Positions 1 through 64,000 of a stretch of 64,000 nt of DNA are shown here, piece by piece; positions within the stretch are counted from its first letter, which is position 1; every line of letters begins with the position of its first letter. Both the position numbers and the translations under genes were made by a program. The notes below the pieces were generated by a model. It saw only the letters and a list, made by a program, of their open reading frames with translations. It did no database searches and was not told the origin of the DNA. Location of the stretch: the NCBI GenBank assembly GCA_041691695.1, contig JBEPUG010000001.1, forward strand, positions 23,922-87,921, written 5' to 3'. This DNA comes from Flavobacteriales bacterium. Lineage in GTDB: Bacteria; Bacteroidota; Bacteroidia; Flavobacteriales_F; PHOS-HE28.

Positions 1-1
1 G

Positions 2-598
2 ATCGATCTGATGCAACGGCTCCTCGGCGAACACGGACCGGTGCTGTGGCGCAAAGCGAACGGCATCGACGACAGCCCCGTGACGCCATGGCACGAGCGC
101 AAAAGCATCAGCACCGAGCGCACCTTCGAACGCGATACCATCGACATGGTGAAGCTGCGCGGCCTCCTCACCGCCATGGCGGAAAGCCTAGCGTTCCAGC
201 TGCGCAAAGGCGACAAGCTAACCAGCTGCATCGCCGTGAAGATCCGCTACGCCGACATGAACACGCACCTCCGGCAATTGCGCATCGGCTACACCGCGTG
301 CGACCACATCATCCTGCCCACGGTGCACGAGCTCTTCCGCACGTTGTATGACCGCCGCCAACGCATCCGCTTGGTGGGCGTGCGCTTCAGTCACCTCATC
401 GGTGGCGGCCATCAGATGGACGCCTTCACCGACACGCAAGAAGCCATGAGCCTCTACCAGGCCATGGACAAAGTGCGCAAGCGCTTCGGCGATCGCATGG
501 TGATGCGCGCCGCAGGCATGGGCGCAAAAAGCATCGGAAGGATGGACAACCCGTTTGATGGGCAGGCGCCGGTGTTGTTGGCGAATCGGCGGACATGA
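2..598 (+). CDS. dinB: DNA polymerase IV (Y-family, DinB), C-terminal part; the 5' end lies outside the window
   Basis: The reading frame is open to the window start. The translation (KSISTERTFERDT, IAVKIRYADMNTH, RLVGVRFSHL) matches the thumb/little-finger region of DinB-type polymerases. Confidence 0.85.
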   Translation: MDLMQRLLGEHGPVLWRKANGIDDSPVTPWHERKSISTERTFERDTIDMVKLRGLLTAMAESLAFQLRKGDKLTSCIAVKIRYADMNTHLRQLRIGYTACDHIILPTVHELFRTLYDRRQRIRLVGVRFSHLIGGGHQMDAFTDTQEAMSLYQAMDKVRKRFGDRMVMRAAGMGAKSIGRMDNPFDGQAPVLLANRRT

Positions 599-667
599 GG
601 ACGATGCATGAACACCGATCTTACGCCTCTACGGCACAACTTATCTTGTTCTCCGATCCGTCATCCT

Positions 668-1525
668 ATGGAAAAGCAAAACGCCATCAAGGTCTTCGAT
701 GAGAAACAAGTGCGTACCGTTTGGGATGCCGAGCTGGAGAAGTGGTTCTTCTCCATCATCGATGTGATCGCGGCGCTCACCGGTACGGACAGGCCTCGCA
801 AGTACTGGAGTGACCTGAAGACCAAGCTGTTGAAGGAAGGCAGTCAGTTGTCCGATAAAATCGGACAACTGAAATTACAGGCCTCAGACGGTAAGTCCTA
901 TCGCACCGATGTCGCCGACACCGAACAGCTCTTCCGGCTGATCCAGTCGATCCCCTCGCCCAAAGCTGAACCCTTCAAACTCTGGCTGGCCGAAGTGGCT
1001 TCCGAGCGGCTGGACGAGATGCAGGATCCGGAGCTCACCATCGACCGGGCCTTGGAACAATACATGCGTCTGGGCTATTCGGAGAATTGGATCAACCAGC
1101 GACTGAAGAGTATCGAGGTCCGCAAGGAGCTCACCGATGAATGGAAGCGGGTCGGACTGAAGGCAGGTGTGCAGTTCGCCACGCTTACGGACATCATCAC
1201 CAAGGCATGGGCGGGGCGAAACACCAAGGATTACAAAGTCCTGAAGGGCTTGAAGAACGAGAACCTGCGCGATAACATGACCAACACCGAGTTGATCCTG
1301 AACATGCTGGCCGAAGCCTCAACAACGGACATTTCACACGCCACCTATCCTGACTCGTTCGAGGCAAGCAAAGAGGTGGCACGGCAGGGCGGCAACGTGG
1401 CCAAGGTTGCGCGGATCGAACTGGAAGCCCGCACTGGCAAGAAGGTAGTTACAGCAATGAATGCCAAGAAAGCCTTGAAGTCCACCGAACAGCCGAAGGT
1501 CTCACGGGCAGGAAAGAAGAACTGA
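668..1525 (+). CDS. Bro-N domain protein, DinD-like (DNA-damage-inducible protein D family)
   Basis: The ATG at 668 (MEKQNAIKVFDEKQVRTVWDAELEKWFFSIIDVIAAL) gives a Bro-N-like N-terminus. The C-terminal NLRDNMTNTELILNMLAEASTTDIS and ARQGGNVAKVARIELEARTGKKVV resemble the DinD family. The ORF track start at 608 is probably an upstream extension. Confidence 0.6.
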   Translation: MEKQNAIKVFDEKQVRTVWDAELEKWFFSIIDVIAALTGTDRPRKYWSDLKTKLLKEGSQLSDKIGQLKLQASDGKSYRTDVADTEQLFRLIQSIPSPKAEPFKLWLAEVASERLDEMQDPELTIDRALEQYMRLGYSENWINQRLKSIEVRKELTDEWKRVGLKAGVQFATLTDIITKAWAGRNTKDYKVLKGLKNENLRDNMTNTELILNMLAEASTTDISHATYPDSFEASKEVARQGGNVAKVARIELEARTGKKVVTAMNAKKALKSTEQPKVSRAGKKN

Positions 1526-1626
1526 TCCAGCACCTCAAATAGGAGCGTGATATCTCGCGTGCTGGCGCTGCGGGCCTACCGGACAGGCACGGCTTTCCGC
1601 TTCTATCCCTCACACACATCCCGTCA

Positions 1627-4600
1627 TCACTTCTCCCCATACCGCGGATCCGGCTTCCATGGCAGCTTCTCCATCCACTGCGTGCGCAGGCTCACGTGGC
1701 CGAACTCCTCCTCCACCACGCCAGTGAGGCGGTATACGCCGCGCCCGCGGAACGGGAAGCGCGCCGCCACGGAAGGGAACTGCGTACTGTCCCAGAGATC
1801 GCCCACAGTATCGATGAAGGAGCCGAAGGTCATCCGCTGGCCGCCCTGCGTATCGGTGGCCTTCACATGCACCATGTAGCCAAGCATCGTCACCTGCTTT
1901 CCGATGTGTTGATGCATCTCGCTTTTGAGGATAGTGAATGGTGAAAGGCCTTTGGTGAATGGGGCAGACCGCGTACTGCTCTTCAATTCGCCATTCACCG
2001 ATGACCAGTCACCGTATTCCACCAACGTGAACGGATCGCACAACGGAAAGCCCAGCAGATCCAGTTCATCATAGGCATCGGCCAGCGGAAAGTGATGCAG
2101 TTCCGGTAGCATCGGCTCTTCCACCTTCGTGATGAAGAGGTCCGCCATCGCGGAAGCGTTCACCGGCCCGACATGCAGCAGGGCGAGGTCCCACAGCAGT
2201 TGCGGCTTGCTCCTTCCGGTGAAGCGCAGGGCACCCACGCGGATGAGGATCCGCGCTTGTTCCAAGGGAAGCGGCACGCGATGCAAAAGATCCGGCAGGT
2301 CGGCGAAGGGTCCGTTGCGTTGGCGATCGTGGAGGATCAGTTGGACAGTTTCGTCGGTGAGGCTTTTGATGTTGGCGAGGCCGAGGTAGATGTAAGACGC
2401 GTGATTGGTGGCTGGTGATTGGTGATTGGGTACACCTGTGTCGCGACCTGGCCTGACAACGGATAACGGACAACCAGTGACTGGTGATGGGTGGCTGGTG
2501 ATCGGTGATAAGTTCCGCCCCTTCACCAATGGCCTATCACCATTCACCAAAACGCACAGCTCCCCGCTCGCATTCACGCACGGCGCCTCGATCACCGCGC
2601 CTTTCCGTTTCGCTTCGTGCAGGTAGAATTCGGTGCTGTAGAACCCGCCGAAGTTGTTCGCCACACCTACAAGGAATTCCATCGGATGATGCGCCTTCAG
2701 GTAGAGGCTCTGGTAGCTCTCCACCGCGTAGCTCGCGCTGTGCCCTTTCGCGAAGCTGAAGCTGGCAAAGCTTTCGATCTGCCGCCAGATCTCCTCGGCC
2801 TGCCCCTCGGGATAACCGCGTGCCTTGCAGTTGGAAAAAAACTTCTCTTCCACCACTTTGAACTCCGGTCGATCGCGGTAACGGATGTTCATGCCCCGAC
2901 GCACAGTATCGGCCTCCTCCAGATCGAGCCCTCCGTATTGGCTGGCCACGCGCAGCACATCCTCCTGGTAGACCATCACACCGTAGGTCTCCGGCATGAT
3001 GCGCAGGAGTTCCGGCACTGCCAGCTTCACGCGCTCGGGATCGTTGTGGCGCAGCAGGTATTCGCGCATCATTCCGCTCTCAGCCACGCCCGGCCGGATG
3101 ATGCTGCTGGCGGCCACCAGCCCGAGGTAATCATCAACCCGCAGCTTCTTCAGCAGCATGCGCATGGCCGGGCTTTCCACATAGAAACAGCCAACGGTGT
3201 CGCCAACGCGGATCAGTTCCTTGATCGCGGGATCTTGTTTGAATCGCGGGATGTCGTGGATGTCGATGCGAGGTGGTGAGGATGAATTGGGGCCGCAAAG
3301 GCCCGGAGACGCAGAGAATGGTAAGGATGAAGCAGGCGGTGATGGAAGCGCAGTTCTACATTCTACATTTTTCATTTTACATTTTTCATTCCCGTTTCTG
3401 GCTTCCACCAATTCAACCGCATCGCGGATATGCCCCAAGCCGCGCTGACTTAGCAGATCGAACTTGTGCAGGCCGAGGTCTTCCGCCTCGATCATGCTGA
3501 ACTGCGTGACGGGAAATCCTTTCGGCGGCCGATGCAGCGCGGTATAGCACGTGATGGGCCGCTCGCTCACCAACACGCCTGCCGAATGGATACCGAACTG
3601 GTGCGGCATGCCGATGAGATAGTTGCCATAGCGGATCACTGCCCGTGCGATCCGGTCCTGCTCACCGCGCGCTCCTTCAGGAAACCTCCGATGATCCCGG
3701 TAGTGCTCGCGCGAGCCCGCGCCCAGCGCATCGATCTCCGCAGGCGGCAATCCCAGCGCCTTACCCAACTCGCGGATCGCGCCGCGCCAATGAAAGGTGG
3801 TGTAGGTGGCAAGCTGCGCCACATGCTGACGCCCATCCTTGCCCGGACCAAATCGGGAGAACACATACTTGTACACTTCGTCGCGATCCTTCCAACTGAA
3901 ATCGATGTCGAAGTCCGGCGGCTTTTTGCGCGCGGTGCTGAGGAAGCGTTCGAAGTAGAGGTCCAACTCGATCGGATCCACGTCGGTGATCCCGAGGCAA
4001 TACGCCACCAAGCTGTTCGCGCCGCTGCCCCGGCCCACATGGAAAAAACCCTTGCTGCGAGCAAAACGCACGATGTCCTGGTTGATGAGGAAGTAGCTGA
4101 TGAAGTCCATGCCCTCGATCACATCCAACTCGTGCTCCATGCGCGCGATGACCTTTTGCGAAGCATTCGGATAGCGGTAGCTCAGCCCTTCCAGTGTATC
4201 GCGATGCAACTTCTCGCGATCCTGTGCGATGCTTTCGCCGAAGACCTTGCGCGTCTTGTCCGAGCCATCGAAGGTGATGGTGCATTGCTCCAGCAGGCGC
4301 TCGGCATTCTTCACCAGCGCAGGATGATCACGGTAGGTGTGCCGCACTTCCTCCTCGCTGCGGAAGACCTCATCCGATGCCGCAAGTTCTTCCGCAGGCA
4401 ACAGGCTCACCAGCGTGTTCTTCGCCATGGTGCGCAGCAGGCGGTGTGTATTGAAATCACGCTTGTTGCGAAACGTGACGGGCAACAACGCAACGAGGTC
4501 CTGCGATCGTTTCGTCCACGGACTGAAAGGAAGCCGCGTGAGTTCGGATGGTTTGATGCCGATGCGTTCGTTCGGTTTCAACATCCTCGGTGGCGTGCTG

Positions 4601-4944
4601 AAAGGCAGAATAAAAAAAGCATCCAGAAGTTCCGGCGGCTCCTCAGGCAGCGCTTCGCCATCAAGCAGGTGCGGACTCAACAGCTCGTTCAGTTGTTGAA
4701 AGCCGTTGTTGTTCTTCGCGAGACCGATGTAGAGCAACCGTGCCCCCTTTCGAAATTCAATGCCCGCGACCGACCGGATGCCGTGGCTTTCCGCAAGGCG
4801 CGCGAAGTCCGGGATGCCCGCCGTGTTGTGTATGTCGGTGAGTGCAAGGATGCGCACGCCCGCCTTCTGCGCTTCCTCCAAAAGCACCTCGGGTTTCATC
4901 ACCCCGTACTTGAAACTGAACCAGCTGTGCGCGTTGAGAAACAT
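1627..4944 (-). CDS. dnaE2: DNA polymerase III alpha-type catalytic subunit, short error-prone DnaE2/ImuC-like class, with three in-frame low-complexity insertions
   Basis: 1105-aa ORF. It has a PHP domain (MFLNAHSWFSFKYG, LALTDIHN) and polymerase core motifs (GRGSGANSLVAYCLGITDVDP, PDFDIDF, GCFYVESPAMR, SSIIRPGV, FAKGHSASYA). The length and N-terminus fit the DnaE2-like class rather than replicative DnaE1. Confidence 0.85.
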   Translation of the reverse strand: MFLNAHSWFSFKYGVMKPEVLLEEAQKAGVRILALTDIHNTAGIPDFARLAESHGIRSVAGIEFRKGARLLYIGLAKNNNGFQQLNELLSPHLLDGEALPEEPPELLDAFFILPFSTPPRMLKPNERIGIKPSELTRLPFSPWTKRSQDLVALLPVTFRNKRDFNTHRLLRTMAKNTLVSLLPAEELAASDEVFRSEEEVRHTYRDHPALVKNAERLLEQCTITFDGSDKTRKVFGESIAQDREKLHRDTLEGLSYRYPNASQKVIARMEHELDVIEGMDFISYFLINQDIVRFARSKGFFHVGRGSGANSLVAYCLGITDVDPIELDLYFERFLSTARKKPPDFDIDFSWKDRDEVYKYVFSRFGPGKDGRQHVAQLATYTTFHWRGAIRELGKALGLPPAEIDALGAGSREHYRDHRRFPEGARGEQDRIARAVIRYGNYLIGMPHQFGIHSAGVLVSERPITCYTALHRPPKGFPVTQFSMIEAEDLGLHKFDLLSQRGLGHIRDAVELVEARNGNEKCKMKNVECRTALPSPPASSLPFSASPGLCGPNSSSPPRIDIHDIPRFKQDPAIKELIRVGDTVGCFYVESPAMRMLLKKLRVDDYLGLVAASSIIRPGVAESGMMREYLLRHNDPERVKLAVPELLRIMPETYGVMVYQEDVLRVASQYGGLDLEEADTVRRGMNIRYRDRPEFKVVEEKFFSNCKARGYPEGQAEEIWRQIESFASFSFAKGHSASYAVESYQSLYLKAHHPMEFLVGVANNFGGFYSTEFYLHEAKRKGAVIEAPCVNASGELCVLVNGDRPLVKGRNLSPITSHPSPVTGCPLSVVRPGRDTGVPNHQSPATNHASYIYLGLANIKSLTDETVQLILHDRQRNGPFADLPDLLHRVPLPLEQARILIRVGALRFTGRSKPQLLWDLALLHVGPVNASAMADLFITKVEEPMLPELHHFPLADAYDELDLLGFPLCDPFTLVEYGDWSSVNGELKSSTRSAPFTKGLSPFTILKSEMHQHIGKQVTMLGYMVHVKATDTQGGQRMTFGSFIDTVGDLWDSTQFPSVAARFPFRGRGVYRLTGVVEEEFGHVSLRTQWMEKLPWKPDPRYGEK
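1933..2014. repeat. Simple-sequence island A inside dnaE2 (GTGAATGG-type units with a mirrored complementary arm)
   Basis: GTGAATGGTGAAAGGCCTTTGGTGAATGG lies at 1934-1962. GGTGAATGG at 1954-1962 is complementary to CCATTCACC at 1991-1999. The island is translated in frame as GDWSSVNGELKSSTRSAPFTKGLSPFT. Confidence 0.55.
2395..2547. repeat. Simple-sequence island B inside dnaE2 (GGTGATT/GGTGAT units, then an inverted copy of the island A unit)
   Basis: GGTGATT is tandemly duplicated at 2414-2427, and CTGGTGAT units occur at about 2480-2510. CTTCACCAATGGCCTATCACCATTCACC at 2521-2548 is a near reverse complement of 1934-1962. The island encodes about 51 extra residues between GELCVL and YIYLGLANIK. 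Confidence 0.6.
3268..3396. repeat. Simple-sequence island C inside dnaE2 (GGTGA-rich arm, GC hairpin, AT-rich tandem repeats)
   Basis: AGGTGGTGAGGATGAATTGG is followed by the hairpin GGGCCGCAAAGGCCC and by GGTGATGGAAG. TTCTACA is duplicated at 3354-3367 and TACATTTTTCATT at 3364-3376 and 3378-3390. The island encodes about 43 extra residues between DAVELVEAR and IDIHDIPRF. Confidence 0.6.
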
Positions 4945-4946
4945 GA

Positions 4947-4976
4947 TCGACGGCGATCTTGGCGATCGAGCGTCGA
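4947..4976. promoter_or_regulatory. Imperfect inverted repeat immediately upstream of the dnaE2 start codon (operator candidate)
   Basis: TCGACGGCGATC-ttggc-GATCGAGCGTCGA. The arms are complementary except for one inserted base. The repeat lies 3 nt upstream of the ATG at 4944. Confidence 0.25.
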
Positions 4977-5007
4977 AAAAGATAGCACAGAAGAATTTTT
5001 CTCGCGG

Positions 5008-5943
5008 TCAATCCACCGAGAAATAGTCCGCGCTCTGGTAGCGGCCGGTCTCCTCTTTCTCCAGTTGCATGAGGATATCGTTCGCAAGGCTGCTCGCGCC
5101 GAAGCGGAACCAGTGGTTGCTGAGCCATTCCTCGCCGAGCTCTTCCTTCACCATCATCAAATAGTGCAGCGCCTCCTTGCTCTTGCGGATGCCGCCGGCA
5201 GGTTTCATGGCGATCATCTGCCCCGTCTTCAGGTAGTGGTCGCGGATAGCGTGCAGCATCACGAGCGTCACTTCCATGGTGGCCGCCGGACTGATCTTAC
5301 CCGTGCTGGTCTTGATGAAATCCGCGCCTGCCGCGATGGCGATGTCGCTGGCCAAACGCACCTTGTCGTAGGTGCCGAGCTCGCCTGTTTCGAGGATCAC
5401 TTTCAGGCGTGCATCGCCGCAGACCTCCTTGATCGCCGCGATCTCATCGAAGACAAAATTGTAGTCGCCGCTGTGGAAGTGTCCACGGCTGATCACCATG
5501 TCGATCTCGTCCGCGCCTTCGTTCACGGCGTATTTCGTCTCGGCGATCTTCACCGCTTTCGGCGCCTGGCCGCTGGGGAATCCCGTGGCCACGGAGGCCA
5601 CCTTAACCCCGCTGTCACCGAGTGCTTTCTTCGCCACCTTCACCATGGTGGGATAGACGCAGATCGCCGCGACCGTCGGCAGGCCGGGCAGTTGATCATG
5701 CAGGTGGATCCCTTTGTAGCAGAGTTGCCGCACCTTGCTGGGCGTGTCGGCACCTTCCAGCGTGGTGAGGTCGATCATGCTCAGCGCGAGCTTCATGCCC
5801 TGCACCTTCGACTCCTTCTTGATGCTGCGCGTCTTGATCCGTGCCACGCGCTCCTCGATGCCTACTTGGTCGACGGCGGGTGCGGTATTCACGTAGGCGG
5901 CTTTTGCCGCGCTGCTCGCCTTGGCCATGGATCGGTCACCCAT
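5008..5943 (-). CDS. deoC: Deoxyribose-phosphate aldolase, long (DERA-like) form
   Basis: 311-aa ORF with MIDLTTLEGADT, EIDMVISRG and the Schiff-base lysine context ADFIKTSTGK. Confidence 0.9.
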   Translation of the reverse strand: MGDRSMAKASSAAKAAYVNTAPAVDQVGIEERVARIKTRSIKKESKVQGMKLALSMIDLTTLEGADTPSKVRQLCYKGIHLHDQLPGLPTVAAICVYPTMVKVAKKALGDSGVKVASVATGFPSGQAPKAVKIAETKYAVNEGADEIDMVISRGHFHSGDYNFVFDEIAAIKEVCGDARLKVILETGELGTYDKVRLASDIAIAAGADFIKTSTGKISPAATMEVTLVMLHAIRDHYLKTGQMIAMKPAGGIRKSKEALHYLMMVKEELGEEWLSNHWFRFGASSLANDILMQLEKEETGRYQSADYFSVD

Positions 5944-5975
5944 CCACCAAAGATAATCGGAGCAGGAATGGCGAT

Positions 5976-6752
5976 TCAGCGCGAAAGCACTTCCTTGATC
6001 GCCAAAGGCAGGAAGGCCAGATCATCCACGAAGTAGCGACGGAACATACGCCGCGGCTCGGACAGGAAGCGATGCATGAATTCGAGGCCCAAACGCTGAT
6101 AGATCTTCGGTGCGCGCTTCTTCAGGCCAGCATGGAATTCGAAAGAGGCACCCAGCAAGAGGAAGAGGGGAAGTGACCGGCCTTCTGCCCTGAACCGGTC
6201 GATGAGCGCCAATGCCAACCGCTCTTGCTTAGGAAAGCCTAAGCCAAGGAAGACCAGGTCAACAGGATGAGCAATAAGTTCGGCATGGATCTGATCGATC
6301 AACCGCTGCTCGGCACTGCTATCCTCCACAGAATAGAACGGCGGAACGAGATGACGCATGGCAGGCAGCTCATGATGCAACCGTGTCGCGATCGCATCAC
6401 TGCCCAAGACCATGAATACCGGTGCGCCCCTTTTGCACACCCGTTCCCACAAGGGCGGGAAAAGGTCGCTCCCTGCCAAGCGTGCTGGCAACTTCCGGGT
6501 CTTGGTCAAGTTGCTCACCGCCACGATGGGCTGACCATCGGGAAGGATGAACCGGGCATGGCGGATGCGTTCGAACAAAGCGTGATTCGAAGGACGATGC
6601 AGCTTCACGACCTGGTCCACGTTGGGCGTGGATACCAAGGGCAACTCTTCGCCGGAACACGGTGGCAATGGCCAAGTACAGATCTCATTCAGCACCTCAC
6701 CATGGTCCGGCGCGGCGATGAAGGGCATGCCGAACAAGGTGATACGCTTCAT
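5976..6752 (-). CDS. WecB/TagA/CpsF-family glycosyltransferase (GT26)
   Basis: The ATG at 6752 (MKRITLFGMPF) overlaps the upstream stop as TGATG. The motif LGLGFPKQERLA is typical of the family. The longer ORF-track start at 6854 would run into the upstream gene. Confidence 0.8.
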   Translation of the reverse strand: MKRITLFGMPFIAAPDHGEVLNEICTWPLPPCSGEELPLVSTPNVDQVVKLHRPSNHALFERIRHARFILPDGQPIVAVSNLTKTRKLPARLAGSDLFPPLWERVCKRGAPVFMVLGSDAIATRLHHELPAMRHLVPPFYSVEDSSAEQRLIDQIHAELIAHPVDLVFLGLGFPKQERLALALIDRFRAEGRSLPLFLLLGASFEFHAGLKKRAPKIYQRLGLEFMHRFLSEPRRMFRRYFVDDLAFLPLAIKEVLSR

Positions 6753-7768
6753 CACGCTCGCGAGATCCGGCGTTGAAGGGTGTCCACGATATTGCGCATG
6801 CGACTCAGGTTCATCGCAAAAGCACCGGCGAGCTTGAAGGGGAATTTCACCCACATGGCAAGCACCTTTATCGCCGTCGGATGCACTTTCACCTGCTCAT
6901 AACCCAGCTGCTTCATGTGCACGGCGCATGTGCGTTGACAAATGGCGATCTCCACATCCTCCAGATCGCGACGCCATAGGTCCGTCCTATCCTTGCGGAC
7001 ACCGAGGCGCGATAGATCGTCCTTGGCGCTGGAACTTCCCGCATGGGGCACTTCCAACATGCGCTCATCAAATGGGATACCGATGCTCTGGCAGAGTTGC
7101 ATCAGGGTGCCTTGGGGGTCTGTGGTAAGGTCCTCGAATCGCACTTGTACCACGTTCGGGTCATCCTTGAATCGTTCCGCGGCGCGGGCACTGGAGTTCC
7201 AAAGGCTTGCGATAGTATAGGGATGATAGTTCATGCGCAGTCGGCGCACCTCCTTGTCCGGCATGCCTTGATTACCCAATCCCTGTCGCATCCACTTGCG
7301 CTTTTGGGAGAGCATCACGGCCCGGGGATCGCGTTGCATCACCACGACTTTAGCGCCTGGAAATTGTTCCAGTATCTCTCGGATATAGAAAATATCCTGT
7401 GGCGTCTTCTCACACGGGATCGTCTTGTCGTGCAATTCACATTCGTGCGCCATGAAGGCTTTGAAAAGCCCGATCCGGTCCAAGTTTGGGTTTAGCCCAT
7501 CCAGCATGTGGCTTACCTCTTCATCGAATTTCCCAAGCACCACTTTCGCGAAAAAGCCATCGCGTTGGCGGGTGATCATCCGCGACAGCAATGCGGCAGC
7601 CTCCTCGCGCGATGGGATGTTGTCCTTATCGCTTGGCGACCACAGCGTGCCGAAAAAATGTGGCTCGTTGATCGGATGAACGGATGGATGATTGCCCATG
7701 ATCCGCAACATCATGGTGGTCCCACTGCGGGAATTCCCAACAATGAAGATGGTCGGCAAGCTTTTCAT
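6752..7768 (-). CDS. Sulfotransferase family protein (ST-1)
   Basis: MKSLPTIFIVGNSRSGTTMM is a 5'-PSB-like P-loop. VVVMQRDPRAVMLSQKRKW is a 3'-PB-like region. The ATG at 7768 lies directly after the upstream stop at 7770-7772. Confidence 0.8.
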   Translation of the reverse strand: MKSLPTIFIVGNSRSGTTMMLRIMGNHPSVHPINEPHFFGTLWSPSDKDNIPSREEAAALLSRMITRQRDGFFAKVVLGKFDEEVSHMLDGLNPNLDRIGLFKAFMAHECELHDKTIPCEKTPQDIFYIREILEQFPGAKVVVMQRDPRAVMLSQKRKWMRQGLGNQGMPDKEVRRLRMNYHPYTIASLWNSSARAAERFKDDPNVVQVRFEDLTTDPQGTLMQLCQSIGIPFDERMLEVPHAGSSSAKDDLSRLGVRKDRTDLWRRDLEDVEIAICQRTCAVHMKQLGYEQVKVHPTAIKVLAMWVKFPFKLAGAFAMNLSRMRNIVDTLQRRISRA

Positions 7769-7769
7769 A

Positions 7770-8744
7770 TCAAGAGACCGCGTGTGCGGATGGCCACATG
7801 GAACGCAGATCACGCCCTATAAGTTCGGAGAGACTGGCAACATCGTCAGCATAATAACTCCCCAATTCCTGGGCCTGCGCAGGAGACATGGACGGCATCG
7901 ACTCCTTGGAATAGAGGAGATCCTTGAATCCGCCGCGCATGGATCTCGGAACCATGTCCTTCACACGGCGCAATACCCCAGAGCGCACCAGCAACCTGTT
8001 CAGCGTAGCATTTCGGGGCACAGCTGCCTCGTTGAATCGCTCCGATCCATCCAAACTCAACTCCTGGTCAACGCCTAAGCCTCGCAGCACCTCCCGTATC
8101 AGCGCGTTGGGGTCCGCCTTGAGATCTTCCTGGAACAGGATGTGCACTTGGTCCTTGGGGAAGAGTGCGAGGTATCGCTCAACCTGTTCGGCGTATCGGC
8201 CCAAGGCCAAGTATTGATGATTGATGCCCCATCCCTTGTGCGGCAATGCGTCATCGGTGTAAACCTCCTTCAGAAAATCGGGCTCGGTGGTCTTTCCTTC
8301 CCGCAGGTTCATCACATACTGGGACCAGGCCCGTCGCACGGGATCGCGCAGCATGAAGAAGATCTTGGCATCCGGCCTGACCGCATGTATGGCTGCCGCC
8401 GCTGAAGGGGAGATGGCATAGGAGGGGCAAACCTCACCGATCATCTGACCCGAACGGGCCTTGGACAATAATTTGAGATAGTCCTCAGCACGCTCCACAT
8501 GGGCGATATGCACCACCTCGCGCATCCCATTGGCCAAATATCCCGGGAGGTCCAAGCGGACGTCCAGCGCGTATTCCCGGGAGAACTCAGAAGGTCGCAT
8601 GTCAGCCCTCGAGAAGTGGTTCGTCTCCTTTATCGGTCCCAAGTGGACCTGCGCGTGGCGCGCCAAGATGTTATACAGCGCCGTTGTTCCGCCCTTGACC
8701 ACACCGACCACAAAGAAGTCGGGGTAGCGTGTCTGCTCACCCAT
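7770..8744 (-). CDS. Sulfotransferase domain protein (ST-2, heparan-sulfate/aryl sulfotransferase-like fold)
   Basis: The ATG is at 8744 (MGEQTRYPDFFVVGVVKGGTTALYN). The 3'-PB motif is FFMLRDPVRRAWSQY. Confidence 0.85.
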   Translation of the reverse strand: MGEQTRYPDFFVVGVVKGGTTALYNILARHAQVHLGPIKETNHFSRADMRPSEFSREYALDVRLDLPGYLANGMREVVHIAHVERAEDYLKLLSKARSGQMIGEVCPSYAISPSAAAAIHAVRPDAKIFFMLRDPVRRAWSQYVMNLREGKTTEPDFLKEVYTDDALPHKGWGINHQYLALGRYAEQVERYLALFPKDQVHILFQEDLKADPNALIREVLRGLGVDQELSLDGSERFNEAAVPRNATLNRLLVRSGVLRRVKDMVPRSMRGGFKDLLYSKESMPSMSPAQAQELGSYYADDVASLSELIGRDLRSMWPSAHAVS

Positions 8745-9066
8745 GCCGTCGTTTTTCGTTGATCGAACTTTCAATAAATGTCTCCCAAATTTCGGTTCCC
8801 GTGAAAGAGGACACGTCACCTAGCGCGAATTCTTCGGTCACGTTCAACGTATGCAGCGCTCCAAGCGTTGCAACCCGTGGGTGGTGCTCGTGATCTATGG
8901 TCTTCGCAGGTGTCATCGAAAGAATGGATAGCCGGTCCGCATCATCAAAACAGAGGAGGTCTCGCTGCTAATTGCGGACGATTACGGACTCCCGCATGCT
9001 GCAAGAAGTGGTAAAAATAAGCATACCCATTCGCACCGGAACTGCGTATCACCACCAACGCCAGGT

Positions 9067-9080
9067 CCACCACTTGGTGG
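9067..9080. promoter_or_regulatory. 14-nt palindrome CCACCACTTGGTGG in the 385-bp divergent non-coding region of the polysaccharide locus
   Basis: Read directly from the sequence. It lies about 50 nt upstream of the ATG at 9129. Confidence 0.2.
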
Positions 9081-9128
9081 CATGCCTACATTCGAACCCC
9101 GCCGATATAACGTGAAGGAATAAAGACC

Positions 9129-9866
9129 ATGGTCATAAGTGATACACACCGCTTTGTCTTCATCAACCTGCCGCAAACAGCGAGTACAGCTATCCAGAAA
9201 GAGTTGATAGACCAGTATGACGCGCGGGAATTCCTGTTCAAACATGCACTGTATCGGACAGACTATCTGAAGGGCGCCAGCGCTGCACAACAGAAGTACC
9301 GCACCATCTCAGGTCTTCGTGACCCGATGGACATCACCGTAAGTACCTACTTCAAGGTCAAGAGCGACCATGAGAACCGGTACACCGACGCGAAGGCGAA
9401 TAAGATCAAGCATGGCTTTCTGCGGAAGCACATCATGTTCTGGTGGAACAAACGCAGCTATAAGGACATCGTAGGGTCGGAGCTGACCTTCTCGGACTGG
9501 TTCATGAAGAACCATCGCATCCCATATGCGAGTTGGAGCATACTGGACCACAAGCACTTCACGAAAGTGATCCGGTATGAGAACCTCCAAGAGGATTTCG
9601 CCGATGCACTCCGCGTGATGGGCATCCCCCAAAAAAGACCGCTTCCTATCGGGAATAAGACCGCGATCAAGTCCAAGCACTTCACCGCGTATTTCGACAC
9701 CGCAGCGTCTCGGAGTCGTGCGAAATTCGTCTTCGGCCCCTATATGGCCGAGTGGGGCTACACCTTCCCCGCGGAATGGGACAACATCAAGATACCACGC
9801 TCCTCATTCATGCTTTACCGCTTGATCAACCTGGGACGGAAATTCTTTTGGTCCCACCTGCGCTGA
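9129..9866 (+). CDS. Sulfotransferase family protein (ST-3, divergent, carbohydrate-sulfotransferase-like)
   Basis: HRFVFINLPQTASTAIQKEL resembles the F-x-H-x-PK-x-GG-T-S type PAPS loop. A second motif is SGLRDPMDITVSTY. This is the only plus-strand gene in this half of the locus. Confidence 0.65.
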   Translation: MVISDTHRFVFINLPQTASTAIQKELIDQYDAREFLFKHALYRTDYLKGASAAQQKYRTISGLRDPMDITVSTYFKVKSDHENRYTDAKANKIKHGFLRKHIMFWWNKRSYKDIVGSELTFSDWFMKNHRIPYASWSILDHKHFTKVIRYENLQEDFADALRVMGIPQKRPLPIGNKTAIKSKHFTAYFDTAASRSRAKFVFGPYMAEWGYTFPAEWDNIKIPRSSFMLYRLINLGRKFFWSHLR

Positions 9867-9872
9867 GTACCA

Positions 9873-11228
9873 TCAAGGCGCCAAGGCGACCGTCGGATCG
9901 GTGCTAGGCAGCCTGGATGCCAGGCACGCGTAGTAATAGGGAATGGTCAGGAAGAGCAGCACCTGCCCAACGTACTGTGTCAACATGCCGTTCGTGAGGG
10001 AATCCAGTGCCAAGCTCAGTATCATGACCTTGCAGGTGACAAAGAAGACATCATTGTCACGGCCGCGGACCCTCAAGGCGTAACTGGCACCCAAGGGGAA
10101 AAGCATGAAGAGCAGCAAGGTCACGGGGTAGCCATACATGAAGATCAACCCGAGATATCCGATGTCCGCCGGAAAGAAGTAACCCATGAATTTTTCATAA
10201 CCATCGGCCTCCCAGTTATGGTAGATGCGCCCACTGCCACTGATGGGATAGCGATGGATGTATTTATCTGCCAAAGCAGCCTCAGAGACGCGCACGGAAG
10301 GGCCCTCACCTGCCACGGGCCTGCCAATGATCGTGCCGATGGCATCCGCAAACATATTATCGTACTGCTCCACCTTTTTGGGTACGAATACCACCAGCAG
10401 AACAACGCCAAGGATCAAGGGAAGCACGGCCAATAGAACGACCCGGGCGATGCGCCGTAGAGGTACGTTGAAAACGAGCCCCACCGCGACACTGATCAAC
10501 ATTACTGCTATGGAGGAGCGGTCCAGCCTGAAATAGACGAGGTAGAAGGCATACAGAGCGGCCGGGATCAAAAGTGCCCATCGGCGCTGCTGGAAGGCTT
10601 TCACGGAATAGTAGACGGACCCGAAGTACACCAGTGTCATATTGAACCGGTAGTAGGCCACTCCGCCTTTCACGGTGTTGGCACCCGCCAACGGCGTATC
10701 CAAGTAGTTCGCAGGGTTCGTGAAGAGCGATGCGAAATAGAAATACGCCAAGCTCAGACCCGCCACTATAACGATGGACTGTTCCAGTTGGCGAAGGGTG
10801 AAGTACCCCGTCCGCATCAAATAAAGCACCAGAAGACCACCAAAAAGAAGATAGAAATCCTTGAAGGCAAGAACCCCGTCCAAGAGAGGTTGGCCAAACG
10901 CCCGATGTGCGCCGAATGCGGCCCATACGGGTACAAGGGCAAGTACCATTCCGGTGATCTCGAAAGCATGGAAATGCCAATCATTCGAGATCCATCGTTG
11001 AATTGCTCTCCATCCGAGCCATAGAGCGAACAACCCCGAAAGGGCGCCCTCTACCGGGCCCATGATCGCGTAGATGTGACTTACCGTAAAGGTCCGGGTG
11101 ATCATGGCCACTAAAAAGCAAAGCAGCAGCATCCGGCCAAAGGTTGCGCTAGGTTGCGCAGGCTTTGCGCGCCAGGAGGCTTGTCCTTCAGCCAGTGAGG
11201 CGAGTGTTGGCGTGATCACCATTTCCAT
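9873..11228 (-). CDS. wzy: O-antigen polymerase/ligase-like polytopic membrane protein (Wzy candidate)
   Basis: The protein is highly hydrophobic with about 10-12 predicted TM segments and sits in a Wzx/Wza/Wzc locus. The start is uncertain: ATGs at 11228, 11222 and 11132 are all possible. The ORF-track N-terminal 58 aa overlap the upstream gene. Confidence 0.6.
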   Translation of the reverse strand: MEMVITPTLASLAEGQASWRAKPAQPSATFGRMLLLCFLVAMITRTFTVSHIYAIMGPVEGALSGLFALWLGWRAIQRWISNDWHFHAFEITGMVLALVPVWAAFGAHRAFGQPLLDGVLAFKDFYLLFGGLLVLYLMRTGYFTLRQLEQSIVIVAGLSLAYFYFASLFTNPANYLDTPLAGANTVKGGVAYYRFNMTLVYFGSVYYSVKAFQQRRWALLIPAALYAFYLVYFRLDRSSIAVMLISVAVGLVFNVPLRRIARVVLLAVLPLILGVVLLVVFVPKKVEQYDNMFADAIGTIIGRPVAGEGPSVRVSEAALADKYIHRYPISGSGRIYHNWEADGYEKFMGYFFPADIGYLGLIFMYGYPVTLLLFMLFPLGASYALRVRGRDNDVFFVTCKVMILSLALDSLTNGMLTQYVGQVLLFLTIPYYYACLASRLPSTDPTVALAP

Positions 11229-12145
11229 TTGGCAAAAAGGTCTTGGTCCAAGAGGAGCCCTAGGTCGCGAACATCGTTGAAAAACACGTCCTTCAGCCGT
11301 GCGATCTCCTCCGGAGTTGGGCCTTCCGACTTGGACAAGTTCCGGGATTTCACATACTTCCGGGCTTGGCTGCGCTTCTCTTCCGGCACGGCTAGTCGCC
11401 ACAGTGGTCGAACCATTTTCTTAAGAGGGTTGTCCGTAGTGATGAATAGTTGCAGGGCCCGCAGCTTGGCAATACCGGATGGATTATGGGCGGAGTCGGC
11501 ATGCTGCAAGGCGTCAGGATCCGCGCCGGCAAAGGAACATACTTCTCGAAGGAACCCGTGCTGATCGGTCTTCAGGTCCTCGAAAAAGAAGACACGCACA
11601 TTACCAAAGGCTTCCATGTAAGCGCGCACTTGCTCGGCATAGCGGCCCATGGCCACATGGTGCCACATGAAGTCCCAATCTTGTCGGATGCGGTCAGGTT
11701 CAGCAGCCAAAGCCTCTTCGAATCCTAACGGTTCGTGCAGGTCCTTAACAAAGTGCATGTAGGAGGACCATGTTCGCTCGACCGGATCACGCAGTACGAT
11801 GCCAATATGCACATCCTTGCCGAGTGTGCGCAGGATCCGGGGGATGGCGACCTCATGATGATAGAGGTATCCGGTACCGATCTCCACGCAAAGTTTATCG
11901 ACCAGAGGAGCATACAATTGCCTGTAACTCTCCTCGTCATGGATGACCGCATCCTTTGGCCGCTGCATAGGATATGGCAATCGCCCTCCTCCCATGCGGT
12001 CATGGTCGAAGTAGAAGGTCTCCTTGCGGGGGATGCCGATGTCCGGGTGTGCTGCCAGTGCGCGTTCAATGGTGGTAGTGCCCGCCTTTGCCGTGCCTAC
12101 CAAAAGAAAACGAGGAAGTTCACCTGCACCCATTAGTTGCACCAT
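11216..12145 (-). CDS. Sulfotransferase domain protein (ST-4)
   Basis: PRFLLVGTAKAGTTTIERAL and IVLRDPVERTWSSY. An alternative ATG at 12133 would give a TAATG overlap with the upstream stop. Confidence 0.85.
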   Translation of the reverse strand: MVQLMGAGELPRFLLVGTAKAGTTTIERALAAHPDIGIPRKETFYFDHDRMGGGRLPYPMQRPKDAVIHDEESYRQLYAPLVDKLCVEIGTGYLYHHEVAIPRILRTLGKDVHIGIVLRDPVERTWSSYMHFVKDLHEPLGFEEALAAEPDRIRQDWDFMWHHVAMGRYAEQVRAYMEAFGNVRVFFFEDLKTDQHGFLREVCSFAGADPDALQHADSAHNPSGIAKLRALQLFITTDNPLKKMVRPLWRLAVPEEKRSQARKYVKSRNLSKSEGPTPEEIARLKDVFFNDVRDLGLLLDQDLFAKWKW

Positions 12146-13047
12146 TTGCTGAGATCACGACCAATGATGACGGCGAGCTGTTTCACATCTTCCTTATAAT
12201 GGTCCACTAGGAAAGCTCGAGCTTCCGCCGACATCGTAGGTCTGTCCAAGGCTTGGCGCAACATGCTGTCCCTACCGGAACGCAGCTTGGCCCGAATTGC
12301 CGAAGGAGCAAGATGGGACATGGCACGTAGCACTTTGTTTCTGCGCAGCATATGCACAAGCCCCCGGTTCTTGGGTATCCCACCGGGATTGGAGCGTGCT
12401 AGGGAGATGGTCATTCTAGCGATGTTCAGTTGGTCGCATACCTCATTGAACATCTCCTGCTGCTCCCGGAGTTCCTCGAACAGAAAGACCTTGAAGTGCG
12501 GAAAGGCGTACTTGTAGCGTTGGACCGCGGTCGCATATTCACCATACCCCAGGTAATCAAAGCCCCAGCGAATGGTCTTTCTCCGCGCTACGATCTCCGG
12601 TCGTATGGCTTCATCGAAGGACAACTCCTCGTGGCCATTCCGTACGAGGTACATCCAATGCGAATAGGCCCTTTCCACCGGGTCGCGCAACACCGCCAAC
12701 ACTTGTAGGTCCTTGGCCTTGGCTCCATAGGCAGCAAGGATATTGGGCACTGCGCGATCCGCTAAGTAGAGGTAGGACGTGGAGCAATCCGCTACGAGCT
12801 TACCGGCTGACGCGTCCTTGTAGAGTGCCTCATATTGCTCCGTGCGCCAGACCAATGTCTTCACAAAAGAGCTATCAGAATAGGAAGGCCGTTCATCAAC
12901 GAAGGAGAAATAATGCGGCTCCTTCTTGGCCAAGGGGATGTACACATCAGGATGCACCAAGAACTGGTGAGCGATGGATGAAGTGCCACTCTTGGCGGCA
13001 CCGACCAGCATCACGTCCGGCAAGATCTTTGGCTTTTCACCCTGCAT
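12133..13047 (-). CDS. Sulfotransferase domain protein (ST-5)
   Basis: DVMLVGAAKSGTSSIAHQF and AVLRDPVERAYSHW. The gene overlaps the 3' end of wzx by 11 nt. Confidence 0.85.
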   Translation of the reverse strand: MQGEKPKILPDVMLVGAAKSGTSSIAHQFLVHPDVYIPLAKKEPHYFSFVDERPSYSDSSFVKTLVWRTEQYEALYKDASAGKLVADCSTSYLYLADRAVPNILAAYGAKAKDLQVLAVLRDPVERAYSHWMYLVRNGHEELSFDEAIRPEIVARRKTIRWGFDYLGYGEYATAVQRYKYAFPHFKVFLFEELREQQEMFNEVCDQLNIARMTISLARSNPGGIPKNRGLVHMLRRNKVLRAMSHLAPSAIRAKLRSGRDSMLRQALDRPTMSAEARAFLVDHYKEDVKQLAVIIGRDLSKWCN

Positions 13048-14368
13048 GGCTCACCTTTTTGCTCCCTCCAAAGGGCCAATAGAACATATTGTAGCCGAAT
13101 CGGCGCTTAATGTGCACCGCTGCAGCCACATTCCATAATCCGAGTGAAATAGAGGATGCCCAAGCCGCGCCCCACATCCCGAATTTGGGAATCAGCACGA
13201 GGTTCAAAACGAAATTCAGCCCCACAGCTACCAGCACGATCTTCGAGAATGCCGATTGGCCGCCGGTCATATTGAGGAAGGCGCCCACCATGCCCGAGGA
13301 CGCGGAAATGAAATGCGCCACCGCCATGATGCGCAGTATACCAGCCCCGGCCACGAATTCAGGTCCAACGAAGCCCATGATCTGATCTGCAAAGATCACT
13401 AGGACCAGCATGAGCGGGGCCGTGGTCCAAAAAATGATCTTCGCGGAATACGCAAGCGTGTCCTCCAATTCTTCCCTCCTACCGCCATGATAGAGTTCGG
13501 CGATCTTTGGCATGGCGATGGTCTTGATGGCGCTGATCACGAACTCAAGACCCACGGAGATCTTTACGGCTGTGCCATAAATACCGACGATGTTCGTGCT
13601 ATCATACCAAGAGAGCATGATCGTGTCCAGCTTTCCATTCAATGTGGTCGTCAACGAGGTCACGATCATTGGCAAAGCCAGCATCAAGTGTTCCCCCATG
13701 TTGATCGGAAGGACGGTGGAACCATGTTCGGCTTCCATCCGATGCAGATAGCGCCTCACGATGTACCATGCCAGAATACCGCAGATAGCCGTAGAAACTG
13801 CATTCACGAATATCGGGGTATCCGGTCCACCTGGGATGACCAGCACACCGATGAAGGTCACGATCAGCACGGCGGGCGAACGCAACAATTCCGATATCGC
13901 GATCTTCTTGGCCCCACGGATGAACTCCACATTCACCAACAACAAAGCATAAAATGGCAAGGACACCCCCATCAACAGGAGCGTGTTCCGATCCAAGCCC
14001 AACCATAGGCCACCGTGCCACAAGGTGAGTACACAGACTCCGACAAGACATGCACCTACCACGATGGCTGTTAACGTAGTAACCTTGAACACGCCATCAT
14101 GCAACGGACGTAATTTGCCCCATTCGCCCTTGGCCCGATATTCAGCGACGGATCGGATGTTGGACGAATTCAGCCCCAAGGTGACCAAGGCTCCGAACAC
14201 AGCCATCCAGGCTGTATAAATGTTGAAGATACCGTTGCCGGAGGCCCCGTAATACTTGGCGATCAATTTGATCAAGCCGTAGGTAAAGGCCAAGCCGATG
14301 ATGCGATAGGCAAAAGCCACCGTTCCACCTCCCAGTAATTCCCGTCGCCCCTTATTTCCGGTCGGCAT
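13037..14368 (-). CDS. wzx: Polysaccharide flippase (Wzx, MOP superfamily)
   Basis: 443-aa polytopic membrane protein with the size and hydrophobicity pattern of Wzx, adjacent to the initiating transferase. Confidence 0.75.
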   Translation of the reverse strand: MPTGNKGRRELLGGGTVAFAYRIIGLAFTYGLIKLIAKYYGASGNGIFNIYTAWMAVFGALVTLGLNSSNIRSVAEYRAKGEWGKLRPLHDGVFKVTTLTAIVVGACLVGVCVLTLWHGGLWLGLDRNTLLLMGVSLPFYALLLVNVEFIRGAKKIAISELLRSPAVLIVTFIGVLVIPGGPDTPIFVNAVSTAICGILAWYIVRRYLHRMEAEHGSTVLPINMGEHLMLALPMIVTSLTTTLNGKLDTIMLSWYDSTNIVGIYGTAVKISVGLEFVISAIKTIAMPKIAELYHGGRREELEDTLAYSAKIIFWTTAPLMLVLVIFADQIMGFVGPEFVAGAGILRIMAVAHFISASSGMVGAFLNMTGGQSAFSKIVLVAVGLNFVLNLVLIPKFGMWGAAWASSISLGLWNVAAAVHIKRRFGYNMFYWPFGGSKKVSHAG

Positions 14369-14395
14369 CCGGGATCTTGTTCGTTGTCATTCCGT

Positions 14396-15775
14396 TCAAT
14401 AACCCTTCTTCTGCCCGGTCAACATGTTCCACACGGTGATCAGGATGATCCTGATGTCCAGCAGGAGTGACCAATTGTATACATACAACCGGTCTTCATC
14501 CACGCGCCTTTCCATGAGAGAAAGCTCCTTTGTTTCTCCGCGGAAACCATGCGCCTGGGCCAGGCCGGTGATACCCGGCTTCAGCCAAAGCCGTTCCATG
14601 TAAGGGTCGATCAGCGAACTGTACTGGCTGGTGTGGGCCAGCATGTGCGGCCGAGGTCCGACAACGCTCATGTCGCCCACGAAAACGTTGAAGAACTGCG
14701 GCAGTTCATCCAAATTCGATCTTCGAAGAAAGGCTCCGATAGCAGTGATGCGCGGATCGTCCTTGCTGGCCTGCACCTTATCAGAAGCCACATTCACGCG
14801 CATCGAACGGAATTTCATGCAGCCGAAGGACCGGTTCAACACGCCTGAACGTTGTTGGATGAAAAAAACCGGTCCCTTGGAGGACAGCTTGATCAATATC
14901 GCAATGATGGGCACCAGCCAAGACATGACCAAAAGGATCACGGCGGAGCTGAACAACAGGTCGAAGCCACGCTTGGTAACACGATCGATGAAATTCCGGT
15001 ACTTCACCGGAACCATGGTAATGAGGGTCGTCGCGCCATTCTGGTCGAAACGAAGCTTGAAGCTGGAATCGTTCAGATATTGGACGAACTCACTGATGAA
15101 CTTCACCATGATGTTGTTCATGGAGCAGAAACGGACCACCGAATCGACCCGGCGATCCATAGGGCTTATCGAGATGTACACCTCATCGATCTTGTTCTCG
15201 ATGACGAAGCGGTCGAAGGTCCTCAAGGACATCCATTCTTCCCCTATCTCACCTTTCTTCCCCATCCAGAAGCGCCCTTTCAATTTGTACCCGTACTCCC
15301 GGTGTCCGTCCACTTCGGCAAGGAAGCGGTTCATCTCGGGATTGTCGCCCACAGTGACGATGCGCTTGAAATTATAACCCGCCCTGCGGTATTTCCGGAT
15401 GAGCAGTAAGAGGATCACACGGACCGAACCTGCTAGCAGGATGAAGATCCCGAAGGTCAAGGGGACCAGTTCCTTCACCAGGTCCATTCCGATGATCATA
15501 TACTCGATAGCGATGGCTCCGAAAAAGGCCATCAGGCCGGAACGTATCACTCCGGCTACGATGGAAGACATATTCGCCCTTCGGTCCAAGGGCCTGAAGT
15601 CCTCGATCAACGAAACAATGACCCACAACAAGGCCATACAACCCCATAGGAGGCGTAACTGCGCCTTATCCAGAAGTCCCGGTTCCCCATAGCAGATGCC
15701 CACGGCCAACCCGAATGAAAACAGGAGTACCCCAAGTTCCAGAAAGAGATAGAGATACCTTTCGTAGCGTGCCAT
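14396..15775 (-). CDS. Polyprenyl-phosphate sugar-1-phosphate transferase (WbaP/exopolysaccharide initiating enzyme type)
   Basis: The ATG is at 15775 (MARYERYLYLF). N-terminal TM helices are followed by a C-terminal bacterial sugar transferase domain (KRGFDLLFSSAVILL, GPVFFIQQRSG, DELPQFFNVFVGDMSVVGPRP). Confidence 0.85.
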   Translation of the reverse strand: MARYERYLYLFLELGVLLFSFGLAVGICYGEPGLLDKAQLRLLWGCMALLWVIVSLIEDFRPLDRRANMSSIVAGVIRSGLMAFFGAIAIEYMIIGMDLVKELVPLTFGIFILLAGSVRVILLLLIRKYRRAGYNFKRIVTVGDNPEMNRFLAEVDGHREYGYKLKGRFWMGKKGEIGEEWMSLRTFDRFVIENKIDEVYISISPMDRRVDSVVRFCSMNNIMVKFISEFVQYLNDSSFKLRFDQNGATTLITMVPVKYRNFIDRVTKRGFDLLFSSAVILLVMSWLVPIIAILIKLSSKGPVFFIQQRSGVLNRSFGCMKFRSMRVNVASDKVQASKDDPRITAIGAFLRRSNLDELPQFFNVFVGDMSVVGPRPHMLAHTSQYSSLIDPYMERLWLKPGITGLAQAHGFRGETKELSLMERRVDEDRLYVYNWSLLLDIRIILITVWNMLTGQKKGY

Positions 15776-16027
15776 TAAGCAATTTTCACGTTCTCTTTTT
15801 CGGCGTGCGAAGCTATGCAGACCCACCTGTAAAAGTCCATTCCAGCTTTGGAGAAGGCCTCTTTTTGATACCGCAACCATTCGCCGCTATCGGAGTATGA
15901 ACTGGCCAAGTGGTAAATCGGTAGGTCAACGGTTGACATTCCTGGAAGCCACTCTATTTTCGCGGCCGTTTTGCTCCTTCGAACGTCGATATCACACCAA
16001 GGTTCGACGAAATTTAACCTCGACCGA

Positions 16028-16879
16028 ATGTCAACTGAACGCAAAAAAGCGTGGTTTCTACCGGTAATGAGGCCGGGGGCCTTATTCCAAGCAATAGGAT
16101 TGACCTTGCTGATCGCGGGCGCTAGTGGTTGCGTCAGTAACAGAAAGATCGTCCTCTTCCAGAATCCTGCCGCTTTCAATCCTGACCGATCTCTGGTCGA
16201 TTCCGTTTTCACAGCCAAGAACTCGCCCCCCACGCTTCGTCCCGGTGACGTGATCTCGGTATCCATCGATCATTACCAGTTGACCCAGACCCCTGCGCCC
16301 TCCCCAGTTGGCGACCAAGGAGATGATGGGGCCATGTTCCGTGCCGTTCAACATCCCTACCTGATCGGCTTCACGGTATCCCCCACAGGCATGGTTGACC
16401 TACCCATTCTGGGCATGGTCACTGTTGGTGGTATGACCATTGAAGACGCGCAGGAGTCCATCCGGACCATTGCAAATAATTTTTACGCCTCCCCTTCGGT
16501 GCGCGTTTACATGCTTAACTATACGATCACCGTGCTGGGCGAAGTGAACCGCCCCGGTCGCTACCCCGTCTATGACAACCGCATGAACATCCTGAACGGG
16601 CTGGGCATGGCAGGCGACCTTACCTCCTTGGCCGACCGCAGCCGCATCAGGGTGGTCCGGACCCGGGACGGTAATAACCATCTGTTCCATCTGGACCTGT
16701 TGGATGAGCATGTGCTTACCGACAGCGCTTTCGTGTTACAGCCGAACGACGTCATCATTGTGGACCCGCTCCGCAGACGCAAATTCTCCGATGGAAGGGA
16801 CACCCAGAACGTGGTCAACATCATGGCCTTGTTGATCTCCATCGCGACCTTGATCGTTACAATAAACATCCACAAGTGA
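16028..16879 (+). CDS. wza: Polysaccharide export outer-membrane lipoprotein (Wza-like, Poly_export + SLBB)
   Basis: Lipobox LLIAGASGC, plus PGDVISVSI, LPILGMVTVGGMTIEDAQESI and VLGEVNRPGRYPV. Confidence 0.85.
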   Translation: MSTERKKAWFLPVMRPGALFQAIGLTLLIAGASGCVSNRKIVLFQNPAAFNPDRSLVDSVFTAKNSPPTLRPGDVISVSIDHYQLTQTPAPSPVGDQGDDGAMFRAVQHPYLIGFTVSPTGMVDLPILGMVTVGGMTIEDAQESIRTIANNFYASPSVRVYMLNYTITVLGEVNRPGRYPVYDNRMNILNGLGMAGDLTSLADRSRIRVVRTRDGNNHLFHLDLLDEHVLTDSAFVLQPNDVIIVDPLRRRKFSDGRDTQNVVNIMALLISIATLIVTINIHK

Positions 16880-16892
16880 TCAACTCTTGGCA

Positions 16893-19190
16893 ATGCAAAT
16901 GACCAACTCGACAGGCCTTGTTGACACGGACCTGAAGGCCTTTGTGCGCCACTATTTGCGCTCGTGGCCGTTGCTGCTCGCCGCTGCAGCCGCTTTATTC
17001 GTGATCGTGATCCTTCTGGTCATATTCGTGCCCCCGCACTATGCGGCCACGAGCAGCGTCTTGATCGAGACGCCCATGCGTTACGACGACCCCAACCGCC
17101 TGGTACAAGACCCCGATCGCACCTCTACGACTACGGACAAGAATTATTACACGAACGAAAAGCTCAGGATCACCTCGCAACCGATCGTCGCTTCCGTGGT
17201 GAAGCAACTGGGTCTGACAACGGAATACTATCGGTGGGGATTGATCGACAGGCCGCTCTATCCTGTCAAACCGATCATCATGGAGGTGGACAGTTCGAGC
17301 ATGCCTAGCCAGGATGCCATTCCGAACGACATCACTTTCTATGTTACCCGTGTGGATGGCAATACCTTCCATTTGGAAGGTGATGGAAAATATGGCCCAA
17401 CACGTCGTGAGATCGATGTGGACCGCAAGGAGCATTGGGGGGAATGGTTCATGCTTGACAGCTTAAGGCTGCGTGTACAACAAGCGCCAGTTGAGGAACG
17501 GGACAGCACAGCGACCACTTATGGATTCAAGATCCGGGATCCTCGGGATGTTGCATTGGACCTCATAAGCTCCATCACCTCCGATTTTGTGGAGACCGAC
17601 GCCACCACGGTGCTACTGAACTATACCAGCGCGCCGGCCGCACGGACGATCGACATACTCAATGCTGTATCTCAAGCCTATGTAAATACCCATATGTCGG
17701 AGCGCAGCCAGACCTTGGATGCTACAATTGCCCAAGTCCAAGCGGAGATCAACCACAATCTGGCACTCCTCGATGCGAACAGCAATGCTGTGGAATTATT
17801 CCGGACAGCTCAGAGCGTCACCGACGTGGACCATGAGAAGGTGATGCTGATGGAACGTAGCGATGGTTTGGATAAGCAGAGGGAGACGTTGACCGTAAAG
17901 GACAAGTATTACAGCTATCTGCAAAAACTTCTATCGGAACAGAGCACCAGCGACCAACCAATCAGCCCCAAGGCATTCGGGATCCAAGACCCTATCCTCA
18001 ACGATATGACCGAGCAGCTTGTATCGCTGCAATCCGACATAGCGGCCTTGAAAAACGATGGGAAGACCGCACATCCCTACTATACCCAATTGACCCAGCG
18101 ATTGGATCAACAGCGGACGAACATCCTAAAATCCGTGGAAGGATTCAAGGAAACGAACAACATGATGCTGGCGAATATCAACCAGCAATATAGCAAGCTC
18201 GCTAGCCAACAGAATGCCATCCCGAAGACGGAACGTGAACTGGATGACAAGTCGCGCGATGCCAAAACCTTGGATAGCCAGCATGGTGACCTGCTCACTC
18301 GCTTGGCCAACCTCCGCATTGCACGCGCGGCCATCGCGCCGGAGGTACGCTTGATCACACCTGCCTACCTCACCAGTACCGACCCCTACTTCCCCAACAT
18401 TGTGATCCTCTTGGTGGTGGCGGTCCTTTTGAGTTTGATCTTTCCCTTGGGCTATCTGGTGATCAAAGGATTGTTCAGTGACCGGGTGCAAAGCATCAAG
18501 GATGTTGCGCGTGCCCTTCCCAACGCACCTTTGTTAGGCCAAATACCTTTCACTGGCCTCACCGACCCCGATGCATTGATCGCCCGTCCAGTTTCCCAGG
18601 CATTCATCGAGACCTCCAAACTGGCCCGTGGCCTTGAACTGATGAAGCCCTCAGTGGGCCCGGAGGTCAGCGTAATCAGCAATGCCAACACCAGTGGAAG
18701 CGGTCGCACGTTCACACACATGTTGGCCGCCGTGCTCGCAGCCCGTGGCAATAAGACATTGATCATCGATACCCTCTCTGATGAAGCAGCGTCTGCACCG
18801 GTCAACCGTCTCGTGATCCAGCCGTATCATCAGGACTTGGACAAGGCAATACTTACGGGCAATCCAGGAAGCTGGGCCTCTGACATTTTCAGGCCGGAAG
18901 GCTATTCGCAGATCCTTATCATCGGCCCCAGCGCTAGCGCCCTGCCCGCTTGGACCGCCTTACCCTTTGCTGACCACGCTTTGGTGATCTGCGAGATCGG
19001 AAAGACCGGTTACGCCACCTTGGAGGAATTGGCGCTGGCGCAGCTAAGTGGCAAATTACCAGAACTGGGCTTGGTGGTGAATAAGGTCTTGGATGATCGG
19101 CTACCATGGTTCGGATTCTTCAGCACGAAAAAGGAAAAACGGCTGAGCTTTTGGGGCGGTATAAAGTACAATTGGCGGCGTGCGGTTTGA
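16893..19190 (+). CDS. wzc: Wzc/GumC-like chain-length determinant protein with a degenerate C-terminal BY-kinase-like domain
   Basis: It has two TM segments flanking a long coiled periplasmic region. The C-terminal P-loop-like region reads SNANTSGSGRTFTH (Arg in place of the Walker A Lys), TLIIDTLSDE and ILIIGPSASA, and there is no terminal Tyr cluster. The ATG is at 16893; the ORF track starts at a TTG at 16887. Confidence 0.75.
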   Translation: MQMTNSTGLVDTDLKAFVRHYLRSWPLLLAAAAALFVIVILLVIFVPPHYAATSSVLIETPMRYDDPNRLVQDPDRTSTTTDKNYYTNEKLRITSQPIVASVVKQLGLTTEYYRWGLIDRPLYPVKPIIMEVDSSSMPSQDAIPNDITFYVTRVDGNTFHLEGDGKYGPTRREIDVDRKEHWGEWFMLDSLRLRVQQAPVEERDSTATTYGFKIRDPRDVALDLISSITSDFVETDATTVLLNYTSAPAARTIDILNAVSQAYVNTHMSERSQTLDATIAQVQAEINHNLALLDANSNAVELFRTAQSVTDVDHEKVMLMERSDGLDKQRETLTVKDKYYSYLQKLLSEQSTSDQPISPKAFGIQDPILNDMTEQLVSLQSDIAALKNDGKTAHPYYTQLTQRLDQQRTNILKSVEGFKETNNMMLANINQQYSKLASQQNAIPKTERELDDKSRDAKTLDSQHGDLLTRLANLRIARAAIAPEVRLITPAYLTSTDPYFPNIVILLVVAVLLSLIFPLGYLVIKGLFSDRVQSIKDVARALPNAPLLGQIPFTGLTDPDALIARPVSQAFIETSKLARGLELMKPSVGPEVSVISNANTSGSGRTFTHMLAAVLAARGNKTLIIDTLSDEAASAPVNRLVIQPYHQDLDKAILTGNPGSWASDIFRPEGYSQILIIGPSASALPAWTALPFADHALVICEIGKTGYATLEELALAQLSGKLPELGLVVNKVLDDRLPWFGFFSTKKEKRLSFWGGIKYNWRRAV

Positions 19191-19199
19191 TAACGATGG

Positions 19200-20411
19200 A
19201 TGGGAAAGCATCGTCTTCTGTTTCTCACCAGTCAGTTGCCCTACCCTCCTGTCAGTGGTGGCACCATTAAAAGCTGGCGCCTGCTCGAGCATCTATCCAG
19301 ATCCTTTGAGGTCACGCTCTTCACCGTGTTGAAAGGAATGGATGCATCGAATTACTCATCCTTGTCGAATAAGGTCGCTCTTGGCCGGGCCAGCAAAGGC
19401 TTTCCCATCGACCGAGCCAGGACTCCCTTGAACTTTCTGCGCAGCCTAGTGGTAAGTCCTACATTGAATGTTTTCCGCAATAGCTCCGCCGACCTATCCC
19501 TCGCGATGAGGAACGCGTTGGAAAACAACGATGTGATCCTGGTGGACCATCTCGAAATGGCCAATTACGTTCCAACTCCGTCACCTCTTCCGATGGCTTT
19601 GCATCAGCACAACGCGGAGTTCATCATGTGGAAGCGTTCCACCGCTGTGGCCAAGAATTCGGCAGAGCGGATCGTACTCGCCTTGGAAGCGGCCCGTGTA
19701 AAACGGTTCGAAGGTCGAAGCTGCCAGCGGGCGGATATCGTATTTGCGGCTCCCAACGACCAAACTGAACTTGAAGGCCTCGGAGTGGCCAAGGATAAGT
19801 TCCGGACGACCTACCATTTAGGCGATGACAGCGCATTGGCCGCTCCCCAACTCCAATACACGGATACTCGTAATACTTTGATGTACGTTGGCACACTGAG
19901 CTGGCCGGCGAACAGCGATGGACTGCTGTGGTTCCTGCGGGAAGTTTGGCCCGGGCTCAAGTCCGCACATGCAGACCTTCACTTCGATATACTTGGCCAA
20001 GGAGCCGGGGACGATTTGAAGATGGCAGTAGACAAATTACAGGACGTTCAGCTGCATGGATTTGTGGAGGATCTTGAACCGTTCTACCGCAAGAGCCGTG
20101 CATTTGTGGCGCCATTGCGGTTTGGCAGTGGCACAAAAGTGAAAGTGGTAACAGCGATGTATCGTGGGATACCATGCGTCACCACCTCCATCGGGGTGGA
20201 AGGGATCTCCTTGGTCGAAGGTGTTGATGTCCATGTTTGTGACAGTGCTACCTCCATGCATGAGCGGATCGAACTTCTTCTTACCGACCGGTTGGCCTGG
20301 GAGAGCATGCGGGACGCAAGTCGGCAGAAAGCCTTATCAGACCTGAGTTGGGATTCGATGTTGGAAAACCATGCCCGCGATCTTCACGTATTAGCCGCCA
20401 GCCGTAACTAG
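19200..20411 (+). CDS. Glycosyltransferase family 4 (GT-B fold)
   Basis: N-terminal LLFLTSQLPYPPVSGG and C-terminal FVAPLRFGSGTKVKVVTAMYRGIPCVTT are typical of GT4 enzymes. Confidence 0.8.
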   Translation: MGKHRLLFLTSQLPYPPVSGGTIKSWRLLEHLSRSFEVTLFTVLKGMDASNYSSLSNKVALGRASKGFPIDRARTPLNFLRSLVVSPTLNVFRNSSADLSLAMRNALENNDVILVDHLEMANYVPTPSPLPMALHQHNAEFIMWKRSTAVAKNSAERIVLALEAARVKRFEGRSCQRADIVFAAPNDQTELEGLGVAKDKFRTTYHLGDDSALAAPQLQYTDTRNTLMYVGTLSWPANSDGLLWFLREVWPGLKSAHADLHFDILGQGAGDDLKMAVDKLQDVQLHGFVEDLEPFYRKSRAFVAPLRFGSGTKVKVVTAMYRGIPCVTTSIGVEGISLVEGVDVHVCDSATSMHERIELLLTDRLAWESMRDASRQKALSDLSWDSMLENHARDLHVLAASRN

Positions 20412-20415
20412 GAAC

Positions 20416-21810
20416 ATGCTTTTCAATTCCTTCCAATACATCCTTTTCCTGCCGTTGGTGCTGGTGGTCTTCCACCTGATGCCAAAGAAGTATCGCTGGA
20501 TCATGCTGTTGATCGTCAGCTACTACTTCTACATGTGCTGGAAGCCGGCCTTCGCCATCCTCATGTTCATATCCACCATCGTGGATTATTGGGCGGGTAT
20601 CGGCATGGCCAACACGACCGATAAACGCAAACGGAAGGGGTGGATGATGATGAGCTTGTGCGTAAATCTGGGCATGCTCTTCTTCTTCAAGTACTTGAAC
20701 TTCCTCACCTACAATGTGGAGGTGATGATGGCGAAATTCAATATCTTCTATGACAGTCCCATCCTGCATATCATACTGCCGGTCGGGATCTCTTTCTACA
20801 CCTTCCAGACCTTGAGTTATACACTCGATGTCTACAAGGGGAAGGCTCCGGCAGAGCGGCATTTCGGTTATTTCGCATTGTACGTTTCCTACTTCCCGCA
20901 ATTGGTGGCCGGTCCTATCGAGCGGCCAGGCCACTTGATCCCACAGTTGCATAGTCCGCCTGCCTTGACAAAGGATGACGTGCGATACGGCATCAACAAG
21001 ATCCTGCTGGGCTACTTCAAGAAAGTGGTAGTTGCAGACAATTTGGCCCTTTACGTGGACCAGATGTTCGCGCACGTACCGGGTGGGACGGGGCTCCAAT
21101 ACTATGTGGCCTCGGTCATGTTCATCATCCAGTTGTTCGCTGACTTCTCTGGATATACGGACATCGCCATAGGTTCTGCCAGGTTGATGGGAGTGCGATT
21201 GCAGGAAAACTTCAACCGCCCCTTTTTCACCACCAGCCTCAGCCGGTTTTGGGCCCGATGGCATATGTCCCTCACCACCTGGATCCGCGATTATCTCTTC
21301 AAGCCATTGATCTTCAGTTATCGCGATTGGGCGTGGGCGGTGACCATCTTCGTCTTCGTGGTGATCGGCCTGTGGCACGGTGCCGCATGGACGTTCGTGC
21401 TCTTCGGCTTTTTCAATGGTGTTATCATGGTGCTTCAGAATATGTACCAAGGCATCAAGCCGCTGAGGGAATTCAACCGTTCCCGCGTGGGCAAGTTGAT
21501 CTTGGCTATCTGGAACTTCAACCTGCTTGCGCTACTGGGCGTATTCTTCCGATCCGGGAACGTGACCGATGCCTTCGAGATCATCAAACGCATCTGCTTG
21601 GATACCCGGCTAAAGGCCAGCGACCTGCGATCAGCTTTCATGGCCGAGATGTACATCGGCATGATCCTCTTGGTACTGCTTGCCGTGACCACCTTGTTCA
21701 ATAGGGAGCTTCGTTTCCGCTGGAACTGGATGTACATTACCGTGATGCTAGTGTTGATCTTCCTGATGGGCTCCGATTCCAGTAACCAGTTCATCTACTT
21801 CCAGTTCTGA
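20416..21810 (+). CDS. MBOAT-family membrane O-acyltransferase (AlgI/DltB-like)
   Basis: ISFYTFQTLSYTLDVYKG, plus the conserved His region FWARWHMSLTTWIRDYLF. The protein is polytopic. Confidence 0.85.
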   Translation: MLFNSFQYILFLPLVLVVFHLMPKKYRWIMLLIVSYYFYMCWKPAFAILMFISTIVDYWAGIGMANTTDKRKRKGWMMMSLCVNLGMLFFFKYLNFLTYNVEVMMAKFNIFYDSPILHIILPVGISFYTFQTLSYTLDVYKGKAPAERHFGYFALYVSYFPQLVAGPIERPGHLIPQLHSPPALTKDDVRYGINKILLGYFKKVVVADNLALYVDQMFAHVPGGTGLQYYVASVMFIIQLFADFSGYTDIAIGSARLMGVRLQENFNRPFFTTSLSRFWARWHMSLTTWIRDYLFKPLIFSYRDWAWAVTIFVFVVIGLWHGAAWTFVLFGFFNGVIMVLQNMYQGIKPLREFNRSRVGKLILAIWNFNLLALLGVFFRSGNVTDAFEIIKRICLDTRLKASDLRSAFMAEMYIGMILLVLLAVTTLFNRELRFRWNWMYITVMLVLIFLMGSDSSNQFIYFQF

Positions 21811-21813
21811 GCC

Positions 21814-22836
21814 ATGCGCACACTACTGAGATATTCCGCCTTTTTCATCATCGCGTTCGTGGCGATAGCGTTGTGCTTGGACCAGTGGATGGCGAAAAAG
21901 ATCATCTTTCGGGACCCGAATTCCAACCAAAGCAAAATGCTGCGGCTGGTCTCCTCAACCGATCCGTTGGAGATCCCGATCTTCGGTAGCTCCAAGGCAC
22001 GCAGTGCATTCATCCCGGACACCTTGGGTCCAACGGTGTTCAACTACGGGATGGACAAGTGCAACTATGACGTGATCGAGTTCGAGTTGGCCCATGAACT
22101 GGCGAAGCCCAGCACGGCTCCGATCATCATCGAATTCAACCATCGCTTCTTCATCCATGAACCGGAGCATACCATCGACGCGGCCACCTTCGTGCCCATC
22201 ATTGATAAGCCTGGCGTACGTGATTACCTGAAGAAGAATGGCCGGGATGAATTGCGATGGTCGATACCCGGCGTGCGCTATTACGGCAGCATCCTCACCT
22301 TTATCCGCAGCGCTTCCCGGAAGGAGACCGGACAACGCAAACATATTTCCAAGGGAGGACTTTTCATCGACAATCCTGCCTCCCCTCGAGTGCTGAAAAG
22401 CCAAGTGGATGCACGGGACAATGAGATCGCTGAGCAGCACGACCTGCTATTCCGGAAAACACATGTGGAAGAGGCGATCTCCGCACAAGGACTTGCTCGA
22501 TTGCAAGGGCTTGACGCACTTCTCTTGTTCTCCGAACCCAAGGATCGCATCGAACTTTTTGAGGCCCAGTTGGCCCAACGTCCGGACCGTCCCATCCTGA
22601 TCGTCTATACCCCGCAGCACCCCAGCGAGCTCAAGGGCATGGCCAACTATGACCGGGTCTTGGCCAAGTTCAAGGAATGGGAGACGCGATTCCCCAATGT
22701 GCACGTCTACAACTATTCCCACGTCCGGCTACCGGACACGGACTTCAAGAACATCGCGCACCTCAACACTGCCGGGGCCAGGGTCCTCTCCGGAATGCTG
22801 AAACACGATGCACAGCAGTACCTTTCAAACCCGTGA
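21814..22836 (+). CDS. Membrane-anchored SGNH/DltD/AlgJ-like partner of the MBOAT acyltransferase (putative)
   Basis: An N-terminal TM helix is followed by IPIFGSSKARSAF (a GSS-type nucleophile motif) and a C-terminal IAHLNTAGARVL (a D..H-like motif). The gene starts 3 nt after the MBOAT stop. Confidence 0.45.
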   Translation: MRTLLRYSAFFIIAFVAIALCLDQWMAKKIIFRDPNSNQSKMLRLVSSTDPLEIPIFGSSKARSAFIPDTLGPTVFNYGMDKCNYDVIEFELAHELAKPSTAPIIIEFNHRFFIHEPEHTIDAATFVPIIDKPGVRDYLKKNGRDELRWSIPGVRYYGSILTFIRSASRKETGQRKHISKGGLFIDNPASPRVLKSQVDARDNEIAEQHDLLFRKTHVEEAISAQGLARLQGLDALLLFSEPKDRIELFEAQLAQRPDRPILIVYTPQHPSELKGMANYDRVLAKFKEWETRFPNVHVYNYSHVRLPDTDFKNIAHLNTAGARVLSGMLKHDAQQYLSNP

Positions 22837-22910
22837 AGAGGAGCCGGAGCAAAATCCCGACCTTTACGACTCTCCTCGCTAACCTCGATACTGACGCTGA
22901 AGAGCAGCAC

Positions 22911-23519
22911 ATGCCCTCCCAGATCTCCAATATCCATCCAGTGACCGATCGCTTGTTGCAGCGAACGGACAAAGAAGCGTTCCTTGGCCAATCCGGCCGG
23001 GCGATCTGGATGACGGGATTGAGCGGTAGCGGCAAGAGTACTATTGCCATTGAATTGGAGCGGAAACTTCAACACGCAGGCAGATATGCAGTGGTGCTGG
23101 ACGGTGACAATGTCCGCACAGGCATCAACAGCGATCTTGGTTTCAGCGAAGAGGACCGCACGGAGAACATTCGGCGGATCGCCGAGATCGCGAAACTTTT
23201 CGTGCAGAATGGCGCAGTGGTCATTTGCACTTTCGTGAGTCCCACCATCGCTATCCGTAAACAAGCGCGCACCATCATCGGCGACAAGGACTTCTTGGAG
23301 GTATTCGTGGATACTCCTATCGAGGAGTGTGAGCGCCGCGATGTGAAGGGCCTTTACGCAAAGGCCAGACGCGGCGAGATAAAGGACTTCACGGGCATCA
23401 GTTCCCCGTTCGAGGCACCGCCTGCGCCTTCTCTGCGATTACCCACCATCGGCCGAAGCGAGCAGGATACCGCTGATGAACTCTTCCATTTTGTAACAAC
23501 CAGTGTCTTACGCAACTGA
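22911..23519 (+). CDS. cysC: Adenylylsulfate (APS) kinase
   Basis: The ATG is at 22911 (MPSQISNIHPV). The P-loop is WMTGLSGSGKSTIA, with VLDGDNVR also present. The ORF-track start at 22677 is an extension overlapping the previous gene. Confidence 0.9.
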   Translation: MPSQISNIHPVTDRLLQRTDKEAFLGQSGRAIWMTGLSGSGKSTIAIELERKLQHAGRYAVVLDGDNVRTGINSDLGFSEEDRTENIRRIAEIAKLFVQNGAVVICTFVSPTIAIRKQARTIIGDKDFLEVFVDTPIEECERRDVKGLYAKARRGEIKDFTGISSPFEAPPAPSLRLPTIGRSEQDTADELFHFVTTSVLRN

Positions 23520-23524
23520 ACGTC

Positions 23525-24430
23525 ATGCATTCATACCGACTTACACATCTGAAGGAACTCGAGAGCGAGAGCATGCAGATCCTGCGTGAAGTGGCCGCCC
23601 AGTTCGACAACCCCACCCTGCTCTTCAGTGGTGGAAAGGACAGCATTCTTTGCTTCCACTTGGCACGCAAAGCATTCTTCCCAGGCAAGGTGCCATTTCC
23701 GCTGCTCCATGTCGACACAGGCCACAATTTCATTGAGACGATCAACTTCCGGGACAGTCTGGTCGCCGAGTATGGTGCCACGTTGCAGGTGGGGAGCGTA
23801 CAGGACAGCATCGACCAAGGCAAGGTCCAAGAGGAGAAGGGCTTTTACGCCAGCCGCAATAAGCTGCAAACCGTGACCTTGTTGGACGCCATCGCTCACT
23901 ACAAGGTCGATTGCGCCATAGGTGGGGCGCGACGCGACGAGGAAAAGGCCCGAGCAAAGGAGCGCGTCTTCAGCCATCGCGATGAGTTCGGCCAATGGGA
24001 CCCGAAGAACCAGCGTCCTGAACTGTGGAATCTCTACAACGGGCGCAAACGGCCAGGTGAACACTTCCGCGCATTCCCGATCAGCAACTGGACCGAGATG
24101 GACGTGTGGCAGTATATCCTCTTGGAGAACATCCCGATCCCCAACATCTATTTCAGTCATGAACGCGATGTGTTCCACCGCGACGGTGTGATCTATGCTT
24201 ACGCGGATATCATGAACCTGAAGCCGGATGAAAAGGTGGAACGCATGCGCGTGCGTTTCCGCACCATCGGTGACATGACCTGCACCGGAGCGGTCGATTC
24301 CCCCGCCTCCACCTTGGAGGAGATCATTGAAGAGGTGGCATCGACCCGCACCACAGAACGTGGCACCCGCATGGACGACAAGCGTGGTGAAGCCGCTATG
24401 GAGGACCGCAAAAAAGAAGGCTATTTCTAG
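23525..24430 (+). CDS. cysD: Sulfate adenylyltransferase subunit 2
   Basis: PP-loop LLFSGGKDSIL, and the C-terminal ERGTRMDDKRGEAAMEDRKKEGYF is typical of CysD. Confidence 0.92.
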   Translation: MHSYRLTHLKELESESMQILREVAAQFDNPTLLFSGGKDSILCFHLARKAFFPGKVPFPLLHVDTGHNFIETINFRDSLVAEYGATLQVGSVQDSIDQGKVQEEKGFYASRNKLQTVTLLDAIAHYKVDCAIGGARRDEEKARAKERVFSHRDEFGQWDPKNQRPELWNLYNGRKRPGEHFRAFPISNWTEMDVWQYILLENIPIPNIYFSHERDVFHRDGVIYAYADIMNLKPDEKVERMRVRFRTIGDMTCTGAVDSPASTLEEIIEEVASTRTTERGTRMDDKRGEAAMEDRKKEGYF

Positions 24431-24493
24431 ATCCAGATCCAGCATGCCCCCGGATATCGAGAGGGCCATGATGGCATAACAGAACCATTGAAC

Positions 24494-25768
24494 ATGAAGG
24501 AAGAAAGATCACGGGGCTATCTCGACATGGACCTCCTACGCTTCACCACGGCCGGCAGCGTGGATGATGGGAAGAGCACCCTTATCGGCCGCTTGTTATA
24601 TGACAGCCGCGCCATTTTCGACGACCAGATGGAAGCTGTGGAGCGCGCCAGTGCCAAGCGCGGAAGCGGTGATGTGGACCTTAGTCTCCTCACGGACGGC
24701 CTACGCGCGGAACGCGAACAAGGGATCACCATTGATGTGGCCTACCGCTACTTCGCCACGCCACGGCGAAAATTCATCATCGCTGACACGCCGGGCCATA
24801 TCCAGTATACCCGTAACATGGTCACCGGAGCGAGCACGGCAAACCTGGCCATCATCCTTGTGGACGCCCGCAAAGGGATCCAAGAACAGACCAACCGGCA
24901 CGCTTTCATAGCATCCTTGCTGGGCATACCCCACGTGGTGTTTTGCGTGAACAAAATGGACCTTGTGGACTACGATGAGAATGTCTTCAAGTCCATACAA
25001 AGCGAACTGGAGGATTTCAGCAGCAAGCTTGAGACGCGCGACCTGAATTTCATCCCCATCAGTGCATTGAAGGGCGACAACGTAGTGAACCGAAGCACCC
25101 GGATGGACTGGTATCAAGGCACTACGCTGATGTACCTGCTGGAGAATATCCACATCGCGGGCGATCTTAACCACATCGATCGCCGATTCCCTGTACAGAC
25201 GGTGATCCGCCCAATGACCGAGCAATGGCATGACTTCCGGGGATTCGCGGGGCAGGTCACCGGCGGCATATTCCGCAAGGGCGATGAGATCCAGATCCTT
25301 CCCAGCGGATTTCAAAGCACGATCAAATCGATCCATCTAGGCGAACGTGAAGTGGAGGAGGCCTTCGCTCCGCAAAGTGTGGTAATGACCTTGACGGATG
25401 AGATCGATATCAGCCGCGGCGATATGATCGTCAGCCCGAACAACCTCCCGCAAACAAGTCAGGACATCGACGTGATGCTCTGTTGGCTCAATGAGCGACC
25501 CTTGCAACCGAATGGTAAATACGCTGTGAAGCATACGACGCGGGATGCCCGTTGCATGATAAAGGAGGTGAAGTACAAGATGGACATCAACACCTTGCGT
25601 AAGAACGAGGACGACAAGGTCATCGGCATGAACGATATCGGCCGGGTCCTTCTGCGCACCACGGTGCCCTTGAACTTCGACAATTACGGGCGCAATCGCA
25701 ACGCAGGCAGCCTGATCCTCATCGACGAATCCACCAATGAAACGGTGGCGGCAGGGATGATCGTGTGA
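24494..25768 (+). CDS. cysN: Sulfate adenylyltransferase subunit 1 (GTPase)
   Basis: G1 AGSVDDGKSTLIGRL, G3 DTPGH and G4 NKMD. The ATG is at 24494; the ORF track starts at a TTG at 24488. Confidence 0.92.
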   Translation: MKEERSRGYLDMDLLRFTTAGSVDDGKSTLIGRLLYDSRAIFDDQMEAVERASAKRGSGDVDLSLLTDGLRAEREQGITIDVAYRYFATPRRKFIIADTPGHIQYTRNMVTGASTANLAIILVDARKGIQEQTNRHAFIASLLGIPHVVFCVNKMDLVDYDENVFKSIQSELEDFSSKLETRDLNFIPISALKGDNVVNRSTRMDWYQGTTLMYLLENIHIAGDLNHIDRRFPVQTVIRPMTEQWHDFRGFAGQVTGGIFRKGDEIQILPSGFQSTIKSIHLGEREVEEAFAPQSVVMTLTDEIDISRGDMIVSPNNLPQTSQDIDVMLCWLNERPLQPNGKYAVKHTTRDARCMIKEVKYKMDINTLRKNEDDKVIGMNDIGRVLLRTTVPLNFDNYGRNRNAGSLILIDESTNETVAAGMIV

Positions 25769-25903
25769 GTCATCCCACGTCTTGATGTAAAAGGCCCCCT
25801 AAGGGACTTCTTATATCTGGACGTGCTGGTGCGCCTGTCGCCGAAGACAATGTCGGCTCGTCGTTATCAGCCGACCTATCGGGTGCTAGCGAATTGCGGA
25901 GCA

Positions 25904-26275
25904 CTAGACTCTCGCCCGCTCTTGCATGCTGAGGATCACAAAGGCGATCACCGCACCCACACTGTCTGCGAGCAGGTCGAAGAAATCCGCATCTCGACCC
26001 ATGCCCATCGCGCCCTGAAGCAGTTCGATGGTACCACCATATGCGATAGCGACCACCATGGCCACAAGGAATGCCTTCTTCGCATTGCCTTTCACGGCCA
26101 GTGCTTGGCCGAGCAGAAAGGCTTGCCCTCCGAAGAGCACAACATGTACGAACTTGTCGAAATGGATGGTATCGGCCCAACTCCAGGTCGGGACGTCATT
26201 ACCGGGCATCAACGTTAGCACAAGGATGACCGCAGCCCACAGCCAAGCCCATAGCATCTTATTGAAAACCCACAC
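25904..26275 (-). CDS. VanZ-family membrane protein
   Basis: Small 4-TM protein with DKFVHVVLFG and GGTIELLQG, motifs typical of VanZ-like proteins. The start is either the GTG at 26275 or the ATG at 26257. Confidence 0.7.
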   Translation of the reverse strand: MWVFNKMLWAWLWAAVILVLTLMPGNDVPTWSWADTIHFDKFVHVVLFGGQAFLLGQALAVKGNAKKAFLVAMVVAIAYGGTIELLQGAMGMGRDADFFDLLADSVGAVIAFVILSMQERARV

Positions 26276-26286
26276 GACGAACGGAC

Positions 26287-26664
26287 TTAGCCGATCAATT
26301 CTTTGTACTGTCCGGCCGACAGCAGCCCGTCGAGCTGCCCGGCGTCGGTGATCTTCACCTTCACGATCCAGCCCGCTCCATAAGGGTCCTTGTTCACGGA
26401 GGCCGGATCATCTGCCAATGCGGAGTTCACTTCCTCGACGGTCCCACTGATGGGCATAAAGAGATCACTTACCGTCTTCACCGCTTCCACCGTGCCGAAG
26501 ACGGACTCCTGATCCACATCCTGCCCTTCGGTATTGATATCGATGAAGACGATATCGCCCAACTCGCCTTGGGCGTGGTCGGTGATGCCTATCACGGCAT
26601 GCTCGCCTTCAACGCGCACCCATTCATGGTCCTTTGTGTACTTGAGTTCTGCGGGGATATTCAT
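26287..26664 (-). CDS. gcvH: Glycine cleavage system H protein
   Basis: 125 aa with YTKDHEWV and the lipoyl-lysine motif [11 protein letters not shown]. Confidence 0.95.
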
Positions 26665-26716
26665 TGTGTTCCGGGTTGATGGGTTCGAGGATGTGTTTCG
26701 TGATCGCGCCGCAATA

Positions 26717-29700
26717 TTACTGGGTGAGCGTGAAGCGCAGGCTGATGCCGAAATTGGTATTGGCGCTGGGGAAGGAAGTGCTGATCACCGGCTTGTTGAT
26801 CACCCGCTCGTAGAAGATGCGCAGGTTCAGCCGCTGATCCAGCACATAATCCGCACTGGTCTTGATGGAGATGATGTCTTGTCCGGCGGTGATCTGATTC
26901 TGGTCCTGGGTGATCTGGCGGATCACCGTGTTGTTCTGACGCCAACTTAGGTCCACGCGCAGATTGAGATCGCTCTTCGGGGTCTTACCACCGATCTGCA
27001 CGGGGAACTTCACGTTCTTGAAACGATATCCACTGCCGATGACATACTCCTTGCCGCGCACCTCCGTCACTTGGTCATTGGTAAGGCCCAGGCCTAGGTT
27101 GCGGTCGCGGTTGTATTCGAATTTGGCCAGCAGGCTGTTCTGCAACGTGGCGTCGAAACTGAGCAGCGGATGCATCACCTCGGAAATGGTGACGCTCGAG
27201 ATCTGCTTCTGCGGTAGGAAGTTGCCGCCAGCGTCCAGCACGCTTCCGCCCTGCTGGTAGAGCAGGTTGCTCTGATAGCTGCCAATGCTCATGGTGCTCC
27301 GGTAGCTGTGCTTCAATGTGAAGGTCCGGAAGAACTTCTTGAAGAGGTCCAGCTTCGTTAGGCCGTCGTAGGTGATGTCCCAGTTCGGCAGCGGGATCAG
27401 CGAGAACGGATTGAGTTTCACCTTCGACGCGTTGGTGCCGGAATAGGCGGCAAGGAATGCGGGGATCACCACGTCTTGGCTTGTGCCACCATAGCCGACG
27501 TAGTAAAGGCTGTCGGTGGGCCCGCTGCGGTCCGGGTCGGCAATGCCCAAGCGTTGGCTGATCACCGGTCTATTTGTCAGCAGGGTGTTGAAGATGCTGT
27601 TCACGGAGTTCTTATCATCCTTACTGAAGGTAGTGGCCCAGTCGATGGTGCTCACACTGTAGCTACCGAACTCCTGTGGACTATCATTCACGTACCGCTG
27701 CTCGGTCTCGTTCCAACGGAAGAAGGAACTTCGGTTCTCACTGGCCATGCGCGTGGCCAGTAGTTCGATACGCATGCTCTTGAACGGCTCCAGTGTCAAC
27801 CTGCCATTGATGGTCTCCGTCCGCGTATCCGTATAGGGATTATAGATACTCGGCGTTTTCACCAACCAGTCCTTTCCGGCGGATGCGGTGGCGAAGTCAC
27901 GCACGTAGTTGCCACCGAGGTCCTGGTTCTGTTGACCCAGCAAGAAACCGAAGCCTGGTGCTCCAAAGCCCGGTGCCATGCCCAATACGTTGGCACCCTC
28001 TTTCCATCCGGGCAGCAGAATTCCGTTGTTCTGGCTGTAGGTGAAGGTACCCGTGCGTACCGTCATCAGCACGCGGGCCAATCCCTCCAACGGATGGATG
28101 CCACCGCTGGTCTTGTCATCGGCCTTGGCCTTGGTCCCTCCCTTGCCCCCTGCAGGCGTCTTCGCGGGCTTGCTGGGCTGGCCGTTGCTTCGTGCCTTGT
28201 CATTGATCTTCTTCAGGAACTTGATCTTGTTGTATAGGCTCACAAAGTTGAATTGACCGTTGAGGTTGATGTTGCGCGAGTTCTGGATGGTGTTGCCTAC
28301 GCTGTCCTGTGTCAGCGGCGCGCGGTCCCATTTGTAGGCTGCGGCGTAGGTCGCGTTCGCGGTGATCCAATCGGTGATCGGCAACTTGTCAAAGGGCAGC
28401 GTGTAGGTGAGGTTGACCGCTTGGTTGTATCCGGTGGTCTCACCGAAGTGCTTGATGCTGGTGAGCACGCTATCCTTCCACATCTGGTATTCATCATGGT
28501 CATCAGTGTTCACCCGGCCGGCAGGCTCACCGATGATGGCGTTGTTGTTGGCATTGAAATCCACCTTGAGGCTCTTGCTGATCTCATAGCGGAACCCATA
28601 TTGGTTGGTCCAGTTGAAGGCCTTGTTGTAGGTTGGGGCCGGAGGGAGACTCTCGATGTCCGGGTTTGGTCGGATCAACCGCTCAACATAGCTACGATCG
28701 ATCGAGGTACGTGCAGTGATCTGCTTGAATCCAAGGTTGAAGTTGAGGTCCTTGATCAAGCGAAGCCATTTGCTATTGCTTATGAAGGCGATGTTCTCAA
28801 AAGGCTTTACAGGGCGGGGCTTCGGGTTGTGCTGGTAAGTGATCCCACCACTGTATGTGCGCGTATTCTCATACTGCGTGTTCACATCGTGGTATTCCTG
28901 GTCCCCATAGGCATATGAGATCCCGAAGTTGGACACGTCGAAGAAATGCTCCGGTTTGTTGCCCTGCGGCTTCTCCTTATGGATGTTGGTGAAGTTGATA
29001 CTGCGCCGTCGCGTATAGGTTCGCAGTTCCTGCATGCGCGCTTTCCGCTCGTCCCGCGTGAGCGATCGCGTGGCATCGCTCCACAGGATATCAGGGTTCA
29101 ACGGGTCGTATTGCGGATTGATGATCTGCTCCGAGTAACCGAGGTACATCGGTACCTTGATCAAGCTTTTCTCCGGAAGGAACTTGCTCATCTCCAGGTT
29201 GGCGCTCAGGTCGATGCCGTAGCGTGTGTCCTTCTGGCGGTCGCTAACGGTCTTGTCGATGCTGCCCCAGCCGGGGGTGCTATAGTTGCCCGCCACGCTG
29301 ATGGACCCCAGGTCCGCCAAGGTGGTATTCACACGTGCGATCGTGGCACCGCCGCCGTGCTGGTCAAAATCGGTAAGGCGCAACTCGTCCACCCAGACCT
29401 CCACACACTTCGAGGATCCGTCGTCGTTGGCCCATATGTTCGCCTCGGGTCCATCCCGCTTGGGATTGCGGATGCCGATCATGATGGTGGTCATCTGGCT
29501 CAGGTTCGGATTCCCCTTCACCGTGATCCGCCGGTCGCCGTCCATCACGATATAGCGCTGACTCACCGGGAAACTCGCCTGGTTGCGCTGGATCTTCGCG
29601 TCATTCAACTTGGCGAATTCCACCACCATGTTGTTCGCCTCCGGCCACACGCTATAGGGATCGTTGTTGTTAAAGGCGGAAGGCGTAGCAGGCACCTCGT

Positions 29701-32700
29701 ACTCGTAATAGTTGTCCGTGTAGTCATTGCCCAAGCGGATAAAGACAGTGGCGTCGCCGTATTTGATCGGATGCACGGGGTCCGCGGATTCGGCATGGAT
29801 GAACATCTGGAGTTTCTTGTAACTGCGGATGTCGAAGCTCACATTGCGGAACGCCGCCCGCGCGTCGCCGTCGCGCAGGCCGCAGGTGTTCAGTTCCAAG
29901 GATTGCTCGTTCAAGGCCCGCAGATTCGCGCTGGCGATGTCCGTCTGCTGGTTGATCCCCGGAGGCAACACATAGTTGATCGGCACTCGGTTGCCGTTCT
30001 CCTCGATGTTCACCGCCGCCACGTCGAAGGTGGTCTGGTCCGGATCGCCGCCGATCACTTCTCCAGGTGTCTCCAAGCTTTGAAGGTACTTGCGCCACTC
30101 CCCTCGGACAAAGTCGAGCCGCGCGAAGCGGAGTACCACCGGTTGCGCCCAGCCCTTCAAGAACATGCGCATGAAGCGTATGGAGCGGAAATCCTGAATG
30201 CCGTTCACCGCTTTCTCCGGCTGGCGGACCGGCACTTTGAACTGGTACCAGTAGACCTGCTTTCCATCCGGCGAATTTCCCAGCACCCGGTCCGTGATGA
30301 AGTTCTGCCCGATGATCATGTTCGCCGGTCGAAGCTTGATCTGGTACTGGAAGTAGCTCTCACTCTCGCTCAGGTTCTGGTCCTGGTTGATATCCTCGGT
30401 GGTGGGCAACGTAGTGGCCTGTGTAGGGTAGTTCTCCGGGCTGTCCTCGTCGGTGATCGAGTTTCCCTCTACGCCGTTGAAGCGCTTGTACCGGTCCAGG
30501 ATCGAACGTGGTGGACTGTCGTAATCGCTTCCACGGAAGTAGTGGTAATCATCCGCAGAGGGATCGCTATTCCAGCGCGCCTTTGCACCCGGTAACAAGC
30601 TGTCGAGATAGGTCTTGAAAAAGAGCTGCTCGTTCTGACCGGCCTTGAAGGCGCGGGTGTCATCATCGCTCAGTCCGTCCATGCCCACGTCCTGGTATTT
30701 GTAGGTGTTGTTGTTGTCCGCGATGGCGAAGGCGTTCACCACGCTCTGAGTGGTAGGCACTACGCCCCAAGCGGTGACGGCGGTGGAAGCTGAGTCCTGC
30801 GGATTCTTTGGCAATCCGTTCTCGAAGCTCTTCCGGCTGTCTTTCAACACATCCTCACTCAGGTTACCCAGGTTGATGTATAGATCGCCACCGGTGGTAT
30901 TCGCAGCATCCACATTGGTGGCGGGCTCCCCGTTCCCATTGCTCACGGCCGGGTTGAAGGGGTCCATGATCCAGAATTGCACCGTCTCGATATTGCTCGC
31001 CTCGAAATCCGTGGTGGTGACGCGCCGCTCGATGCCCGCCCAATTGTTCTCGGGATCTTGCAGGTTCCCATTCTGGTCCAGGTTCGGGGTATAGTTGTAC
31101 ATCCCACGCTCGGTAGGATAATAGGCCAGGTCGAACACCGCGATATTCGACGGTGTGCCCGTGGCCAACTGCTTGTTGGGGAACACCTCGCTCTCCAACA
31201 CTTCGCGTGACCGGTTGTCCGAATCGGAGCCGTCCGGCAAGGGGGGGCGCAGGTTGTTGTTGTTGAAGAACAAGGGGTCGATCACGTACCAAGCGAGCAG
31301 CGCGCGCTTGAATCCGGTGCGCAGGTCATTGATGTATTCTCCCTCCGGGAAGAGGTCCCCGGTCTGCCCTTCCGGTGTAGGTGCCATGAACCATTGGCTT
31401 TGTGTGCGCATGTCGATGTTGCTCACGCTGCCCTCGAAATCATCGATATAACTCGTGCCCGCAGCACCGATGGCCTTGCTGTGCCCGGGAATGAGGTAGG
31501 CGGTTTCCGCGCTGGCATCAACCGTACTCACCGTTTTGGTGGCATAGAACGGCAGTTTATCGACCAGGCGAGTGATGTAGTTGCTCTCGGTCTTCCAGTT
31601 CGCATCCAACCCGAAGATGGTGTTGGCGATCGGCTCGTCCCCCACGTTCACTTTTTGCGTCAGGGGCCGCTCATAAAGGTTCATCACCGTCCCGCCAAGG
31701 ACAAGGTCCTTGTTCACCTTGTAGTCGAAGCGCGCGCCAGCAAGCGTCTTGGTCTGAATGCTGAAGAGCGAATTGCTCTCCAAGCTCACGTTTATCGGCG
31801 TGCCGCTCTCAAGGATGCCTTGGTTGAGGATCTTCACCCGGCCCAAATTGTAGTCCACCGTATAGTCCTGGTTCTCGACCAGCTTCACGCCTCCGGCGGT
31901 AACGCTTACAGAACCCTGCGGGATGTTCACCGAGTTGAGGCTGATCACATCGCTACTGGCGCTTTTGAAACTGCCCTTCAGCGTGAAGCGGTCCAGTGCC
32001 GGTAGATTTTCAGCGGCCGTCTTCGTACTGTCATAGAGCTGCTGGAAGACGATGTTCTTTCTCACCAGCGGACCCTGGATAGGGTTGTTCGGATCCGGCC
32101 CGATCAACTGTTGGTCCAGGTAGCTGCCGAACGGCTCCAACACAGGGAAGAAGACCCGACCATTGTCCGCATTGATGGTTCCACCCAGCGTGGCAGCATT
32201 GTCCACGAAGTCGAAACTACCATCCGGGTTTGGTGCTCCTTGCGCGTCCAACCGGTCAAGGGCCAAAGCGCGCAACAGGGGGATCTGGTCAATGGGTGGC
32301 TTCGGAATGTAATTGAGGTCCACACCGGTAGTGGGGTTGTTGTAGAGCAGTTCCAGCCGGAAGTCCTGCGGATTCACTTGGAAGGCGCCAAGGGAATAGA
32401 CGTTCTTCATCATCAGGTCCCACAGTGGAAGCAGCGGGTTCGTGATAGTGGATTTCAACAGGCGCAGCATCAGGGCCTTGGGCGGGGCGATACCATCGGT
32501 ACTGAATTCCCCGACCTGGAAGGTCTGCCCTTGGTAGGTGTACTGGTAGGCCACCGCCAATACTTCGTCGTTGTTCAGGTTCTGGCTCAGGCCGATGAAG
32601 CCTAGTCGGGCGTTCAATGTATATTCGCTGGGACTCAACAGGCGCGCGCTTTCGAGTTTTTCATAGTTCGTGCTCGCTTGTAGGCCCAGCACCTGCAGCG

Positions 32701-33970
32701 AAGCGGAGGCGGCCGTGAAGGAGCGTATGCCCGCGTTGTTCGATACGGTAGAGTAGAGGCTGTTCGCGTCGTTGGAAGCGATCACACCAGGGTGGTCCAC
32801 GATGGTTCCATTGCTCACTAGCAAAGGGCTCACGTGGTTTGCTGCCACAGCTGCCGCGCTGGCATCCTCACCGAGATCCGTGAAAGCCACGATGTTCCTG
32901 TTGTTGGTATAGTCGCTCCGCGTATTGGTGACCCAGACCTCCACCTTGGTCACTTGCACACCACTGCTCACCGTTGGCAGCGTGCTCAGCGCCTTCTCAT
33001 AATTATTGCGGAAATAGTAGCTGAGGAAGTAGTATTTGTTCGCCTCATACTCGTCCGCCTTGATGGTGAAATTGGTGGTCTGCGCACCACCCGCCACTGC
33101 GATGTCCTTTCGTTGGCCTTTCTCCTGGCTGAATATGGCGGTGGCCGTCAGTTTCCCGAAGCGCAGCTCGGTCTTCAGGCCGAAGAGGCTTTGGCTGCCT
33201 TGGATCAATTGTCCGGTAAGAGGGAGGCTCACGTTGCCCGCCTCCAGTTTTTGGATGATCTCGTCCTCATGGCCCGTGTAATCAAGCTTCACCTGATTCT
33301 CAAAGTCGAAGGTGGCCTCGGTGTTGTAGCTGGTATTGATCTTCAGCTTGTCCCCGATGTTGCCCACCAGGTTCAACTGGATCTTCTGGTCAAAGTTGAA
33401 GGTGGTGATCTTCCGCTGGCTTACCGGTATTCGCGGGTTCTCGGTCTTGCTCGTGTTCAGCCCGAAGGTCACCTCGGCACTTCCCTGCGGGCGGATGTCG
33501 ATGTTGCATCCCCCGAAGATCCGGCAGAATGCTTCGTTGCGCACTTGGATGCTCGGGATCAGTCCCTTCGCCGCACGTTGGCTGTCCTCCTGATTCTTGT
33601 CCAGCCAGTAGGTCTTCATGGACTTCGACATGTCGTAGTCCATGTACTGCTGCAAGGTCATGCTCTGCGGCGGACGATAGTCCATGTTGTCGCCGATCCG
33701 GCTTTGCAGGATGTACTGGCCCGTCACCGGATCGTAGACCACATCGTTGGTCACGTTGCTGGGCGTGCCCAGGTCGATGGTGCCCGTGTTGTTGTCGCCG
33801 CTGGACGGCGGATCGACTATTGGATAGTGCAGGTCCACTTCCGGGCTGTCGACCGGAAGCACCATGGTGCTACGACCGTATGCCTGTTGACCGCCAGCGA
33901 ACGATCCCAAGAGCACGGCAAACAAGGCCCACGTACGAATGGGAAGGGGGCGCTGAGAGGGGGCCGTCAT
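26717..33970 (-). CDS. sprA: Type IX secretion system translocon / gliding motility protein SprA
   Basis: 2417-aa ORF with a signal peptide ([27 protein letters not shown]) and beta-rich composition throughout. The size matches SprA (about 2400 aa) of Flavobacterium johnsoniae, and T9SS cargo genes are adjacent. Confidence 0.85.
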
Positions 33971-33989
33971 CGGTCGCGGAGCACAATGC

Positions 33990-34601
33990 TCAACTGTTCT
34001 TCAGGGTCAGCCTGATCAATTCCTCCACCGTCGGCGGGTCGTTCTTCCGTTCATCCAATACCCGTTGTAGCGAGCGCTCGGCCTTTGCGCGATCCAGCCC
34101 CAAGGAGATCAAGGCCGATAACGCCTCCGACTTCAGGGTATTGCCCGAAGTGCCAGAGGAGACAGCAAGATGCTCGATCGGATCGTGGGCCAACTTCCCG
34201 CTCAGCTCCGCCACGATGCGTTGCGCCAACTTGGGTCCGATGCCCTTCACACTCTTCAACACCGATTCATCACCATGCAGGATCGCCATCCGCAGGTCCT
34301 GTGTGCGGCGTGCGCCAAGGATCGACAAGCCGATGGTGCTGCTCACCCCCTGCACACCGATCAATTGGCGGAACAGGTGCCGCTCCTCCCTATCCAGGAA
34401 GCCATAAAGCCGGTGCTCGCTCTGCCCGCTGCGCACGTCCATCGTCACCGCGTAGTGGATGAAGAGTTTGCACACACCGTGATCGGGCAGGTCGCCATAC
34501 GTGTTGGCGGTGACCTGCACCAAATAGCCCACGCCATGGCAATCCACCACCACATGGGAAGGAGTTCGTTCCGCGATCTCGCCGCGCAGACTATCGATCA
34601 T
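33990..34601 (-). CDS. ruvA: Holliday junction branch migration complex subunit RuvA
   Basis: The ATG is at 34601 (MIDSLRGEI). The HhH motif is KSVKGIGPKLAQRIVAEL. The upstream 70 codons in the ORF track are an extension. Confidence 0.92.
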   Translation of the reverse strand: MIDSLRGEIAERTPSHVVVDCHGVGYLVQVTANTYGDLPDHGVCKLFIHYAVTMDVRSGQSEHRLYGFLDREERHLFRQLIGVQGVSSTIGLSILGARRTQDLRMAILHGDESVLKSVKGIGPKLAQRIVAELSGKLAHDPIEHLAVSSGTSGNTLKSEALSALISLGLDRAKAERSLQRVLDERKNDPPTVEELIRLTLKNS

Positions 34602-34871
34602 CTCTGGCCTGCCGGAACTGGTATTGAGCGTTCGGCAGGAGGGAGTAAAGTTGGAACTATGGGCGCGCGGTTTTGGTGCAAAAGGGCTGCAAAATAAGCG
34701 GATCCCCCGAACCGGGGTGATGTACTTTTCAAGGCACGAAAAGTGACCACCCAAACACAACTCCAGCAAGAGCGTCACATCGTGATCAGGCCAGTGCCGA
34801 GATCCTCGCAATTCTTACAAATCGCATCCATGTATTGCTCAACATCCATGCGCCCACGGACATGGTCCTTG

Positions 34872-34906
34872 AAAAAAGCCAGCTTGGAGGAACCAAGCTG
34901 GCTTTT
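34872..34906 (-). terminator. Rho-independent (bidirectional-type) terminator after the T9SS cargo gene
   Basis: AAAAAA-GCCAGCTTGG-aggaa-CCAAGCTGGC-TTTT. It has a perfect 10-bp GC-rich stem extended by A/T pairs. On the minus strand the stem is followed by a run of six U. It lies 18 nt after the stop at 34924. Confidence 0.75.
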
Positions 34907-34923
34907 CAAGAAACGGGCGATCC

Positions 34924-35688
34924 TCAACGTGCGATCACCAAGCGCTTAGTAGCCAGTGCAAGGCCGTTGCGCTCGAGCACCGCGAACCATACCCCGGAGG
35001 CAAGGTCGTTCTCGTTCAAGACCACGCGGCCTTGAGCCGCGCTGAGGTTACGCACCAGCTTGCGCTCGCCCAGCATGTTATAAATGGCCAAGCGTGTGCC
35101 CACACCGACCGCAGCGAGGTCATAATCCAGCGTAATGTTGCCCCCGATGGAAGGATTGGGGTAAGCCGTGAAGCTGCGCACCGGCGCGGCAGCCTCATTT
35201 ATGCCAACGATCTGTGCGTTGAATACGAAATCGACCCACGTACTATCATTCGGATCGTTCGTGTCATACCAGACGTAGCGGAAGGTGGCGGGTCCATCCA
35301 CATGAATGGGAACATAGTAAGCGTGGAAGCCATTGACGGTCTGTCCGGCCGTCATGGAAATGGGATCGGCAGCAACCCAGAGCGGACTCTGACCGGCATC
35401 CCGTGCACCATAGCACAAGTCCCAGCAGAAATAGTTCTGTGTCCCGTGTGGGACATCCACCTCGTAGCGCTTCACATTCACCGTGCGTGCGGTACCGGAA
35501 ATATTCTGGGTGGCCAAGTCGCTCTCCAAGATCTGGGTGGTGTTATCAGCGAAAGGCTGCGTGACATATACCGTTGTGCCCGTCACGACGTTGCCATTGA
35601 CATCGGTGAGCTGGACCAACTGTGCTTGGGCCACACCGGACGCCATCAAGCAGATCACGAGGGCGGAAAGAGCGTAGGGATGTTTCAT
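34924..35688 (-). CDS. Secreted protein of unknown function with a T9SS type-A C-terminal sorting domain
   Basis: The ATG is at 35688, giving the signal peptide MKHPYALSALVICLMASGVAQA. The C-terminus reads FTAYPNPSIGGNITLDYDL, IYNMLGERK and SGVWFAVLERNG. Confidence 0.75.
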   Translation of the reverse strand: MKHPYALSALVICLMASGVAQAQLVQLTDVNGNVVTGTTVYVTQPFADNTTQILESDLATQNISGTARTVNVKRYEVDVPHGTQNYFCWDLCYGARDAGQSPLWVAADPISMTAGQTVNGFHAYYVPIHVDGPATFRYVWYDTNDPNDSTWVDFVFNAQIVGINEAAAPVRSFTAYPNPSIGGNITLDYDLAAVGVGTRLAIYNMLGERKLVRNLSAAQGRVVLNENDLASGVWFAVLERNGLALATKRLVIAR

Positions 35689-35718
35689 GGTCGATTGGGT
35701 ATCTGGTCCTATTGCGTA

Positions 35719-35726
35719 CAAAAGTA
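35719..35726 (-). promoter_or_regulatory. Candidate Bacteroidota -7 promoter box (TACTTTTG on the minus strand)
   Basis: It matches TAnnTTTG and lies about 30 nt upstream of the ATG at 35688. Confidence 0.3.
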
Positions 35727-35864
35727 AGGTCTATGGGCAGGTGCATGCCACAAACCGGGGCCTCAACCAGGTGGGATGGGATCCCAACATTACCGCAAGT
35801 GAAATTCCCATGGGATATGATCAACCCTTAGCTTCGTGACCTCAACCCGTAAAACCTGCCCAAC

Positions 35865-37325
35865 ATGAAGAAGAAATTACTCCTCTCTGCCATGGTGCTT
35901 TCCGCTGCGGGAGCCATGGCACAGTTGCCGCCCAATTCCTACGCGCCTGATTTCACGGCGACGGACATCAACGGCATCAGCCAAAATCTTTACGCTTACA
36001 CCGATTCTGGGTACACCGTGTTCCTGGACATCTTCGCTACGTGGTGCGGACCTTGCTGGAACTACAATAACACCCATGCGTTGGATGACCTCTACACCAC
36101 CTATGGCCCCGGCACAGCGCAGAACAAGGTGCGGGTCTTCGCCATCGAAGGTGACCCCGCCACCACCTTGGCAGACCTTAATGGTACAGGCAGCAACACC
36201 CAAGGCGACTGGGTTACCGGCACACCTTACCCCACTCTTGACAACGCGACCATCGCCAACGATTACCAGATCACCTACTATCCCACCATCTACATGATCT
36301 GCCCCAATAGGATCGTGAACGAAGTGGGCCAAAAAACCACAGCCCAACTCTGGGCCGGTGTGGGCAGCTGCCAAGCCGCGGCCAGTGGCATCAACGCCAG
36401 TCTCCTCCAATACACCGGGGACAAAGTGATCTGCGACAATGTGAACGCGACGCTCACTATCCAAAACATGGGCACCAGCCCGCTTACTACGGTCGATGTT
36501 GCTATGATGCAGGGTACTACTGTACTTAGCACCCAGACCTGGAACGGCAGCTTGGCCACGTACAACACGGCCGACGTGACCGTTCCATCAACTACAGTAA
36601 GCGACCCATCCACGGTGACCTTCGCTATCACTACCCCCGATGCGAACACTGCAGACAACACGCTGAACCCCGGACTTAGTTCCGCCGTGCCCGCCATGGC
36701 CAATCTCACCTTCACGCTGAACCTTGACTACTACTGCTCCGAGACCACTTGGAAACTGTACAACAGCGCGGGTGCCATCGTTCATTCCGGTGGCCCATAT
36801 AGCTGCGCCACCGCTGGTGGTGGAGCGGATGCGCACACCACCAAGACCTACAGTTGGACCGTGCCCGAGGATTGCTACCGCATGTACGTGTATGATGTCT
36901 ACGGTGATGGCCTTACCTCTGCATCGTATGGCCACCCGCCTGATGGTAGCTTCAACATGGTAGACGGTGGTGGACATCTCGTCTACAGCGGCGCCGGTAA
37001 CTTCGGTTCGCAGTACCTCGGTGGTCTCAATGTGAACATGCCAGCTGGCATTGAGCAAGAGAACGCTTTGAGCAATAGCCTCACCGTGTATCCTAACCCA
37101 AGCAGCGGTATCGTGAACCTGAATTATAACCTCGACCATGCTGCACGCGTGACCGTTGAGGTGTACGATGCCTTGGGTAAGCTGGTGCTGGCCCACAGCA
37201 ACACTGTTCCCGCCGGTCTGCAGTTGCAGCCGATGGACTTCGGATCGCTGGACAACGGCATCTACTTCATGAACATCGTAGCGGACGGTCTCAAGGCCTC
37301 CCGCACCATCACGCTGACCAAATAA
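35865..37325 (+). CDS. Thioredoxin-fold (redoxin, WCGPC) protein with a T9SS type-A C-terminal sorting domain
   Basis: The signal peptide is MKKKLLLSAMVLSAAGAMA. The N-terminal redoxin-like domain reads APDFTATDINGISQNLYAY and VFLDIFATWCGPCWNY. The C-terminus reads LTVYPNPSSGIVNLNYNL, VEVYDALGKLV and NGIYFMNIVADG. Confidence 0.8.
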   Translation: MKKKLLLSAMVLSAAGAMAQLPPNSYAPDFTATDINGISQNLYAYTDSGYTVFLDIFATWCGPCWNYNNTHALDDLYTTYGPGTAQNKVRVFAIEGDPATTLADLNGTGSNTQGDWVTGTPYPTLDNATIANDYQITYYPTIYMICPNRIVNEVGQKTTAQLWAGVGSCQAAASGINASLLQYTGDKVICDNVNATLTIQNMGTSPLTTVDVAMMQGTTVLSTQTWNGSLATYNTADVTVPSTTVSDPSTVTFAITTPDANTADNTLNPGLSSAVPAMANLTFTLNLDYYCSETTWKLYNSAGAIVHSGGPYSCATAGGGADAHTTKTYSWTVPEDCYRMYVYDVYGDGLTSASYGHPPDGSFNMVDGGGHLVYSGAGNFGSQYLGGLNVNMPAGIEQENALSNSLTVYPNPSSGIVNLNYNLDHAARVTVEVYDALGKLVLAHSNTVPAGLQLQPMDFGSLDNGIYFMNIVADGLKASRTITLTK

Positions 37326-37348
37326 AGCTGGTGTGAATCTCCATTGAC

Positions 37349-37398
37349 AAGGCCGACGGACCTGCTACTATATGCACGGACCGTCGGCCTTTTCTTTG
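37349..37398 (+). terminator. Rho-independent terminator
   Basis: AAGGCCGACGG (37349-37359) pairs with CCGTCGGCCTT (37381-37391), an 11-bp stem followed by TTCTTTGG. It begins 24 nt after the stop at 37325. Confidence 0.7.
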
Positions 37399-37451
37399 GC
37401 CCATGTTTTGACTATCCGCCCGATCCAGACAGTAGCTTACCAACCCAACGC

Positions 37452-37949
37452 ATGCTCATGAAAAAAATCATCACCTCCCTCGCCCTCGCCCTGCCCCTTA
37501 TGCTCGCCGCACAGACCGGCAAGGTCCCCTCGGTGACCGTGCAGACACTCACCGGACAGAAGGTGAATACCAACACATGGTCCAACAACGGGAAGCCCAT
37601 GATCATCGACTTCTGGGCAACATGGTGCGCTCCCTGCAAGCTCGAGCTCAACAACATCAATGACGTTTATCCCGATTGGCAGAAGCAGACCGGCGTGAAG
37701 CTGATCGCCGTGAGCATCGACGATCCCCGCAGCATGAACCGCGTGGCCCCTTACGTGAATGGACAAGCTTGGGATTATGAGGTGTACCTCGATCCCAATG
37801 GAGATCTCAAGCGCGCTCTGAACGTCAACAACGTTCCGCACACCTTTCTGGTCGACGGCAAAGGCAATATCGTTTGGCAGCACAACAACTACGAGCCTGG
37901 CGATGAGAACGAGTTGTATGAGCAAGTGAAGAAGCTCGTGGGAAAGTGA
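37452..37949 (+). CDS. TlpA-like periplasmic thiol:disulfide oxidoreductase (redoxin family)
   Basis: The signal peptide is MLMKKIITSLALALPLMLAA. The active site is IIDFWATWCAPCKLE, with NVPHTFLVDGKGNIV also present. The start is at 37452 or 37458. Confidence 0.85.
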   Translation: MLMKKIITSLALALPLMLAAQTGKVPSVTVQTLTGQKVNTNTWSNNGKPMIIDFWATWCAPCKLELNNINDVYPDWQKQTGVKLIAVSIDDPRSMNRVAPYVNGQAWDYEVYLDPNGDLKRALNVNNVPHTFLVDGKGNIVWQHNNYEPGDENELYEQVKKLVGK

Positions 37950-38075
37950 AGGTTGAGCTACGTGAAGTATGGGAGGTGATGGAGGTAAGGACAGTAAGGG
38001 AGTCACTGCCGACTACCCATTGCCTCTGTAGACTTAAACTGCCGACTGTAAGCAGCAGGACTCCAAGACTCCTGG
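37950..38075. repeat. Intergenic simple-sequence island D (GGTGATGGAGG-type arm followed by ACTGCCGACT direct repeats)
   Basis: The left arm reads GTGAAGGTTGAGCTACGTGAAGTATGGGAGGTGATGGAGGTAAGGACAGTAAGGGAG. ACTGCCGACT then occurs at 38005-38014 and 38038-38047. Confidence 0.5.
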
Positions 38076-38233
38076 ATCAACGATCGAACACAAAGGCACC
38101 GGCACTGCTCAGGCGCTGTAAATTGGCACCACTTCTATAAGGCAGTTCGCAGCGCTTGCACGACCATTGGCCTTCTATTGTACACTGAACCCGATCGTCA
38201 CTTCAGCCATTACAGGATCACCACCGGTATCAC

Positions 38234-39904
38234 ATGCATCCACGGATACGCCTCGCCACCACACTGTCCGCGTTCATCGCAGCCCTCGGCCTTTTCGCCC
38301 AAGATGGCGGCCAGATCCACGGCAACTTCAGCACCGATGGGCAGCTTTATCAGGCTGACGATCAGATCGGTGCCATAAAACCTCCCGCTGACTTCGGACT
38401 GAACGCATGGAGTAATTTGAATTATCGCTCCGGAAACTTCCAAGCGGGGGTACGTTTCGAGACCTATCTGCCAGCACTGCTCGGATATCCTGCCGGTTCG
38501 CCTTACAAGGGGACGGGACTAGGCTACCGCTATGCCACCTACACCGCGAACGACCTGGAGGTGACCGTGGGCAATTTCTACGAACAATTCGGCCAAGGTC
38601 TTGCCTTCCGCAGCTATGAGGAACGCTCCCTCGGCGTGGACAATGCCATGGACGGCGTACGCCTGAAATTCAACCCGGACACCGGTATCTACCTCAAGGC
38701 CTTCATCGGGAAGCAGCGCTTTGCCTTCGATAACGGATTTGTCGATGGCACTGGCATTGTCCGTGGCATCGACGGCGAGGTCTCCCTCACCGAGGCCTTT
38801 CCGCACCTCTTTCCGAAGTGGGTGGAGAAGGGCCATTTTCTCACTGTCGGCGGCAGCTTCGTCTCCAAGTTCCAGGCCGACCTGGATCCCCTGTTGGAAC
38901 TCCCGGAAAACGTCGGTACGTGGGCGGCTCGCGCCAATTACACCACGGCGAAATGGAATCTATACAGCGAGTATGCCTATAAGATAAACGACCCAAATGG
39001 CAGCAACCACTTCATCTACAAACCGGGTCAAGCCCTGATGGCCAATGCCACCTACAGCGTGCGCGGGCTCGGCATCAGCGCAGGCGCACACACCTATGAC
39101 AACATGGTGTTCCAAAGCGATCGCGGCGCGCCTAGCCCATTCGACCTCAACATCAACTTCCTCCCCACCCTTACCACGCAGAGCACCTACAACCTGCCTG
39201 CGACGCTTTACCCCTACGCCACGCAGCCCAATGGTGAAGTTGCTTATCAGGGTGAGATCTTCTATAAGATCAAGCGGGGTTCCAAGCTGGGCGGGAAATA
39301 CGGCACCAAGCTCACCTTGAACTGGAGCGGGTCTTGGAGCTTGGACAGCACTGCCATCCCGAACGACACCATTCATTATCTCGGGTATACCACGAAATTC
39401 TTCGCCAGGGGCAACCGCCAATACTATAGCGATATCAACGCGGAGGTTCGTCACAAATTCAACGACAAGTGGGAACTCGCCTTCACCTACATGAACCTCG
39501 TCTATGACATCGCGACCATCCAAGGACATCCCGGATTGCCGGTGGTGTATGCCAACGTCTACATCCTGGACGGGATATACAGTTTCAACGAAAAGACCTC
39601 GCTGCACTTTGAGCTGCAGCAGCTTTCCACCAAGCAGGACCAAGGGGATTGGGCAACGGGATTGGCGGAACTCACCTTCAGCCCGCACTGGTTCGTGGCC
39701 GCATTGGACCAATTCAACTATGGCGGCCCGGTGACGACCGAACAGATCCAATACCCCATCGGCACCTTCGGCTACATCCGCGGCGGTTCCCGCTTTTCCT
39801 TCAGCTACGGCCGCCAGCGCGCGGGCATCTTCTGCGTGGGCGGCGTCTGCCGCGTGGTACCGGCCGCCAATGGCCTCACCGCCTCCATCACCACAACCTT
39901 CTAA
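38234..39904 (+). CDS. Predicted outer-membrane beta-barrel protein (resembles the Bacteroidota family usually annotated DUF6029)
   Basis: It has a signal peptide (LSAFIAALGLFAQ) and an alternating beta-strand pattern throughout. The C-terminus is aromatic (ASITTTF). Recognition of the N-terminal GNFSTDGQLYQ, LNYRSGNFQAGVRFE and NFYEQFGQGLAFRSYE pattern is from memory only. Confidence 0.6.
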   Translation: MHPRIRLATTLSAFIAALGLFAQDGGQIHGNFSTDGQLYQADDQIGAIKPPADFGLNAWSNLNYRSGNFQAGVRFETYLPALLGYPAGSPYKGTGLGYRYATYTANDLEVTVGNFYEQFGQGLAFRSYEERSLGVDNAMDGVRLKFNPDTGIYLKAFIGKQRFAFDNGFVDGTGIVRGIDGEVSLTEAFPHLFPKWVEKGHFLTVGGSFVSKFQADLDPLLELPENVGTWAARANYTTAKWNLYSEYAYKINDPNGSNHFIYKPGQALMANATYSVRGLGISAGAHTYDNMVFQSDRGAPSPFDLNINFLPTLTTQSTYNLPATLYPYATQPNGEVAYQGEIFYKIKRGSKLGGKYGTKLTLNWSGSWSLDSTAIPNDTIHYLGYTTKFFARGNRQYYSDINAEVRHKFNDKWELAFTYMNLVYDIATIQGHPGLPVVYANVYILDGIYSFNEKTSLHFELQQLSTKQDQGDWATGLAELTFSPHWFVAALDQFNYGGPVTTEQIQYPIGTFGYIRGGSRFSFSYGRQRAGIFCVGGVCRVVPAANGLTASITTTF

Positions 39905-39919
39905 CCTCCCGAGACCGGG

Positions 39920-40810
39920 ATGAAAAACATGCGCACTCTGATCACCTTCCTGCTGGCACTCGCTCTCCTCTCGGGTTGCGACATCATCGACATGCCCCAG
40001 AACGACAACGCGCACCCCGTGAATCCGGTCACTGGCCTTACACGCCGGGTGTTGCTCGAGGATTGCACCGGAGCGCGTTGCCCGAACTGCCCAACTGCTG
40101 CGGATCTAGCGGAGAGCATTCAGAACTTTTACAATACGAATGAGGAACGCGTGATCGTGGTGGACATCAATATGGTTGCCCAATTCTCCGCTCCGCTGGC
40201 ACCAGATTACACCACCGACTTCCGTACACCCGCCGGAGATGAATACGCTACACATTACAACTTATCCGTTATCGGATTGCCAAGTGGATTGATCAATCGC
40301 ATGCCATACGGGGGCGTGGTTCCTCAAGGGGCTGGTAGTTGGAGCAGTGCCGTGGCAGCGGTGATCGACCTGCCACCGGATATGGATGTTTGGTTCGACA
40401 GCTTCAACTTCAATAGTGCCACGAATGTGGTCACCACCACCGTGAAGGTGGCGGTGATCAATGCGATCAACGGTCCGCACAACCTTACGGTCTACCTCAC
40501 GGAAGACCACGTTATTGACTGGCAAGAAGATGTCCGTTTACCACTAGGCCAGCAAAACGTGCCCGACTATGACCACCGCCATGTATTGCGGGACAACCTC
40601 AACGGCACTTGGGGCGATGTGATAATCCCGACCAGTGCCCAGCCCGGAGATACGCTCTCGGAGTCCTTCACGTATACGCTGCCTCCGGCAGGTGCGATCA
40701 ACCATGTGATCAATACCGCGAACTGCTCGCTCGTGGCATACGTGTATAGCACCAGCGGTGCCGACGCGGATGAGGTAAAGCAGGTGGCCGAGCGCAAGTT
40801 CGTACCGTAA
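39920..40810 (+). CDS. Omp28-related outer-membrane lipoprotein with a thioredoxin-like CxxC region
   Basis: The lipobox is LALALLSGC. VLLEDCTGARCPNCP resembles the E-x-FTG-x-x-C-x-x-CP signature of the Omp28 family. The gene starts 15 nt after the barrel gene. Confidence 0.6.
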   Translation: MKNMRTLITFLLALALLSGCDIIDMPQNDNAHPVNPVTGLTRRVLLEDCTGARCPNCPTAADLAESIQNFYNTNEERVIVVDINMVAQFSAPLAPDYTTDFRTPAGDEYATHYNLSVIGLPSGLINRMPYGGVVPQGAGSWSSAVAAVIDLPPDMDVWFDSFNFNSATNVVTTTVKVAVINAINGPHNLTVYLTEDHVIDWQEDVRLPLGQQNVPDYDHRHVLRDNLNGTWGDVIIPTSAQPGDTLSESFTYTLPPAGAINHVINTANCSLVAYVYSTSGADADEVKQVAERKFVP

Positions 40811-40934
40811 ACGATACTTGGCGAAAGCTGAACATACCGATCCGACAGCGGCGACGTTAAACGCTGAATATCCCGGGTTCATCGACTCGTTACAAGTTGT
40901 CAACTATCCTTTGAGGTTCTTTCCAAACCTTTCC

Positions 40935-40946
40935 GATAGATCTATC
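40935..40946. promoter_or_regulatory. Perfect 12-nt palindrome GATAGATCTATC upstream of a small ORF
   Basis: Read directly from the sequence. It lies 46 nt upstream of the ATG at 40992. Confidence 0.2.
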
Positions 40947-40991
40947 TTCATCCCAGAATTGAGGCCTGCAAGCCGCATAAAACGGATCGCG

Positions 40992-41207
40992 ATGAAGGAA
41001 CAAGGGAGAAAGATGCTGGAGCTCAGCCAGCAGGTATTGCAGAAGGTCAGCTTCGACCCACGTCTGTTCCACAAAGAACTGGTGAAGGCCACACGCTGGG
41101 TAGGAGACCGCGATCAACTCTTGCTCAAGGCCTGGTGCCTCGCCACCTTTGGCCACATGTACAAGGATGTGATCATGGAGGTCTTCAAGCGGGGCATGCG
41201 CGCGTGA
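40992..41207 (+). CDS. Small hypothetical protein (71 aa)
   Basis: The ATG at 40992 gives MKEQGRKMLELSQQVLQKVSFDPRLFHKELVKATRWV. Codon usage resembles neighbouring genes, but I did not recognise any family. Confidence 0.4.
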   Translation: MKEQGRKMLELSQQVLQKVSFDPRLFHKELVKATRWVGDRDQLLLKAWCLATFGHMYKDVIMEVFKRGMRA

Positions 41208-41390
41208 GTTTGCCGCAGAGTCGCTGAGAAAATGCAGGTTGGGATCGGTGATCGGACGTGCTCGGTTCAAAGCCTTAAGAGGTAAGATTCCAGCCACAAG
41301 CCTGCGACGCACAGCTTGCGGTTTGAAGCTTATGGCTCATCATCCAAGACTCGAATTCCTCTGTTTCTCTGTGACCTATCCGCGCCCGGA

Positions 41391-41460
41391 TCAAGACCCG
41401 ATCACCTCTGTGTCGCCATGACCCGGTGGTGTATCCCCTCCCTTTCCTCCCTCTCCACTC
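41391..41460. repeat. Purine-rich simple-sequence island G forming the 3' tail of queG
   Basis: The minus-strand sense reads AGTGGAGAGGGAGGAAAGGGAGGGGATACACCACCGGGTCATGGCGACACAGAGGTGATCGGGTCTTGA. It is translated as SGEGGKGGDTPPGHGDTEVIGS. Confidence 0.45.
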
Positions 41461-42371
41461 AAGTACCTCAAGTTCCTCTTCAGTCCTTCATATTTCGTGC
41501 GTTTCACGGGGCTTCCTTGGAACAGTTCCTCGAAGAGTAGCTCCGTCATACCGTGCCAATCGTCCGCTGAAAGGTCCATTAGTTCCTGCTTGGGTAGGAA
41601 GTCCCTTTCATTGTGCGGCTTGCTGAACCGGTTCCAAGGACAGACCTGCTGACATATATCGCAGCCAAAGGTCCAGTTACGGAAGTCACCCGCACCCGTT
41701 GGAATTGCATCCTTTAGTTCGATCGTGAAATAGCTGATGCACTTGCTCCCATTCACGCCATAAGATGTGATCGCATCGGTAGGGCATGCATCGATACACC
41801 GGCGGCAGCTGCCGCAATGGTCGGTGGCCGGTGCGTCCGGTATAAGTTCAAGGTCGAGGATGATCTCGCAGAGAAAGAAGAACGAGCCTTTGCCTTGGCG
41901 GATCACATTGGTATGCTTGCCGCGCCAGCCTATACCCGCTTTCTGCGCCCACGCTTTCTCGAGCACTGGCGCACTGTCCGTGAAGCAGCGCATGTCCACA
42001 TCACCGAACTGTTCCGTGATGAACTGCATCAACGGCTTCAGCCGCTGCTTCACCACCTTGTGATAATCACGGCCGTAGGCATACGTGCTCAGCTTGGGCG
42101 CGTCGGGGTCCGTCTGCTTGTTTGGCGTGAAATAATTATAGGCCAAACTGATCACACTCTTTGCACCGGGTACCAGTTTGCGTGGGTCCAAGCGCAGGTC
42201 GAAGTGGTTGGCCATGTAGCCCATCTCACCCTGCTTCCCCTCGCGTAACCACTGCTCCAATCGCGGAGCTTCTTCCTCAAGGAAACCGGCCCGCGCAATA
42301 CCGCAGGCCAAAAAGCCCAGCTCGTGCGCCTTCGCCTTGATGCGTGTCGCGCTATCCATGGGATCGGTCAT
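41391..42371 (-). CDS. queG: Epoxyqueuosine reductase
   Basis: GYMANHFDLRLDPRKLVPGAKSVISLAYNY, plus the 4Fe-4S motifs CGSCRRCIDACPTDAI and CDICQQVCPWN. The start is uncertain: ATG at 42371 or 42359, or a GTG at 42410 overlapping the ruvB stop. The last 20 or so codons form a low-complexity tail. Confidence 0.88.
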   Translation of the reverse strand: MTDPMDSATRIKAKAHELGFLACGIARAGFLEEEAPRLEQWLREGKQGEMGYMANHFDLRLDPRKLVPGAKSVISLAYNYFTPNKQTDPDAPKLSTYAYGRDYHKVVKQRLKPLMQFITEQFGDVDMRCFTDSAPVLEKAWAQKAGIGWRGKHTNVIRQGKGSFFFLCEIILDLELIPDAPATDHCGSCRRCIDACPTDAITSYGVNGSKCISYFTIELKDAIPTGAGDFRNWTFGCDICQQVCPWNRFSKPHNERDFLPKQELMDLSADDWHGMTELLFEELFQGSPVKRTKYEGLKRNLRYLSGEGGKGGDTPPGHGDTEVIGS

Positions 42372-42406
42372 TCGCAAAAGATAGTACCCGCCACCGATGA
42401 GGCCCT

Positions 42407-43432
42407 TCACTCGAAGAGACTGCCGGGCTTGGCCACGGGCGCACGCCCGAGATGCCTGTATGCCCTCTCCGTCGCTTGTCGTCCGCGCGGGGTGCGCATG
42501 ATGTAGCCTTCCATAATGAGGAACGGTTCGTAGACCTCTTCGATGGTGCCGCTCTCCTCACCTACTGCGGTGGCCACCGTGTTAAGGCCGACCGGCCCGC
42601 CACTGAACTTATCGATGATGCAGAGCAGGATACGGTTGTCCATCTCATCCAAGCCGTGCGCATCCACGTTGAGCGCCTCCAAGGCATACTTCGCGATGGC
42701 CATATCGATGCTTCCGTCACCCTTGATCTGCGCGAAGTCCCGCACCCGGCGCAGGAGCGCGTTCGCGATACGTGGAGTTCCACGACTGCGCCGCGCTACT
42801 TCATCCGCAGCAGCCTTCACTATGGGCACGTCCAGCAGACTAGCCGAGCGGTTCAAGATCCCTGTAAGCGTGGGAGCATCGTAATAGTCGAGACGGCTGT
42901 TGATGCCGAAGCGCGCACGCAACGGAGCCGTGAGAAGTCCGCTGCGGGTGGTAGCGCCCACGAGCGTGAACGGATTCAGATTGATCTGCACCGTGCGCGC
43001 ATTGGGACCCGCGTCGATCACAAGGTCGATCCGGTAGTCCTCCATAGCGCTATAGAGGTATTCCTCGATCACCGGCGTGAGGCGATGGATCTCGTCGATG
43101 AAGAGCACGTCGTGTGGCTCCAGATTGGTGAGAAGTCCTGCGAGGTCGGCCGGCTTGTCCAACACAGGCCCACTGGTGATGCGGATGCCGACGCCCATCT
43201 CCTGCGCAATGATGTTCGCCAACGTGGTCTTCCCCAATCCGGGCGGCCCATGCAGCAGCACATGGTCCAAGGCCTCACCACGCAGTTTTGCGGCCTGCAC
43301 GAAGACCTTCAAATTATCGGTGACCGCCTTCTGTCCGGCGAACTCCTCGAAACGGCGTGGGCGCAGCACCTGCTCCATCTCCTTGTCGGAGGCGGAGTGC
43401 TGCTCATTTCGGACGTCGAATGGATCAGGCAT
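42407..43432 (-). CDS. ruvB: Holliday junction DNA helicase RuvB
   Basis: The ATG is at 43432 ([10 protein letters not shown]). Walker A is [18 protein letters not shown], Walker B is LFIDEIHRL, and [17 protein letters not shown] is also present. Confidence 0.95.
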
Positions 43433-43457
43433 GGAATGCTTCAAAGGTAGGGGTGGC

Positions 43458-44114
43458 CTATCGCTGAATGTCCTGCCACAGGTCGCCGAAAAAGACCTTG
43501 ATGCCGTACAGATAGATCGGTGCTGTAAGGCGCTCATCCAGGTTCACACGGGTGAATACGAGACGATAGCCCCAGCCCGCGCTAACGCCGAAGTATTTCA
43601 GGAAGCGGTATTGAACGGTCATTGACGGCTCATAGAGGAAGACGAAGGCGTTTTCCAATTTCTGCTTTTGGCCTTCTGTGTCCTCATAGACCAGCGCACC
43701 ATCGCCAAAACCCAGTTGTACGGGGATCCGCACTTCCCAATGCTTGCGCTCGTAAAAGGCGTATTCCATGTAAGGCGTGACATATCCGAAACGCAATTTG
43801 GTCAGCACCTCCCCTTGCCCTTCAACGAAGCGCACTTGTGTGATCGGCGTGTTGAGAAAGGTGTAACCGATGCCGTACTGGAAACGACCTGCGTGCTCCA
43901 GGCCCACCTTCACACCCACCATCTTCACGTTCACATTGCTGATGAAGGATCCGCGCGAATCCAGCTTCACCACCAGCTTCGGCCGCTGCTGCGTGAAGAG
44001 CCGAATGCTATCCAACAGTTGTGCCTTTGCGGAAAACGCGCAGAGGATGCAACAGAGGAGAAGGGACCGTTTGACCACGTTGAAATAAAATGTCCGCACC
44101 AAAAGTGCGGACAT
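43458..44114 (-). CDS. Hypothetical secreted/outer-membrane beta-rich protein
   Basis: The ATG is at 44114, with a signal peptide ([15 protein letters not shown]) and a beta-strand-like alternating pattern. I did not recognise any family. Confidence 0.5.
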
Positions 44115-44142
44115 TCCCACGATGATCGCCGAGGCAGCGGAA

Positions 44143-45948
44143 CTAGTTCTCCTCCTCACCCTCTTCCAAAGGGACGTTCTGCGGCACGTAGTCCTCCAGC
44201 TTTCCGGGCTTGCTGTAATCATACGGCCAGCGGTAAACGGTTGGGATGGGGCCGGGCCAGTTGCCATGCATCTGCTTCATTGGAGCGGTCCATTCCAAAG
44301 TGTTGCTATGCCAAGGGTTTTCCGGGGCCTTCTGACCGCGCCATATGCTGTAGAAGAAATTGTACGTGAAGACCACTTGCACCGCCCCACCGACAAGTGC
44401 GAACATGGTGATCAGCACGTTCAGGTCCATTACACCGCCTTGGAACATGGGGAACTCGGTGTATTCGTAGTAACGGCGGGGGCCACCGGCCAATCCCACA
44501 TAGTGCATGGGGATGAAGACGCCATAAGCGCAGATCAGGGTGACCCAGAAGTGCAGGTAGCCGAGCTTTGTGTTCATCATTCGGCCGAACAGCCGCGGGA
44601 ACCAATGATAGACGCCGGCCAACATGGCGAAGATGGCGCTCACTCCCATCACCATGTGGAAGTGGGCGATCACGAAGTAGGTATCGTGCACCTGTATATC
44701 CAAGGCGCTATTCGCGAGTATGATGCCGGTGAGACCACCTGCTATAAAGGTGGACACCATGCCAATGCTGAAAAGCATAGCCGGTGAAAAAATGATGTTC
44801 CCTCCCCACAGTGTAGCGATATAGTTGAACACCTTCACCGCACTCGGTATGGCGATCAACATCGTGGTGAACACGAAGACGGAGCCGAGGAAGGGATTCA
44901 TGCCAGTGATGAACATGTGGTGGCCCCAGACGAGGAAGCTGAGGAAGGAGATCGCCATGAGTGAACCGATCATGGCCCGATAGCCGAAGATGGGTTTGCG
45001 GCTCATGGTGGAGATCACCTCGGAGCTGATACCGAAGGCAGGCAAGATCACGATGTACACCTCTGGGTGGCCAAGGAACCAGAACAAGTGCTGATAGAGG
45101 ATCGGACTGCCGCCCATGTGGTCCAACGCCTCACCTGCGATGTGGATCTCGCTGAGGTAGAAGCTCGTACCCAGCATGCGGTCCATGATCAGCAAGGCCA
45201 CTGCGCTCACCAGCACAGGGAAGGCCAATACACCGAGTATGGCGGTAAGTAGGAATGCCCAAATGGTCAATGGCAGGCGCGTCATTCGCATACCCTTGGT
45301 GCGCAGGTTCAGCACCGTCACGATATAGTTGAGGCTGCCCATCAGCGAACCCGCGATGAAGAGCACCATACTGAAGAGCCACAGGGTCATGCCCGTGCCG
45401 GAGCCGGGAATAGCTTGGGGCAGTGCACTCAGCGGCGGGTAGACCGTCCAACCTCCGGCAGCGGGTCCGCTTTCCACAAAGAGGGAGGAAAGCATCACGA
45501 TGGTCGCCGCGAGGAAGAACCAAAAGGAAAGCATGTTGATGAAGCCGCTCGCCATGTCACGCGCGCCCACCTGGAAGGGTATAAGCAGATTGCTGAATGT
45601 TCCCGAAAGACCACCGGTCAATACGAAGAACACCATGATGGTACCGTGGATAGTGACCAGCGCGAGATACATGGTGGAACTGAGCACACCATTGGGGGCC
45701 CACTTATCACCAAGAAAGAAGTGGGTGAAGGCGAAGCTCTCACCGGGAAAGGCGATCTGCAGGCGGAAGATCATGGACATGATCATGGCCACCCAGGCCA
45801 TGATGATGGCGGTGATCAGGAACTGCTTACTGATCATCTTATGGTCCTGCGAGAAGATGTACTTCGAGATGAAGCTCTCCTTGTGGTGATGATGCTCCGC
45901 GTGGGCGTGGCCGCTATCGGCCGCCGACGGATGGGCTACGGCGCTCAT
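44143..45948 (-). CDS. ctaD: Cytochrome c oxidase subunit I
   Basis: HLFWFLGHPEVYIVILPAFG, WGHHMFITGMNP and VIAHFHMVMG. The protein is 601 aa and polytopic. Confidence 0.95.
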   Translation of the reverse strand: MSAVAHPSAADSGHAHAEHHHHKESFISKYIFSQDHKMISKQFLITAIIMAWVAMIMSMIFRLQIAFPGESFAFTHFFLGDKWAPNGVLSSTMYLALVTIHGTIMVFFVLTGGLSGTFSNLLIPFQVGARDMASGFINMLSFWFFLAATIVMLSSLFVESGPAAGGWTVYPPLSALPQAIPGSGTGMTLWLFSMVLFIAGSLMGSLNYIVTVLNLRTKGMRMTRLPLTIWAFLLTAILGVLAFPVLVSAVALLIMDRMLGTSFYLSEIHIAGEALDHMGGSPILYQHLFWFLGHPEVYIVILPAFGISSEVISTMSRKPIFGYRAMIGSLMAISFLSFLVWGHHMFITGMNPFLGSVFVFTTMLIAIPSAVKVFNYIATLWGGNIIFSPAMLFSIGMVSTFIAGGLTGIILANSALDIQVHDTYFVIAHFHMVMGVSAIFAMLAGVYHWFPRLFGRMMNTKLGYLHFWVTLICAYGVFIPMHYVGLAGGPRRYYEYTEFPMFQGGVMDLNVLITMFALVGGAVQVVFTYNFFYSIWRGQKAPENPWHSNTLEWTAPMKQMHGNWPGPIPTVYRWPYDYSKPGKLEDYVPQNVPLEEGEEEN

Positions 45949-45952
45949 GGTC

Positions 45953-47221
45953 TCAATTCGGTTGTTTGTTCTTGCCTTCAGCGGCTTGGGCCTCTGTAGC
46001 GACCTGCGTCTTGGATGAATCCGCGACGGCGTTGCCTACGGAAGGACCGGATGACTTCTCAAAGATCGGCAACAGGATATTCCACACCTTGAATGCCCCA
46101 GCACTTTCCACGGTCAGCGGCGCTTGCATGTTGTAGTGCGAGATACCACAGACCTTGTTGCACAAGAGGATGTAGTCGAAATCCGGGTTGCCGGTGATGG
46201 TGCGCATGCTATCCGTTGTGATCGTTGGCACAAGATGGATACGAGTGGTCATGCCTGGCACCGCGTTCATTTGGGCCCGCATGTGGGGCAAATAGACGCT
46301 GTGTATCACATCTTGGCTGCGGATCAGCAGTTCCACTTCGGTGTTCAACGGCAGATGGAACTCCTTGGTGATCTTATCGTCGGAACCATGCAAATAGGCG
46401 CTGTTGTTCCCATTGGCCGCGATGTCCTGTTCCATCAGGGTGCGCAGGTTCATAATGCCTTCGGATTCTCTTTCCAGATGTGAGATGTGGTCATCCATAT
46501 CCCCCAGCTTATCCTTGGGCAGATCCGTTGACCCTGCTTCACGATCAGCCTTTTCCTTATCGGTCTGGTCGCGTAATTCCGTTAGGCGTTTGGCGATGGT
46601 AGCACGCGTCACTACGCCCAATGGATTGTCCCCATCGATCAAGCGGAAATCGGTGGCTCCCAACTGGCCATCCTTGCCGGGATAGCGAAAGGTCCAATCG
46701 AACTGCTTCGCATAGATCTCCACCTCCATGGTCCCGGGCGCTGGCGCTGCAGTGATACTATTCCAAACCGTGAGACCATAGATAATGACCCCGATCAGAA
46801 CTACGGCCGGGATCACCGTCCAAGCCATCTCCAATCTGTTGTTGTGGGGATACCAGTGGGCTTTCCTGCCCGCTCTGTGATAATAGCGGCCTGCGAAGTA
46901 GAACAGGGCGATGTTGGTACCGAAGAAGACGATGCCAAGCAGGTACCAGTTGAAGCGGAACATTCCATCGATCAACACACCTTGGGTACTGGCGGGCGGC
47001 GGCAGGAAGACACTTTGGTAGTGGATGGGTATCCAGATGAAGAAAGAAAGGTAGAGGGCGCCGAAAGCCCACATCATCCGTCCTGTGAGGCGATTGTCAC
47101 GCTCCGGGATCTCCTCCTGCCGTTGGCCGCGCAGGGTGGCGGTAAGCTCGGCCACTCGGCTCAGGCGGAAGACCACCAGAAGGCCGAGGACCACTACGGC
47201 AAGGATCAACAAGGTCGTCAT
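45953..47221 (-). CDS. coxB: Cytochrome c oxidase subunit II (CuA)
   Basis: N-terminal TM helices are followed by the CuA ligands in DVIHSVYLPHMRAQMNAVPG and CNKVCGISHYNM. Confidence 0.9.
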   Translation of the reverse strand: MTTLLILAVVVLGLLVVFRLSRVAELTATLRGQRQEEIPERDNRLTGRMMWAFGALYLSFFIWIPIHYQSVFLPPPASTQGVLIDGMFRFNWYLLGIVFFGTNIALFYFAGRYYHRAGRKAHWYPHNNRLEMAWTVIPAVVLIGVIIYGLTVWNSITAAPAPGTMEVEIYAKQFDWTFRYPGKDGQLGATDFRLIDGDNPLGVVTRATIAKRLTELRDQTDKEKADREAGSTDLPKDKLGDMDDHISHLERESEGIMNLRTLMEQDIAANGNNSAYLHGSDDKITKEFHLPLNTEVELLIRSQDVIHSVYLPHMRAQMNAVPGMTTRIHLVPTITTDSMRTITGNPDFDYILLCNKVCGISHYNMQAPLTVESAGAFKVWNILLPIFEKSSGPSVGNAVADSSKTQVATEAQAAEGKNKQPN

Positions 47222-47251
47222 GCTATTCGATTATGCGCGGTGATGGTCCGG

Positions 47252-48460
47252 TCAGATATGATGATGTACGCTCTCCTCGAGGAACGGATGATGCACCACA
47301 GTAAGCGGCGCCTTGGCCAAGGTACTGAAGACCGTACGGATGAACAGACCGAGAAAGCCCAGCAGGAATCCGATCTCCAAGATACCAATGTGATGGAAGT
47401 GGTCGCCCAAGGTTCCCGGCAGGATCATTTGCTGTACATCCAGCCAATGACCCAAGAAGATCAGCGTGCATACACCGATCAGGAATTTTGAATTCCGCTT
47501 GGAATCGCGGCTCATCAACAACACCATAGGCAGAGCGAAGTTAGTGAAGTACATGCCCCACATCAGGCCGGGATAGTCGTTGATGCGCTGTTGGAAGTAG
47601 ATCACCTCCTCAGGGATATTGGCATACCAGTAGAGCAGGAATTGGGCGAAGTACAGGTAGCTCCACAGGAAGCTTACGGCGAACACCCACTTGGCCATGT
47701 CCTGGATGTGGCTGCCATTGACTTGGGGCAGATAGCCCTTGCCCTTCAGATACAACGTGATGACGACTGCCGTGATCATGGCGCTGATCCACATACCGGA
47801 GAAGACATACCAGCCGAAGAGGGCGCTGTGCCAATGCACGTCAATGCTCATGATCCAATCCCAAGCCAGCAAGGTGCTGAAGAAGGCGAATAGCACCATG
47901 AAGATCACACCACGGCGATAGTTCGCCCAATGCAGGCGAAGAAGGGACTCGCCCGTCTCATGATCCATCTTCAGGCTTTGCGCACGGAACCAACGGGCGA
48001 AGAGTATGAACACTGTGAGCATCACAATGGTCCGTACCCAGAAGAAGGGCAGGTTCAAATAGATGTTCAGTCCCTTGAGATGCGGATCGTAATGGTCCAG
48101 GTCACTGACCATATGCACGCGATGGTCCATCCAGCCCCAGAGGTGATTGATACCGAAGGTGCCGGCCAAGAGACAGATCAGAACCACCACTGCTCCAATA
48201 GGCAGAAAGCCCATGACGCCCTCATATACCCGCTTCACAAGTACGGTCCATGCGGTTTCGGTAATGTAGTTCAAAGCGAAGAAGAAAAGAGTGCCCAACG
48301 AGATGAAGAAGAAGAAGATCCCACTGGCGAAGAAGGCCGCCCAAGTGTGCTGATGCTGCTCGGTATGGTCACCGATGGCACCGATGATGGCCATGACGAG
48401 GCCGATGATGATCAACGCCATGCTGATCGCCTTGGCCCGTTTGCTAAAAGTGAAATTCAT
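47252..48460 (-). CDS. actF: Alternative complex III subunit ActF (polytopic quinol-site-like subunit)
   Basis: The ATG is at 48460 (MNFTFSKRAKAISMALII). The protein has about 10 TM segments and occupies the last position of the act cluster, before coxB. Confidence 0.8.
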   Translation of the reverse strand: MNFTFSKRAKAISMALIIIGLVMAIIGAIGDHTEQHQHTWAAFFASGIFFFFISLGTLFFFALNYITETAWTVLVKRVYEGVMGFLPIGAVVVLICLLAGTFGINHLWGWMDHRVHMVSDLDHYDPHLKGLNIYLNLPFFWVRTIVMLTVFILFARWFRAQSLKMDHETGESLLRLHWANYRRGVIFMVLFAFFSTLLAWDWIMSIDVHWHSALFGWYVFSGMWISAMITAVVITLYLKGKGYLPQVNGSHIQDMAKWVFAVSFLWSYLYFAQFLLYWYANIPEEVIYFQQRINDYPGLMWGMYFTNFALPMVLLMSRDSKRNSKFLIGVCTLIFLGHWLDVQQMILPGTLGDHFHHIGILEIGFLLGFLGLFIRTVFSTLAKAPLTVVHHPFLEESVHHHI

Positions 48461-48476
48461 CGCTGCTTCCGTTTGT

Positions 48477-49169
48477 TCACTTGCCCGCCATGGTTGTCGT
48501 AGCGGTGCTGTCGCTTGCCGCACCGGGCATCTTTCCGTCGTTCTGCAGATACTTCACATACTGGATCACCAGCCAGCGCTCCTTATGGTCTATCTGGCTT
48601 GCGTGACTTCCCATGGCGATGTTCTTTCCGTAAGTGAGCGAATGGAACATCTTGCCTTCCGGCAGGTCCTTCAGTGCCCCGTCGTATGCGGGCGGAGGTG
48701 GGTAGCCACCCTTCGTCACCACAGTGCCATCACCTTTACCTGCGGGACCATGGCATTCCACACAGAATTTCATGAAGATCACTTGGCCTTCTTCCACGGT
48801 CTCGGTGGTCATGGGGATAGGGCTGTGCAGATCGCGGCCGGCCTCCTCATAGCCTTCCGGCGTGTTGGGGTAGGGATACGGGAAATTGAATTGTGCGTCG
48901 GACTCATCCTCCGCAAAGGGTATAGTTCCTGCGGCCGGTAGACGAGCGCTTGGTGTTTCGCGTTGCGCATCCACCAGGCTGTCACCGAAATAGTAAGGGT
49001 CCTGGCCGTAATCGACATAGGCCTCGATGGCCGGACTGCGATACATGTCCGGCATGTATTCCAAGCCCGGGCTGTTCGGGTCATGCGAGCAACCGGTGGC
49101 CAGGATGATCGCGCCCACGCCGGCAATGGCGGTCAATAGGGAGACGGGGTTCGACATCGCTCTCAGCAT
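48477..49169 (-). CDS. actE: Alternative complex III subunit ActE (monohaem cytochrome c lipoprotein)
   Basis: Lipobox IILATGCS, EYMPDMYRSPA, and a single CxxCH motif in FCVECHGPAGKGDG. Confidence 0.85.
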   Translation of the reverse strand: MLRAMSNPVSLLTAIAGVGAIILATGCSHDPNSPGLEYMPDMYRSPAIEAYVDYGQDPYYFGDSLVDAQRETPSARLPAAGTIPFAEDESDAQFNFPYPYPNTPEGYEEAGRDLHSPIPMTTETVEEGQVIFMKFCVECHGPAGKGDGTVVTKGGYPPPPAYDGALKDLPEGKMFHSLTYGKNIAMGSHASQIDHKERWLVIQYVKYLQNDGKMPGAASDSTATTTMAGK

Positions 49170-49696
49170 TGGCGTTCGTTGATCTCGAACACGGGTGTTT
49201 CACGGAGCATGCCGGTGATCGCGTCCGCGTCGTGTCCGTGATTGTCCTCTGTACGCAGCTCAATAATGAACTTGTCGTTAGTGCTTCGCGGATCCGGATT
49301 GCGGCCTGGCATGCCGGGAAGGGTCTTGTTACGGATCAGGTAGGTGATGGCCATCCCGTGCGCCGCACAAAGCACGGTGAACTCGAACAGCACCGGCACG
49401 AAGGCGGCGATGTTCTGGTAGAAGTTCTCGTTCGGTTTCCCCCCGATATCCATCGGCCAATCATAGATCATCATGTAATAGGTGCCGAGGAGGGCCAAGG
49501 AGAGGCCTAAGGAACCGAACATGAAGGAAACGATACCAAGGCGCGTGCGCTTGAGGCCGATGATAGGGTCGATGCCGTGCACAGGGAACGGGCTGAAGAC
49601 GTCGCGCACCTTCACCCCTGCCGTGACCAGCTTACGGGCGGCGCCCTTCAACAACTCGGGGTCTTCGTAGACCGCGTATATGACTCTGTTCGCCAT
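49163..49696 (-). CDS. actD: Alternative complex III subunit ActD (DUF3341)
   Basis: The ATG at 49696 gives MANRVIYAVYEDPELLKGAARKL followed by two TM helices. The ORF track starts at a TTG at 49705. Confidence 0.85.
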   Translation of the reverse strand: MANRVIYAVYEDPELLKGAARKLVTAGVKVRDVFSPFPVHGIDPIIGLKRTRLGIVSFMFGSLGLSLALLGTYYMMIYDWPMDIGGKPNENFYQNIAAFVPVLFEFTVLCAAHGMAITYLIRNKTLPGMPGRNPDPRSTNDKFIIELRTEDNHGHDADAITGMLRETPVFEINERQC

Positions 49697-49701
49697 TCCG
49701 C

Positions 49702-51096
49702 TCAATGCTGTGATTTGGGTAACACGTCCCCCTTGTAGCTCTCACCGCTGCCCTTGAGGATCGTCTTCAATTCATTGAACGCCAGCACCGGGAAGAAGCG
49801 GGCGAAGAGCAGGTAAAGTGTGAAGAAGATACCAATGGTCCCAAGGAATGTACCCACGTCCACCCAGGTCGGGTAGAACATGGTCCAGCTACTTGGCAGG
49901 TAATCATGGTGCAGGCAGAGCACGATGATGTCGAAGCGCTCGAACCACATGCCCACATTGATGACGATCGAGATGGCCCAGGCCCAGAAAAAGCTCGTCC
50001 GGATGGGTTTGAACCAAAGCATCGAAGGAATGAGGATGTTGCAGATGATCAACGCCCAGAAGGCCCATGCGTACTGGCCGGTCGCTGCGCCTACGGACAT
50101 GTAGGTGTATGCCTCGTATTCAACACCACTGTACCAGCTCATGAAGAACTCCGTACCGTAGGCCACTGCAACGATACCGCCGGTGACCATGATCACGATA
50201 TTCATGTATTCCACGTGCTTGCGTGTCACGTAGGCCTCGAGTTTCATCGCCTTGCGCATCACCAGCAGGAGTGTCTGCACCATGGCGAATCCAGAGAAGA
50301 TAGCACCGGCCACGAAGTAGGGTGGGAAGATCGTGCTGTGCCAACCGGGAACCAGTGAGGTGGCGAAGTCCATGGACACCACCGAGTGAACGGAGAACAC
50401 CAACGGTGTAGCAAGACCTGCGAGTACCAGGCTGACCTCTTCAAACCGCTGCCATGCCTTCGCATTACCGGACCATCCGAAAGAGAGGATCCCGTAGAAC
50501 TTCTTCTGCCATTTTTTCACCACTTGGTCACGGATGGTGGCGAAGTCGGGGATCAGGCCGATGTACCAATAAACTATGGAGACGGAGAAGTAGGTGGAGA
50601 TAGCGAACACGTCCCACAACAGCGGCGAGTTGAAGTTCACCCAGAGCGAACCGAACTGATTGGGCAAAGGGAACACGAAGTAGGCCAGCCAAATGCGACC
50701 CATGTGGATCATGGGAAACACGGCGGCCATCATCACGGCGAAGATCGTCATGGCCTCCGCCGATCGGTTCACCGCCATCCGCCAGCGCTGACGGAAGAGC
50801 AGCAGTACCGCACTGATGAGCGTGCCGGCATGGCCGATGCCCACCCACCACACGAAATTGGTGATGTCCCAAGCCCAGTCGATCGTCTTGTTCAGACCCC
50901 AAGATCCGATCCCATGACTGATGAGATAGAGGATGCAGCCAACACCATAAGTGGCGATAAGTGAGGCGATGGTAAGAAGGACGTACCAAGTGGTGGAAGC
51001 CTTGTTCTCAATGGGGGCGATCACGTCGGCGGTGATGTCCCCATAAGTCCGGTGGCCCAGGATGAGCGGTGGTCGGATCGCTGCTTCTTGATGCAT
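49702..51096 (-). CDS. actC: Alternative complex III subunit ActC (NrfD/PsrC-like quinol-oxidising membrane subunit)
   Basis: 464-aa polytopic protein located directly after the Fe-S/molybdopterin-like subunit. Confidence 0.88.
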   Translation of the reverse strand: MHQEAAIRPPLILGHRTYGDITADVIAPIENKASTTWYVLLTIASLIATYGVGCILYLISHGIGSWGLNKTIDWAWDITNFVWWVGIGHAGTLISAVLLLFRQRWRMAVNRSAEAMTIFAVMMAAVFPMIHMGRIWLAYFVFPLPNQFGSLWVNFNSPLLWDVFAISTYFSVSIVYWYIGLIPDFATIRDQVVKKWQKKFYGILSFGWSGNAKAWQRFEEVSLVLAGLATPLVFSVHSVVSMDFATSLVPGWHSTIFPPYFVAGAIFSGFAMVQTLLLVMRKAMKLEAYVTRKHVEYMNIVIMVTGGIVAVAYGTEFFMSWYSGVEYEAYTYMSVGAATGQYAWAFWALIICNILIPSMLWFKPIRTSFFWAWAISIVINVGMWFERFDIIVLCLHHDYLPSSWTMFYPTWVDVGTFLGTIGIFFTLYLLFARFFPVLAFNELKTILKGSGESYKGDVLPKSQH

Positions 51097-51110
51097 ATCG
51101 CGGTTCTCTC

Positions 51111-54398
<3,288 letters not shown>

Positions 54399-54417
54399 CT
54401 GTCTGCGCTGTTCGGTC

Positions 54418-55731
54418 TTAGTAATGGCACTTGGCGCACTCCCAGCCGCCAAGTTCACGAACGGTGATCTTCTCGTCCTCCAAGTATTTGCGGAGCTCCT
54501 GCTGGCCCATGGGGGTGGTGGCGAGCCGGCGGTGGATCTCCTTGTAGTAGCCATTCTTGGAATCGACCACTTTCACCTCGGTCTTGTTGTGGCAATCAAT
54601 GCACCAGCCCATGGTGAGGGGACTCCACTGCTCCACTTGGTCCATCTTGGTATCGACCGGTCCATGGCACTTTTGGCATTCGATCTTACCTATTGCCACG
54701 TGCTGTTCATGGCTGAAATAGACAAGGTCCGGCAGGTTGTGCACCTTGTTCCAGACCAGTGGCTTCTCATGCCCGGTATATGTGTTGGTGGCGGGGTCCC
54801 AGCCCACGGCCTCGTAGATCTTGGCGATCTCAGCAGTGCCCGTCTTTGGCCCTTGGCTGATGGCCTTGTGGCAATTCATGCACACGTTGGCGCTAGGGAT
54901 ACCTGCGTGTTTGCTTTTTTCCGCACCACTGTGACAGTACTGGCAGTTGATGGCGAGATTATCCTTGCCCGCGTGCAGTGTGTGGTCGAACTTGATGGGC
55001 TGTGTGGGCTTATAGTGCGCCACTGTATCGCCGCCATAGACACCGATGCGGAACAGGAAATTCCAGCAGAGGATCAGGACCCACACCAGGACGATCAGTC
55101 CGACCACGGAGGCCCAACCCTTGTTACGGCCGGCCCAGCGCCACATGCGCCCACCAGTGGAGAGTGGCTCTTGGGGCGCAAGCCCCTCTTTTTCGCGGAC
55201 CGCATTGGACAGCTGATAACGGACGCCGCTCAGGGAAAGCAATACGACAAGCAGAACAAGGCCTATGATCACCCACCATTCCCAGTTACTTGAAGGTGCC
55301 TTTTCACTAGGTGCGGCTGCTTGGGGCTTGGCGCTCGCCGGAGGAGCGTAGTTGTCCGCGAAATAGAGGACGGCATCGATCTGATCGTTCGTGAGAGCCT
55401 GCGGAGGCATCACGATCTTGTTATTGTCCTCGTAAAGCTGCTTGGCGTGCTCGTTCCCACTTTGGATATAGGCCTGGCTGTTCTTCACCCAGAGGTGCAC
55501 ATCGCCTTTGCCGTCCCAATCCGCCTTGGCACCCTGCAATTTGGGGCCGGTCATCTTCTGGTCCGGCTTATGGCAGCTGGCGCAGTTCTCCTTGAAGACC
55601 TTCTCCCCCGTGGCGTACGTTGCCTTGTCGGCCTGAGCCATGGTCCCGGAGGACAGCAGCAGGGCGATCAGCAGTACAGGAAGGTGGAGTAGCCCGGTTG
55701 AAAGTTTTGTAAGCCTTGGTACGAGGGGCAT
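54418..55731 (-). CDS. actA: Alternative complex III subunit ActA, multihaem cytochrome c with six CxxCH motifs (extra N-terminal monohaem domain)
   Basis: The ATG is at 55731. The CxxCH motifs are CASCH, CQYCH, CMNCH, CQKCH, CIDCH and CAKCH. A TM helix lies between the first and second motifs. Confidence 0.85.
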   Translation of the reverse strand: MPLVPRLTKLSTGLLHLPVLLIALLLSSGTMAQADKATYATGEKVFKENCASCHKPDQKMTGPKLQGAKADWDGKGDVHLWVKNSQAYIQSGNEHAKQLYEDNNKIVMPPQALTNDQIDAVLYFADNYAPPASAKPQAAAPSEKAPSSNWEWWVIIGLVLLVVLLSLSGVRYQLSNAVREKEGLAPQEPLSTGGRMWRWAGRNKGWASVVGLIVLVWVLILCWNFLFRIGVYGGDTVAHYKPTQPIKFDHTLHAGKDNLAINCQYCHSGAEKSKHAGIPSANVCMNCHKAISQGPKTGTAEIAKIYEAVGWDPATNTYTGHEKPLVWNKVHNLPDLVYFSHEQHVAIGKIECQKCHGPVDTKMDQVEQWSPLTMGWCIDCHNKTEVKVVDSKNGYYKEIHRRLATTPMGQQELRKYLEDEKITVRELGGWECAKCHY

Positions 55732-55774
55732 TCCGGACGATTTAAGAGGCGGATCGCGGTGGATCTTCACCGCG

Positions 55775-55782
55775 CAAAAATA
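55775..55782 (-). promoter_or_regulatory. Candidate -7 promoter box (TATTTTTG on the minus strand) for the act-cox operon
   Basis: It matches TAnnTTTG and lies 44 nt upstream of the actA ATG. Confidence 0.35.
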
Positions 55783-56089
55783 GACGCGAAGGGATACGAC
55801 CGAAGCCCGGATGCCATCGCAGGTCGCGGAAGTGTCCTATTTAGACGCATTCTAAACATTGACAGAGTTGCGGAACTCCGCAGCATCATTGATGAATTGA
55901 CCGTCATGGGCATGTCATTTCACCCCCTGTGCATTCCACCTCTTCTTGCCCTGGATCATTCGACCGGGAAGTACCTAACAACCTGCTAAGCAATTCCCAC
56001 ACTTGATGCTTCGTGCTGCAAGCGCCTCATCCATGTTCCCTAAGTGCTACCCAATGGATATGGCCTATTCCTTGCGTGCGTCCCACCGA

Positions 56090-56097
56090 TACATTTG
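56090..56097 (+). promoter_or_regulatory. Candidate -7 promoter box (TACATTTG) abutting the SPOR gene start
   Basis: It matches TAnnTTTG and ends 6 nt before the ATG at 56104. Confidence 0.3.
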
Positions 56098-56103
56098 ACG
56101 CCG

Positions 56104-56562
56104 ATGCGCACCATGACCTTCCTGCTGGCGACCCTCTTCGCTACATGGGCCCAAGCCCAAAGCGTTCCCCGCTCGTTCACATCCATGCCCTCCGACAGCG
56201 CCCGGGTCCACGCCACTGTAAGGGACAGCGTGCACCCGGGCACTGTCACCATCATTGAAAATGGACAGGTCACCGCACTGATGGCGGACTATGCTTCACG
56301 CGAGCGCTCACTGAAAGGCTTTCGGATCCAGGTCTTTCTGGGGGACCGCGCCTCGGCGGAAAACACTCGACGATCCTTTCTGCTGAAACATCCTGACACT
56401 CCGGCCTACCTCAGCTATCTCGCACCGAATTTCCGTGTCCGTGTTGGCGATCTGCGCGATCGTGTGGCCGCTGAAAAACTGCTGGAGGACCTCAGAACCG
56501 AGTTTCCGGGATCTTACGTGGTCCCGGACGATATCGAACTGCCGAGCCTCTTGGGGCAGTGA
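56104..56562 (+). CDS. SPOR domain-containing protein
   Basis: The signal peptide is MRTMTFLLATLFATWAQA. The C-terminal GFRIQVFLGDRASAENTRRSFLLKHPDTPAYLSYLAPNFRVRVGDLRDRVAAEKLLEDL is SPOR-like. Confidence 0.75.
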   Translation: MRTMTFLLATLFATWAQAQSVPRSFTSMPSDSARVHATVRDSVHPGTVTIIENGQVTALMADYASRERSLKGFRIQVFLGDRASAENTRRSFLLKHPDTPAYLSYLAPNFRVRVGDLRDRVAAEKLLEDLRTEFPGSYVVPDDIELPSLLGQ

Positions 56563-56783
56563 CGATCTGTTAGCTGAGCGGGTGCCCTCCACTGAGTGTG
56601 ATGAACATCGTGTGTTGGCCTTTCAGCCCAGAGGTATCAACTGTAAATCCCATCAAGGTCTTCCGCCGTAGATTGAAGACATTGAACTGCTGTTCAATTG
56701 GACCATATAGCGCAGGTGCTGGTCGTTAGACCATAGAAAGTTGAAGCGCCCCCCGAGAACTGACAAGGGCGAAACTGACAACC

Positions 56784-59510
56784 CTACCCTTCCAACGTAC
56801 GCTTCACTTCGATCATCTCGAAGGCCTCGACGTGGTCCCCTACCTTGATGTCGTTAAAGTTCTTGATGCTGAGGCCGCACTCGTAACCGTGTGTCACCTC
56901 CTTCGCATCATCCTTGAAACGCTTGAGGTCGCTGAGGTCACCGGTGTAGATGACAATGCTGTCGCGAATGAGACGCACCTTGCTGTTGCGTGTGATCTTG
57001 CCGTCCAGCACGTAGCAACCAGCCACGGTTCCCACCTTGCTGATGCGGAAGGTGTCGCGCACCTCAGCGGTACCGATAACGTTCTCCACCTCCTTCGGGG
57101 CAAGCATTCCTTCCATGGCGAGCTTCAGTTCCTCGATGGCATCGTAGATGATGGAGTAGAGGCGGATCTCGATTTCTTCGTTCTCGGCCAGTTTCCGCGC
57201 GCCCACTGTCGGACGAACCTGGAAGCCGACAATGATGGCGTTGGACGCGGATGCCAGCAGCACGTCGCTCTCGGCGATGGGACCCACGGCCTTGTGTATC
57301 ACATTCACCTTGATGTTTTGGGTGCTGAGCTTCAACAACGAGTCCGTCAACGCTTCGACAGAACCGTCCACGTCGCCCTTCACGATCACATTGAGTTCCT
57401 TGAAGTCACCGATGGCCAAACGTCGTCCTATCTCGTCCAGGGTGATGTGCTTGTGCGTACGTATGCCCTGCTCGCGCTGCAGCTGCTGACGGCGGGTTGC
57501 GATCTGGCGCGCCTCGCGCTCATCCGCCATCACATGGAAGCGATCGCCTGCGTTCGGTGCTCCGTCCAAGCCTAGGATCGATACAGGCATGGAAGGCCCT
57601 GCCTCGGGAACGGACTGGCCGCGCTCATTGAACATGTTCCGCACCCGACCGCTGTATTGGCCGACCAGAAGTATGTCGCCCTTATGCAAGGTGCCACCTT
57701 CCACCAATAGGGTGGTCACATAGCCGCGACCCACTTCAAGCGTGCTTTCGATCACCACGCCGGTGGCGCGCTTCTCAGGATCGGCCTTCAGGTCCAGCAG
57801 ATCGGCCTCCAACAACACCTTGTCGAGGAGCTGCTCGATCCCGATCCCCTTCTTCGCGCTGATCTCTTGCGTCTGATACTTGCCGCCCCATTCCTCTACG
57901 AGGATATTCATCTGGGAGAGCTGCTCGCGGATCTTCTCCGCATTGGCACCGTCCTTATCGATCTTGTTGAAGGCGAAGACCATGGGAACACCTGCCGCCT
58001 GCGCGTGGTTGATTGCCTCGCGTGTCTGCGGCATTACGCTGTCGTCCGCCGCGATCACGATGATGGCGATATCGGTGACCTGCGCACCACGGGCACGCAT
58101 GGCAGTAAAGGCTTCGTGGCCCGGAGTATCTAGGAAGGCGATGCGCTTCCCGTTGTCCAACTCAACGCTGTACGCGCCGATGTGCTGGGTGATACCACCT
58201 GCCTCTCCAGCGATCACATTGGCCTTGCGGATATGGTCGAGCAAGGAGGTCTTGCCATGGTCCACGTGGCCCATCACGGTGACGATAGGTGCACGAGGTT
58301 CCATCCGCTCGGGGGCATCAGCCTCCTCCACCATGGTGTCCTGTACATCCGCACCGACAAATTCCACCTTGAACCCATACTCATCGGCGATCACGGCCAA
58401 GGTCTCAGCATCGAGGCGCTGGTTGATGCTCACCATCATACCCAAGGAGAAATACGCCTTGATAATGTCGGTGATCGGAACGTCCATCATGGAGGACAAT
58501 TCGCTGGCTGTGACGAATTCGGTCACCTTCAACGTCCGGCCCGCCAACTGTCGCGCCTGGTCCTCCTCTTCGCGGCGTTGATAGCGTTCTTGGCGTTTGT
58601 CGCCCTTCCGCTTGGCACCTCGACCCCGTCCTCCACCGCCGCCGCTGGTCAGGCGCGCCAAGGTCTCGCTCACCTTTCGCTTCACGGCATTCTCGTCCAA
58701 CTCACCTGGGCGACCCGGAGGCGCAGTGCGTTGCTCCTGTTGAACCACGCGTCCCACGTTCACTGGACCGGGTTTCACGATCCGTTTGCGACGTCCGCGG
58801 TCGCGGCTGTTGTCACGTTCGGAAGGTTTGCGCTCGCGCTCCTTGGGCAATTCGATCTTGCCCACTGTCTTTGGGCCAGCAAGCTTTTGCACATTCACCC
58901 GAATGGTCTCCGGCTCAGTAGGCGCAGGAGTTGGCACTACCGGAGGCTTGGGTGCTTCCACCTTTACCGGGACAGGAGGCTTTTCGGGAATGGGCTTGGG
59001 AGCGGGTTCGCTCTTCTTGACGGGTTGTGGGCGCTTCTTCCCAGCATCCAGATCGATCTTGCCGACGGTCTTGGGGCCGGCGACCCTGGTGGGTGTCGCG
59101 CGGATCACTTCCGGTCCGGAGGTGGAAGGCACTTCGGCCTTTAGCGTCGGTTCCGCGATCGGAGCAGCTTTGGTAGCTGGTGCTTTCTCTTCCGCTGGTG
59201 GGGCGGTTGGCTGCGTCGGCTCGGCAGGGGGCACTGGAGCCTCAGGCTCCACTACGGGCGCACTGGCCAAGGCAACGACCTCGCGCTCTTGGCGCTCCTG
59301 GATCACCTGCTTGCTGGCCTGCTTCTCGGCCTTATCCTGCCCAAATTCCTTTTCGAGAAGTGCATAGAGTTCCCCTGGGATCTTTGCGTTCGGCGAAGCC
59401 TCTACTTCGTGACCCTTCGCGGCGAGGAATTCCACCACGGTATGCACGCCGAGATTGAAATCCCGCGTCACCTTGCTCAATCGCACCGTCTTTCCTTCCG
59501 TTTCGCTCAT
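56784..59510 (-). CDS. infB: Translation initiation factor IF-2
   Basis: G domain motifs [24 protein letters not shown] and NKIDK. The N-terminal region is P/A/K-rich. Confidence 0.97.
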
Positions 59511-59513
59511 GCG

Positions 59514-59576
59514 CTCCTAATTCTCGTTTTGCCCCGACTGCCTACTGCTATCTGCCACTGCCTACTGCTTCTGTTA
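59514..59576. repeat. Intergenic simple-sequence island E (nusA-infB spacer) with a 13-nt direct repeat
   Basis: ACTGCCTACTGCT occurs at 59537-59549 and 59557-59569. It shares the core ACTGCCnACT with island D. Confidence 0.5.
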
Positions 59577-60815
59577 CTACTTCGCCAATTCCGACTTCAG
59601 CACACGCAGCACTTCGATCACCGTCTCTTCTTCCAGATCGGTGCGCTTCACCAGATCCTCCGCGGTGATCTCCACCACTGAACGGGCGGTGTCACAGCCG
59701 ATGCTCTTCAATTCGTTGATTATCCATGGTTCGATCTCGTCGCTGAACTCGTCGAGGTCCACGTCGTCGGTCACCTCATCGCTGTCGCGGTACACATCGA
59801 TATCGAAACCGGTGAGCTTGCCCGCCAACTTGATGTTGTGGCCGCCTTTGCCGATGGCCAACGCCACCTGATCAGGCTTCATATAGACCTCTGCGCGCTT
59901 GTTGACCAGGTCCAGTTTGATCTCGCCGACCTTGGCCGGGCTCAGCGCACGCTGGATCAACAGCGAGTCATTGGCCGTCCAGTTGATCACATCGATGTTC
60001 TCGTTGCGCAGTTCGCGCACGATGCCATGGATGCGGCTGCCCTTCATGCCCACGCAAGCGCCCACCGGATCGATGCGGTCATCATAGCTTTCTACAGCAA
60101 CCTTGGCGCGCTCACCGGGTTCACGCACGATGCGCTTGATGGTGATGAGACCGTCGGCCACCTCGGGCACTTCCTGCTCGAACAACTTCTCGAGGAACTC
60201 AGGAGCTGCACGGCTCAGCAGCACCACCGGGCTGTTGTTGCGCATCTCCACCTTCCACACCACGGCGCGGACGGTGTCGCCTTTCTTGAAAAAGTCCGTC
60301 TTGATGTGCTGGTCCTTGGGCATGATCAACTCGTTGCCCTCGTCGTCCAGGATCAAGGTCTCGCGCTTCCAGATCTGATACACCTCGCCGGTGATGATCT
60401 CGCCCACGCGCTCCTTGTACTTGTTGTAGATGTGGTCCTTCTCCAGTTCCATGATGCGGCTCTGGAGGTTCTGCTTCAGGGAAAGGATGTTGCGGCGGCC
60501 GAAGTCAGGGATCTTCACCTCTTGGCTCACTTCCTCGCCCACTTCGAAGTCGGGCTCGATCTTCAATGCCTCACTCAGCGGGATCTGCAGGCCCTCATCT
60601 TCCACCTCACCGTCAGGCACGATCTCGCGGTTCAGCCAGATCTCCAGGTCACCCTTGTCAGGGTTGATGATGATGTCGAACTTGGCTTCTTCGCCATACT
60701 TCCGTTTCACCACGCCACGGAAGACATCCTCGAGGATGCCCATCATGGTCACGCGGTCGATGTTCTTGATGTCCTTGAATTCCCCGAAGGATTCGATGAG
60801 GTTCACTGTGCTCAT
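59577..60815 (-). CDS. nusA: Transcription termination/antitermination factor NusA
   Basis: S1 and KH domains (VGACVGMKGSRIHGIVREL, ALAIGKGGHNIKLAGKLTG), positioned between rimP and infB. Confidence 0.96.
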   Translation of the reverse strand: MSTVNLIESFGEFKDIKNIDRVTMMGILEDVFRGVVKRKYGEEAKFDIIINPDKGDLEIWLNREIVPDGEVEDEGLQIPLSEALKIEPDFEVGEEVSQEVKIPDFGRRNILSLKQNLQSRIMELEKDHIYNKYKERVGEIITGEVYQIWKRETLILDDEGNELIMPKDQHIKTDFFKKGDTVRAVVWKVEMRNNSPVVLLSRAAPEFLEKLFEQEVPEVADGLITIKRIVREPGERAKVAVESYDDRIDPVGACVGMKGSRIHGIVRELRNENIDVINWTANDSLLIQRALSPAKVGEIKLDLVNKRAEVYMKPDQVALAIGKGGHNIKLAGKLTGFDIDVYRDSDEVTDDVDLDEFSDEIEPWIINELKSIGCDTARSVVEITAEDLVKRTDLEEETVIEVLRVLKSELAK

Positions 60816-60828
60816 TGCACTGTCGCTT

Positions 60829-61296
60829 TCAATTGAGGTTGATCGTGGCCTGCGTGGACTTGATCCCGGTGAATGGCATCACCGAGGTCTCGTCCGAAAG
60901 TTTGGGCTTGCGGCCCTTCACCTTGGTAGGTTGAAGGACCTGCAGCGATATTCCATGTTCGTCATAACTCTTCAGCACCCCTTGCACCAAGGTGCCATCA
61001 ATAAGGGTGACATCCACCCCTTTACCTATGCGCTTGCGGTATTGGCGCTCCACCTTGAATGGCTTTCCCAGTCCGGGGCTGCCTACCTGCAATTCCATAT
61101 CGTCCAAGGTCGCACCGAATTCCTCCTGTAATCCCTTGTTGATAACAGTAAGGTCCGCCATGGTGATCGGCGCTTCATCATGATCCACCTCCACTACGGC
61201 TTTTCCACCGGGCCGCACCACGGCACTCACCAGGAAATGGGGAGTGCCTTGCAGTTGTCGTTCCAGCGCTTGTGCCAGTTGGTCGGTGGTGATCAT
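60829..61296 (-). CDS. rimP: Ribosome maturation factor RimP
   Basis: 155-aa ORF directly upstream of nusA, with HFLVSAVVRPGGKAVVEVDHDE and a C-terminal Sm-like part. Confidence 0.88.
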   Translation of the reverse strand: MITTDQLAQALERQLQGTPHFLVSAVVRPGGKAVVEVDHDEAPITMADLTVINKGLQEEFGATLDDMELQVGSPGLGKPFKVERQYRKRIGKGVDVTLIDGTLVQGVLKSYDEHGISLQVLQPTKVKGRKPKLSDETSVMPFTGIKSTQATINLN

Positions 61297-61316
61297 TCGT
61301 TCTGCCCGGAGCAGGG

Positions 61317-61342
61317 AACAAAAAAGAGGGGCGGTCCCCTCT
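61317..61342 (-). terminator. Intrinsic terminator hairpin in the rimP-nusA-infB leader (attenuator candidate)
   Basis: The minus strand reads AAGAGGGG-accg-CCCCTCTT-TTTGTT, an 8-bp stem with a tetraloop and a U-tract. It ends about 20 nt before the rimP ATG at 61296 and lies downstream of the -7 box at 61370-61377. Confidence 0.6.
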
Positions 61343-61369
61343 TCCTCAATCCACCGCGTCCAAACGGCT

Positions 61370-61377
61370 GCAAATAT
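61370..61377 (-). promoter_or_regulatory. Candidate -7 promoter box (TATATTTG on the minus strand) for rimP-nusA-infB
   Basis: It matches TAnnTTTG and lies 74 nt upstream of the rimP ATG. Confidence 0.35.
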
Positions 61378-61396
61378 AGCTGTTCCGGGTGAATTG

Positions 61397-61564
61397 CGGA
61401 CAGGTCGGTTTTGACAGGATCTCAGGATCTACAGGATTATCTTTTAGGGAACTGCCCCAGCCCATAAATTCCACGTCGGATTCCAATGTCAGATGACCAA
61501 ATGCATATTGTGACCGTAGCCATAGGTCTAACCGGAGTAGATCCTGAGACCTGTCCGATCTCAG
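61397..61564. repeat. Inverted-repeat-bounded element of about 170 bp (MITE-like element or structured RNA candidate) between rimP and polA
   Basis: GACAGGATCTCAGGATCTAC (61412-61431) pairs with GTAGATCCTGAGACCTGTC (61536-61554), giving 19 bp with one bulge. An alternative pairing is GGACAGGTC (61397-61405) with GACCTGTCC (61547-61555). GATCTCAGG is directly repeated at 61417-61425 and 61556-61564. Confidence 0.5.
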
Positions 61565-61626
61565 GTCATCCCGTCTTCCGCGCTGCGGCTACCTTCACCA
61601 CCTCGATCCGAAAGCATTTGCACCTG

Positions 61627-64000
61627 CATGTCCGCATCCGTTGAAAACCACCCCGAGGTTCCTGAAGACAAGCGCCTCTTCCTCCTCGACGCCTTCGCCC
61701 TGATCTATCGGGCCTACTTCAGCTTCATCCGCAATCCGCGCATCAACAGCCAACGGATGAACACCAGCGCGGCCTTTGGTTTCACGCTGACCTTGTTGGA
61801 CCTGATCAAGCGCGAAAAGCCTACACACCTCGCCGTGGTTTTCGACACCGATGCGCCCACGGAGCGCCACACCACCTTGCTCGAATACAAAGCAAACCGC
61901 GAGGCGATGCCGGACGACATCCGCACCAACCTGCCCTACATCCGCCGGATCATCGAGGCGTTCAACATTCCGGTGATCGAAAGTGACGGTTACGAGGCGG
62001 ACGACGTGATCGGCACACTTGCGAAAAAGGCGGAGAAGGAAGGCTACACAACCTATATGGTCACGCCGGACAAGGACTTCGGACAACTGGTGACAGAGAG
62101 GATCCTGATGTATAAGCCGGGCCGCAGCGGCGCGCCTCCCGAAGTATTGGGCATCAAGGAGATCTGCGATCGCTGGGGCTTGGAGAATACCGATCAGGTG
62201 CGGGACATCCTTGGCCTGATGGGCGATGCAGTGGACAACATTCCCGGCATCCCCGGCATCGGCGAGAAGACCGCGATGAAACTGGTGCAACAGTTCGGCA
62301 GCCTGGAGGGCGTGATCGACGGCGTGGAGCAGCTCAAGGGCAAGCAGAAGGAAAATGTGATCGCCTTCGCGGAGCAAGGGCTCATGAGCAAGGCCTTGGC
62401 AACCATCCTTGTGGATGCGCCCGTGGACGTGGATCACACCGCGTTGCATCTCGACCCGCCGGACAAGGAGAAGATCACGGAGGTCTTCAGCGAATTGGAG
62501 TTCCGTTCGCTGATCAAGACAGTGCTTGGCGAAGATGCACACGTGGAGGCGACGCCCGCCGCTCCTGCAGTGCGCAAGAAGGTTCTGGTGAACGCAGACC
62601 AGATCAGCATGTTCGGTGGTGAAGAAGGTGAAGAAGGTGAGGGAGGAGAGGGTGGCCAGGGTGGCGATGGAGGTACAGCCATGGTCGACCTCTCCACTAC
62701 GCCTCACCGATATCAAATAGCCGATACGCCTGAAAAGCAATCGGCCTTGGCCAAGGAATTGGCGGGCCTGAAGTCCTTCTGCTTCGACACGGAGACCGAC
62801 AACCTCGATCTGCAAAAGGCGGAGATGGTCGGACTTTCCTTCAGCTGGAAAGACCATACTGGCTGGTATGTTCCGGTGCCTGCAGGCATAGCGGCCGCAC
62901 AAGCCGTTACCGAGCGCTTCCGCGCGGTGCTGGAAGATAAACACATCACGAAGGTGGCTCAGAACCTGAAGTACGACATGCTCGTGATGGAGCGCTACGG
63001 CATCAGCGTACAAGGCCCGCAGTTCGACACCATGCTCGCGCACTTCCTGCTCGAATCGGACCTGCGCCACGGCATGGATTACATGGCCGAGACGATCCTG
63101 CACTACCGCCCGAAGCCGATCACCGACCTCATCGGACCGAAGGGCAAAGGCCAAAGGAATATGCGCGATGTGCCCGTGGAGATCGCGGCCGAATACGCAG
63201 CTGAGGATGCCGACATCACCTGGCAGCTCCATGAAAAACTGGCTCCGCTGCTGAAGGAGAAGGACCAGGAGAAACTCTTTCACGACGTGGAGATGCCGTT
63301 GGTGCGCGTGTTGGCGGATATGGAGCGCGAAGGGATCCGCTTGGATGTGGATGCCCTGAAAGCTTTCAGCATCGAGCTTGGTAATGACATCCTCGACTTG
63401 CAGGAAAAGATCATTGCGGCGTGCGGTGTTCCCTTCAACATCGATTCACCCAAGCAACTCGGCGACGTGCTTTTTGAAACGCTAAAGCTTGGTGGCGAAA
63501 AGCCCAAGAAGACGCGCACCGGTCAGTACCAGACCAGTGAGGATATTCTAAGTACGATGGCGAATGAGCACGCCGCCATCCCGCTGATCCTCGATTATCG
63601 CAGCCTTCGGAAATTGAAGGGCACGTATGTCGATACACTTCCTCTCGCGGTGGATCCCGCTGATGGCCGTGTTCATACAAACTACCGTCAGGCCGTGGCC
63701 GCCACCGGTCGTCTCAGCAGCGATGAGCCGAATCTGCAGAACATCCCGATCCGCACCGAGAAAGGCCGCGAGATACGCAAGGCTTTTGTGCCACGCGATG
63801 AACGCTATGGCCTACTCAGCGCGGACTATTCACAGATCGAGCTGCGCATCATCGCCCACATGAGCGGCGACCACAACATGCAGGAGGCTTTCCGTAACGG
63901 GCTGGACATCCATGCCGCCACCGCTGCCAAGGTTTTCAACGTGGATCTCACGGAGGTTTCGCGCGAGCAACGCAGCCGAGCCAAGGCGGTCAACTTCGGT
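61627..64000 (+). CDS. polA: DNA polymerase I, N-terminal about 790 codons; the 3' end lies outside the window
   Basis: The ATG at 61627 gives MSASVENHPEVPEDKRLFLLDAFALIYRAYF (5' nuclease domain). Also present are DNIPGIPGIGEKTAMKLV, Exo I FCFDTETDNLD, RLSSDEPNLQNIPIR and ADYSQIELRIIAH. The frame is open to the window end and is not listed in the ORF track because no stop is reached. Confidence 0.95.
62615..62676. repeat. Simple-sequence island F inside polA (linker between the 5' nuclease and 3'-5' exonuclease domains)
   Basis: The DNA reads GGTGGTGAAGAAGGTGAAGAAGGTGAGGGAGGAGAGGGTGGCCAGGGTGGCGATGGAGGTA and is translated as GGEEGEEGEGGEGGQGGDGG. It shares GATGGAGGTA with 37978-37987 and GGTGGTGA with 3272-3279. 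Confidence 0.5.

Follow-up and report, generated by a model that had tools for sequence, protein, structure and literature searches.

The DNA analysed here, a continuous stretch of 64,000 nucleotides hereafter called the 64-kb window, carries on its minus strand a dnaE-like gene (Table 1) whose product, as indicated by its Pfam domains, is a DNA polymerase of the DnaE family (C-family). The best NCBIfam matches of this protein were DnaE, with 487 bits, and the error-prone DnaE2, with 473 bits, both below the respective cut-offs (NF004226, 487 against 1002; NF004225, 472.6 against 939), and for this reason the label 'DnaE2-like', which had been attached to the gene in a sequence-only reading, is only approximate. 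Next to the dnaE-like gene, a gene for a Y-family polymerase is conserved and transcribed convergently, and no imuA was seen in the gene neighbourhoods examined; with this arrangement and a score under the NF004225 cut-off, the polymerase was not assigned to DnaE2/ImuC. The PDFDIDF catalytic motif and the Asp of KFDLLS were invariant in 97 homologues.

The three in-frame peptide segments reported by the sequence-only reading, here named islands A, B and C, are indeed present in the gene, with the boundaries listed in Table 1; the start of the third one was correct, but it ends at 2013 and not at 2014. As had been claimed, the reading frame is kept, the polymerase being about 107 aa longer than the 998-aa orthologues. 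An identical orthologue, inserts included, was found in independent JGI and Logan assemblies. Predicted peptides across the islands would derive, for instance, from NLSPITSHPSPVTGCPLSVVRPGR.

Table 1. Position of the host gene, of the islands and of their parts in the 64-kb window.
Feature	Position	Strand	Description
dnaE-like host gene	1627-4944	minus	ORF and translation, 1105 aa
Domains of the host polymerase	aa 4-99 (PHP), 245-498 (palm), 559-709 (fingers), 785-915 (HhH), C-terminal (OB fold)		Pfam
Island C	1933-2013	minus	aa 978-1004; single hairpin element of the GEW...SPFT family, linker before the OB fold; arms 1934-1963 and 1988-2013 (inverted repeat I6)
Island B	2395-2547	minus	aa 800-850; nested composite, beta-hairpin turn just before the HhH motif
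Outer arm of B	2401-2430		GTGATTG x4, sense-strand reading NHQSPATNH; TRF, direct repeats D1 and D4, inverted repeats I2 and I4
Nested module in B	2428-2475		48 nt, GACAACG x3 plus GGCCAGGTCGCGAC, translated GCPLSVVRPGRDTGV; TRF period 7 at 2455-2474
Inner hairpin element of B	2477-2547		complete; arms 2477-2508 (GGTGATN heptamers) and 2518-2547 (inverted copy of the 30-nt unit); inverted repeats I1 and I5
Island A	3268-3396	minus	aa 517-559; composite one-armed insert, palm/finger loop
Part of island A	3268-3353		'FSASPGLCGPNSSSPPR' module
Part of island A	3354-3391		TTCTACA / 14-nt array, translated NEKCKMKNVEC; TRF
Candidate fourth island	62611-62691	plus	G-rich GGTGAAGAA-type array (GGEEGEEGEGGEGGQGGDGG), polA inter-domain linker

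Arrays of period 7 or 14 were detected by TRF at 2401-2429, 2455-2474, 2477-2508 (period 14) and 3354-3391, and all of them are short and imperfect, with 2-5 units and 81-89% matches. The motif GGTGAWTGG occurs 6 times in the 64-kb window, where 1.6 occurrences are expected, and 5 of the 6 fall inside the dnaE-like gene. Islands B and C have in common a 30-nt unit with a non-heptamer AGGCC core, GTGAATGGTGAAAGGCCTTTGGTGAATGGG at 1934-1963, whose inverted copy at 2518-2547 differs by 3 mismatches against a chance expectation of 0 matches; it had been noticed earlier as a 29-nt unit at 1934-1962, inverted at 2521-2548, and the pairing proposed between GGTGAATGG at 1954-1962 and CCATTCACC at 1991-1999 was likewise found. 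The pattern AATGAAGAATGTAGAATG matched the window at island A only, and this island shares 56 nt (82% identity) with site A and 40 nt (87.5% identity) with site B of the locus L003. Around island B the HHH_6 Pfam profile, of 90 positions, is stretched across 131 aa. The inner hairpin element of this island is 87% identical in the orthologue L001, while an alignment of the DNA of the window, L001 and L003 revealed that the 48-nt nested module is missing from the otherwise orthologous L001 insert; the peptide of this module, SCQLSVVRPxRDANG, recurs in P0002 and P0004 (site A) and in P0006 (site B). Orthologous copies of island C are present in P0002, P0003, P0034 and P0056.

The folding of the RNA was not the same in the three islands. 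The z score was −3.5 for island C and, for the inner part of B, −2.3 in the sense and −5.2 in the antisense orientation (plus strand), whereas island A gave +1.0. Thus the palindromic nature and the complementary arms that had been attributed to every island hold for C and for the inner part of B, but not for A, which is one-armed and forms no hairpin. When 90-nt hairpins were ranked across the 64-kb window, B was third and C twelfth; the strongest of all, at 45751-45840, was discarded as an insert because it encodes a native transmembrane helix of cytochrome oxidase. Among the orthologous inserts with DNA available, 11 of 19 had z ≤ −3 and several, like island A, had no hairpin at all. In five copies of the island C stem we counted 0 compensatory pairs and 10 broken cells; the stems decay without compensatory changes.

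To place the islands on the protein fold, we used the alignment with E. coli Pol III alpha and an AF2 model of the polymerase (pTM 0.71). Island A aligns between residues 577 and 581 of the E. coli protein and island B at the turn around 826-830; in the model, B lies between the strands E798-801 and E850-853. The pLDDT was below 50 at 522-558 (island A) and 981-999 (island C), and about 30 for island B, so that the three sites, a palm/finger loop, a beta-hairpin turn and a pre-OB linker, are all modelled as low-confidence coil. Together with the alignment of the orthologues, these data support the earlier view of the segments as insertions, which are lineage-specific and sit in loops of a conserved polymerase.

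The comparison was extended to 120 orthologues from Flavobacteriales MAGs (NCBI, ENA, JGI and Logan), considering a site occupied when it held at least 8 extra residues. All the sampled alleles are in frame; as only full-length ORFs were taken, the preservation of the frame is partly an ascertainment effect. In the insert-free orthologues the protein is 996-999 aa long. Site A was occupied in 91/120 orthologues, B in 88/120 and C in 79/120, that is about 70% each among proteins of 66-84% identity; all three sites were filled in 62 of the 120 and none in 17. The content of the inserts is non-homologous between orthologues, which contain mosaics of about 10 recurring module families, and both the presence and the family type are patchy among close relatives. 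This content, and the 998-aa forms without inserts, argue against a conserved homologous domain, the alternative that the sequence-only reading had named as fatal to its own proposal. Moreover, the families change site, GEW..SPFT being found at A, B and C, and NVECKMKN at A and B, and peptide periods of 7 aa, such as NHQSPIT, were observed in relatives. At the DNA level the flanks are conserved and the inserts exchanged; within L003, sites A and B share a stretch of 28 nt with 96% identity. The three sites are hot spots with rapid turnover rather than three one-off insertions. Between the window and L001 the identity is 82-87% for islands B and C and 72% for third codon positions; being less diverged than synonymous sites, the shared inserts may be younger or under some constraint.

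One filled/empty pair was informative on how an allele changes. P0032 (empty) and P0020 (filled) are identical in blocks of more than 800 nt, and the insert lies within a divergent patch of about 250 nt, in which it takes the place of 18-21 native bases instead of being cleanly inserted. The difference between the two alleles is a recombination import, and empty and filled alleles, together with the module families, could be used as markers of recombination between strains.

The modules are not confined to the polymerase. The 22-base pattern TTCACCAANNNNCATTCACCATTCAC was found at 48 metagenome loci, 47 outside dnaE and 1 in dnaE. In-frame copies of the modules are present in Mfd (two sites), an IcmF-type mutase, a P-type ATPase, adenylate cyclase and RibF; many further matches to TTCACCAANNNNCATTCACCATTCAC lie only within short ORFs, apparently in intergenic DNA, and some of them (e.g. 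L036) contain stop codons. In one Flavobacteriales MAG two adjoining modules are located upstream of a gene, and in the MAG WBZY01 module matches occur on three contigs. In this lineage Mfd varies in length from 1132 to 1228 aa and has 3-4 hot spots of its own, filled by the same module families, and an interrupted arm, GEWELANGEW (GGTGAAT GGGAACT GGCGAAT GGTGAAT), recurs at sites A and C of dnaE and in Mfd. Between genes the heptamer arms are mainly common and the loops mostly different; since arms and not loops are shared, part of this similarity could reflect a common mutational process.

On the other hand, the copies are very unevenly spread. The dnaE-like genes, about 30 kb in all, contained 19 islands, versus a single weak candidate in flanks of about 150 kb, and, because modules are nearly absent from these flanks, the dnaE-like gene appears as a strong sink; the elements appear to be sparse in the genome and concentrated in this gene, a distribution that random transposition alone does not predict. 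Outside the dnaE-like gene, the 64-kb window held no further copies except a candidate in polA (Table 1), between the 5'-nuclease and the 3'-5' exonuclease domains (Pfam), with a TRF array at 62618-62640 and a tblastn match (E 6e-7) to the 'GEGG/PPSPP' insert family; apart from this linker, 257 insert peptides searched against the window (tblastn, E ≤ 1) gave noise. The strict pattern TCACCAANGGCCNNTCACCAT gave 11 matches in 185,579 species genomes, about the number expected by chance and with one in a Flavobacteriales MAG, in a scan of low power because the pattern is specific for the 'NGH' subfamily and the species of the window is apparently outside the collection. A word-index protein search with two concatenated module peptides yielded no candidates, the low-complexity words being probably unindexed, and HMMER with the island B peptide against 1.84 billion representatives returned 3 weak and uninformative foreign matches (a tandem NHQSPIT protein, a repeat protein and a leucine-rich protein).

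Relatives carry different patches in the same loops, and the patches of the polymerase also turn up in other genes, which points to a selfish-repeat phenomenon. We consider it probable that the islands arose when small repeated elements, typical of a single Flavobacteriales lineage, were inserted in frame, and that these elements are comparable to Rickettsia palindromic elements (RPE) in their selfish behaviour and to STRR in their heptamer architecture. RPE are palindromic repeats that lie in frame within conserved genes unrelated to each other, at sites compatible with the protein fold, belonging to several families and occurring also in non-coding DNA (PMC10969869). The resemblance proposed by the sequence-only reading extends to these features: the inserts are in frame, lineage-specific and largely palindromic, have several families, occupy loops and linkers of the polymerase and of the unrelated conserved proteins listed above, and have intergenic copies. 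It fails for the heptamer mosaics, the non-palindromic island A and the turnover at hot spots. In fact, RPE are single units of about 100-150 bp, whereas those described here are of 25-90 nt, nested, mosaic, heptamer-based and from another phylum; several families replace one another at one site, and the density per genome is apparently low with a strong concentration in few genes. On account of this unit and host, we set the islands apart from the RPE families.

The architecture of the modules is closer to the cyanobacterial STRR heptamers. As in STRR, tandem 7-nt units (by TRF) are lineage-restricted and patchy, and some inverted sets form stem-loops. The GGTGATT unit is presumably one base away from STRR2 (TTGGTCA, read as GGTCATT). 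Bacterial heptamer repeats of this kind (STRR; TAACTGA, GGGAATC), lineage-restricted and patchy, are documented also in Bacteroidetes (PMC4679880, PMC4692102), but those published lie mostly between genes and are scarcer than expected in coding regions (PMC4692102), whereas here, in a Flavobacteriales host, short arrays paired into hairpins are fixed in frame in the coding sequence of conserved enzymes. A full-text search of the literature returned no account of heptamer or palindromic inserts lying in frame in genes of Flavobacteriales or Bacteroidota, in agreement with what had been supposed from the sequence. Invasion of conserved genes by in-frame palindromes, known chiefly from Rickettsia, would thus extend to free-living Bacteroidota of wastewater, soil and freshwater, with a different building block, the heptamer hairpin, and with an unusual dynamic in which a few loops are filled in most relatives by modules that differ and are rapidly exchanged.

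The modules measure 25-90 nt and are built either of degenerate heptanucleotide repeats (such as GGTGAAT/ATTCACC, TTCTACA, GACAACG) or of short stem-loops rich in GC. When complete, an element has a G-rich arm, a loop and a complementary arm, and, by virtue of this complementarity, single-stranded DNA or RNA would fold as a hairpin. As to how such a pattern could arise, copies would be sparsely scattered in intergenic and genic DNA, the genic survivors being those that preserve the reading frame, no longer contain in-frame TGA codons and are positioned in a loop or linker. A filled site would remain changeable, by nested insertion, loss of an arm or replacement by another family, and strains would exchange alleles through homologous recombination; these processes together would explain why the same three loops carry different mosaics across relatives. 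Most likely, the inserts are translated as disordered surface loops that affect the polymerase little and undergo neutral decay. We infer that they are selfish or neutral and tolerated by the enzyme, and they would offer a natural experiment on where Pol III alpha-type polymerases, and likewise Mfd, accept disordered insertions of 20-90 residues. From a practical point of view, such low-complexity segments may mislead protein annotation, domain calling and alignment in MAGs.

A more specific proposal, which we put forward tentatively and judge rather unlikely, is that the islands represent an undescribed class of tiny in-frame modules homing to already occupied loops ('landing pads') in a few large genes, including the dnaE-like gene, mfd and polA, where a dedicated mechanism, directed by the hairpins, would exchange one for another and maintain a standing system of hypervariable disordered loops in conserved enzymes, as opposed to the passive remains of random insertion. 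Should a dedicated mechanism exist, the modules would be miniature mobile elements of a new type. Against the explanation favoured above, no mobilising enzyme came to light in the loci examined, and neither terminal inverted repeats nor a target-site duplication was seen in the P0032/P0020 pair.

The latter observation would also suit local simple-sequence dynamics with no mobility, in which heptamer-like seeds in the loops were expanded by slippage, a template switch produced the inverted arm, and the motifs in other genes reflect a shared mutational bias. Indeed, a seed, TTGGTGGAA, precedes sites A and C, whose native flank, TTGGTGGA, is one base off the GGTGAAT unit; the arms are common across genes and the loops mostly not, and in many bacteria no long SSRs are as over-represented as heptamers (PMC4679880, PMC4692102). 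Nevertheless, we give this explanation a small probability: empty alleles of site B lack the seed (CTCCACGGCACG), at least ten unrelated families share the same sites, including non-heptamer stem-loops such as GTCGACCCnnnGGGTCGAC, and the recurrence of the specific GEWELANGEW arm in dnaE and Mfd, the 28 nt nearly identical between sites A and B of L003, and the AGGCC core of the unit shared by B and C also speak against it.

Slightly less probable still is a selected function, namely mRNA or DNA hairpins by which an error-prone polymerase is kept at a low level, heptamer tracts working as frameshift switches (phase variation), or diversifying selection on hypervariable surface loops, for instance to escape an inhibitor. 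The high occupancy of each site across divergent orthologues, the lower divergence of B and C than of synonymous sites with respect to L001, a repeat unit that is not a multiple of three, and the presence of several repair/replication genes (dnaE-like, mfd, possibly polA) among those affected would all be expected. By contrast, the orthologues empty at all sites and the differences between close relatives, the lack of conservation of sequence and structure, the stems without compensatory change, the hairpin-less inserts, and the same modules in metabolic genes and intergenic DNA argue against it. In addition, the arrays, being short and imperfect (2-4 units, 81-89% matches), are poor substrates for slippage; with 2-5 imperfect units and all alleles in frame, in a sample biased towards intact ORFs, a phase-variable contingency locus was rejected.

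That the islands are genuine conserved segments of a polymerase subfamily, to which the inserts at the same positions in most orthologues could point, or artefacts of assembly, deserves hardly any credit, given the non-homologous content, the 998-aa forms without segments, the predicted disorder, the same insert-bearing protein in independent JGI and Logan assemblies, and insert-bearing orthologues from all four sources. Inteins were discarded, as there are no intein motifs, the positions are in loops and the sequences are variable; so were translational bypassing elements, the frame being kept and stops being absent.

The in-frame repeats also share with REP/REPIN and MITE sequences the small size, the non-autonomous state and the ability to form hairpins. 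MITEs carry terminal inverted repeats and target-site duplications; the P0020 insert, a single event brought in by recombination, replaces about 18-21 native bases with no duplication, and the islands were not classified as MITEs. In the loci examined no RAYT gene, the transposase that mobilises REP/REPIN, was identified, and their gene tables contain no Y1 transposase. REPs are extragenic, with GTAG or CGTC tags (PMC3733652), whereas the polymerase copies are intragenic; some families, e.g. GTCGACCCnnnGGGTCGAC, resemble REP stem-loops, and the clustering and nesting of the modules recalls the BIME-type clusters of REP.

In the 120 best homologues of the polymerase (66-84% identical; those named all come from Flavobacteriales bacterium MAGs), lengths ranged from 996 to 1158 aa, plus one of 1417 aa. 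The variation was concentrated exactly at three sites, A, B and C, which coincide with the three extra peptide segments that the sequence-only reading had noticed in the window gene, here called islands A, B and C and placed as shown in the table. The ~998-aa forms have short native loops at the three sites (ERKGEH, HGT and D.PEE.P.AP). When at least 8 extra residues were taken to define a filled site, site A was filled in 91 of the homologues, site B in 88 and site C in 79; all three were filled in 62 and none in 17. In NCBIfam, the window gene scores 487 bits with DnaE and 473 bits with error-prone DnaE2, in both cases well short of the curated cut-off. It is thus a divergent DnaE-family polymerase, for which the label 'DnaE2-like' is approximate only.

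Polymerase gene, islands and repeat arrays in the window
Feature	Position (nt)	Strand	Extent in protein
dnaE-family polymerase ORF	1627-4944	minus	1105 aa
PHP domain (Pfam)			aa 4-99
Pol III alpha palm (Pfam)			aa 245-498
Fingers (Pfam)			aa 559-709
HhH (Pfam)			aa 785-915
Island A peptide	3268-3396	minus	aa 517-559
Island B peptide	2395-2547	minus	aa 800-850
Island C peptide	1933-2013	minus	aa 978-1004
Period-7 or period-14 array	2401-2429
Period-7 or period-14 array	2455-2474
Period-7 or period-14 array	2477-2508
Period-7 or period-14 array	3354-3391

Across orthologues the inserts are non-homologous and sort into about ten recurring families, each able to occur at more than one site: GEWxxVNGEW...SPFTNxHSPFT, NxECxMKNxEC...HSTFxIDHSTF, VVSCQLSVV...TTDNxQPTT, SEDQMIRRSE, TQDTSHKxQ...CDLxLxTCDF, ATGHGLRATGW...AQPVAHGPQP, CTVDPPGRP, GERVRE...SPSHPLTLAP, EGLTRRREDAK and GEGGKGG...PPSPP. 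Where their peptides repeat every 7 residues, one period spans three heptanucleotides, with each of the three reading frames used. On a neighbour-joining tree built from the core alignment, close relatives show a scattered pattern of filled and empty states and of families at each site. In the DNA of the window and of two orthologous loci (L001 and L003), the flanks are conserved and the inserts swapped. Island B of the window is the L001 hairpin with a nested extra module of 48 nt (2428-2475), which recurs in other orthologues at other sites. In one homologue (P0118) site C is expanded by 358 residues, in which a ~21-aa unit (ALSTEREGPSEGTVAR...) is repeated in tandem about 15 times, so that this site can also host long tandem amplification. 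The site A insert of another, P0003 (L001 11546-11628, 'VDPxGRP' family), is a perfect small stem-loop, GTCGACCCAGAGGGTCGAC, present twice in direct orientation, which is REP-like and not heptamer-based; thus, unrelated repeat types use one and the same loop.

Aligned with E. coli Pol III alpha (2HNH), site A corresponds to the palm/finger junction, between residues 577 and 581, and site B to a beta-hairpin turn at ~826-830, ahead of the HhH motif. In an AlphaFold2 model built from 97 homologues (pTM 0.71), the inserts are coil, with pLDDT <50 at residues 522-558, 807-846 and 981-999; site B is flanked by strands 798-801 and 850-853, and site C comes immediately ahead of the OB fold. The catalytic aspartates are invariant in the 97 homologues. 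The inserts thus lie in loops and linkers, outside the core.

At the DNA level, the inverted repeat described earlier proved to be a 30-nt unit (1934-1963) with an inverted copy at 2518-2547 (3 mismatches; chance expectation none), and GGTGAWTGG occurs 6 times in the window against 1.6 expected, 5 of the 6 inside the polymerase gene. Complementary arms had been proposed for each island; folding supported them in island C (z -3.5) and in the inner portion of B (z -2.3 on the sense and -5.2 on the antisense strand), but not in island A (z +1.0), which has one arm only. In a sliding 90-nt fold over the whole window, islands B and C ranked 3rd and 12th. In five orthologous copies of the island C stem, ten pair cells are broken and no base-pair change is compensatory; the hairpin thus came with the element and is now in decay rather than maintained. 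Islands B and C of the window are 82-87% identical to those of L001, compared to 72% at third codon positions; between these two genomes, they have therefore diverged less than synonymous sites. P0032, in which site A is empty, and P0020, in which it is filled, share identical blocks of >800 nt and differ in a ~250-nt patch centred on the insert. The latter takes the place of some 18-21 native bases, and the target is not duplicated. At least this polymorphism goes back to a diverged allele imported by homologous recombination, not to a fresh insertion; such import can explain part of the scatter on the tree.

The modules are not dispersed inside the window, but are so outside it. Insert DNA of three orthologues and 257 insert peptides found no match in the window beyond the polymerase gene except the polA linker, and the ~150 kb flanking ten dnaE-like genes gave only this weak candidate, whereas the genes themselves contain 19 islands. 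In the linker (62611-62691, plus strand), a G-rich array encodes GGEEGEEGEGGEGGQGGDGG between the 5'-nuclease and 3'-5' exonuclease domains; its likeness to one arm of the 'GEGG...PPSPP' family of dnaE-like and Mfd genes makes it a possible fourth island. A first, strict pattern gave chance-level matches over species-representative genomes, one of them real, in a Flavobacteriales MAG. There (L005 2800-2890), upstream of a gene, GGTGAATGG and TTCTACATTTTTCATT modules adjoin in non-coding DNA, a TTCTACATTTTTCATT-type module lying directly beside a GGTGAATGGTGAATGGCCGTTGGTGAATGG module; a further NVEC-type match is at 4424-4501.

A second pattern, TTCACCAANNNNCATTCACCATTCAC (22 specified bases), matched 48 metagenome loci, one of them in a dnaE-like gene. 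By Pfam, modules lie in frame in a fused IcmF-type methylmalonyl-CoA mutase, in Mfd (two different sites), in a heavy-metal P-type ATPase, in an adenylate cyclase and in the riboflavin kinase domain of RibF. Many remaining matches have short ORFs only and are apparently intergenic, some with stop codons (e.g. L036); coding copies use variant heptamers without in-frame TGA. Two ~90% identical Mfd genes (L027, L063) carry different families at one site, and Mfd of this lineage, retrieved with one of these two as query (P0124-P0243, Flavobacteriales MAGs, 1132-1228 aa), has 3-4 hot-spot sites with the same module families as the dnaE-like gene. A 4.48-Mb contig encodes both one of these Mfd proteins and a dnaE-like homologue. 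Thus, the phenomenon is lineage-wide and involves many genes, the polymerase gene being among its strongest sinks.

The best-supported explanation is that the islands are small, selfish or neutral palindromic heptamer repeat elements, in frame in conserved genes. They would survive only where frame, stop-free reading and protein fold allow, would be translated as disordered loops tolerated by the enzyme, and filled sites would remain open to nesting, arm loss and replacement. An origin by local slippage and template switching alone, with no mobility, is weakened by non-heptamer modules, and particular interrupted variants of the arms, that sites and genes have in common. A selected function, either regulatory or diversifying, is weakened by the existence of empty alleles, the lack of conservation of the inserts, the one-armed inserts and modules shared with metabolic genes and spacers.

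Among known systems, the Rickettsia palindromic elements (PMC10969869) are the closest to these elements in behaviour. The likeness drawn by the sequence-only reading stands for in-frame repeats in conserved genes, but the islands are probably not members of the RPE families, judging by their different host, their shorter and modular units and their hot-spot turnover. STRR (cyanobacterial heptanucleotide tandem repeats) and other heptamer repeats have a similar architecture, but are reported as mainly intergenic, with some found in Bacteroidetes (PMC4679880, PMC4692102). REP and MITE hallmarks were absent from the single informative comparison (P0032 vs P0020). The full-text literature searched held no account of such in-frame inserts in Flavobacteriales.

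Next to the dnaE-like gene, in the window as in three other loci (L003, L067, L068), lies a conserved, convergently transcribed Y-family polymerase gene (IMS/IMS_C; 11-1525 in the window). The cargo that separates their 3' ends varies: in the window it is a Bro-N protein, in relatives an SBBP/T9SS protein, RelE or ParE toxin modules, or an Mrr-type nuclease. The sole other period-7 array of the window, an imperfect ACTGCCT x4.7 (59537-59568), lies in the short spacer of nusA (59577-60815, minus) and infB (56784-59510, minus). The palindrome GCGATCGC, which in cyanobacteria is called HIP1, occurs at 7 sites in the window (e.g. 489, 6388, 52318), against 2.3 expected from shuffles.

Follow-up and report, generated by a model that had tools for sequence, protein, structure and literature searches.

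A conserved 18-gene cluster of an uncultured wastewater bacterium, most likely for the assembly, heavy sulfation, acylation and export of a surface polysaccharide with short repeats

What does a bacterium make with a locus that sets sulfotransferases among polysaccharide-assembly genes and carries genes for PAPS synthesis as well? The question is raised by positions 5976-25768 of the window (the whole 64,000-nt stretch of Flavobacteriales DNA that was analyzed), which an earlier note had described as a Wzx/Wzy-type pathway with five sulfotransferases. Profile searches with Pfam and NCBIfam bore out its inventory: 18 tightly packed genes, with every gene it listed at its place and on its strand (Table 1). 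They comprise Wzx/Wzy machinery (phosphoglycosyl transferase, Wzx, Wzy-like, Wza and Wzc-like proteins), the glycosyltransferases GT26 and GT4, five sulfotransferase-family genes, an MBOAT with its partner, and cysC-cysD-cysN. Several longest-ORF starts were too long and were reset by reference to the gene calls of orthologues; the GT26 start at 6752, for example, follows a 258-aa orthologue call. We propose that the locus probably encodes, by itself, a Wzx/Wzy-dependent pathway whose product is a capsule or exopolysaccharide bearing sulfate and O-acyl groups.

Table 1. Features of the locus, in window coordinates
Feature	Position	Strand	Basis
GT26 glycosyltransferase, WecG/TagA/CpsF family, 258 aa	5976..6752	-	Pfam Glyco_tran_WecG E 1e-33
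ST_A, Sulfotransfer_3 type, 338 aa	6752..7768	-	PF13469 104 bits; motifs GNSRSGTT, RDPRAVMLS
ST_B, 3RNL / heparan-sulfate 3-OST-like, ~324 aa	7770..8744	-	PF13469 72 bits, PF00685 (Sulfotransfer_1) 57 bits; GVVKGGTT, RDPVRRAWS
Intergenic ST_B/ST_C (divergent genes)	8745..9128		sequence read
ST_C, divergent Sulfotransfer_2 family, 245 aa	9129..9866	+	PF03567 30.4 bits, cut-off 22
Wzy-like polymerase, 451 aa	9873..11228	-	Wzy_C E 0.003, below cut-off; eight hydrophobic segments (simple hydropathy scan)
ST_D, 3RNL / HS 3-OST-like, 305 aa	11216..12133	-	PF00685 48 bits; GTAKAGTT, RDPVERTWS
ST_E, 3RNL / HS 3-OST-like, 304 aa	12133..13047	-	PF00685 23.2 bits, cut-off 22; GAAKSGTS, RDPVERAYS
Wzx flippase, 443 aa	13037..14368	-	Polysacc_synt 63.5 bits, MatE and MurJ matches; at least 8 hydrophobic segments
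Initiating polyprenyl-phosphate hexose-1-phosphate transferase (large PHPT, WcaJ/WbaP type), 459 aa	14396..15775	-	Bac_transf 199 bits
Divergent intergenic region, initiating transferase/Wza	15776..16027		sequence read
Wza-type outer-membrane polysaccharide export protein, 283 aa	16028..16879	+	Poly_export, SLBB, SLBB_2
Wzc-like co-polymerase, degenerate C-terminal kinase-like domain, 765 aa	16893..19190	+	weak Wzz, GNVR; two hydrophobic segments
GT4 glycosyltransferase, 403 aa	19200..20411	+	Glyco_trans_1_4 85 bits
MBOAT membrane O-acyltransferase, 464 aa	20416..21810	+	PF03062 77.6 bits
DltD-like / SGNH-fold MBOAT partner, 340 aa, N-terminal membrane anchor	21814..22836	+	structure model and Foldseek
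CysC, APS kinase	22833..23519	+	APS_kinase 217 bits; start GTG 22833 or ATG 22908
CysD, sulfate adenylyltransferase small subunit	23525..24430	+	PAPS_reduct domain 148 bits; 83-87% identity in related loci
CysN, sulfate adenylyltransferase GTPase subunit, without fused kinase domain	24488..25768	+	GTP_EFTU, GTP-eEF1A_C; 79-89% identity in related loci

The grouping of these genes goes far beyond chance: all five sulfotransferase-family genes fall inside 6.3 kb, and eight further species-level genomes share the order of genes. Of the two divergent blocks described earlier, the minus-strand one consists of two transcription units, split by the plus-strand ST_C gene, which is convergent with the Wzy-like gene. 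On the minus strand, GT26 and ST_A overlap at CATCA (TGATG, 6750-6754) and ST_D and ST_E at CATTA (TAATG, 12131-12135), just as the earlier note had read them; ST_D also overlaps Wzy by 13 nt, and Wzx overlaps ST_E by 11 nt. Plus-strand genes are spaced 3-13 nt apart up to CysD, with 57 nt between CysD and CysN. cysCDN directly follows the acylation pair, with intergenic gaps of at most 5 nt as far as CysD, and the PAPS-synthesis genes are physically part of the plus-strand operon. CysC has a 228-aa gene call on an identical contig, and its start overlaps the upstream gene if the GTG is used.

A search for synteny across other genomes found 17 genes, from GT26 to CysD, colinear in those eight genomes at 40-89% protein identity. 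All eight are uncultured Flavobacteriales or Bacteroidetes MAGs, and the one that could be placed is of family PHOS-HE28, from activated sludge. The compared loci end at CysN, which is present and, in some, incomplete at the edge; the region beyond GT26 differs among them. Between ST_B and ST_C, gene calls place an inserted 534-aa gene in relatives L002 and L003, and L004, L005 and L006 have an equally long gap there. In distant low-GC Bacteroidota (38-40% GC) the shared core is smaller and has two sulfotransferases: it consists of Wza, Wzc, GT4, MBOAT, partner, ST_B, ST_A and GT26. One such locus adjoins a transporter of the SLC13 type (Na+/sulfate symporter family) and a phosphatase resembling CysQ.

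Alignment over the PAPS-binding motifs was a test that the earlier note had set for its own reading. Canonical motifs are present in ST_A, ST_B, ST_D and ST_E, and ST_C aligns over only half of them, so that of the five sulfotransferases claimed earlier, four are canonical and the fifth is divergent. The 3'-PB motif of ST_C (RDPMDITVS) is intact and kept across its family, with R64, P66, V71 and S72 invariant, but the lysine of the 5'-PSB loop is absent from ST_C and all its homologues; its position in the loop, P-Q-T-A-S-T, is taken by Gln, Arg or Leu. Its AlphaFold model (pLDDT 90) finds best Foldseek matches that are nearly all sulfotransferases, albeit weak (E 0.05-1, TM 0.3-0.4). Given the missing lysine and the weak structural matches, ST_C may be inactive or have some other role.

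ST_B, ST_D and ST_E match the bacterial sulfotransferase structure 3RNL over their full length (E 6e-37, 5e-46 and 7e-35, respectively), followed by carbohydrate (heparan-sulfate) sulfotransferases: HS 3-OST-3A1/1/5 and NDST1 for ST_B, whose start may lie as far upstream as 8819, HS 3-OSTs for ST_D, and HS 3-OST-3A1 and NDST for ST_E. The ST_D family holds 17,915 representative proteins at E<=1e-3, and ST_A has 432 homologues at E<=1e-5. The term glycosaminoglycan-like, used in the earlier note, does not fit the locus, which has no genes for hexosamine synthesis, uronic-acid synthesis, a GAG-type synthase or an N-deacetylase. Likeness to heparan-sulfate enzymes is limited to ST_B, ST_D and ST_E, with HS 3-OST and NDST their nearest characterized structural relatives, after an uncharacterized bacterial enzyme. 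Across the colinear genomes each of the five sulfotransferases has a one-to-one orthologue with 55-83% identity, compared with 24-35% between paralogues, which indicates five non-redundant enzymes, paralogues of long standing that have each been conserved separately. A simple hydropathy scan found no hydrophobic segments in these five proteins, GT26 or GT4, whereas it did show the N-terminal anchor of the MBOAT partner.

The assembly genes conform to Wzx/Wzy-type logic. The initiating transferase, whose ATG was read at 15775-15773, scores 343 against TIGR03025 (cut-off 295.6) and 373 against the WcaJ model, under its cut-off of 410.75. GT26 scores 90.7 bits against TIGR00696 (cut-off 69), has the TagA ManNAc transferase as its closest solved structure (E 2e-15) and probably attaches the second sugar or the third; a PDB sequence search with GT4 gave no match. 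These three are the only sugar-adding enzymes here, as was claimed, and in every colinear relative. Orthologues of the Wzy-like protein match Wzy_C in L001 and, weakly, in L002. The C-terminal domain of the Wzc-like protein resembles CbiA (E 0.006), and both the Walker-A lysine and the tyrosine-rich tail are absent from it and every orthologue. The MBOAT partner, without a match in Pfam or NCBIfam, is an orphan family: its homologues fall into just 39 clusters, and no cluster carries a functional name. Its AlphaFold model (pLDDT 91) upholds the earlier SGNH-like reading: best Foldseek matches are the DltD structures 3bma, 6pfx, 6o93 and 7dxm (E 5e-6), followed by SGNH esterases, and FGSS (57-60), N77 and H316 are invariant, with D308 almost so.

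The analysis itself shows the family assignments and motifs, the lack of hydrophobic segments in the soluble enzymes, the tight packing of the operon and the conservation of the block as a whole. We infer which acceptor is used, in what order the steps run, how many sulfates each repeat carries, what the acyl group is and whether a capsule or a free exopolysaccharide results. In the proposed pathway, CysD/CysN and CysC would convert sulfate to PAPS in the cytoplasm, while the large phosphoglycosyl transferase would load hexose-1-phosphate onto undecaprenyl phosphate, and extension by GT26 and GT4 would give a short repeat, probably of three sugars. This lipid-linked unit would then be sulfated at distinct hydroxyls by four to five soluble sulfotransferases of the cytoplasm; since PAPS is confined to the cytoplasm, sulfation must come before flipping. 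The anionic unit would be flipped by Wzx and polymerized by the Wzy-like protein, O-acylated in the periplasm by the MBOAT and its membrane-anchored DltD/SGNH-like partner, and exported through the kinase-dead Wzc-like co-polymerase and Wza. We know of no characterized precedent for flipping and polymerizing a unit that bears four or five sulfates.

How dense is the sulfation? The very heavily sulfated trisaccharide predicted earlier is overstated, as it was a gene-count inference and the repeat unit could be larger if other parts of the genome encode further glycosyltransferases. It is possible, though on balance unlikely, that the polysaccharide is sulfated but not a densely sulfated trisaccharide, either through such outside enzymes or because several of the sulfotransferases are alternative, substoichiometric or, in the case of ST_C with its missing catalytic-loop lysine, inactive; cysCDN may likewise be the genome's ordinary sulfate-activation operon and just a neighbor of the locus. 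Distant relatives have the same three types of sugar-adding enzyme with two sulfotransferases, and the synechan gene counts fit an eight-sugar unit with two sulfates (PMC8205485). CysD and CysN, at 79-89% identity, are far more conserved than the remaining locus, as housekeeping genes might be, and no nucleotide-sugar, CysQ or sulfate-uptake genes were found within the window. However, one-to-one retention extends to all five sulfotransferases, with ST_C the best conserved of them in most colinear genomes (61-80% to the window protein), and none of the colinear loci holds an additional glycosyltransferase. Moreover, cysCDN is joined to the operon in 8/8 colinear relatives, unlike the ordinary Bacteroidales arrangement, in which cysC is paired with cysQ and a sulfate ABC transporter.

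The sulfated glycan could instead be made as proposed and then attached, as an O-antigen-like chain on lipid A-core, as an anionic LPS that anchors type IX cargo, or on protein. In Bacteroidota, Wzx/Wzy-type machinery also serves anionic LPS (Porphyromonas A-LPS) and protein glycans. The type IX translocon gene sprA lies ~1 kb past CysN, in the window, with type IX cargo genes nearby, and the Wzc-like protein has no working kinase domain. We nevertheless consider attachment improbable: the operon holds Wza (OPX) and a PCP-2a-like co-polymerase, conserved in every relative, a signature of free-polymer export, and no separate WaaL-type ligase was found, the sole Wzy_C-like protein being at the expected polymerase position. 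Least probable is that all or most of the sulfotransferases act on small metabolites, lipids or peptides and sit in a polysaccharide locus incidentally, for although gut bacteria, including Bacteroides, have PAPS-dependent sulfotransferases for small molecules (PMC13449962), those of Bacteroides for steroids and other metabolites, ST_A has polyketide (CurM/OLS) and tyrosylprotein (TPST) sulfotransferases as its closest, weakly matching solved relatives, and the very large 3RNL-like family lacks a characterized function, these genes are interleaved with Wzx, Wzy and GT26 through overlapping stop and start codons, the ST_B-ST_A-GT26 module adjoins GT4, MBOAT, partner, Wzc and Wza even in the 38-40% GC Bacteroidota, and the closest characterized relatives of ST_B, ST_D and ST_E act on carbohydrates.

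Returning to the proposed sulfated, acylated surface polysaccharide, the synechan xss cluster is a precedent for sulfotransferases in a polysaccharide cluster (PMC8205485). The statement that known cases are organized differently is partly out of date: as at this locus, the capsule cluster of Vibrio sp. KMM 8419, whose capsule is sulfated, combines sulfotransferases with cysDNC, there a second copy, and its authors call the combination a hallmark (PMC11641403). Clusters combining sulfotransferases and PAPS genes are thus already known; this particular locus appears undescribed, in agreement with the earlier note, as a literature search found no published description of it. If it does build a sulfated surface polysaccharide, this lineage is a specific candidate for the origin of sulfated polymers that are so far unexplained in activated sludge.

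The inventory that an earlier note had drawn up from the bare sequence, which it read as a candidate locus for a densely sulfated, glycosaminoglycan-like exopolysaccharide, was borne out gene by gene by an ORF listing and profile searches. Longest-ORF starts were too long for several genes; we corrected these with the help of the genes called on orthologous contigs and of the DNA itself. The initiating transferase scores 343 against TIGR03025 (cut-off 295.6) and falls just under the cut-off of the WcaJ equivalog in the profile search. By the same kind of search, all three activities of PAPS synthesis are encoded, with CysD and CysN forming the ATP sulfurylase and CysC the APS kinase; no cysH, cysIJ or cysQ gene lies within the 64-kb window. 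The gene overlaps that had been quoted, TGATG and TAATG, are real when the minus strand is read, and the other junctions likewise overlap or lie a few bases apart; the intergenic gap between the sulfotransferase-family genes ST_C and ST_B is about 385 nt.

Genes of the polysaccharide locus, with the 5'-phosphosulfate-binding (5'-PSB) loops and 3'-phosphate-binding (3'-PB) motifs of four sulfotransferase-family proteins (ST)
Gene	Position	Strand	Profile match or feature	5'-PSB loop	3'-PB motif
GT26, WecG/TagA/CpsF family	5976-6752	minus			
ST_A	6752-7768	minus		GNSRSGTT	RDPRAVMLS
ST_B	7770-8744	minus		GVVKGGTT	RDPVRRAWS
ST_C	9129-9866	plus			
Wzy-like, multi-pass	9873-11228	minus			
ST_D	11216-12133	minus		GTAKAGTT	RDPVERTWS
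ST_E	12133-13047	minus		GAAKSGTS	RDPVERAYS
Wzx	13037-14368	minus	Polysacc_synt 63.5 bits, MatE and MurJ matches; multiple hydrophobic segments		
Bac_transf phosphoglycosyl transferase, large	14396-15775	minus	199 bits		
Wza	16028-16879	plus	Poly_export and SLBB above cut-offs		
Wzc-like co-polymerase	16893-19190	plus			
GT4	19200-20411	plus			
MBOAT	20416-21810	plus	77.6 bits		
340-aa partner	21814-22836	plus	no profile match		
APS kinase (CysC)	ends 23519	plus	APS_kinase 217 bits		
CysD	23525-24430	plus	PAPS_reduct 148 bits		
CysN	24488-25768	plus	GTP_EFTU 153 bits, GTP-eEF1A_C		

PAPS-dependent enzymes are expected to carry two binding motifs, which we took as P/G-x-K/R-x-G-T/S-T/S for the 5'-PSB loop and R-D/N-P ... 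S for the 3'-PB motif. The proposal of five sulfotransferases stood in part: both motifs are present in ST_A, ST_B, ST_D and ST_E, whereas ST_C lacks the loop lysine and has the 3'-PB motif only, a motif found in all five proteins. ST_B, ST_D and ST_E align over their full length to the bacterial sulfotransferase structure 3RNL (E 1e-35 to 1e-46), the next best matches being human heparan-sulfate 3-O-sulfotransferases and the sulfotransferase domain of NDST1 (E 1e-6 to 1e-12). In the same PDB sequence search, ST_A shows a weak likeness to polyketide (CurM/OLS) and tyrosylprotein sulfotransferases. With 17,915 representative proteins at E<=1e-3, the 3RNL-like family is very large, so it is the assembly that is new here and not the type of enzyme.

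ST_C matches Sulfotransfer_2 at 30 bits (cut-off 22), and across 28 family members the R, P, V and S positions of its 3'-PB motif do not vary. In place of the loop lysine, every homologue has another residue, mostly Gln, in a few Arg and in a Chitinophagales homologue Leu. Its AlphaFold model (pLDDT 90) retrieves almost only sulfotransferases from the PDB with Foldseek, but these matches are weak (E 0.05-1, TM 0.3-0.4) and there is no PDB sequence match, so we do not count ST_C as a confirmed sulfotransferase. Judged by sequence, the set comprises four predicted canonical enzymes and one divergent member. None of the five is a recent duplicate of another: ST_B, ST_D and ST_E share only 24-35% identity, and the sequences of ST_A and ST_C show no relation to theirs, while each has a one-to-one orthologue in related genomes at 55-83% identity. 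A simple hydropathy scan found a hydrophobic segment in none of the five.

The likeness to glycosaminoglycans (GAGs) fails on the backbone genes. Unlike the animal system, neither the 18 genes of the locus nor the colinear loci described below, which share its gene order from GT26 to CysD, encode a GAG-type synthase, hexosamine or uronic-acid supply or an N-deacetylase. What holds is a resemblance at the level of the sulfotransferase superfamily: the fold and the PKxGTx and RDPxxRxxS motifs are common to ST_B, ST_D and ST_E, the heparan-sulfate enzymes 3-OST-1/3/5 and NDST1, and 3RNL, and the three proteins of the locus contain a K-E-x-x-x-F stretch that, compared at the motif level, we take to resemble the catalytic-glutamate segment of the 3-OSTs. 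Identity to the animal heparan-sulfate enzymes is low and extends over part of the protein only. Moreover, the three are predicted to be soluble and cytoplasmic, whereas the animal enzymes are type II membrane proteins of the Golgi lumen, and their acceptor would be a lipid-linked repeat unit rather than a completed GAG chain.

The protein encoded directly after MBOAT had been suggested to be its SGNH-like partner, and this was upheld by structure prediction. With its AlphaFold model (pLDDT 91), Foldseek ranks the DltD structures 3bma, 6pfx, 6o93 and 7dxm first (E about 5e-6, probability 1.0, TM about 0.42), followed by SGNH esterases and the C-terminal domain of OatA, and a hydropathy scan places an anchor at the N terminus. 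A multi-pass MBOAT followed by a single-anchor protein of SGNH-like fold is also the arrangement of DltB/DltD, AlgI/AlgJ/AlgX and PatA/PatB, and the partner resembles these systems in its G-S-S motif at the N-terminal end and in an Asp and a His conserved at the C-terminal end. In its own alignment FGSS near the N terminus, S59 and S60, and His316 near the C terminus are invariant, and Asp308, also near the C terminus, is nearly so. It differs from the known partners in that Pfam searches at E up to 5 return only noise, with no detectable similarity to the DltD, AlgX or SGNH models, and in the size of its family, which numbers only 39 clusters, all of them lacking a functional name and a Pfam domain. 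We predict that it is the extracytoplasmic acyl-transfer partner of MBOAT. As DltD is the top structural match, D-alanylation was considered; it is not indicated, since neither the locus nor any colinear locus encodes DltA or DltC.

A Wza/Wzc-type export pair is present. The Wzc-like co-polymerase gives only sub-threshold matches to Wzz and GNVR, its orthologues carry GNVR, and its two hydrophobic segments fit the topology of a co-polymerase; the C-terminal domain (18486-19187) matches CbiA and AAA_31, again below threshold only. Taking a Walker A motif, GxxGxGK[ST], together with a C-terminal tyrosine cluster as the mark of a BY-kinase, we found neither the Walker-A lysine nor a tyrosine-rich tail in any of ten Wzc-like sequences (the window and nine orthologues, from loci L004-L023). 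The P-loop region reads SGSGRT in the window and varies in the orthologues. The co-polymerase thus appears to be a conserved pseudokinase. The Wzy-like protein has eight hydrophobic segments and reaches only 17-18 bits against Wzy_C (cut-off 31.7), and its orthologue in the related locus L001 has an unmarked Wzy_C match. The sugar-adding enzymes of the locus are the initiating transferase, GT26 and GT4 only. The ManNAc transferase TagA is the only solved relative of GT26, a family that also includes glucosyltransferases such as GumM; for GT4, a PDB sequence search found no solved relative. No colinear locus contains a further glycosyltransferase, which predicts, without proving, a short repeat.

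Collectively, these genes suggest a pathway in which CysDN and CysC would make PAPS, a hexose-phosphate would be loaded onto the lipid carrier for extension by GT26 and GT4, and the soluble sulfotransferases would act in the cytoplasm. Wzx would flip the unit and Wzy polymerise it, the MBOAT/DltD-like pair would acylate in the periplasm, and the Wzc-like protein and Wza would export the polymer. As PAPS is cytoplasmic and the enzymes have no hydrophobic or export-type segments, we infer that sulfation precedes flipping, as for synechan. From its gene content, the locus probably makes a sulfated, exported polysaccharide; it is a good deal less likely that the product would be as densely sulfated as the ratio of genes suggests.

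The block proved to be syntenic in related genomes. A scan with the alignment of the initiating transferase against one genome per GTDB species, among which the window's own species is not represented, yielded 15 loci, and we ran all window proteins against these by tblastn. Eight of them (L004-L007, L009-L011 and L015) are colinear with the window: the order and orientation of the genes are unchanged from GT26 to CysD, and CysN lies at the fetched edge. A ninth contig, L008, holds a fragment of this arrangement. Identities range from 40-49% for Wzc and Wzy up to 79-89% for CysD and CysN. All colinear carriers are uncultured Flavobacteriales or "Bacteroidetes" MAGs, with a local GC of 55-64%. 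Beyond GT26, five loci contain DeoC, as does the window, and another contains transporter genes; as what lies there differs between loci, the block is kept as a unit. Seven unrelated loci of the scan (in the range L012-L018; Parabacteroides, a gammaproteobacterium and others) have nothing but the transferase in common with the window, and we did not consider them further. In L017, from an unrelated Bacteroidales, cysC lies 5 kb from the transferase, but unrelated genes stand between them and we rejected it as a parallel: positions 1115-6387 hold an ordinary operon of cysQ, cysC and a sulfate ABC transporter (binding protein, two permeases, ATPase), in contrast to the operon-fused cysCDN of the window. 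Closest to the window come an ST_A fragment of 99% identity, found in a Flavobacteriales MAG, and a JGI metagenome contig with proteins 73-83% identical; an identical short contig is present in run SRR27874556.

Two distant loci share a smaller set of genes. L023, from a low-GC Bacteroidota, has the core Wza - Wzc - GT4 - MBOAT - partner - ST_B - ST_A - GT26, and L019, a 40%-GC Flavobacteriales contig, has the core genes in two divergent blocks, plus Wzy. The simplest history is one of a two-sulfotransferase core, with three more sulfotransferases and cysCDN gained in the lineage of the colinear carriers. In L019, a CitMHS/Na_sulph_symp transporter (SLC13-type, Na+/sulfate symporter family) and an Inositol_P gene for a CysQ-like PAP phosphatase adjoin Wza (15923-17945); by their predicted functions, they would tie the supply of sulfate and the disposal of PAP to these polysaccharide genes in another manner. 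L020, a Chitinophagales MAG, has only a trio of ST_A-like, GT4 and ST_C-like genes (10001-13040), outside any export locus, suggesting a mobile sub-module of a glycosyltransferase and two sulfotransferases.

An extra gene of 534 aa is called between ST_C and ST_B in L002 (7383-8987) and in L003, and is not in the window; L004, L005 and L006 have a gap of the same size at its place. The protein combines a signal sequence, with a lipobox-like cysteine at its end, and a Pro/Thr/Ser-rich linker, and its LGNEHY and ITEWN motifs are, by eye, like those of clan GH-A glycoside hydrolases. It has no Pfam match, and its PDB sequence matches, to designed "Pizza" repeat proteins, were discarded as spurious. 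It may be a polymer-trimming enzyme.

The locus is real, conserved and coherent, and a cluster with embedded sulfotransferases and PAPS genes is an already known kind. Synechan, made by the xss genes of Synechocystis sp. PCC 6803, is a Wzx/Wzy-dependent sulfated exopolysaccharide (PMC8205485). There, as here, sulfotransferase genes of distinct subfamilies are embedded among glycosyltransferase, flippase and polymerase genes, and sulfation is presumed to be cytoplasmic, on the lipid-linked unit. However, xss has eight glycosyltransferases to two sulfotransferases (eight sugars, two sulfates), whereas the locus has three sugar-adding enzymes to five, and the xss paper does not mention PAPS or cysC (PMC8205485), whereas cysCDN is in the operon here. 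In addition, xss has the regulators XssQ/R/S and an OPX gene elsewhere, whereas the locus has no regulator, has Wza in the operon and adds the MBOAT/DltD-like pair; phylum and habitat also differ. Homologues of ST_A with 45% identity do occur in cyanobacteria, beside a second sulfotransferase, a MurJ-family flippase gene and a GT4.

The capsule cluster of Vibrio sp. KMM 8419 likewise unites sulfotransferases with cysDNC, as a dedicated second copy, in one polysaccharide cluster; its polymer bears an acyl substituent, and its authors put forward the pairing of PAPS genes with sulfotransferases as a hallmark of loci for sulfated polysaccharides (PMC11641403; for related Cobetia capsule loci, PMC11766843). 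That cluster is ABC-transporter (Kps) dependent and comprises about 80 genes, with rhamnose genes, many glycosyltransferases and three sulfotransferases over separate regions (PMC11641403), and it is strain-specific. Our locus, in contrast, is a compact 18-gene Wzx/Wzy locus, vertically conserved across a family, in which sulfotransferases outnumber glycosyltransferases. The putative sulfated GAG cluster of Pontiella sulfatireligans F21 has one sulfotransferase, eight GT2/GT4 enzymes and an aminotransferase, with dye-based evidence of N-sulfation (PMC7356697). Both are environmental and non-cyanobacterial, with sulfotransferases in an EPS cluster and a proposed role as a source of sulfated GAG-like exopolymers, but the Pontiella cluster is rich in amino-sugar genes, whereas the locus has five sulfotransferases and no amino-sugar genes. 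In the literature on sulfated EPS clusters, granular sludge, Bacteroidetes, the mining of activated-sludge EPS (including the epsSMASH preprint) and PHOS-HE28, we found no Bacteroidota locus like this one, and a study of Shark Bay mats reported its Bacteroidetes MAGs to be without a PF13469 sulfotransferase gene. The locus is distinguished by its excess of sulfotransferases over glycosyltransferases, its PAPS module fused into the operon, its orphan DltD-like acylation partner and its hosts, uncultured Flavobacteriales of which at least one comes from activated sludge.

Dye and chemical assays have repeatedly revealed sulfated GAG-like polymers in activated, granular and anammox sludge (PMC10483923; PMC7356697). 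According to the granular-sludge literature, it is not known which organisms, enzymes and pathways make this material, and most BLAST searches with reference sulfotransferases fail (PMC10483923). One carrier of the locus, Hirt_18-Q3-R61-65_MAXAC.366 (JADJVC), is a MAG of 4.2 Mb and 99% completeness that comes from Danish activated sludge and is classified as f__PHOS-HE28, g__PHOS-HE28 and, in SILVA, as "NS9 marine group" (PMC8012365, supplement); it is the one carrier that we could place in a family. This high-GC family is known from wastewater and activated sludge (PMC7214798) and is well represented among Danish activated-sludge high-quality MAGs, its name appearing 85 times in the MAG table (PMC8012365). 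GTDB-Tk assigns the cultured Cryomorpha ignava and Luteibaculum oceani to PHOS-HE28 or beside it (PMC7214798). The locus thus provides a named lineage, PHOS-HE28, through this single placed carrier, as well as a defined 18-gene marker set and five query sequences for metatranscriptomic and metaproteomic searches, which together make the source of the sludge polymers a directly testable question. It also gives functional context to the orphan DltD-like family, which has no Pfam model. There is also biotechnological demand, for the production of sulfated polysaccharides free of animal sources, for soluble carbohydrate sulfotransferases of bacteria that are accompanied by a PAPS module. If the gene ratio reflects the chemistry, Wzx and Wzy would handle a multi-sulfate repeat unit beyond their known transport range. 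The full proposal, in which PHOS-HE28 makes a polymer of heparin-grade charge, with four to five sulfate esters and an acyl group per approximately three sugars, sulfated on the lipid carrier and a major source of the GAG-like signal of sludge, seems to us unlikely; were it true, the five regiospecific soluble sulfotransferases would be a ready bacterial toolkit for enzymatic polysaccharide sulfation.

The locus is flanked on one side by DnaE and DeoC and on the other by GcvH, the type IX translocon protein SprA, RuvA, RuvB, cytochrome oxidase, an alternative-complex-III-like set, IF-2 and NusA. GC is 0.52-0.56 across the locus and about 0.57-0.59 in the flanks. We reject a mobile island on account of these housekeeping flanks, the dip in GC, which is only slight, and the colinearity of the block in eight other species-level genomes. 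Neither locus nor flanks contain regulator or two-component genes, and tRNA and Rfam scans of the window returned no element. Upstream of dnaE, a plus-strand gene (608-1525) encodes a 305-aa protein with a BRO-N domain, which is often associated with phages or mobile elements. The approximately 500 nt between CysN and gcvH (25770-26286) hold only short overlapping ORFs, including one of 136 aa (25770-26180, minus) that has no Pfam match; the stretch may be non-coding and could hold an operon terminator. SprA, of 2417 aa, is encoded on the minus strand at 26717-33970, about 1 kb beyond CysN, and genes for cargo with Por_Secre_tail domains lie near it (34924-37325). Farther on, and unrelated to the locus, a minus-strand respiratory block (44143-55770) encodes cytochrome c oxidase subunits I and II, c-type cytochromes and an NrfD / molybdopterin-FeS / multihaem set resembling alternative complex III.

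What the first reader, a model, noticed from the sequence alone, without database searches (positions are those of the whole stretch)
34924..40810. Envelope cluster of three thioredoxin-fold proteins in three compartments plus an outer-membrane barrel: candidate outer-membrane/surface thiol-redox system
Within 6 kb, next to the T9SS translocon gene, lie five genes.
- A T9SS cargo of unknown function (34924-35688) with a CWDLC motif.
- A T9SS cargo (35865-37325) whose N-terminal domain is a redoxin with WCGPC.
- A signal-peptide TlpA-like redoxin with WCAPC (37452-37949).
- A 556-aa predicted outer-membrane beta-barrel (DUF6029-like).
- 15 nt later, a lipoprotein of the Omp28-related family with C-x4-C-x2-C (CTGARCPNCP).

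The predicted locations are cell surface or extracellular, periplasm, outer-membrane channel, and outer-membrane-anchored. None of the last three has an experimentally defined role that I know of, and no DsbD/CcdA-type electron donor is encoded here. The arrangement suggests a relay that moves or uses reducing equivalents at or across the outer membrane, or that handles a thiol-reactive substrate.
Basis: partly seen in the sequence, partly recalled or inferred. Interest (0 to 1): 0.7.

Follow-up and report, generated by a model that had tools for sequence, protein, structure and literature searches.

The report
Outer-membrane thiol-redox module beside PorA
Five neighbouring envelope genes, each with an invariant cysteine pair, form a gene module conserved from environmental Flavobacteriales to Porphyromonas gingivalis; it links an uncharacterised redoxin, barrel and lipoprotein trio to the type IX secretion regulator PorA and to an HBP35-like surface thioredoxin, and its function has never been tested.

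Summary
All five genes and their cysteine motifs are present as described, with three corrections.

- **Lipoprotein E:** only the CxxC (C54/C57) is conserved. The first Cys of the reported C-x4-C-x2-C motif is not.
- **Barrel D:** the DUF6029 barrel carries its own invariant C-x4-C.
- **Gene A:** it belongs to the PorA family (P. gingivalis PGN_0123/PG2172), so it is not of unknown function.

**Synteny.** The core TlpA-like redoxin, DUF6029 and Omp28 trio is adjacent in about 71-73 of 76 Flavobacteriales loci. It is also adjacent in 8 of 8 distant loci whose flanking genes are unrelated. In a P. gingivalis-type contig the order is DUF6029, Omp28, PorA.

**Structure.** The model of E is a thioredoxin fold plus a beta-sandwich, and its best structural match is HBP35. 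D models as a barrel of about 24 strands, with its conserved Cys hairpin in an extracellular loop.

**The B slot.** It always holds a T9SS cargo with a thioredoxin-type CxxC domain, but that domain comes from two unrelated subfamilies. This points to selection for the function.

**Interpretation.** The most likely role is thiol-disulfide exchange from the periplasm to outer-membrane and surface partners, including PorA. This is inferred only; the direction of exchange and the substrates are unknown. I found no paper describing the module.

The parts
26717..33970 (-). SprA/Sov T9SS translocon gene (context, not part of the module)
   Evidence: 2417-aa ORF. Its orthologue in L001 carries PF14349 SprA_N. 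It is syntenic in the close clade only.
34924..35688 (-). Gene A: PorA-family T9SS cargo. It has a signal peptide, an Ig-like N-domain of about 145 aa with an invariant Cx3C (C88/C92, 35413-35427), and a basic-rich type A CTD.
   Evidence: PorA identity of the P. gingivalis neighbour: PDB 6kjk, E 6e-85.
35719..35726 (-). Bacteroidota-type -7 promoter motif TACTTTTG, about 38 nt upstream of the start of A
   Evidence: It is the only TAnnTTTG match on either strand in 34700-41400. This is a consensus match only.
35865..37325 (+). Gene B: T9SS cargo with an N-terminal ResA/TlpA-type thioredoxin domain (WCGPC at 36045-36056, YPT cis-Pro motif), middle domains and a type A CTD. It is a functional analogue of HBP35.
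   Evidence: The CxxC is kept in every complete B-slot protein, in two unrelated thioredoxin subtypes.
37341..37397 (+). Terminator-like hairpin followed by UUUUCUUU, between B and C
   Evidence: Minimum free energy -34.9 kcal/mol, z-score -9.3, and 0 of 200 shuffles fold as well.
37452..37949 (+). Gene C: secreted TlpA/ResA-type thiol:disulfide oxidoreductase (WCAPC at 37626-37637)
   Evidence: Best solved relative is 2m72, E 5.8e-45. Cysteines are 73/73 conserved. It lies directly upstream of DUF6029 in about 71/76 loci.
38234..39904 (+). Gene D: DUF6029 outer-membrane beta-barrel of about 24 strands, with an invariant Cys-x4-Cys hairpin (C534/C539, 39833-39850) in the last extracellular loop
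39920..40810 (+). Gene E: Omp28-family lipoprotein (lipobox Cys20). It is a thioredoxin fold with CPNC (C54/C57, 40079-40090) and invariant P121, followed by an Ig-like beta-sandwich with the YDHRHVLR motif.
40995..41207 (+). Small conserved ORF F (about 70 aa, no signal peptide). It lies downstream of E in most Flavobacteriales loci. Whether it belongs to the module is doubtful.
   Evidence: phmmer hits in most loci. No Pfam or NCBIfam hit. Absent from the distant loci.

Best explanation
The region encodes a conserved Bacteroidota envelope module built around cysteine pairs.

**Core**
- C is a soluble periplasmic TlpA/ResA-type reductase.
- D is a DUF6029 outer-membrane barrel of about 24 strands. 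Its most conserved segments, including a Cys-x4-Cys hairpin, are extracellular loops.
- E is an Omp28-family lipoprotein. It is a thioredoxin-fold CxxC protein with an Ig-like domain, and its closest structural match is HBP35.

**Accessory**
- A is a PorA homologue with an Ig-like domain carrying an invariant Cx3C.
- B is a surface thioredoxin-fold CxxC protein.
- Both are T9SS cargos.

**Proposed mechanism**
1. C is kept reduced by a CcdA/DsbD encoded elsewhere in the genome.
2. D and E form a barrel-lipoprotein complex.
3. Thiol-disulfide exchange through C, D and E sets or resets the redox state of cysteine pairs at the outer membrane and cell surface. The likely clients are the T9SS-delivered partners PorA and the HBP35-like thioredoxin.

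**What is shown:** the gene content, the folds, the invariant cysteines, and synteny across two classes.

**What is inferred:** the D-E complex, the orientation of E, electron flow, and the identity of the clients.
For: **Cysteine and active-site conservation**
- All five proteins keep a cysteine pair across 62-81 homologues and in eight distant loci.
- E's model has mean pLDDT 90. C54 and C57 sit just before and at the start of helix 57-71, and invariant P121 sits before strand 122-125, which is the canonical thioredoxin active-site geometry.
- E's top structural match is HBP35 (5y1a, E 1.5e-11 over 280 columns). HBP35 has measured thioredoxin activity that depends on its two cysteines (PMC2907840).

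**Synteny**
- C lies directly upstream of D in about 71/76 loci, and E directly downstream in 73/76.
- The trio is present in 8 of 8 independent Omp28 look-ups with unrelated flanking genes.
- A P. gingivalis-type contig reads DUF6029 (NCSGGVCRVVP), then Omp28 (CLNC), then PorA.
- PorA-like and Omp28-domain CxxC cargos recur beside the trio in rearranged orientations in L085, L087, L089 and L090.

**Replacement in the B slot**
- Of the B-slot proteins, 26 carry a TlpA-type domain and 26 an Omp28/HBP35-type domain. Every complete one keeps one CxxC.

**Other**
- An NCBIfam family of Omp28-related selenoproteins exists, which fits a catalytic redox Cys.
- The topology of the D model puts the Cys hairpin and the other ultra-conserved segments on the extracellular side.
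Against: - There are no experimental data on C, D or E in any organism that I could find.
- Mutating PorA Cys92/96/137/181 did not affect PorXY-SigP activation in P. gingivalis (PMC12152298), so the client role has no known phenotype.
- Passage of reducing equivalents to or across an outer membrane by thiol exchange has no precedent.
- E's orientation (surface or periplasm) is unknown, and D's Cys pair could be a purely structural disulfide.
- A and B are adjacent to the trio in only about half of the distant loci.
- Within the close clade, unrelated genes (ruvA, queG, ruvB) are just as syntenic.
- Four or five loci lack C next to D, and three lack E.
- In this window B ends with a strong terminator-like hairpin, and C is 284 nt from D.
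Confidence: 0.42

Rival explanations
1. D, helped by E and C, is a T9SS-independent route that places PorA-family proteins (and perhaps E itself) on the cell surface. C would keep the passenger's cysteines reduced in the periplasm. The 24-strand pore would pass Ig-like domains one at a time, as an usher does. The thioredoxin-like lipoprotein would capture or oxidise the passenger outside.
For: [quoted passage not shown]
- porA sits directly after DUF6029-Omp28 in P. gingivalis, and PorA-like genes flank the trio elsewhere.
- D's highest TM-scores are to the 24-strand usher pores PapC and FimD (0.44-0.45).
- The PorA N-domain resembles the FimH lectin domain (PMC7712824).
Against: - The TM-scores are low and the matches are generic to large barrels.
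- About half of the distant loci have no PorA-like gene nearby.
- The authors suggest small CTD proteins may simply leak out by another route.
- No energy source or chaperone is evident.
- The PorA-GSGS data show that surface exposure depends on the CTD (PMC12152298, section 2.2).
Confidence: 0.17
2. The trio is a ligand-acquisition system for haem, a thiophilic metal, or sulfur/selenium species. E would capture the ligand at the surface, as HBP35 binds haemin. D would be the channel and C the periplasmic acceptor or reductase. The CxxC pairs would bind or reductively release the ligand.
For: - HBP35 binds haemin and is needed for growth under haemin limitation (PMC2907840).
- E is a structural homologue of HBP35 and has an invariant Y-x-H-x-H-V-L-R motif.
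- Barrel plus surface-lipoprotein pairs are the usual uptake design in Bacteroidota. XusA-XusB and BtuB-BtuG appear among the barrel hits.
- An Omp28-related selenoprotein family exists.
Against: - No N-terminal plug domain or TonB box was identified: the whole 556-aa protein is accounted for by DUF6029 and the modelled barrel.
- The module occurs in both an aerobe with haem-copper oxidase and the haem-auxotrophic anaerobe P. gingivalis.
- A CxxC plus cis-Pro and a TlpA-type partner are typical of redox catalysis, not ligand binding.
- No inner-membrane transporter is linked in any locus.
Confidence: 0.18
3. D is a polysaccharide-export or general porin barrel with E as its accessory lipoprotein. 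C only assists their biogenesis by reducing or isomerising their own cysteines. A and B are unrelated neighbours.
For: - HHpred similarity of plug-less Wzi-like barrels to DUF6029 has been reported (PMC9603273).
- AlgE, MOMP and porins are among the fold hits.
- A flippase gene lies downstream in L088.
- In the close clade the synteny extends equally to housekeeping genes.
Against: - No OPX (outer-membrane polysaccharide export), Wzx or Wzy genes flank the trio in the other loci.
- The window's own polysaccharide cluster is more than 12 kb away and has its own Wza-like gene.
- The non-orthologous replacement that preserves a CxxC thioredoxin in the B slot, and the recurrence of PorA-like genes in rearranged loci, are hard to explain by chance neighbourhood.
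Confidence: 0.1

Closest known systems
PorA (PGN_0123/PG2172) of Porphyromonas gingivalis; N-domain structure 6KJK
   Same: - Gene A has the same architecture and size: signal peptide, Ig-like domain of about 140 aa, type A CTD, 254 versus 246 aa.
- The Cx3C is at the same position (FCWDLCY versus LCFGQCM).
- The CTD is basic-rich: 9 K+R in the last 80 aa versus 10 in PorA.
- Both neighbour Omp28 and DUF6029.
- Whole-protein hhalign gives probability 97% and E 3e-11.
- PorA-N alone hits A-family representatives at 45.5, 28 and 27 bits.
   Different: - Direct N-domain similarity is weak: hhalign score 24-30, against 13.8 or less for shuffles.
- PorA's role as a ligand of PorY is known only in P. 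gingivalis, and whether this organism has PorXY-SigP was not testable.
- Here the gene is divergent upstream of the trio rather than downstream of Omp28.
HBP35 (PGN_0659/PG0616), the T9SS surface thioredoxin and haemin-binding protein; structure 5Y1A
   Same: - E's model matches HBP35 over 280 columns (E 1.5e-11, TM 0.58/0.55): a thioredoxin domain with CxxC plus an Ig-like sandwich.
- B shares the concept of a T9SS-anchored CxxC thioredoxin.
- Half of the B-slot proteins in relatives carry the Omp28/HBP35-type domain.
- PorA and Hbp35 are both secreted without PorE-PorP (PMC12773672).
   Different: - E is a lipoprotein without a CTD.
- The window's B uses a ResA/TlpA-type thioredoxin domain rather than the HBP35 type.
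- Sequence identity is about 15%.
- Haemin binding was not tested.
- hbp35 is not next to the trio in P. gingivalis, judging by locus tags.
Omp28 (PG2173) of P. gingivalis; partial structure 2R2C
   Same: - E matches PF11551.
- The profile of E homologues matches 2r2c at E 1e-28.
- Full-length P. gingivalis Omp28 has the same lipobox-CDIID start and a CLNC motif.
   Different: - E scores below NCBIfam's Omp28 cut-off (129.7 versus 150), so it is 'Omp28-related'.
- The solved fragment lacks the N-terminal CxxC part.
- I found no paper that describes Omp28 as a thioredoxin-fold protein.
DsbD/CcdA to TlpA/ResA/CcmG periplasmic reductive pathways
   Same: C has the fold, the WCxxC motif and the export signal of these reductases.
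   Different: - Known clients are periplasmic: apocytochrome c, Sco, CoxB, Msr.
- Here the conserved partners are an outer-membrane barrel and a lipoprotein.
- No CcdA/DsbD gene is linked.
MtrCAB outer-membrane electron conduit (architectural analogy only)
   Same: It has the same three-part layout: a periplasmic redox protein, a large barrel and a redox lipoprotein. MtrB is among the barrel's fold hits.
   Different: - That system is haem-based. No CxxCH motif occurs in C, D or E.
- The TM-score is only 0.36, so no homology is implied.

Membership tests
TlpA/ResA-type thiol:disulfide oxidoreductase (gene C) | Thioredoxin-like fold of the AhpC-TSA/Redoxin type | tested here: met
   PF00578 75.7 bits and PF08534 62.2 bits, both above their cut-offs. 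ResA, StoA and DsbE are the best NCBIfam hits. PDB 2m72, E 5.8e-45.
TlpA/ResA-type thiol:disulfide oxidoreductase (gene C) | WCxxC active site, conserved | tested here: met
   WCAPC. Both Cys are conserved in 73/73 homologues, and W-C-x-P-C is present in all eight distant loci.
TlpA/ResA-type thiol:disulfide oxidoreductase (gene C) | Reduced by a CcdA/DsbD membrane partner | not testable with these tools
   None is encoded among the window ORFs scanned. The rest of the genome is not available.
DUF6029 (gene D) | Match to PF19494 over its full length | tested here: met
   582.8 bits, profile positions 13-538 of 538.
DUF6029 (gene D) | Outer-membrane beta-barrel | tested here: met
   The AF2 model (pLDDT 76) has about 24 strands with 2-4-residue periplasmic turns and a C-terminal Phe. 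All fold hits are OM barrels.
Omp28 family lipoprotein (gene E) | Match to PF11551 and homology to the 2R2C domain | tested here: met
   71.2 bits against a cut-off of 34.9. 2r2c at E 1.1e-9 with the single sequence and 1e-28 with the profile.
Omp28 family lipoprotein (gene E) | NCBIfam NF033782 trusted cut-off | tested here: not met
   129.7 bits against a cut-off of 150. P. gingivalis Omp28 scores 316.6. E is therefore 'Omp28-related', a diverged member.
Omp28 family lipoprotein (gene E) | Lipobox cysteine | tested here: met
   LSGC at residues 17-20. C20 and D21 are invariant.
Redox-active thioredoxin-fold protein (gene E) | CxxC at the N-terminus of helix 1 and a cis-Pro loop before strand 3 | tested here: met
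   C54/C57 precede helix 57-71, and invariant P121 precedes strand 122-125, in a model of pLDDT 90.
Redox-active thioredoxin-fold protein (gene E) | Oxidoreductase activity | not testable with these tools
   This needs an insulin-reduction assay or a redox-potential measurement.
PorA family (gene A) | Signal peptide, single Ig-like N-domain and type A T9SS CTD, about 250 aa in all | tested here: met
   PF18962/TIGR04183 at residues 176-252. Typical family length is 240-260 aa.
PorA family (gene A) | N-domain homologous to PorA-N (6KJK) | tested here: met
   - PorA-N without its CTD hits A-family representatives at 45.5, 28.4 and 27.0 bits.
- The profile search of the PDB returns 6kjk as the only non-CTD hit (E 0.011).
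- Direct N-only hhalign scores 24-30, against 13.8 or less for shuffles.
PorA family (gene A) | Binds PorY and activates PorXY-SigP | not testable with these tools
   Only a correlate is available: the CTD is rich in basic residues, as in PorA (9 versus 10 K+R; neighbouring cargo B has 5) (PMC12152298, section 2.6).
HBP35-like T9SS thioredoxin (gene B) | Thioredoxin-fold CxxC domain plus T9SS CTD | tested here: met
   WCGPC. ResA alignment over residues 24-162. CTD 51.5 bits.
HBP35-like T9SS thioredoxin (gene B) | HBP35/Omp28-type thioredoxin plus Ig module | tested here: not met
   The window's B has the TlpA/ResA type. No similarity to E. Twenty-six relatives carry the Omp28 type in the same slot. 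B is therefore an analogue of HBP35, not a member of its family.

The most novel reading that the evidence does not exclude
DUF6029 with its Omp28 lipoprotein is a previously unrecognised outer-membrane translocation or redox gate of Bacteroidota. It would be either the unknown T9SS-independent route by which PorA reaches the cell surface, or a thiol-based trans-outer-membrane relay (a cysteine counterpart of MtrCAB) that feeds periplasmic reducing power to surface thioredoxins. Either reading couples the envelope redox state to the PorA-PorXY-SigP control of type IX secretion.
Probability: 0.22. Interest if true: 0.9.

Novelty: new variant of a known kind. Interest (0 to 1): 0.68.

Why it matters
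1. It gives a genomic context, and a testable partner set, to three orphans: Omp28 (known since 2002 with no function), DUF6029, and the TlpA-like protein solved as 2M72.
2. It places PorA, the ligand of the PorXY system that controls T9SS expression in a major periodontal pathogen, inside a conserved cysteine-based envelope module. That offers candidate answers to two open questions in the PorA papers: how PorA reaches the surface without the T9SS, and what its N-domain and conserved cysteines are for.
3. It shows that Omp28 is a thioredoxin-fold CxxC protein homologous in structure to HBP35, which suggests that surface or outer-membrane thiol chemistry is a general feature of T9SS-bearing Bacteroidota.
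4. If the relay or translocon reading is right, it would be a new kind of outer-membrane machine.

All the key experiments can be done in P. gingivalis with existing antibodies and mutants.

Tried and rejected
- **Sequence relation between B and E:** none was found for the window's B. The link exists only through the alternative B-slot architecture.
- **PDB search with the DUF6029 profile:** only spurious RecA hits.
- **PDB search with A alone:** no hit. The PorA link emerged only through the P. gingivalis neighbour, profiles and transitive search.
- **Omp28-domain CTD cargo L087_695 against the PDB:** CTD hit only, so HBP35 likeness rests on the fold search with E.
- **Sigma-70 promoter scan:** one match against 4.0 expected by chance, and this promoter type does not apply to Bacteroidota.
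- **Literature on PG2173-2175 and PGN_0120-0125:** only proteomic listings. The supplement of PMC12152298 was not held.
- **C-x4-C-x2-C as a three-Cys metal site:** rejected because C49 is not conserved.
- **Mere vertical synteny as the explanation for the trio:** rejected because eight distant loci keep it with different flanks. For A and B this explanation is only weakened, not excluded.
- **My recollection that 2M72 is PG_2175:** I could not verify it with the tools.

Full report
**Observation**

| Gene | Coordinates | Main features |
|---|---|---|
| A | 34924-35688 (-) | Type A T9SS sorting domain (CTD); motif FCWDLCY |
| B | 35865-37325 (+) | N-terminal domain aligning to ResA/TlpA proteins, with WCGPC and a YPT cis-Pro motif, plus a CTD |
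| C | 37452-37949 (+) | Clear AhpC-TSA/Redoxin protein with WCAPC and a signal peptide |
| D | 38234-39904 (+) | Full-length DUF6029 match, 583 bits |
| E | 39920-40810 (+) | Starts 15 nt after D; lipobox (LSGC); matches Pfam Omp28 |

E scores below NCBIfam's Omp28 cut-off, which is why such proteins are named 'Omp28-related'. SprA lies at 26717-33970 with ruvA in between. I found no CcdA/DsbD among the 30 non-overlapping window ORFs of 150 aa or more outside the cluster that I scanned.

**Conservation of the cysteines**

I fetched 80 species-level genome loci that encode a DUF6029 relative at 48-79% identity. I searched their ORFs with the window proteins and aligned the homologues.

- A: both cysteines in 62/62.
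- C: both in 73/73.
- E: lipobox Cys and C54/C57 in 71/71.
- E's C49, the first Cys of the reported C-x4-C-x2-C, is usually Phe. The real motif is therefore a CxxC.

The same motifs recur in eight much more distant loci.

**Synteny**

Among loci with enough flanking sequence:

- the TlpA-like gene is directly upstream of DUF6029 in about 71 of 76;
- the Omp28-like gene is directly downstream in 73 of 76.

In the close clade the whole order sprA-ruvA-A-B-C-D-E-F-queG-ruvB is kept. Adjacency of A and B there could be plain vertical inheritance. The decisive data are therefore the distant loci.

Starting from the P. gingivalis Omp28 sequence (PDB 2r2c), I retrieved diverse Omp28 proteins and looked up eight of them on long contigs. 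All eight showed Redoxin (about 170 aa), DUF6029 (about 550 aa) and Omp28 (about 290 aa) in that order. The gaps were short and the flanking genes were completely different.

A ninth locus is a P. gingivalis-type contig (its Omp28 is 98% identical to 2r2c). It shows the C-terminus of a DUF6029 protein (…NCSGGVCRVVP…), then Omp28 with CLNC, then a 240-aa CTD protein.

**Gene A is a PorA homologue**

That 240-aa protein is PorA: it matches PDB 6kjk, 'N-terminal domain of PorA', at E 6e-85. PorA is PGN_0123/PG2172 (PMC8754138; PMC7712824), next to PG2173, which is Omp28 (PMC9722745).

Evidence that the window's A belongs to this family:

- The A-family profile aligns with full-length PorA at hhalign probability 97% and E 3e-11 over 226 columns, with the Cys motifs superposed.
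- The profile search of the PDB gives 6kjk as the only non-CTD hit.
- Using only the N-domains, the direct signal is weak but above noise: score 24-30 against 13.8 or less for shuffles.
- The A N-domain retrieves 758 representative clusters. PorA-N without its CTD hits several of these at 45.5, 28 and 27 bits, against a background of 6,171 unrelated ORFs.
- The Cys pair is kept in about 97% of 102 single-domain representatives, mostly as Cx3C.
- A-family CTDs are rich in basic residues, as PorA's is. These residues matter for PorY activation (PMC12152298).

PorA-like genes also sit beside the trio in L087 and L090, on the other strand, and a related 248-aa CTD protein follows Omp28 in L085.

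**Gene E is a thioredoxin-fold protein like HBP35**

The AF2 model of E (pLDDT 90) has a thioredoxin-like beta-alpha-beta...beta-alpha core at residues 44-150. C54 and C57 sit just before and at the start of the first helix, and invariant P121 sits before the third strand. A beta-sandwich follows.

Its best structural match is P. gingivalis HBP35 (5y1a, E 1.5e-11, 280 columns), ahead of the partial Omp28 structure. HBP35 is a T9SS cargo with demonstrated, cysteine-dependent thioredoxin activity and haemin binding (PMC2907840). I found no paper that describes Omp28 as a thioredoxin-fold protein.

**The B slot**

In relatives, the gene in B's position is always a T9SS cargo, but its redox domain is of two unrelated kinds:

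- 26 proteins (the window's included) carry a TlpA/ResA-type domain;
- 26 carry an Omp28/HBP35-type domain;
- 3 are truncated ORFs.

Each complete protein has one CxxC inside that domain. Omp28-domain CxxC cargos also flank the trio in L085, L087, L089 and L090. Replacement of one thioredoxin type by another at the same slot argues for selection on 'a surface CxxC thioredoxin here', not for chance neighbourhood.

In this window B is followed by a very stable hairpin plus a U-tract (-34.9 kcal/mol, z -9.3). B is therefore probably its own transcription unit.

**The barrel**

The model of D (pLDDT 76) has about 24 strands, with 2-4-residue turns on the side that holds both termini. By that topology, three segments are extracellular loops: the Cys hairpin (527-544) and the two other most conserved, least confidently modelled segments (116-138 and 290-334). 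This is my inference from the model.

Fold matches are generic large barrels with TM-scores of 0.45 or less. The highest are to the 24-strand usher pores PapC and FimD. One paper notes HHpred similarity between DUF6029 and plug-less Wzi-like barrels (PMC9603273).

**Mechanism**

Established:

- a conserved trio of periplasmic TlpA-type reductase, outer-membrane barrel and thioredoxin-fold lipoprotein, each with an invariant Cys pair;
- two T9SS-delivered partners, PorA-like and HBP35-like, that are also cysteine-bearing and are frequent neighbours.

Inferred, as the most economical reading (confidence about 0.4):

- C is reduced by a distal CcdA/DsbD;
- D and E form a barrel-lipoprotein complex;
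- the system sets the redox state of cysteine pairs at the outer membrane and surface, with PorA and the surface thioredoxin as likely clients.

Rival readings:

- an HBP35-style system for acquiring haem, a metal, or sulfur/selenium;
- a porin or polysaccharide barrel whose redoxin only serves its own biogenesis.

Points against the redox-client idea:

- PorA's cysteines are dispensable for PorXY-SigP activation (PMC12152298);
- A and B are missing next to the trio in about half of the distant loci.

One further detail fits the grouping of A and B: PorA and Hbp35 share the unusual property of being secreted without PorE-PorP (PMC12773672).

**Novelty**

Each part is annotated, and PorA, HBP35 and fragments of Omp28 and the TlpA-like protein (2m72, 141 aligned residues, E 5.8e-45) have been studied or solved. 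In the searchable literature I found no description of any of the following:

- the trio as a unit;
- Omp28 as a thioredoxin;
- the barrel's Cys hairpin;
- the linkage of the trio to porA.

I rate the finding as a new variant of the extracytoplasmic thiol:disulfide pathways. There is roughly a one-in-five chance that it is something categorically new: an outer-membrane thiol relay or a PorA translocon.

Noticed in passing
window 40995-41207 (+): A small ORF of about 70 aa with no signal peptide and no family hit. It is conserved immediately downstream of the Omp28-like gene in most Flavobacteriales loci but absent from the distant loci.
   Followed up: partly
window 37341-37397 (+): A very stable hairpin (-34.9 kcal/mol, z -9.3) followed by UUUUCUUU between B and C. 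It is probably an intrinsic terminator that separates B from C-D-E. A sigma-70-like TTGACA/TACTAT match overlaps it.
   Followed up: yes
window 38234-39904 (D residues 116-138, 290-334, 527-544): The three most sequence-conserved stretches of the barrel are exactly the segments AlphaFold models with the lowest confidence (pLDDT below 50). All three are predicted to be extracellular loops, which suggests a partner-dependent or lumen-folding structure.
   Followed up: partly
proteins P0420, P0309, P0314, P0341; L015, L073, L076: Some PorA-N-like proteins carry 2-4 tandem copies of the Cys-bearing Ig-like domain (365-695 aa). Some genomes have two adjacent PorA-like genes.
   Followed up: no
L041 7674-9701: The TlpA-like and DUF6029 reading frames appear joined in one 675-aa ORF. 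This is either a natural fusion or a frameshift or assembly error.
   Followed up: no
window about 5000-25800: A large cluster for a sulfated polysaccharide. It holds at least four sulfotransferases, WecG-type and group 1 glycosyltransferases, a flippase, an initiating sugar transferase, a Wza-like exporter, an MBOAT, APS kinase, a PAPS-reductase-domain protein (probably CysD-like) and a CysN-like GTPase.
   Followed up: partly
window 44143-55770 (-): A respiratory block: cytochrome c oxidase subunits I and II (assigned from their translated sequences only, not scanned against Pfam), alternative complex III (ActD, an NrfD-like subunit, a molybdopterin/4Fe-4S subunit) and multihaem cytochromes c. 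The organism is therefore an aerobe, unlike P. gingivalis, which shares the module.
   Followed up: partly
window 11-4944: An ORF with an IMS_C (ImuB/Y-family polymerase) domain, a BRO-N domain gene and a DnaE2-like Pol III alpha gene. This looks like an error-prone polymerase cassette, possibly with a phage-derived insertion.
   Followed up: no
L083/L084 6892-12885: In one Bacteroidales MAG (metagenome-assembled genome), the trio is followed by two very large gingipain-like C25 peptidases carrying T9SS sorting-type domains (FlgD_ig on one, Por_Secre_tail on the other).
   Followed up: no
literature: PMC12937337 Table 1, PMC4335976: Omp28 was detected only in outer-membrane vesicles from H2O2-treated P. 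gingivalis. PG2174, the DUF6029 protein, is listed among vesicle proteins of strain W83. Both are weak hints of outer-membrane location and a response to oxidative stress.
   Followed up: partly
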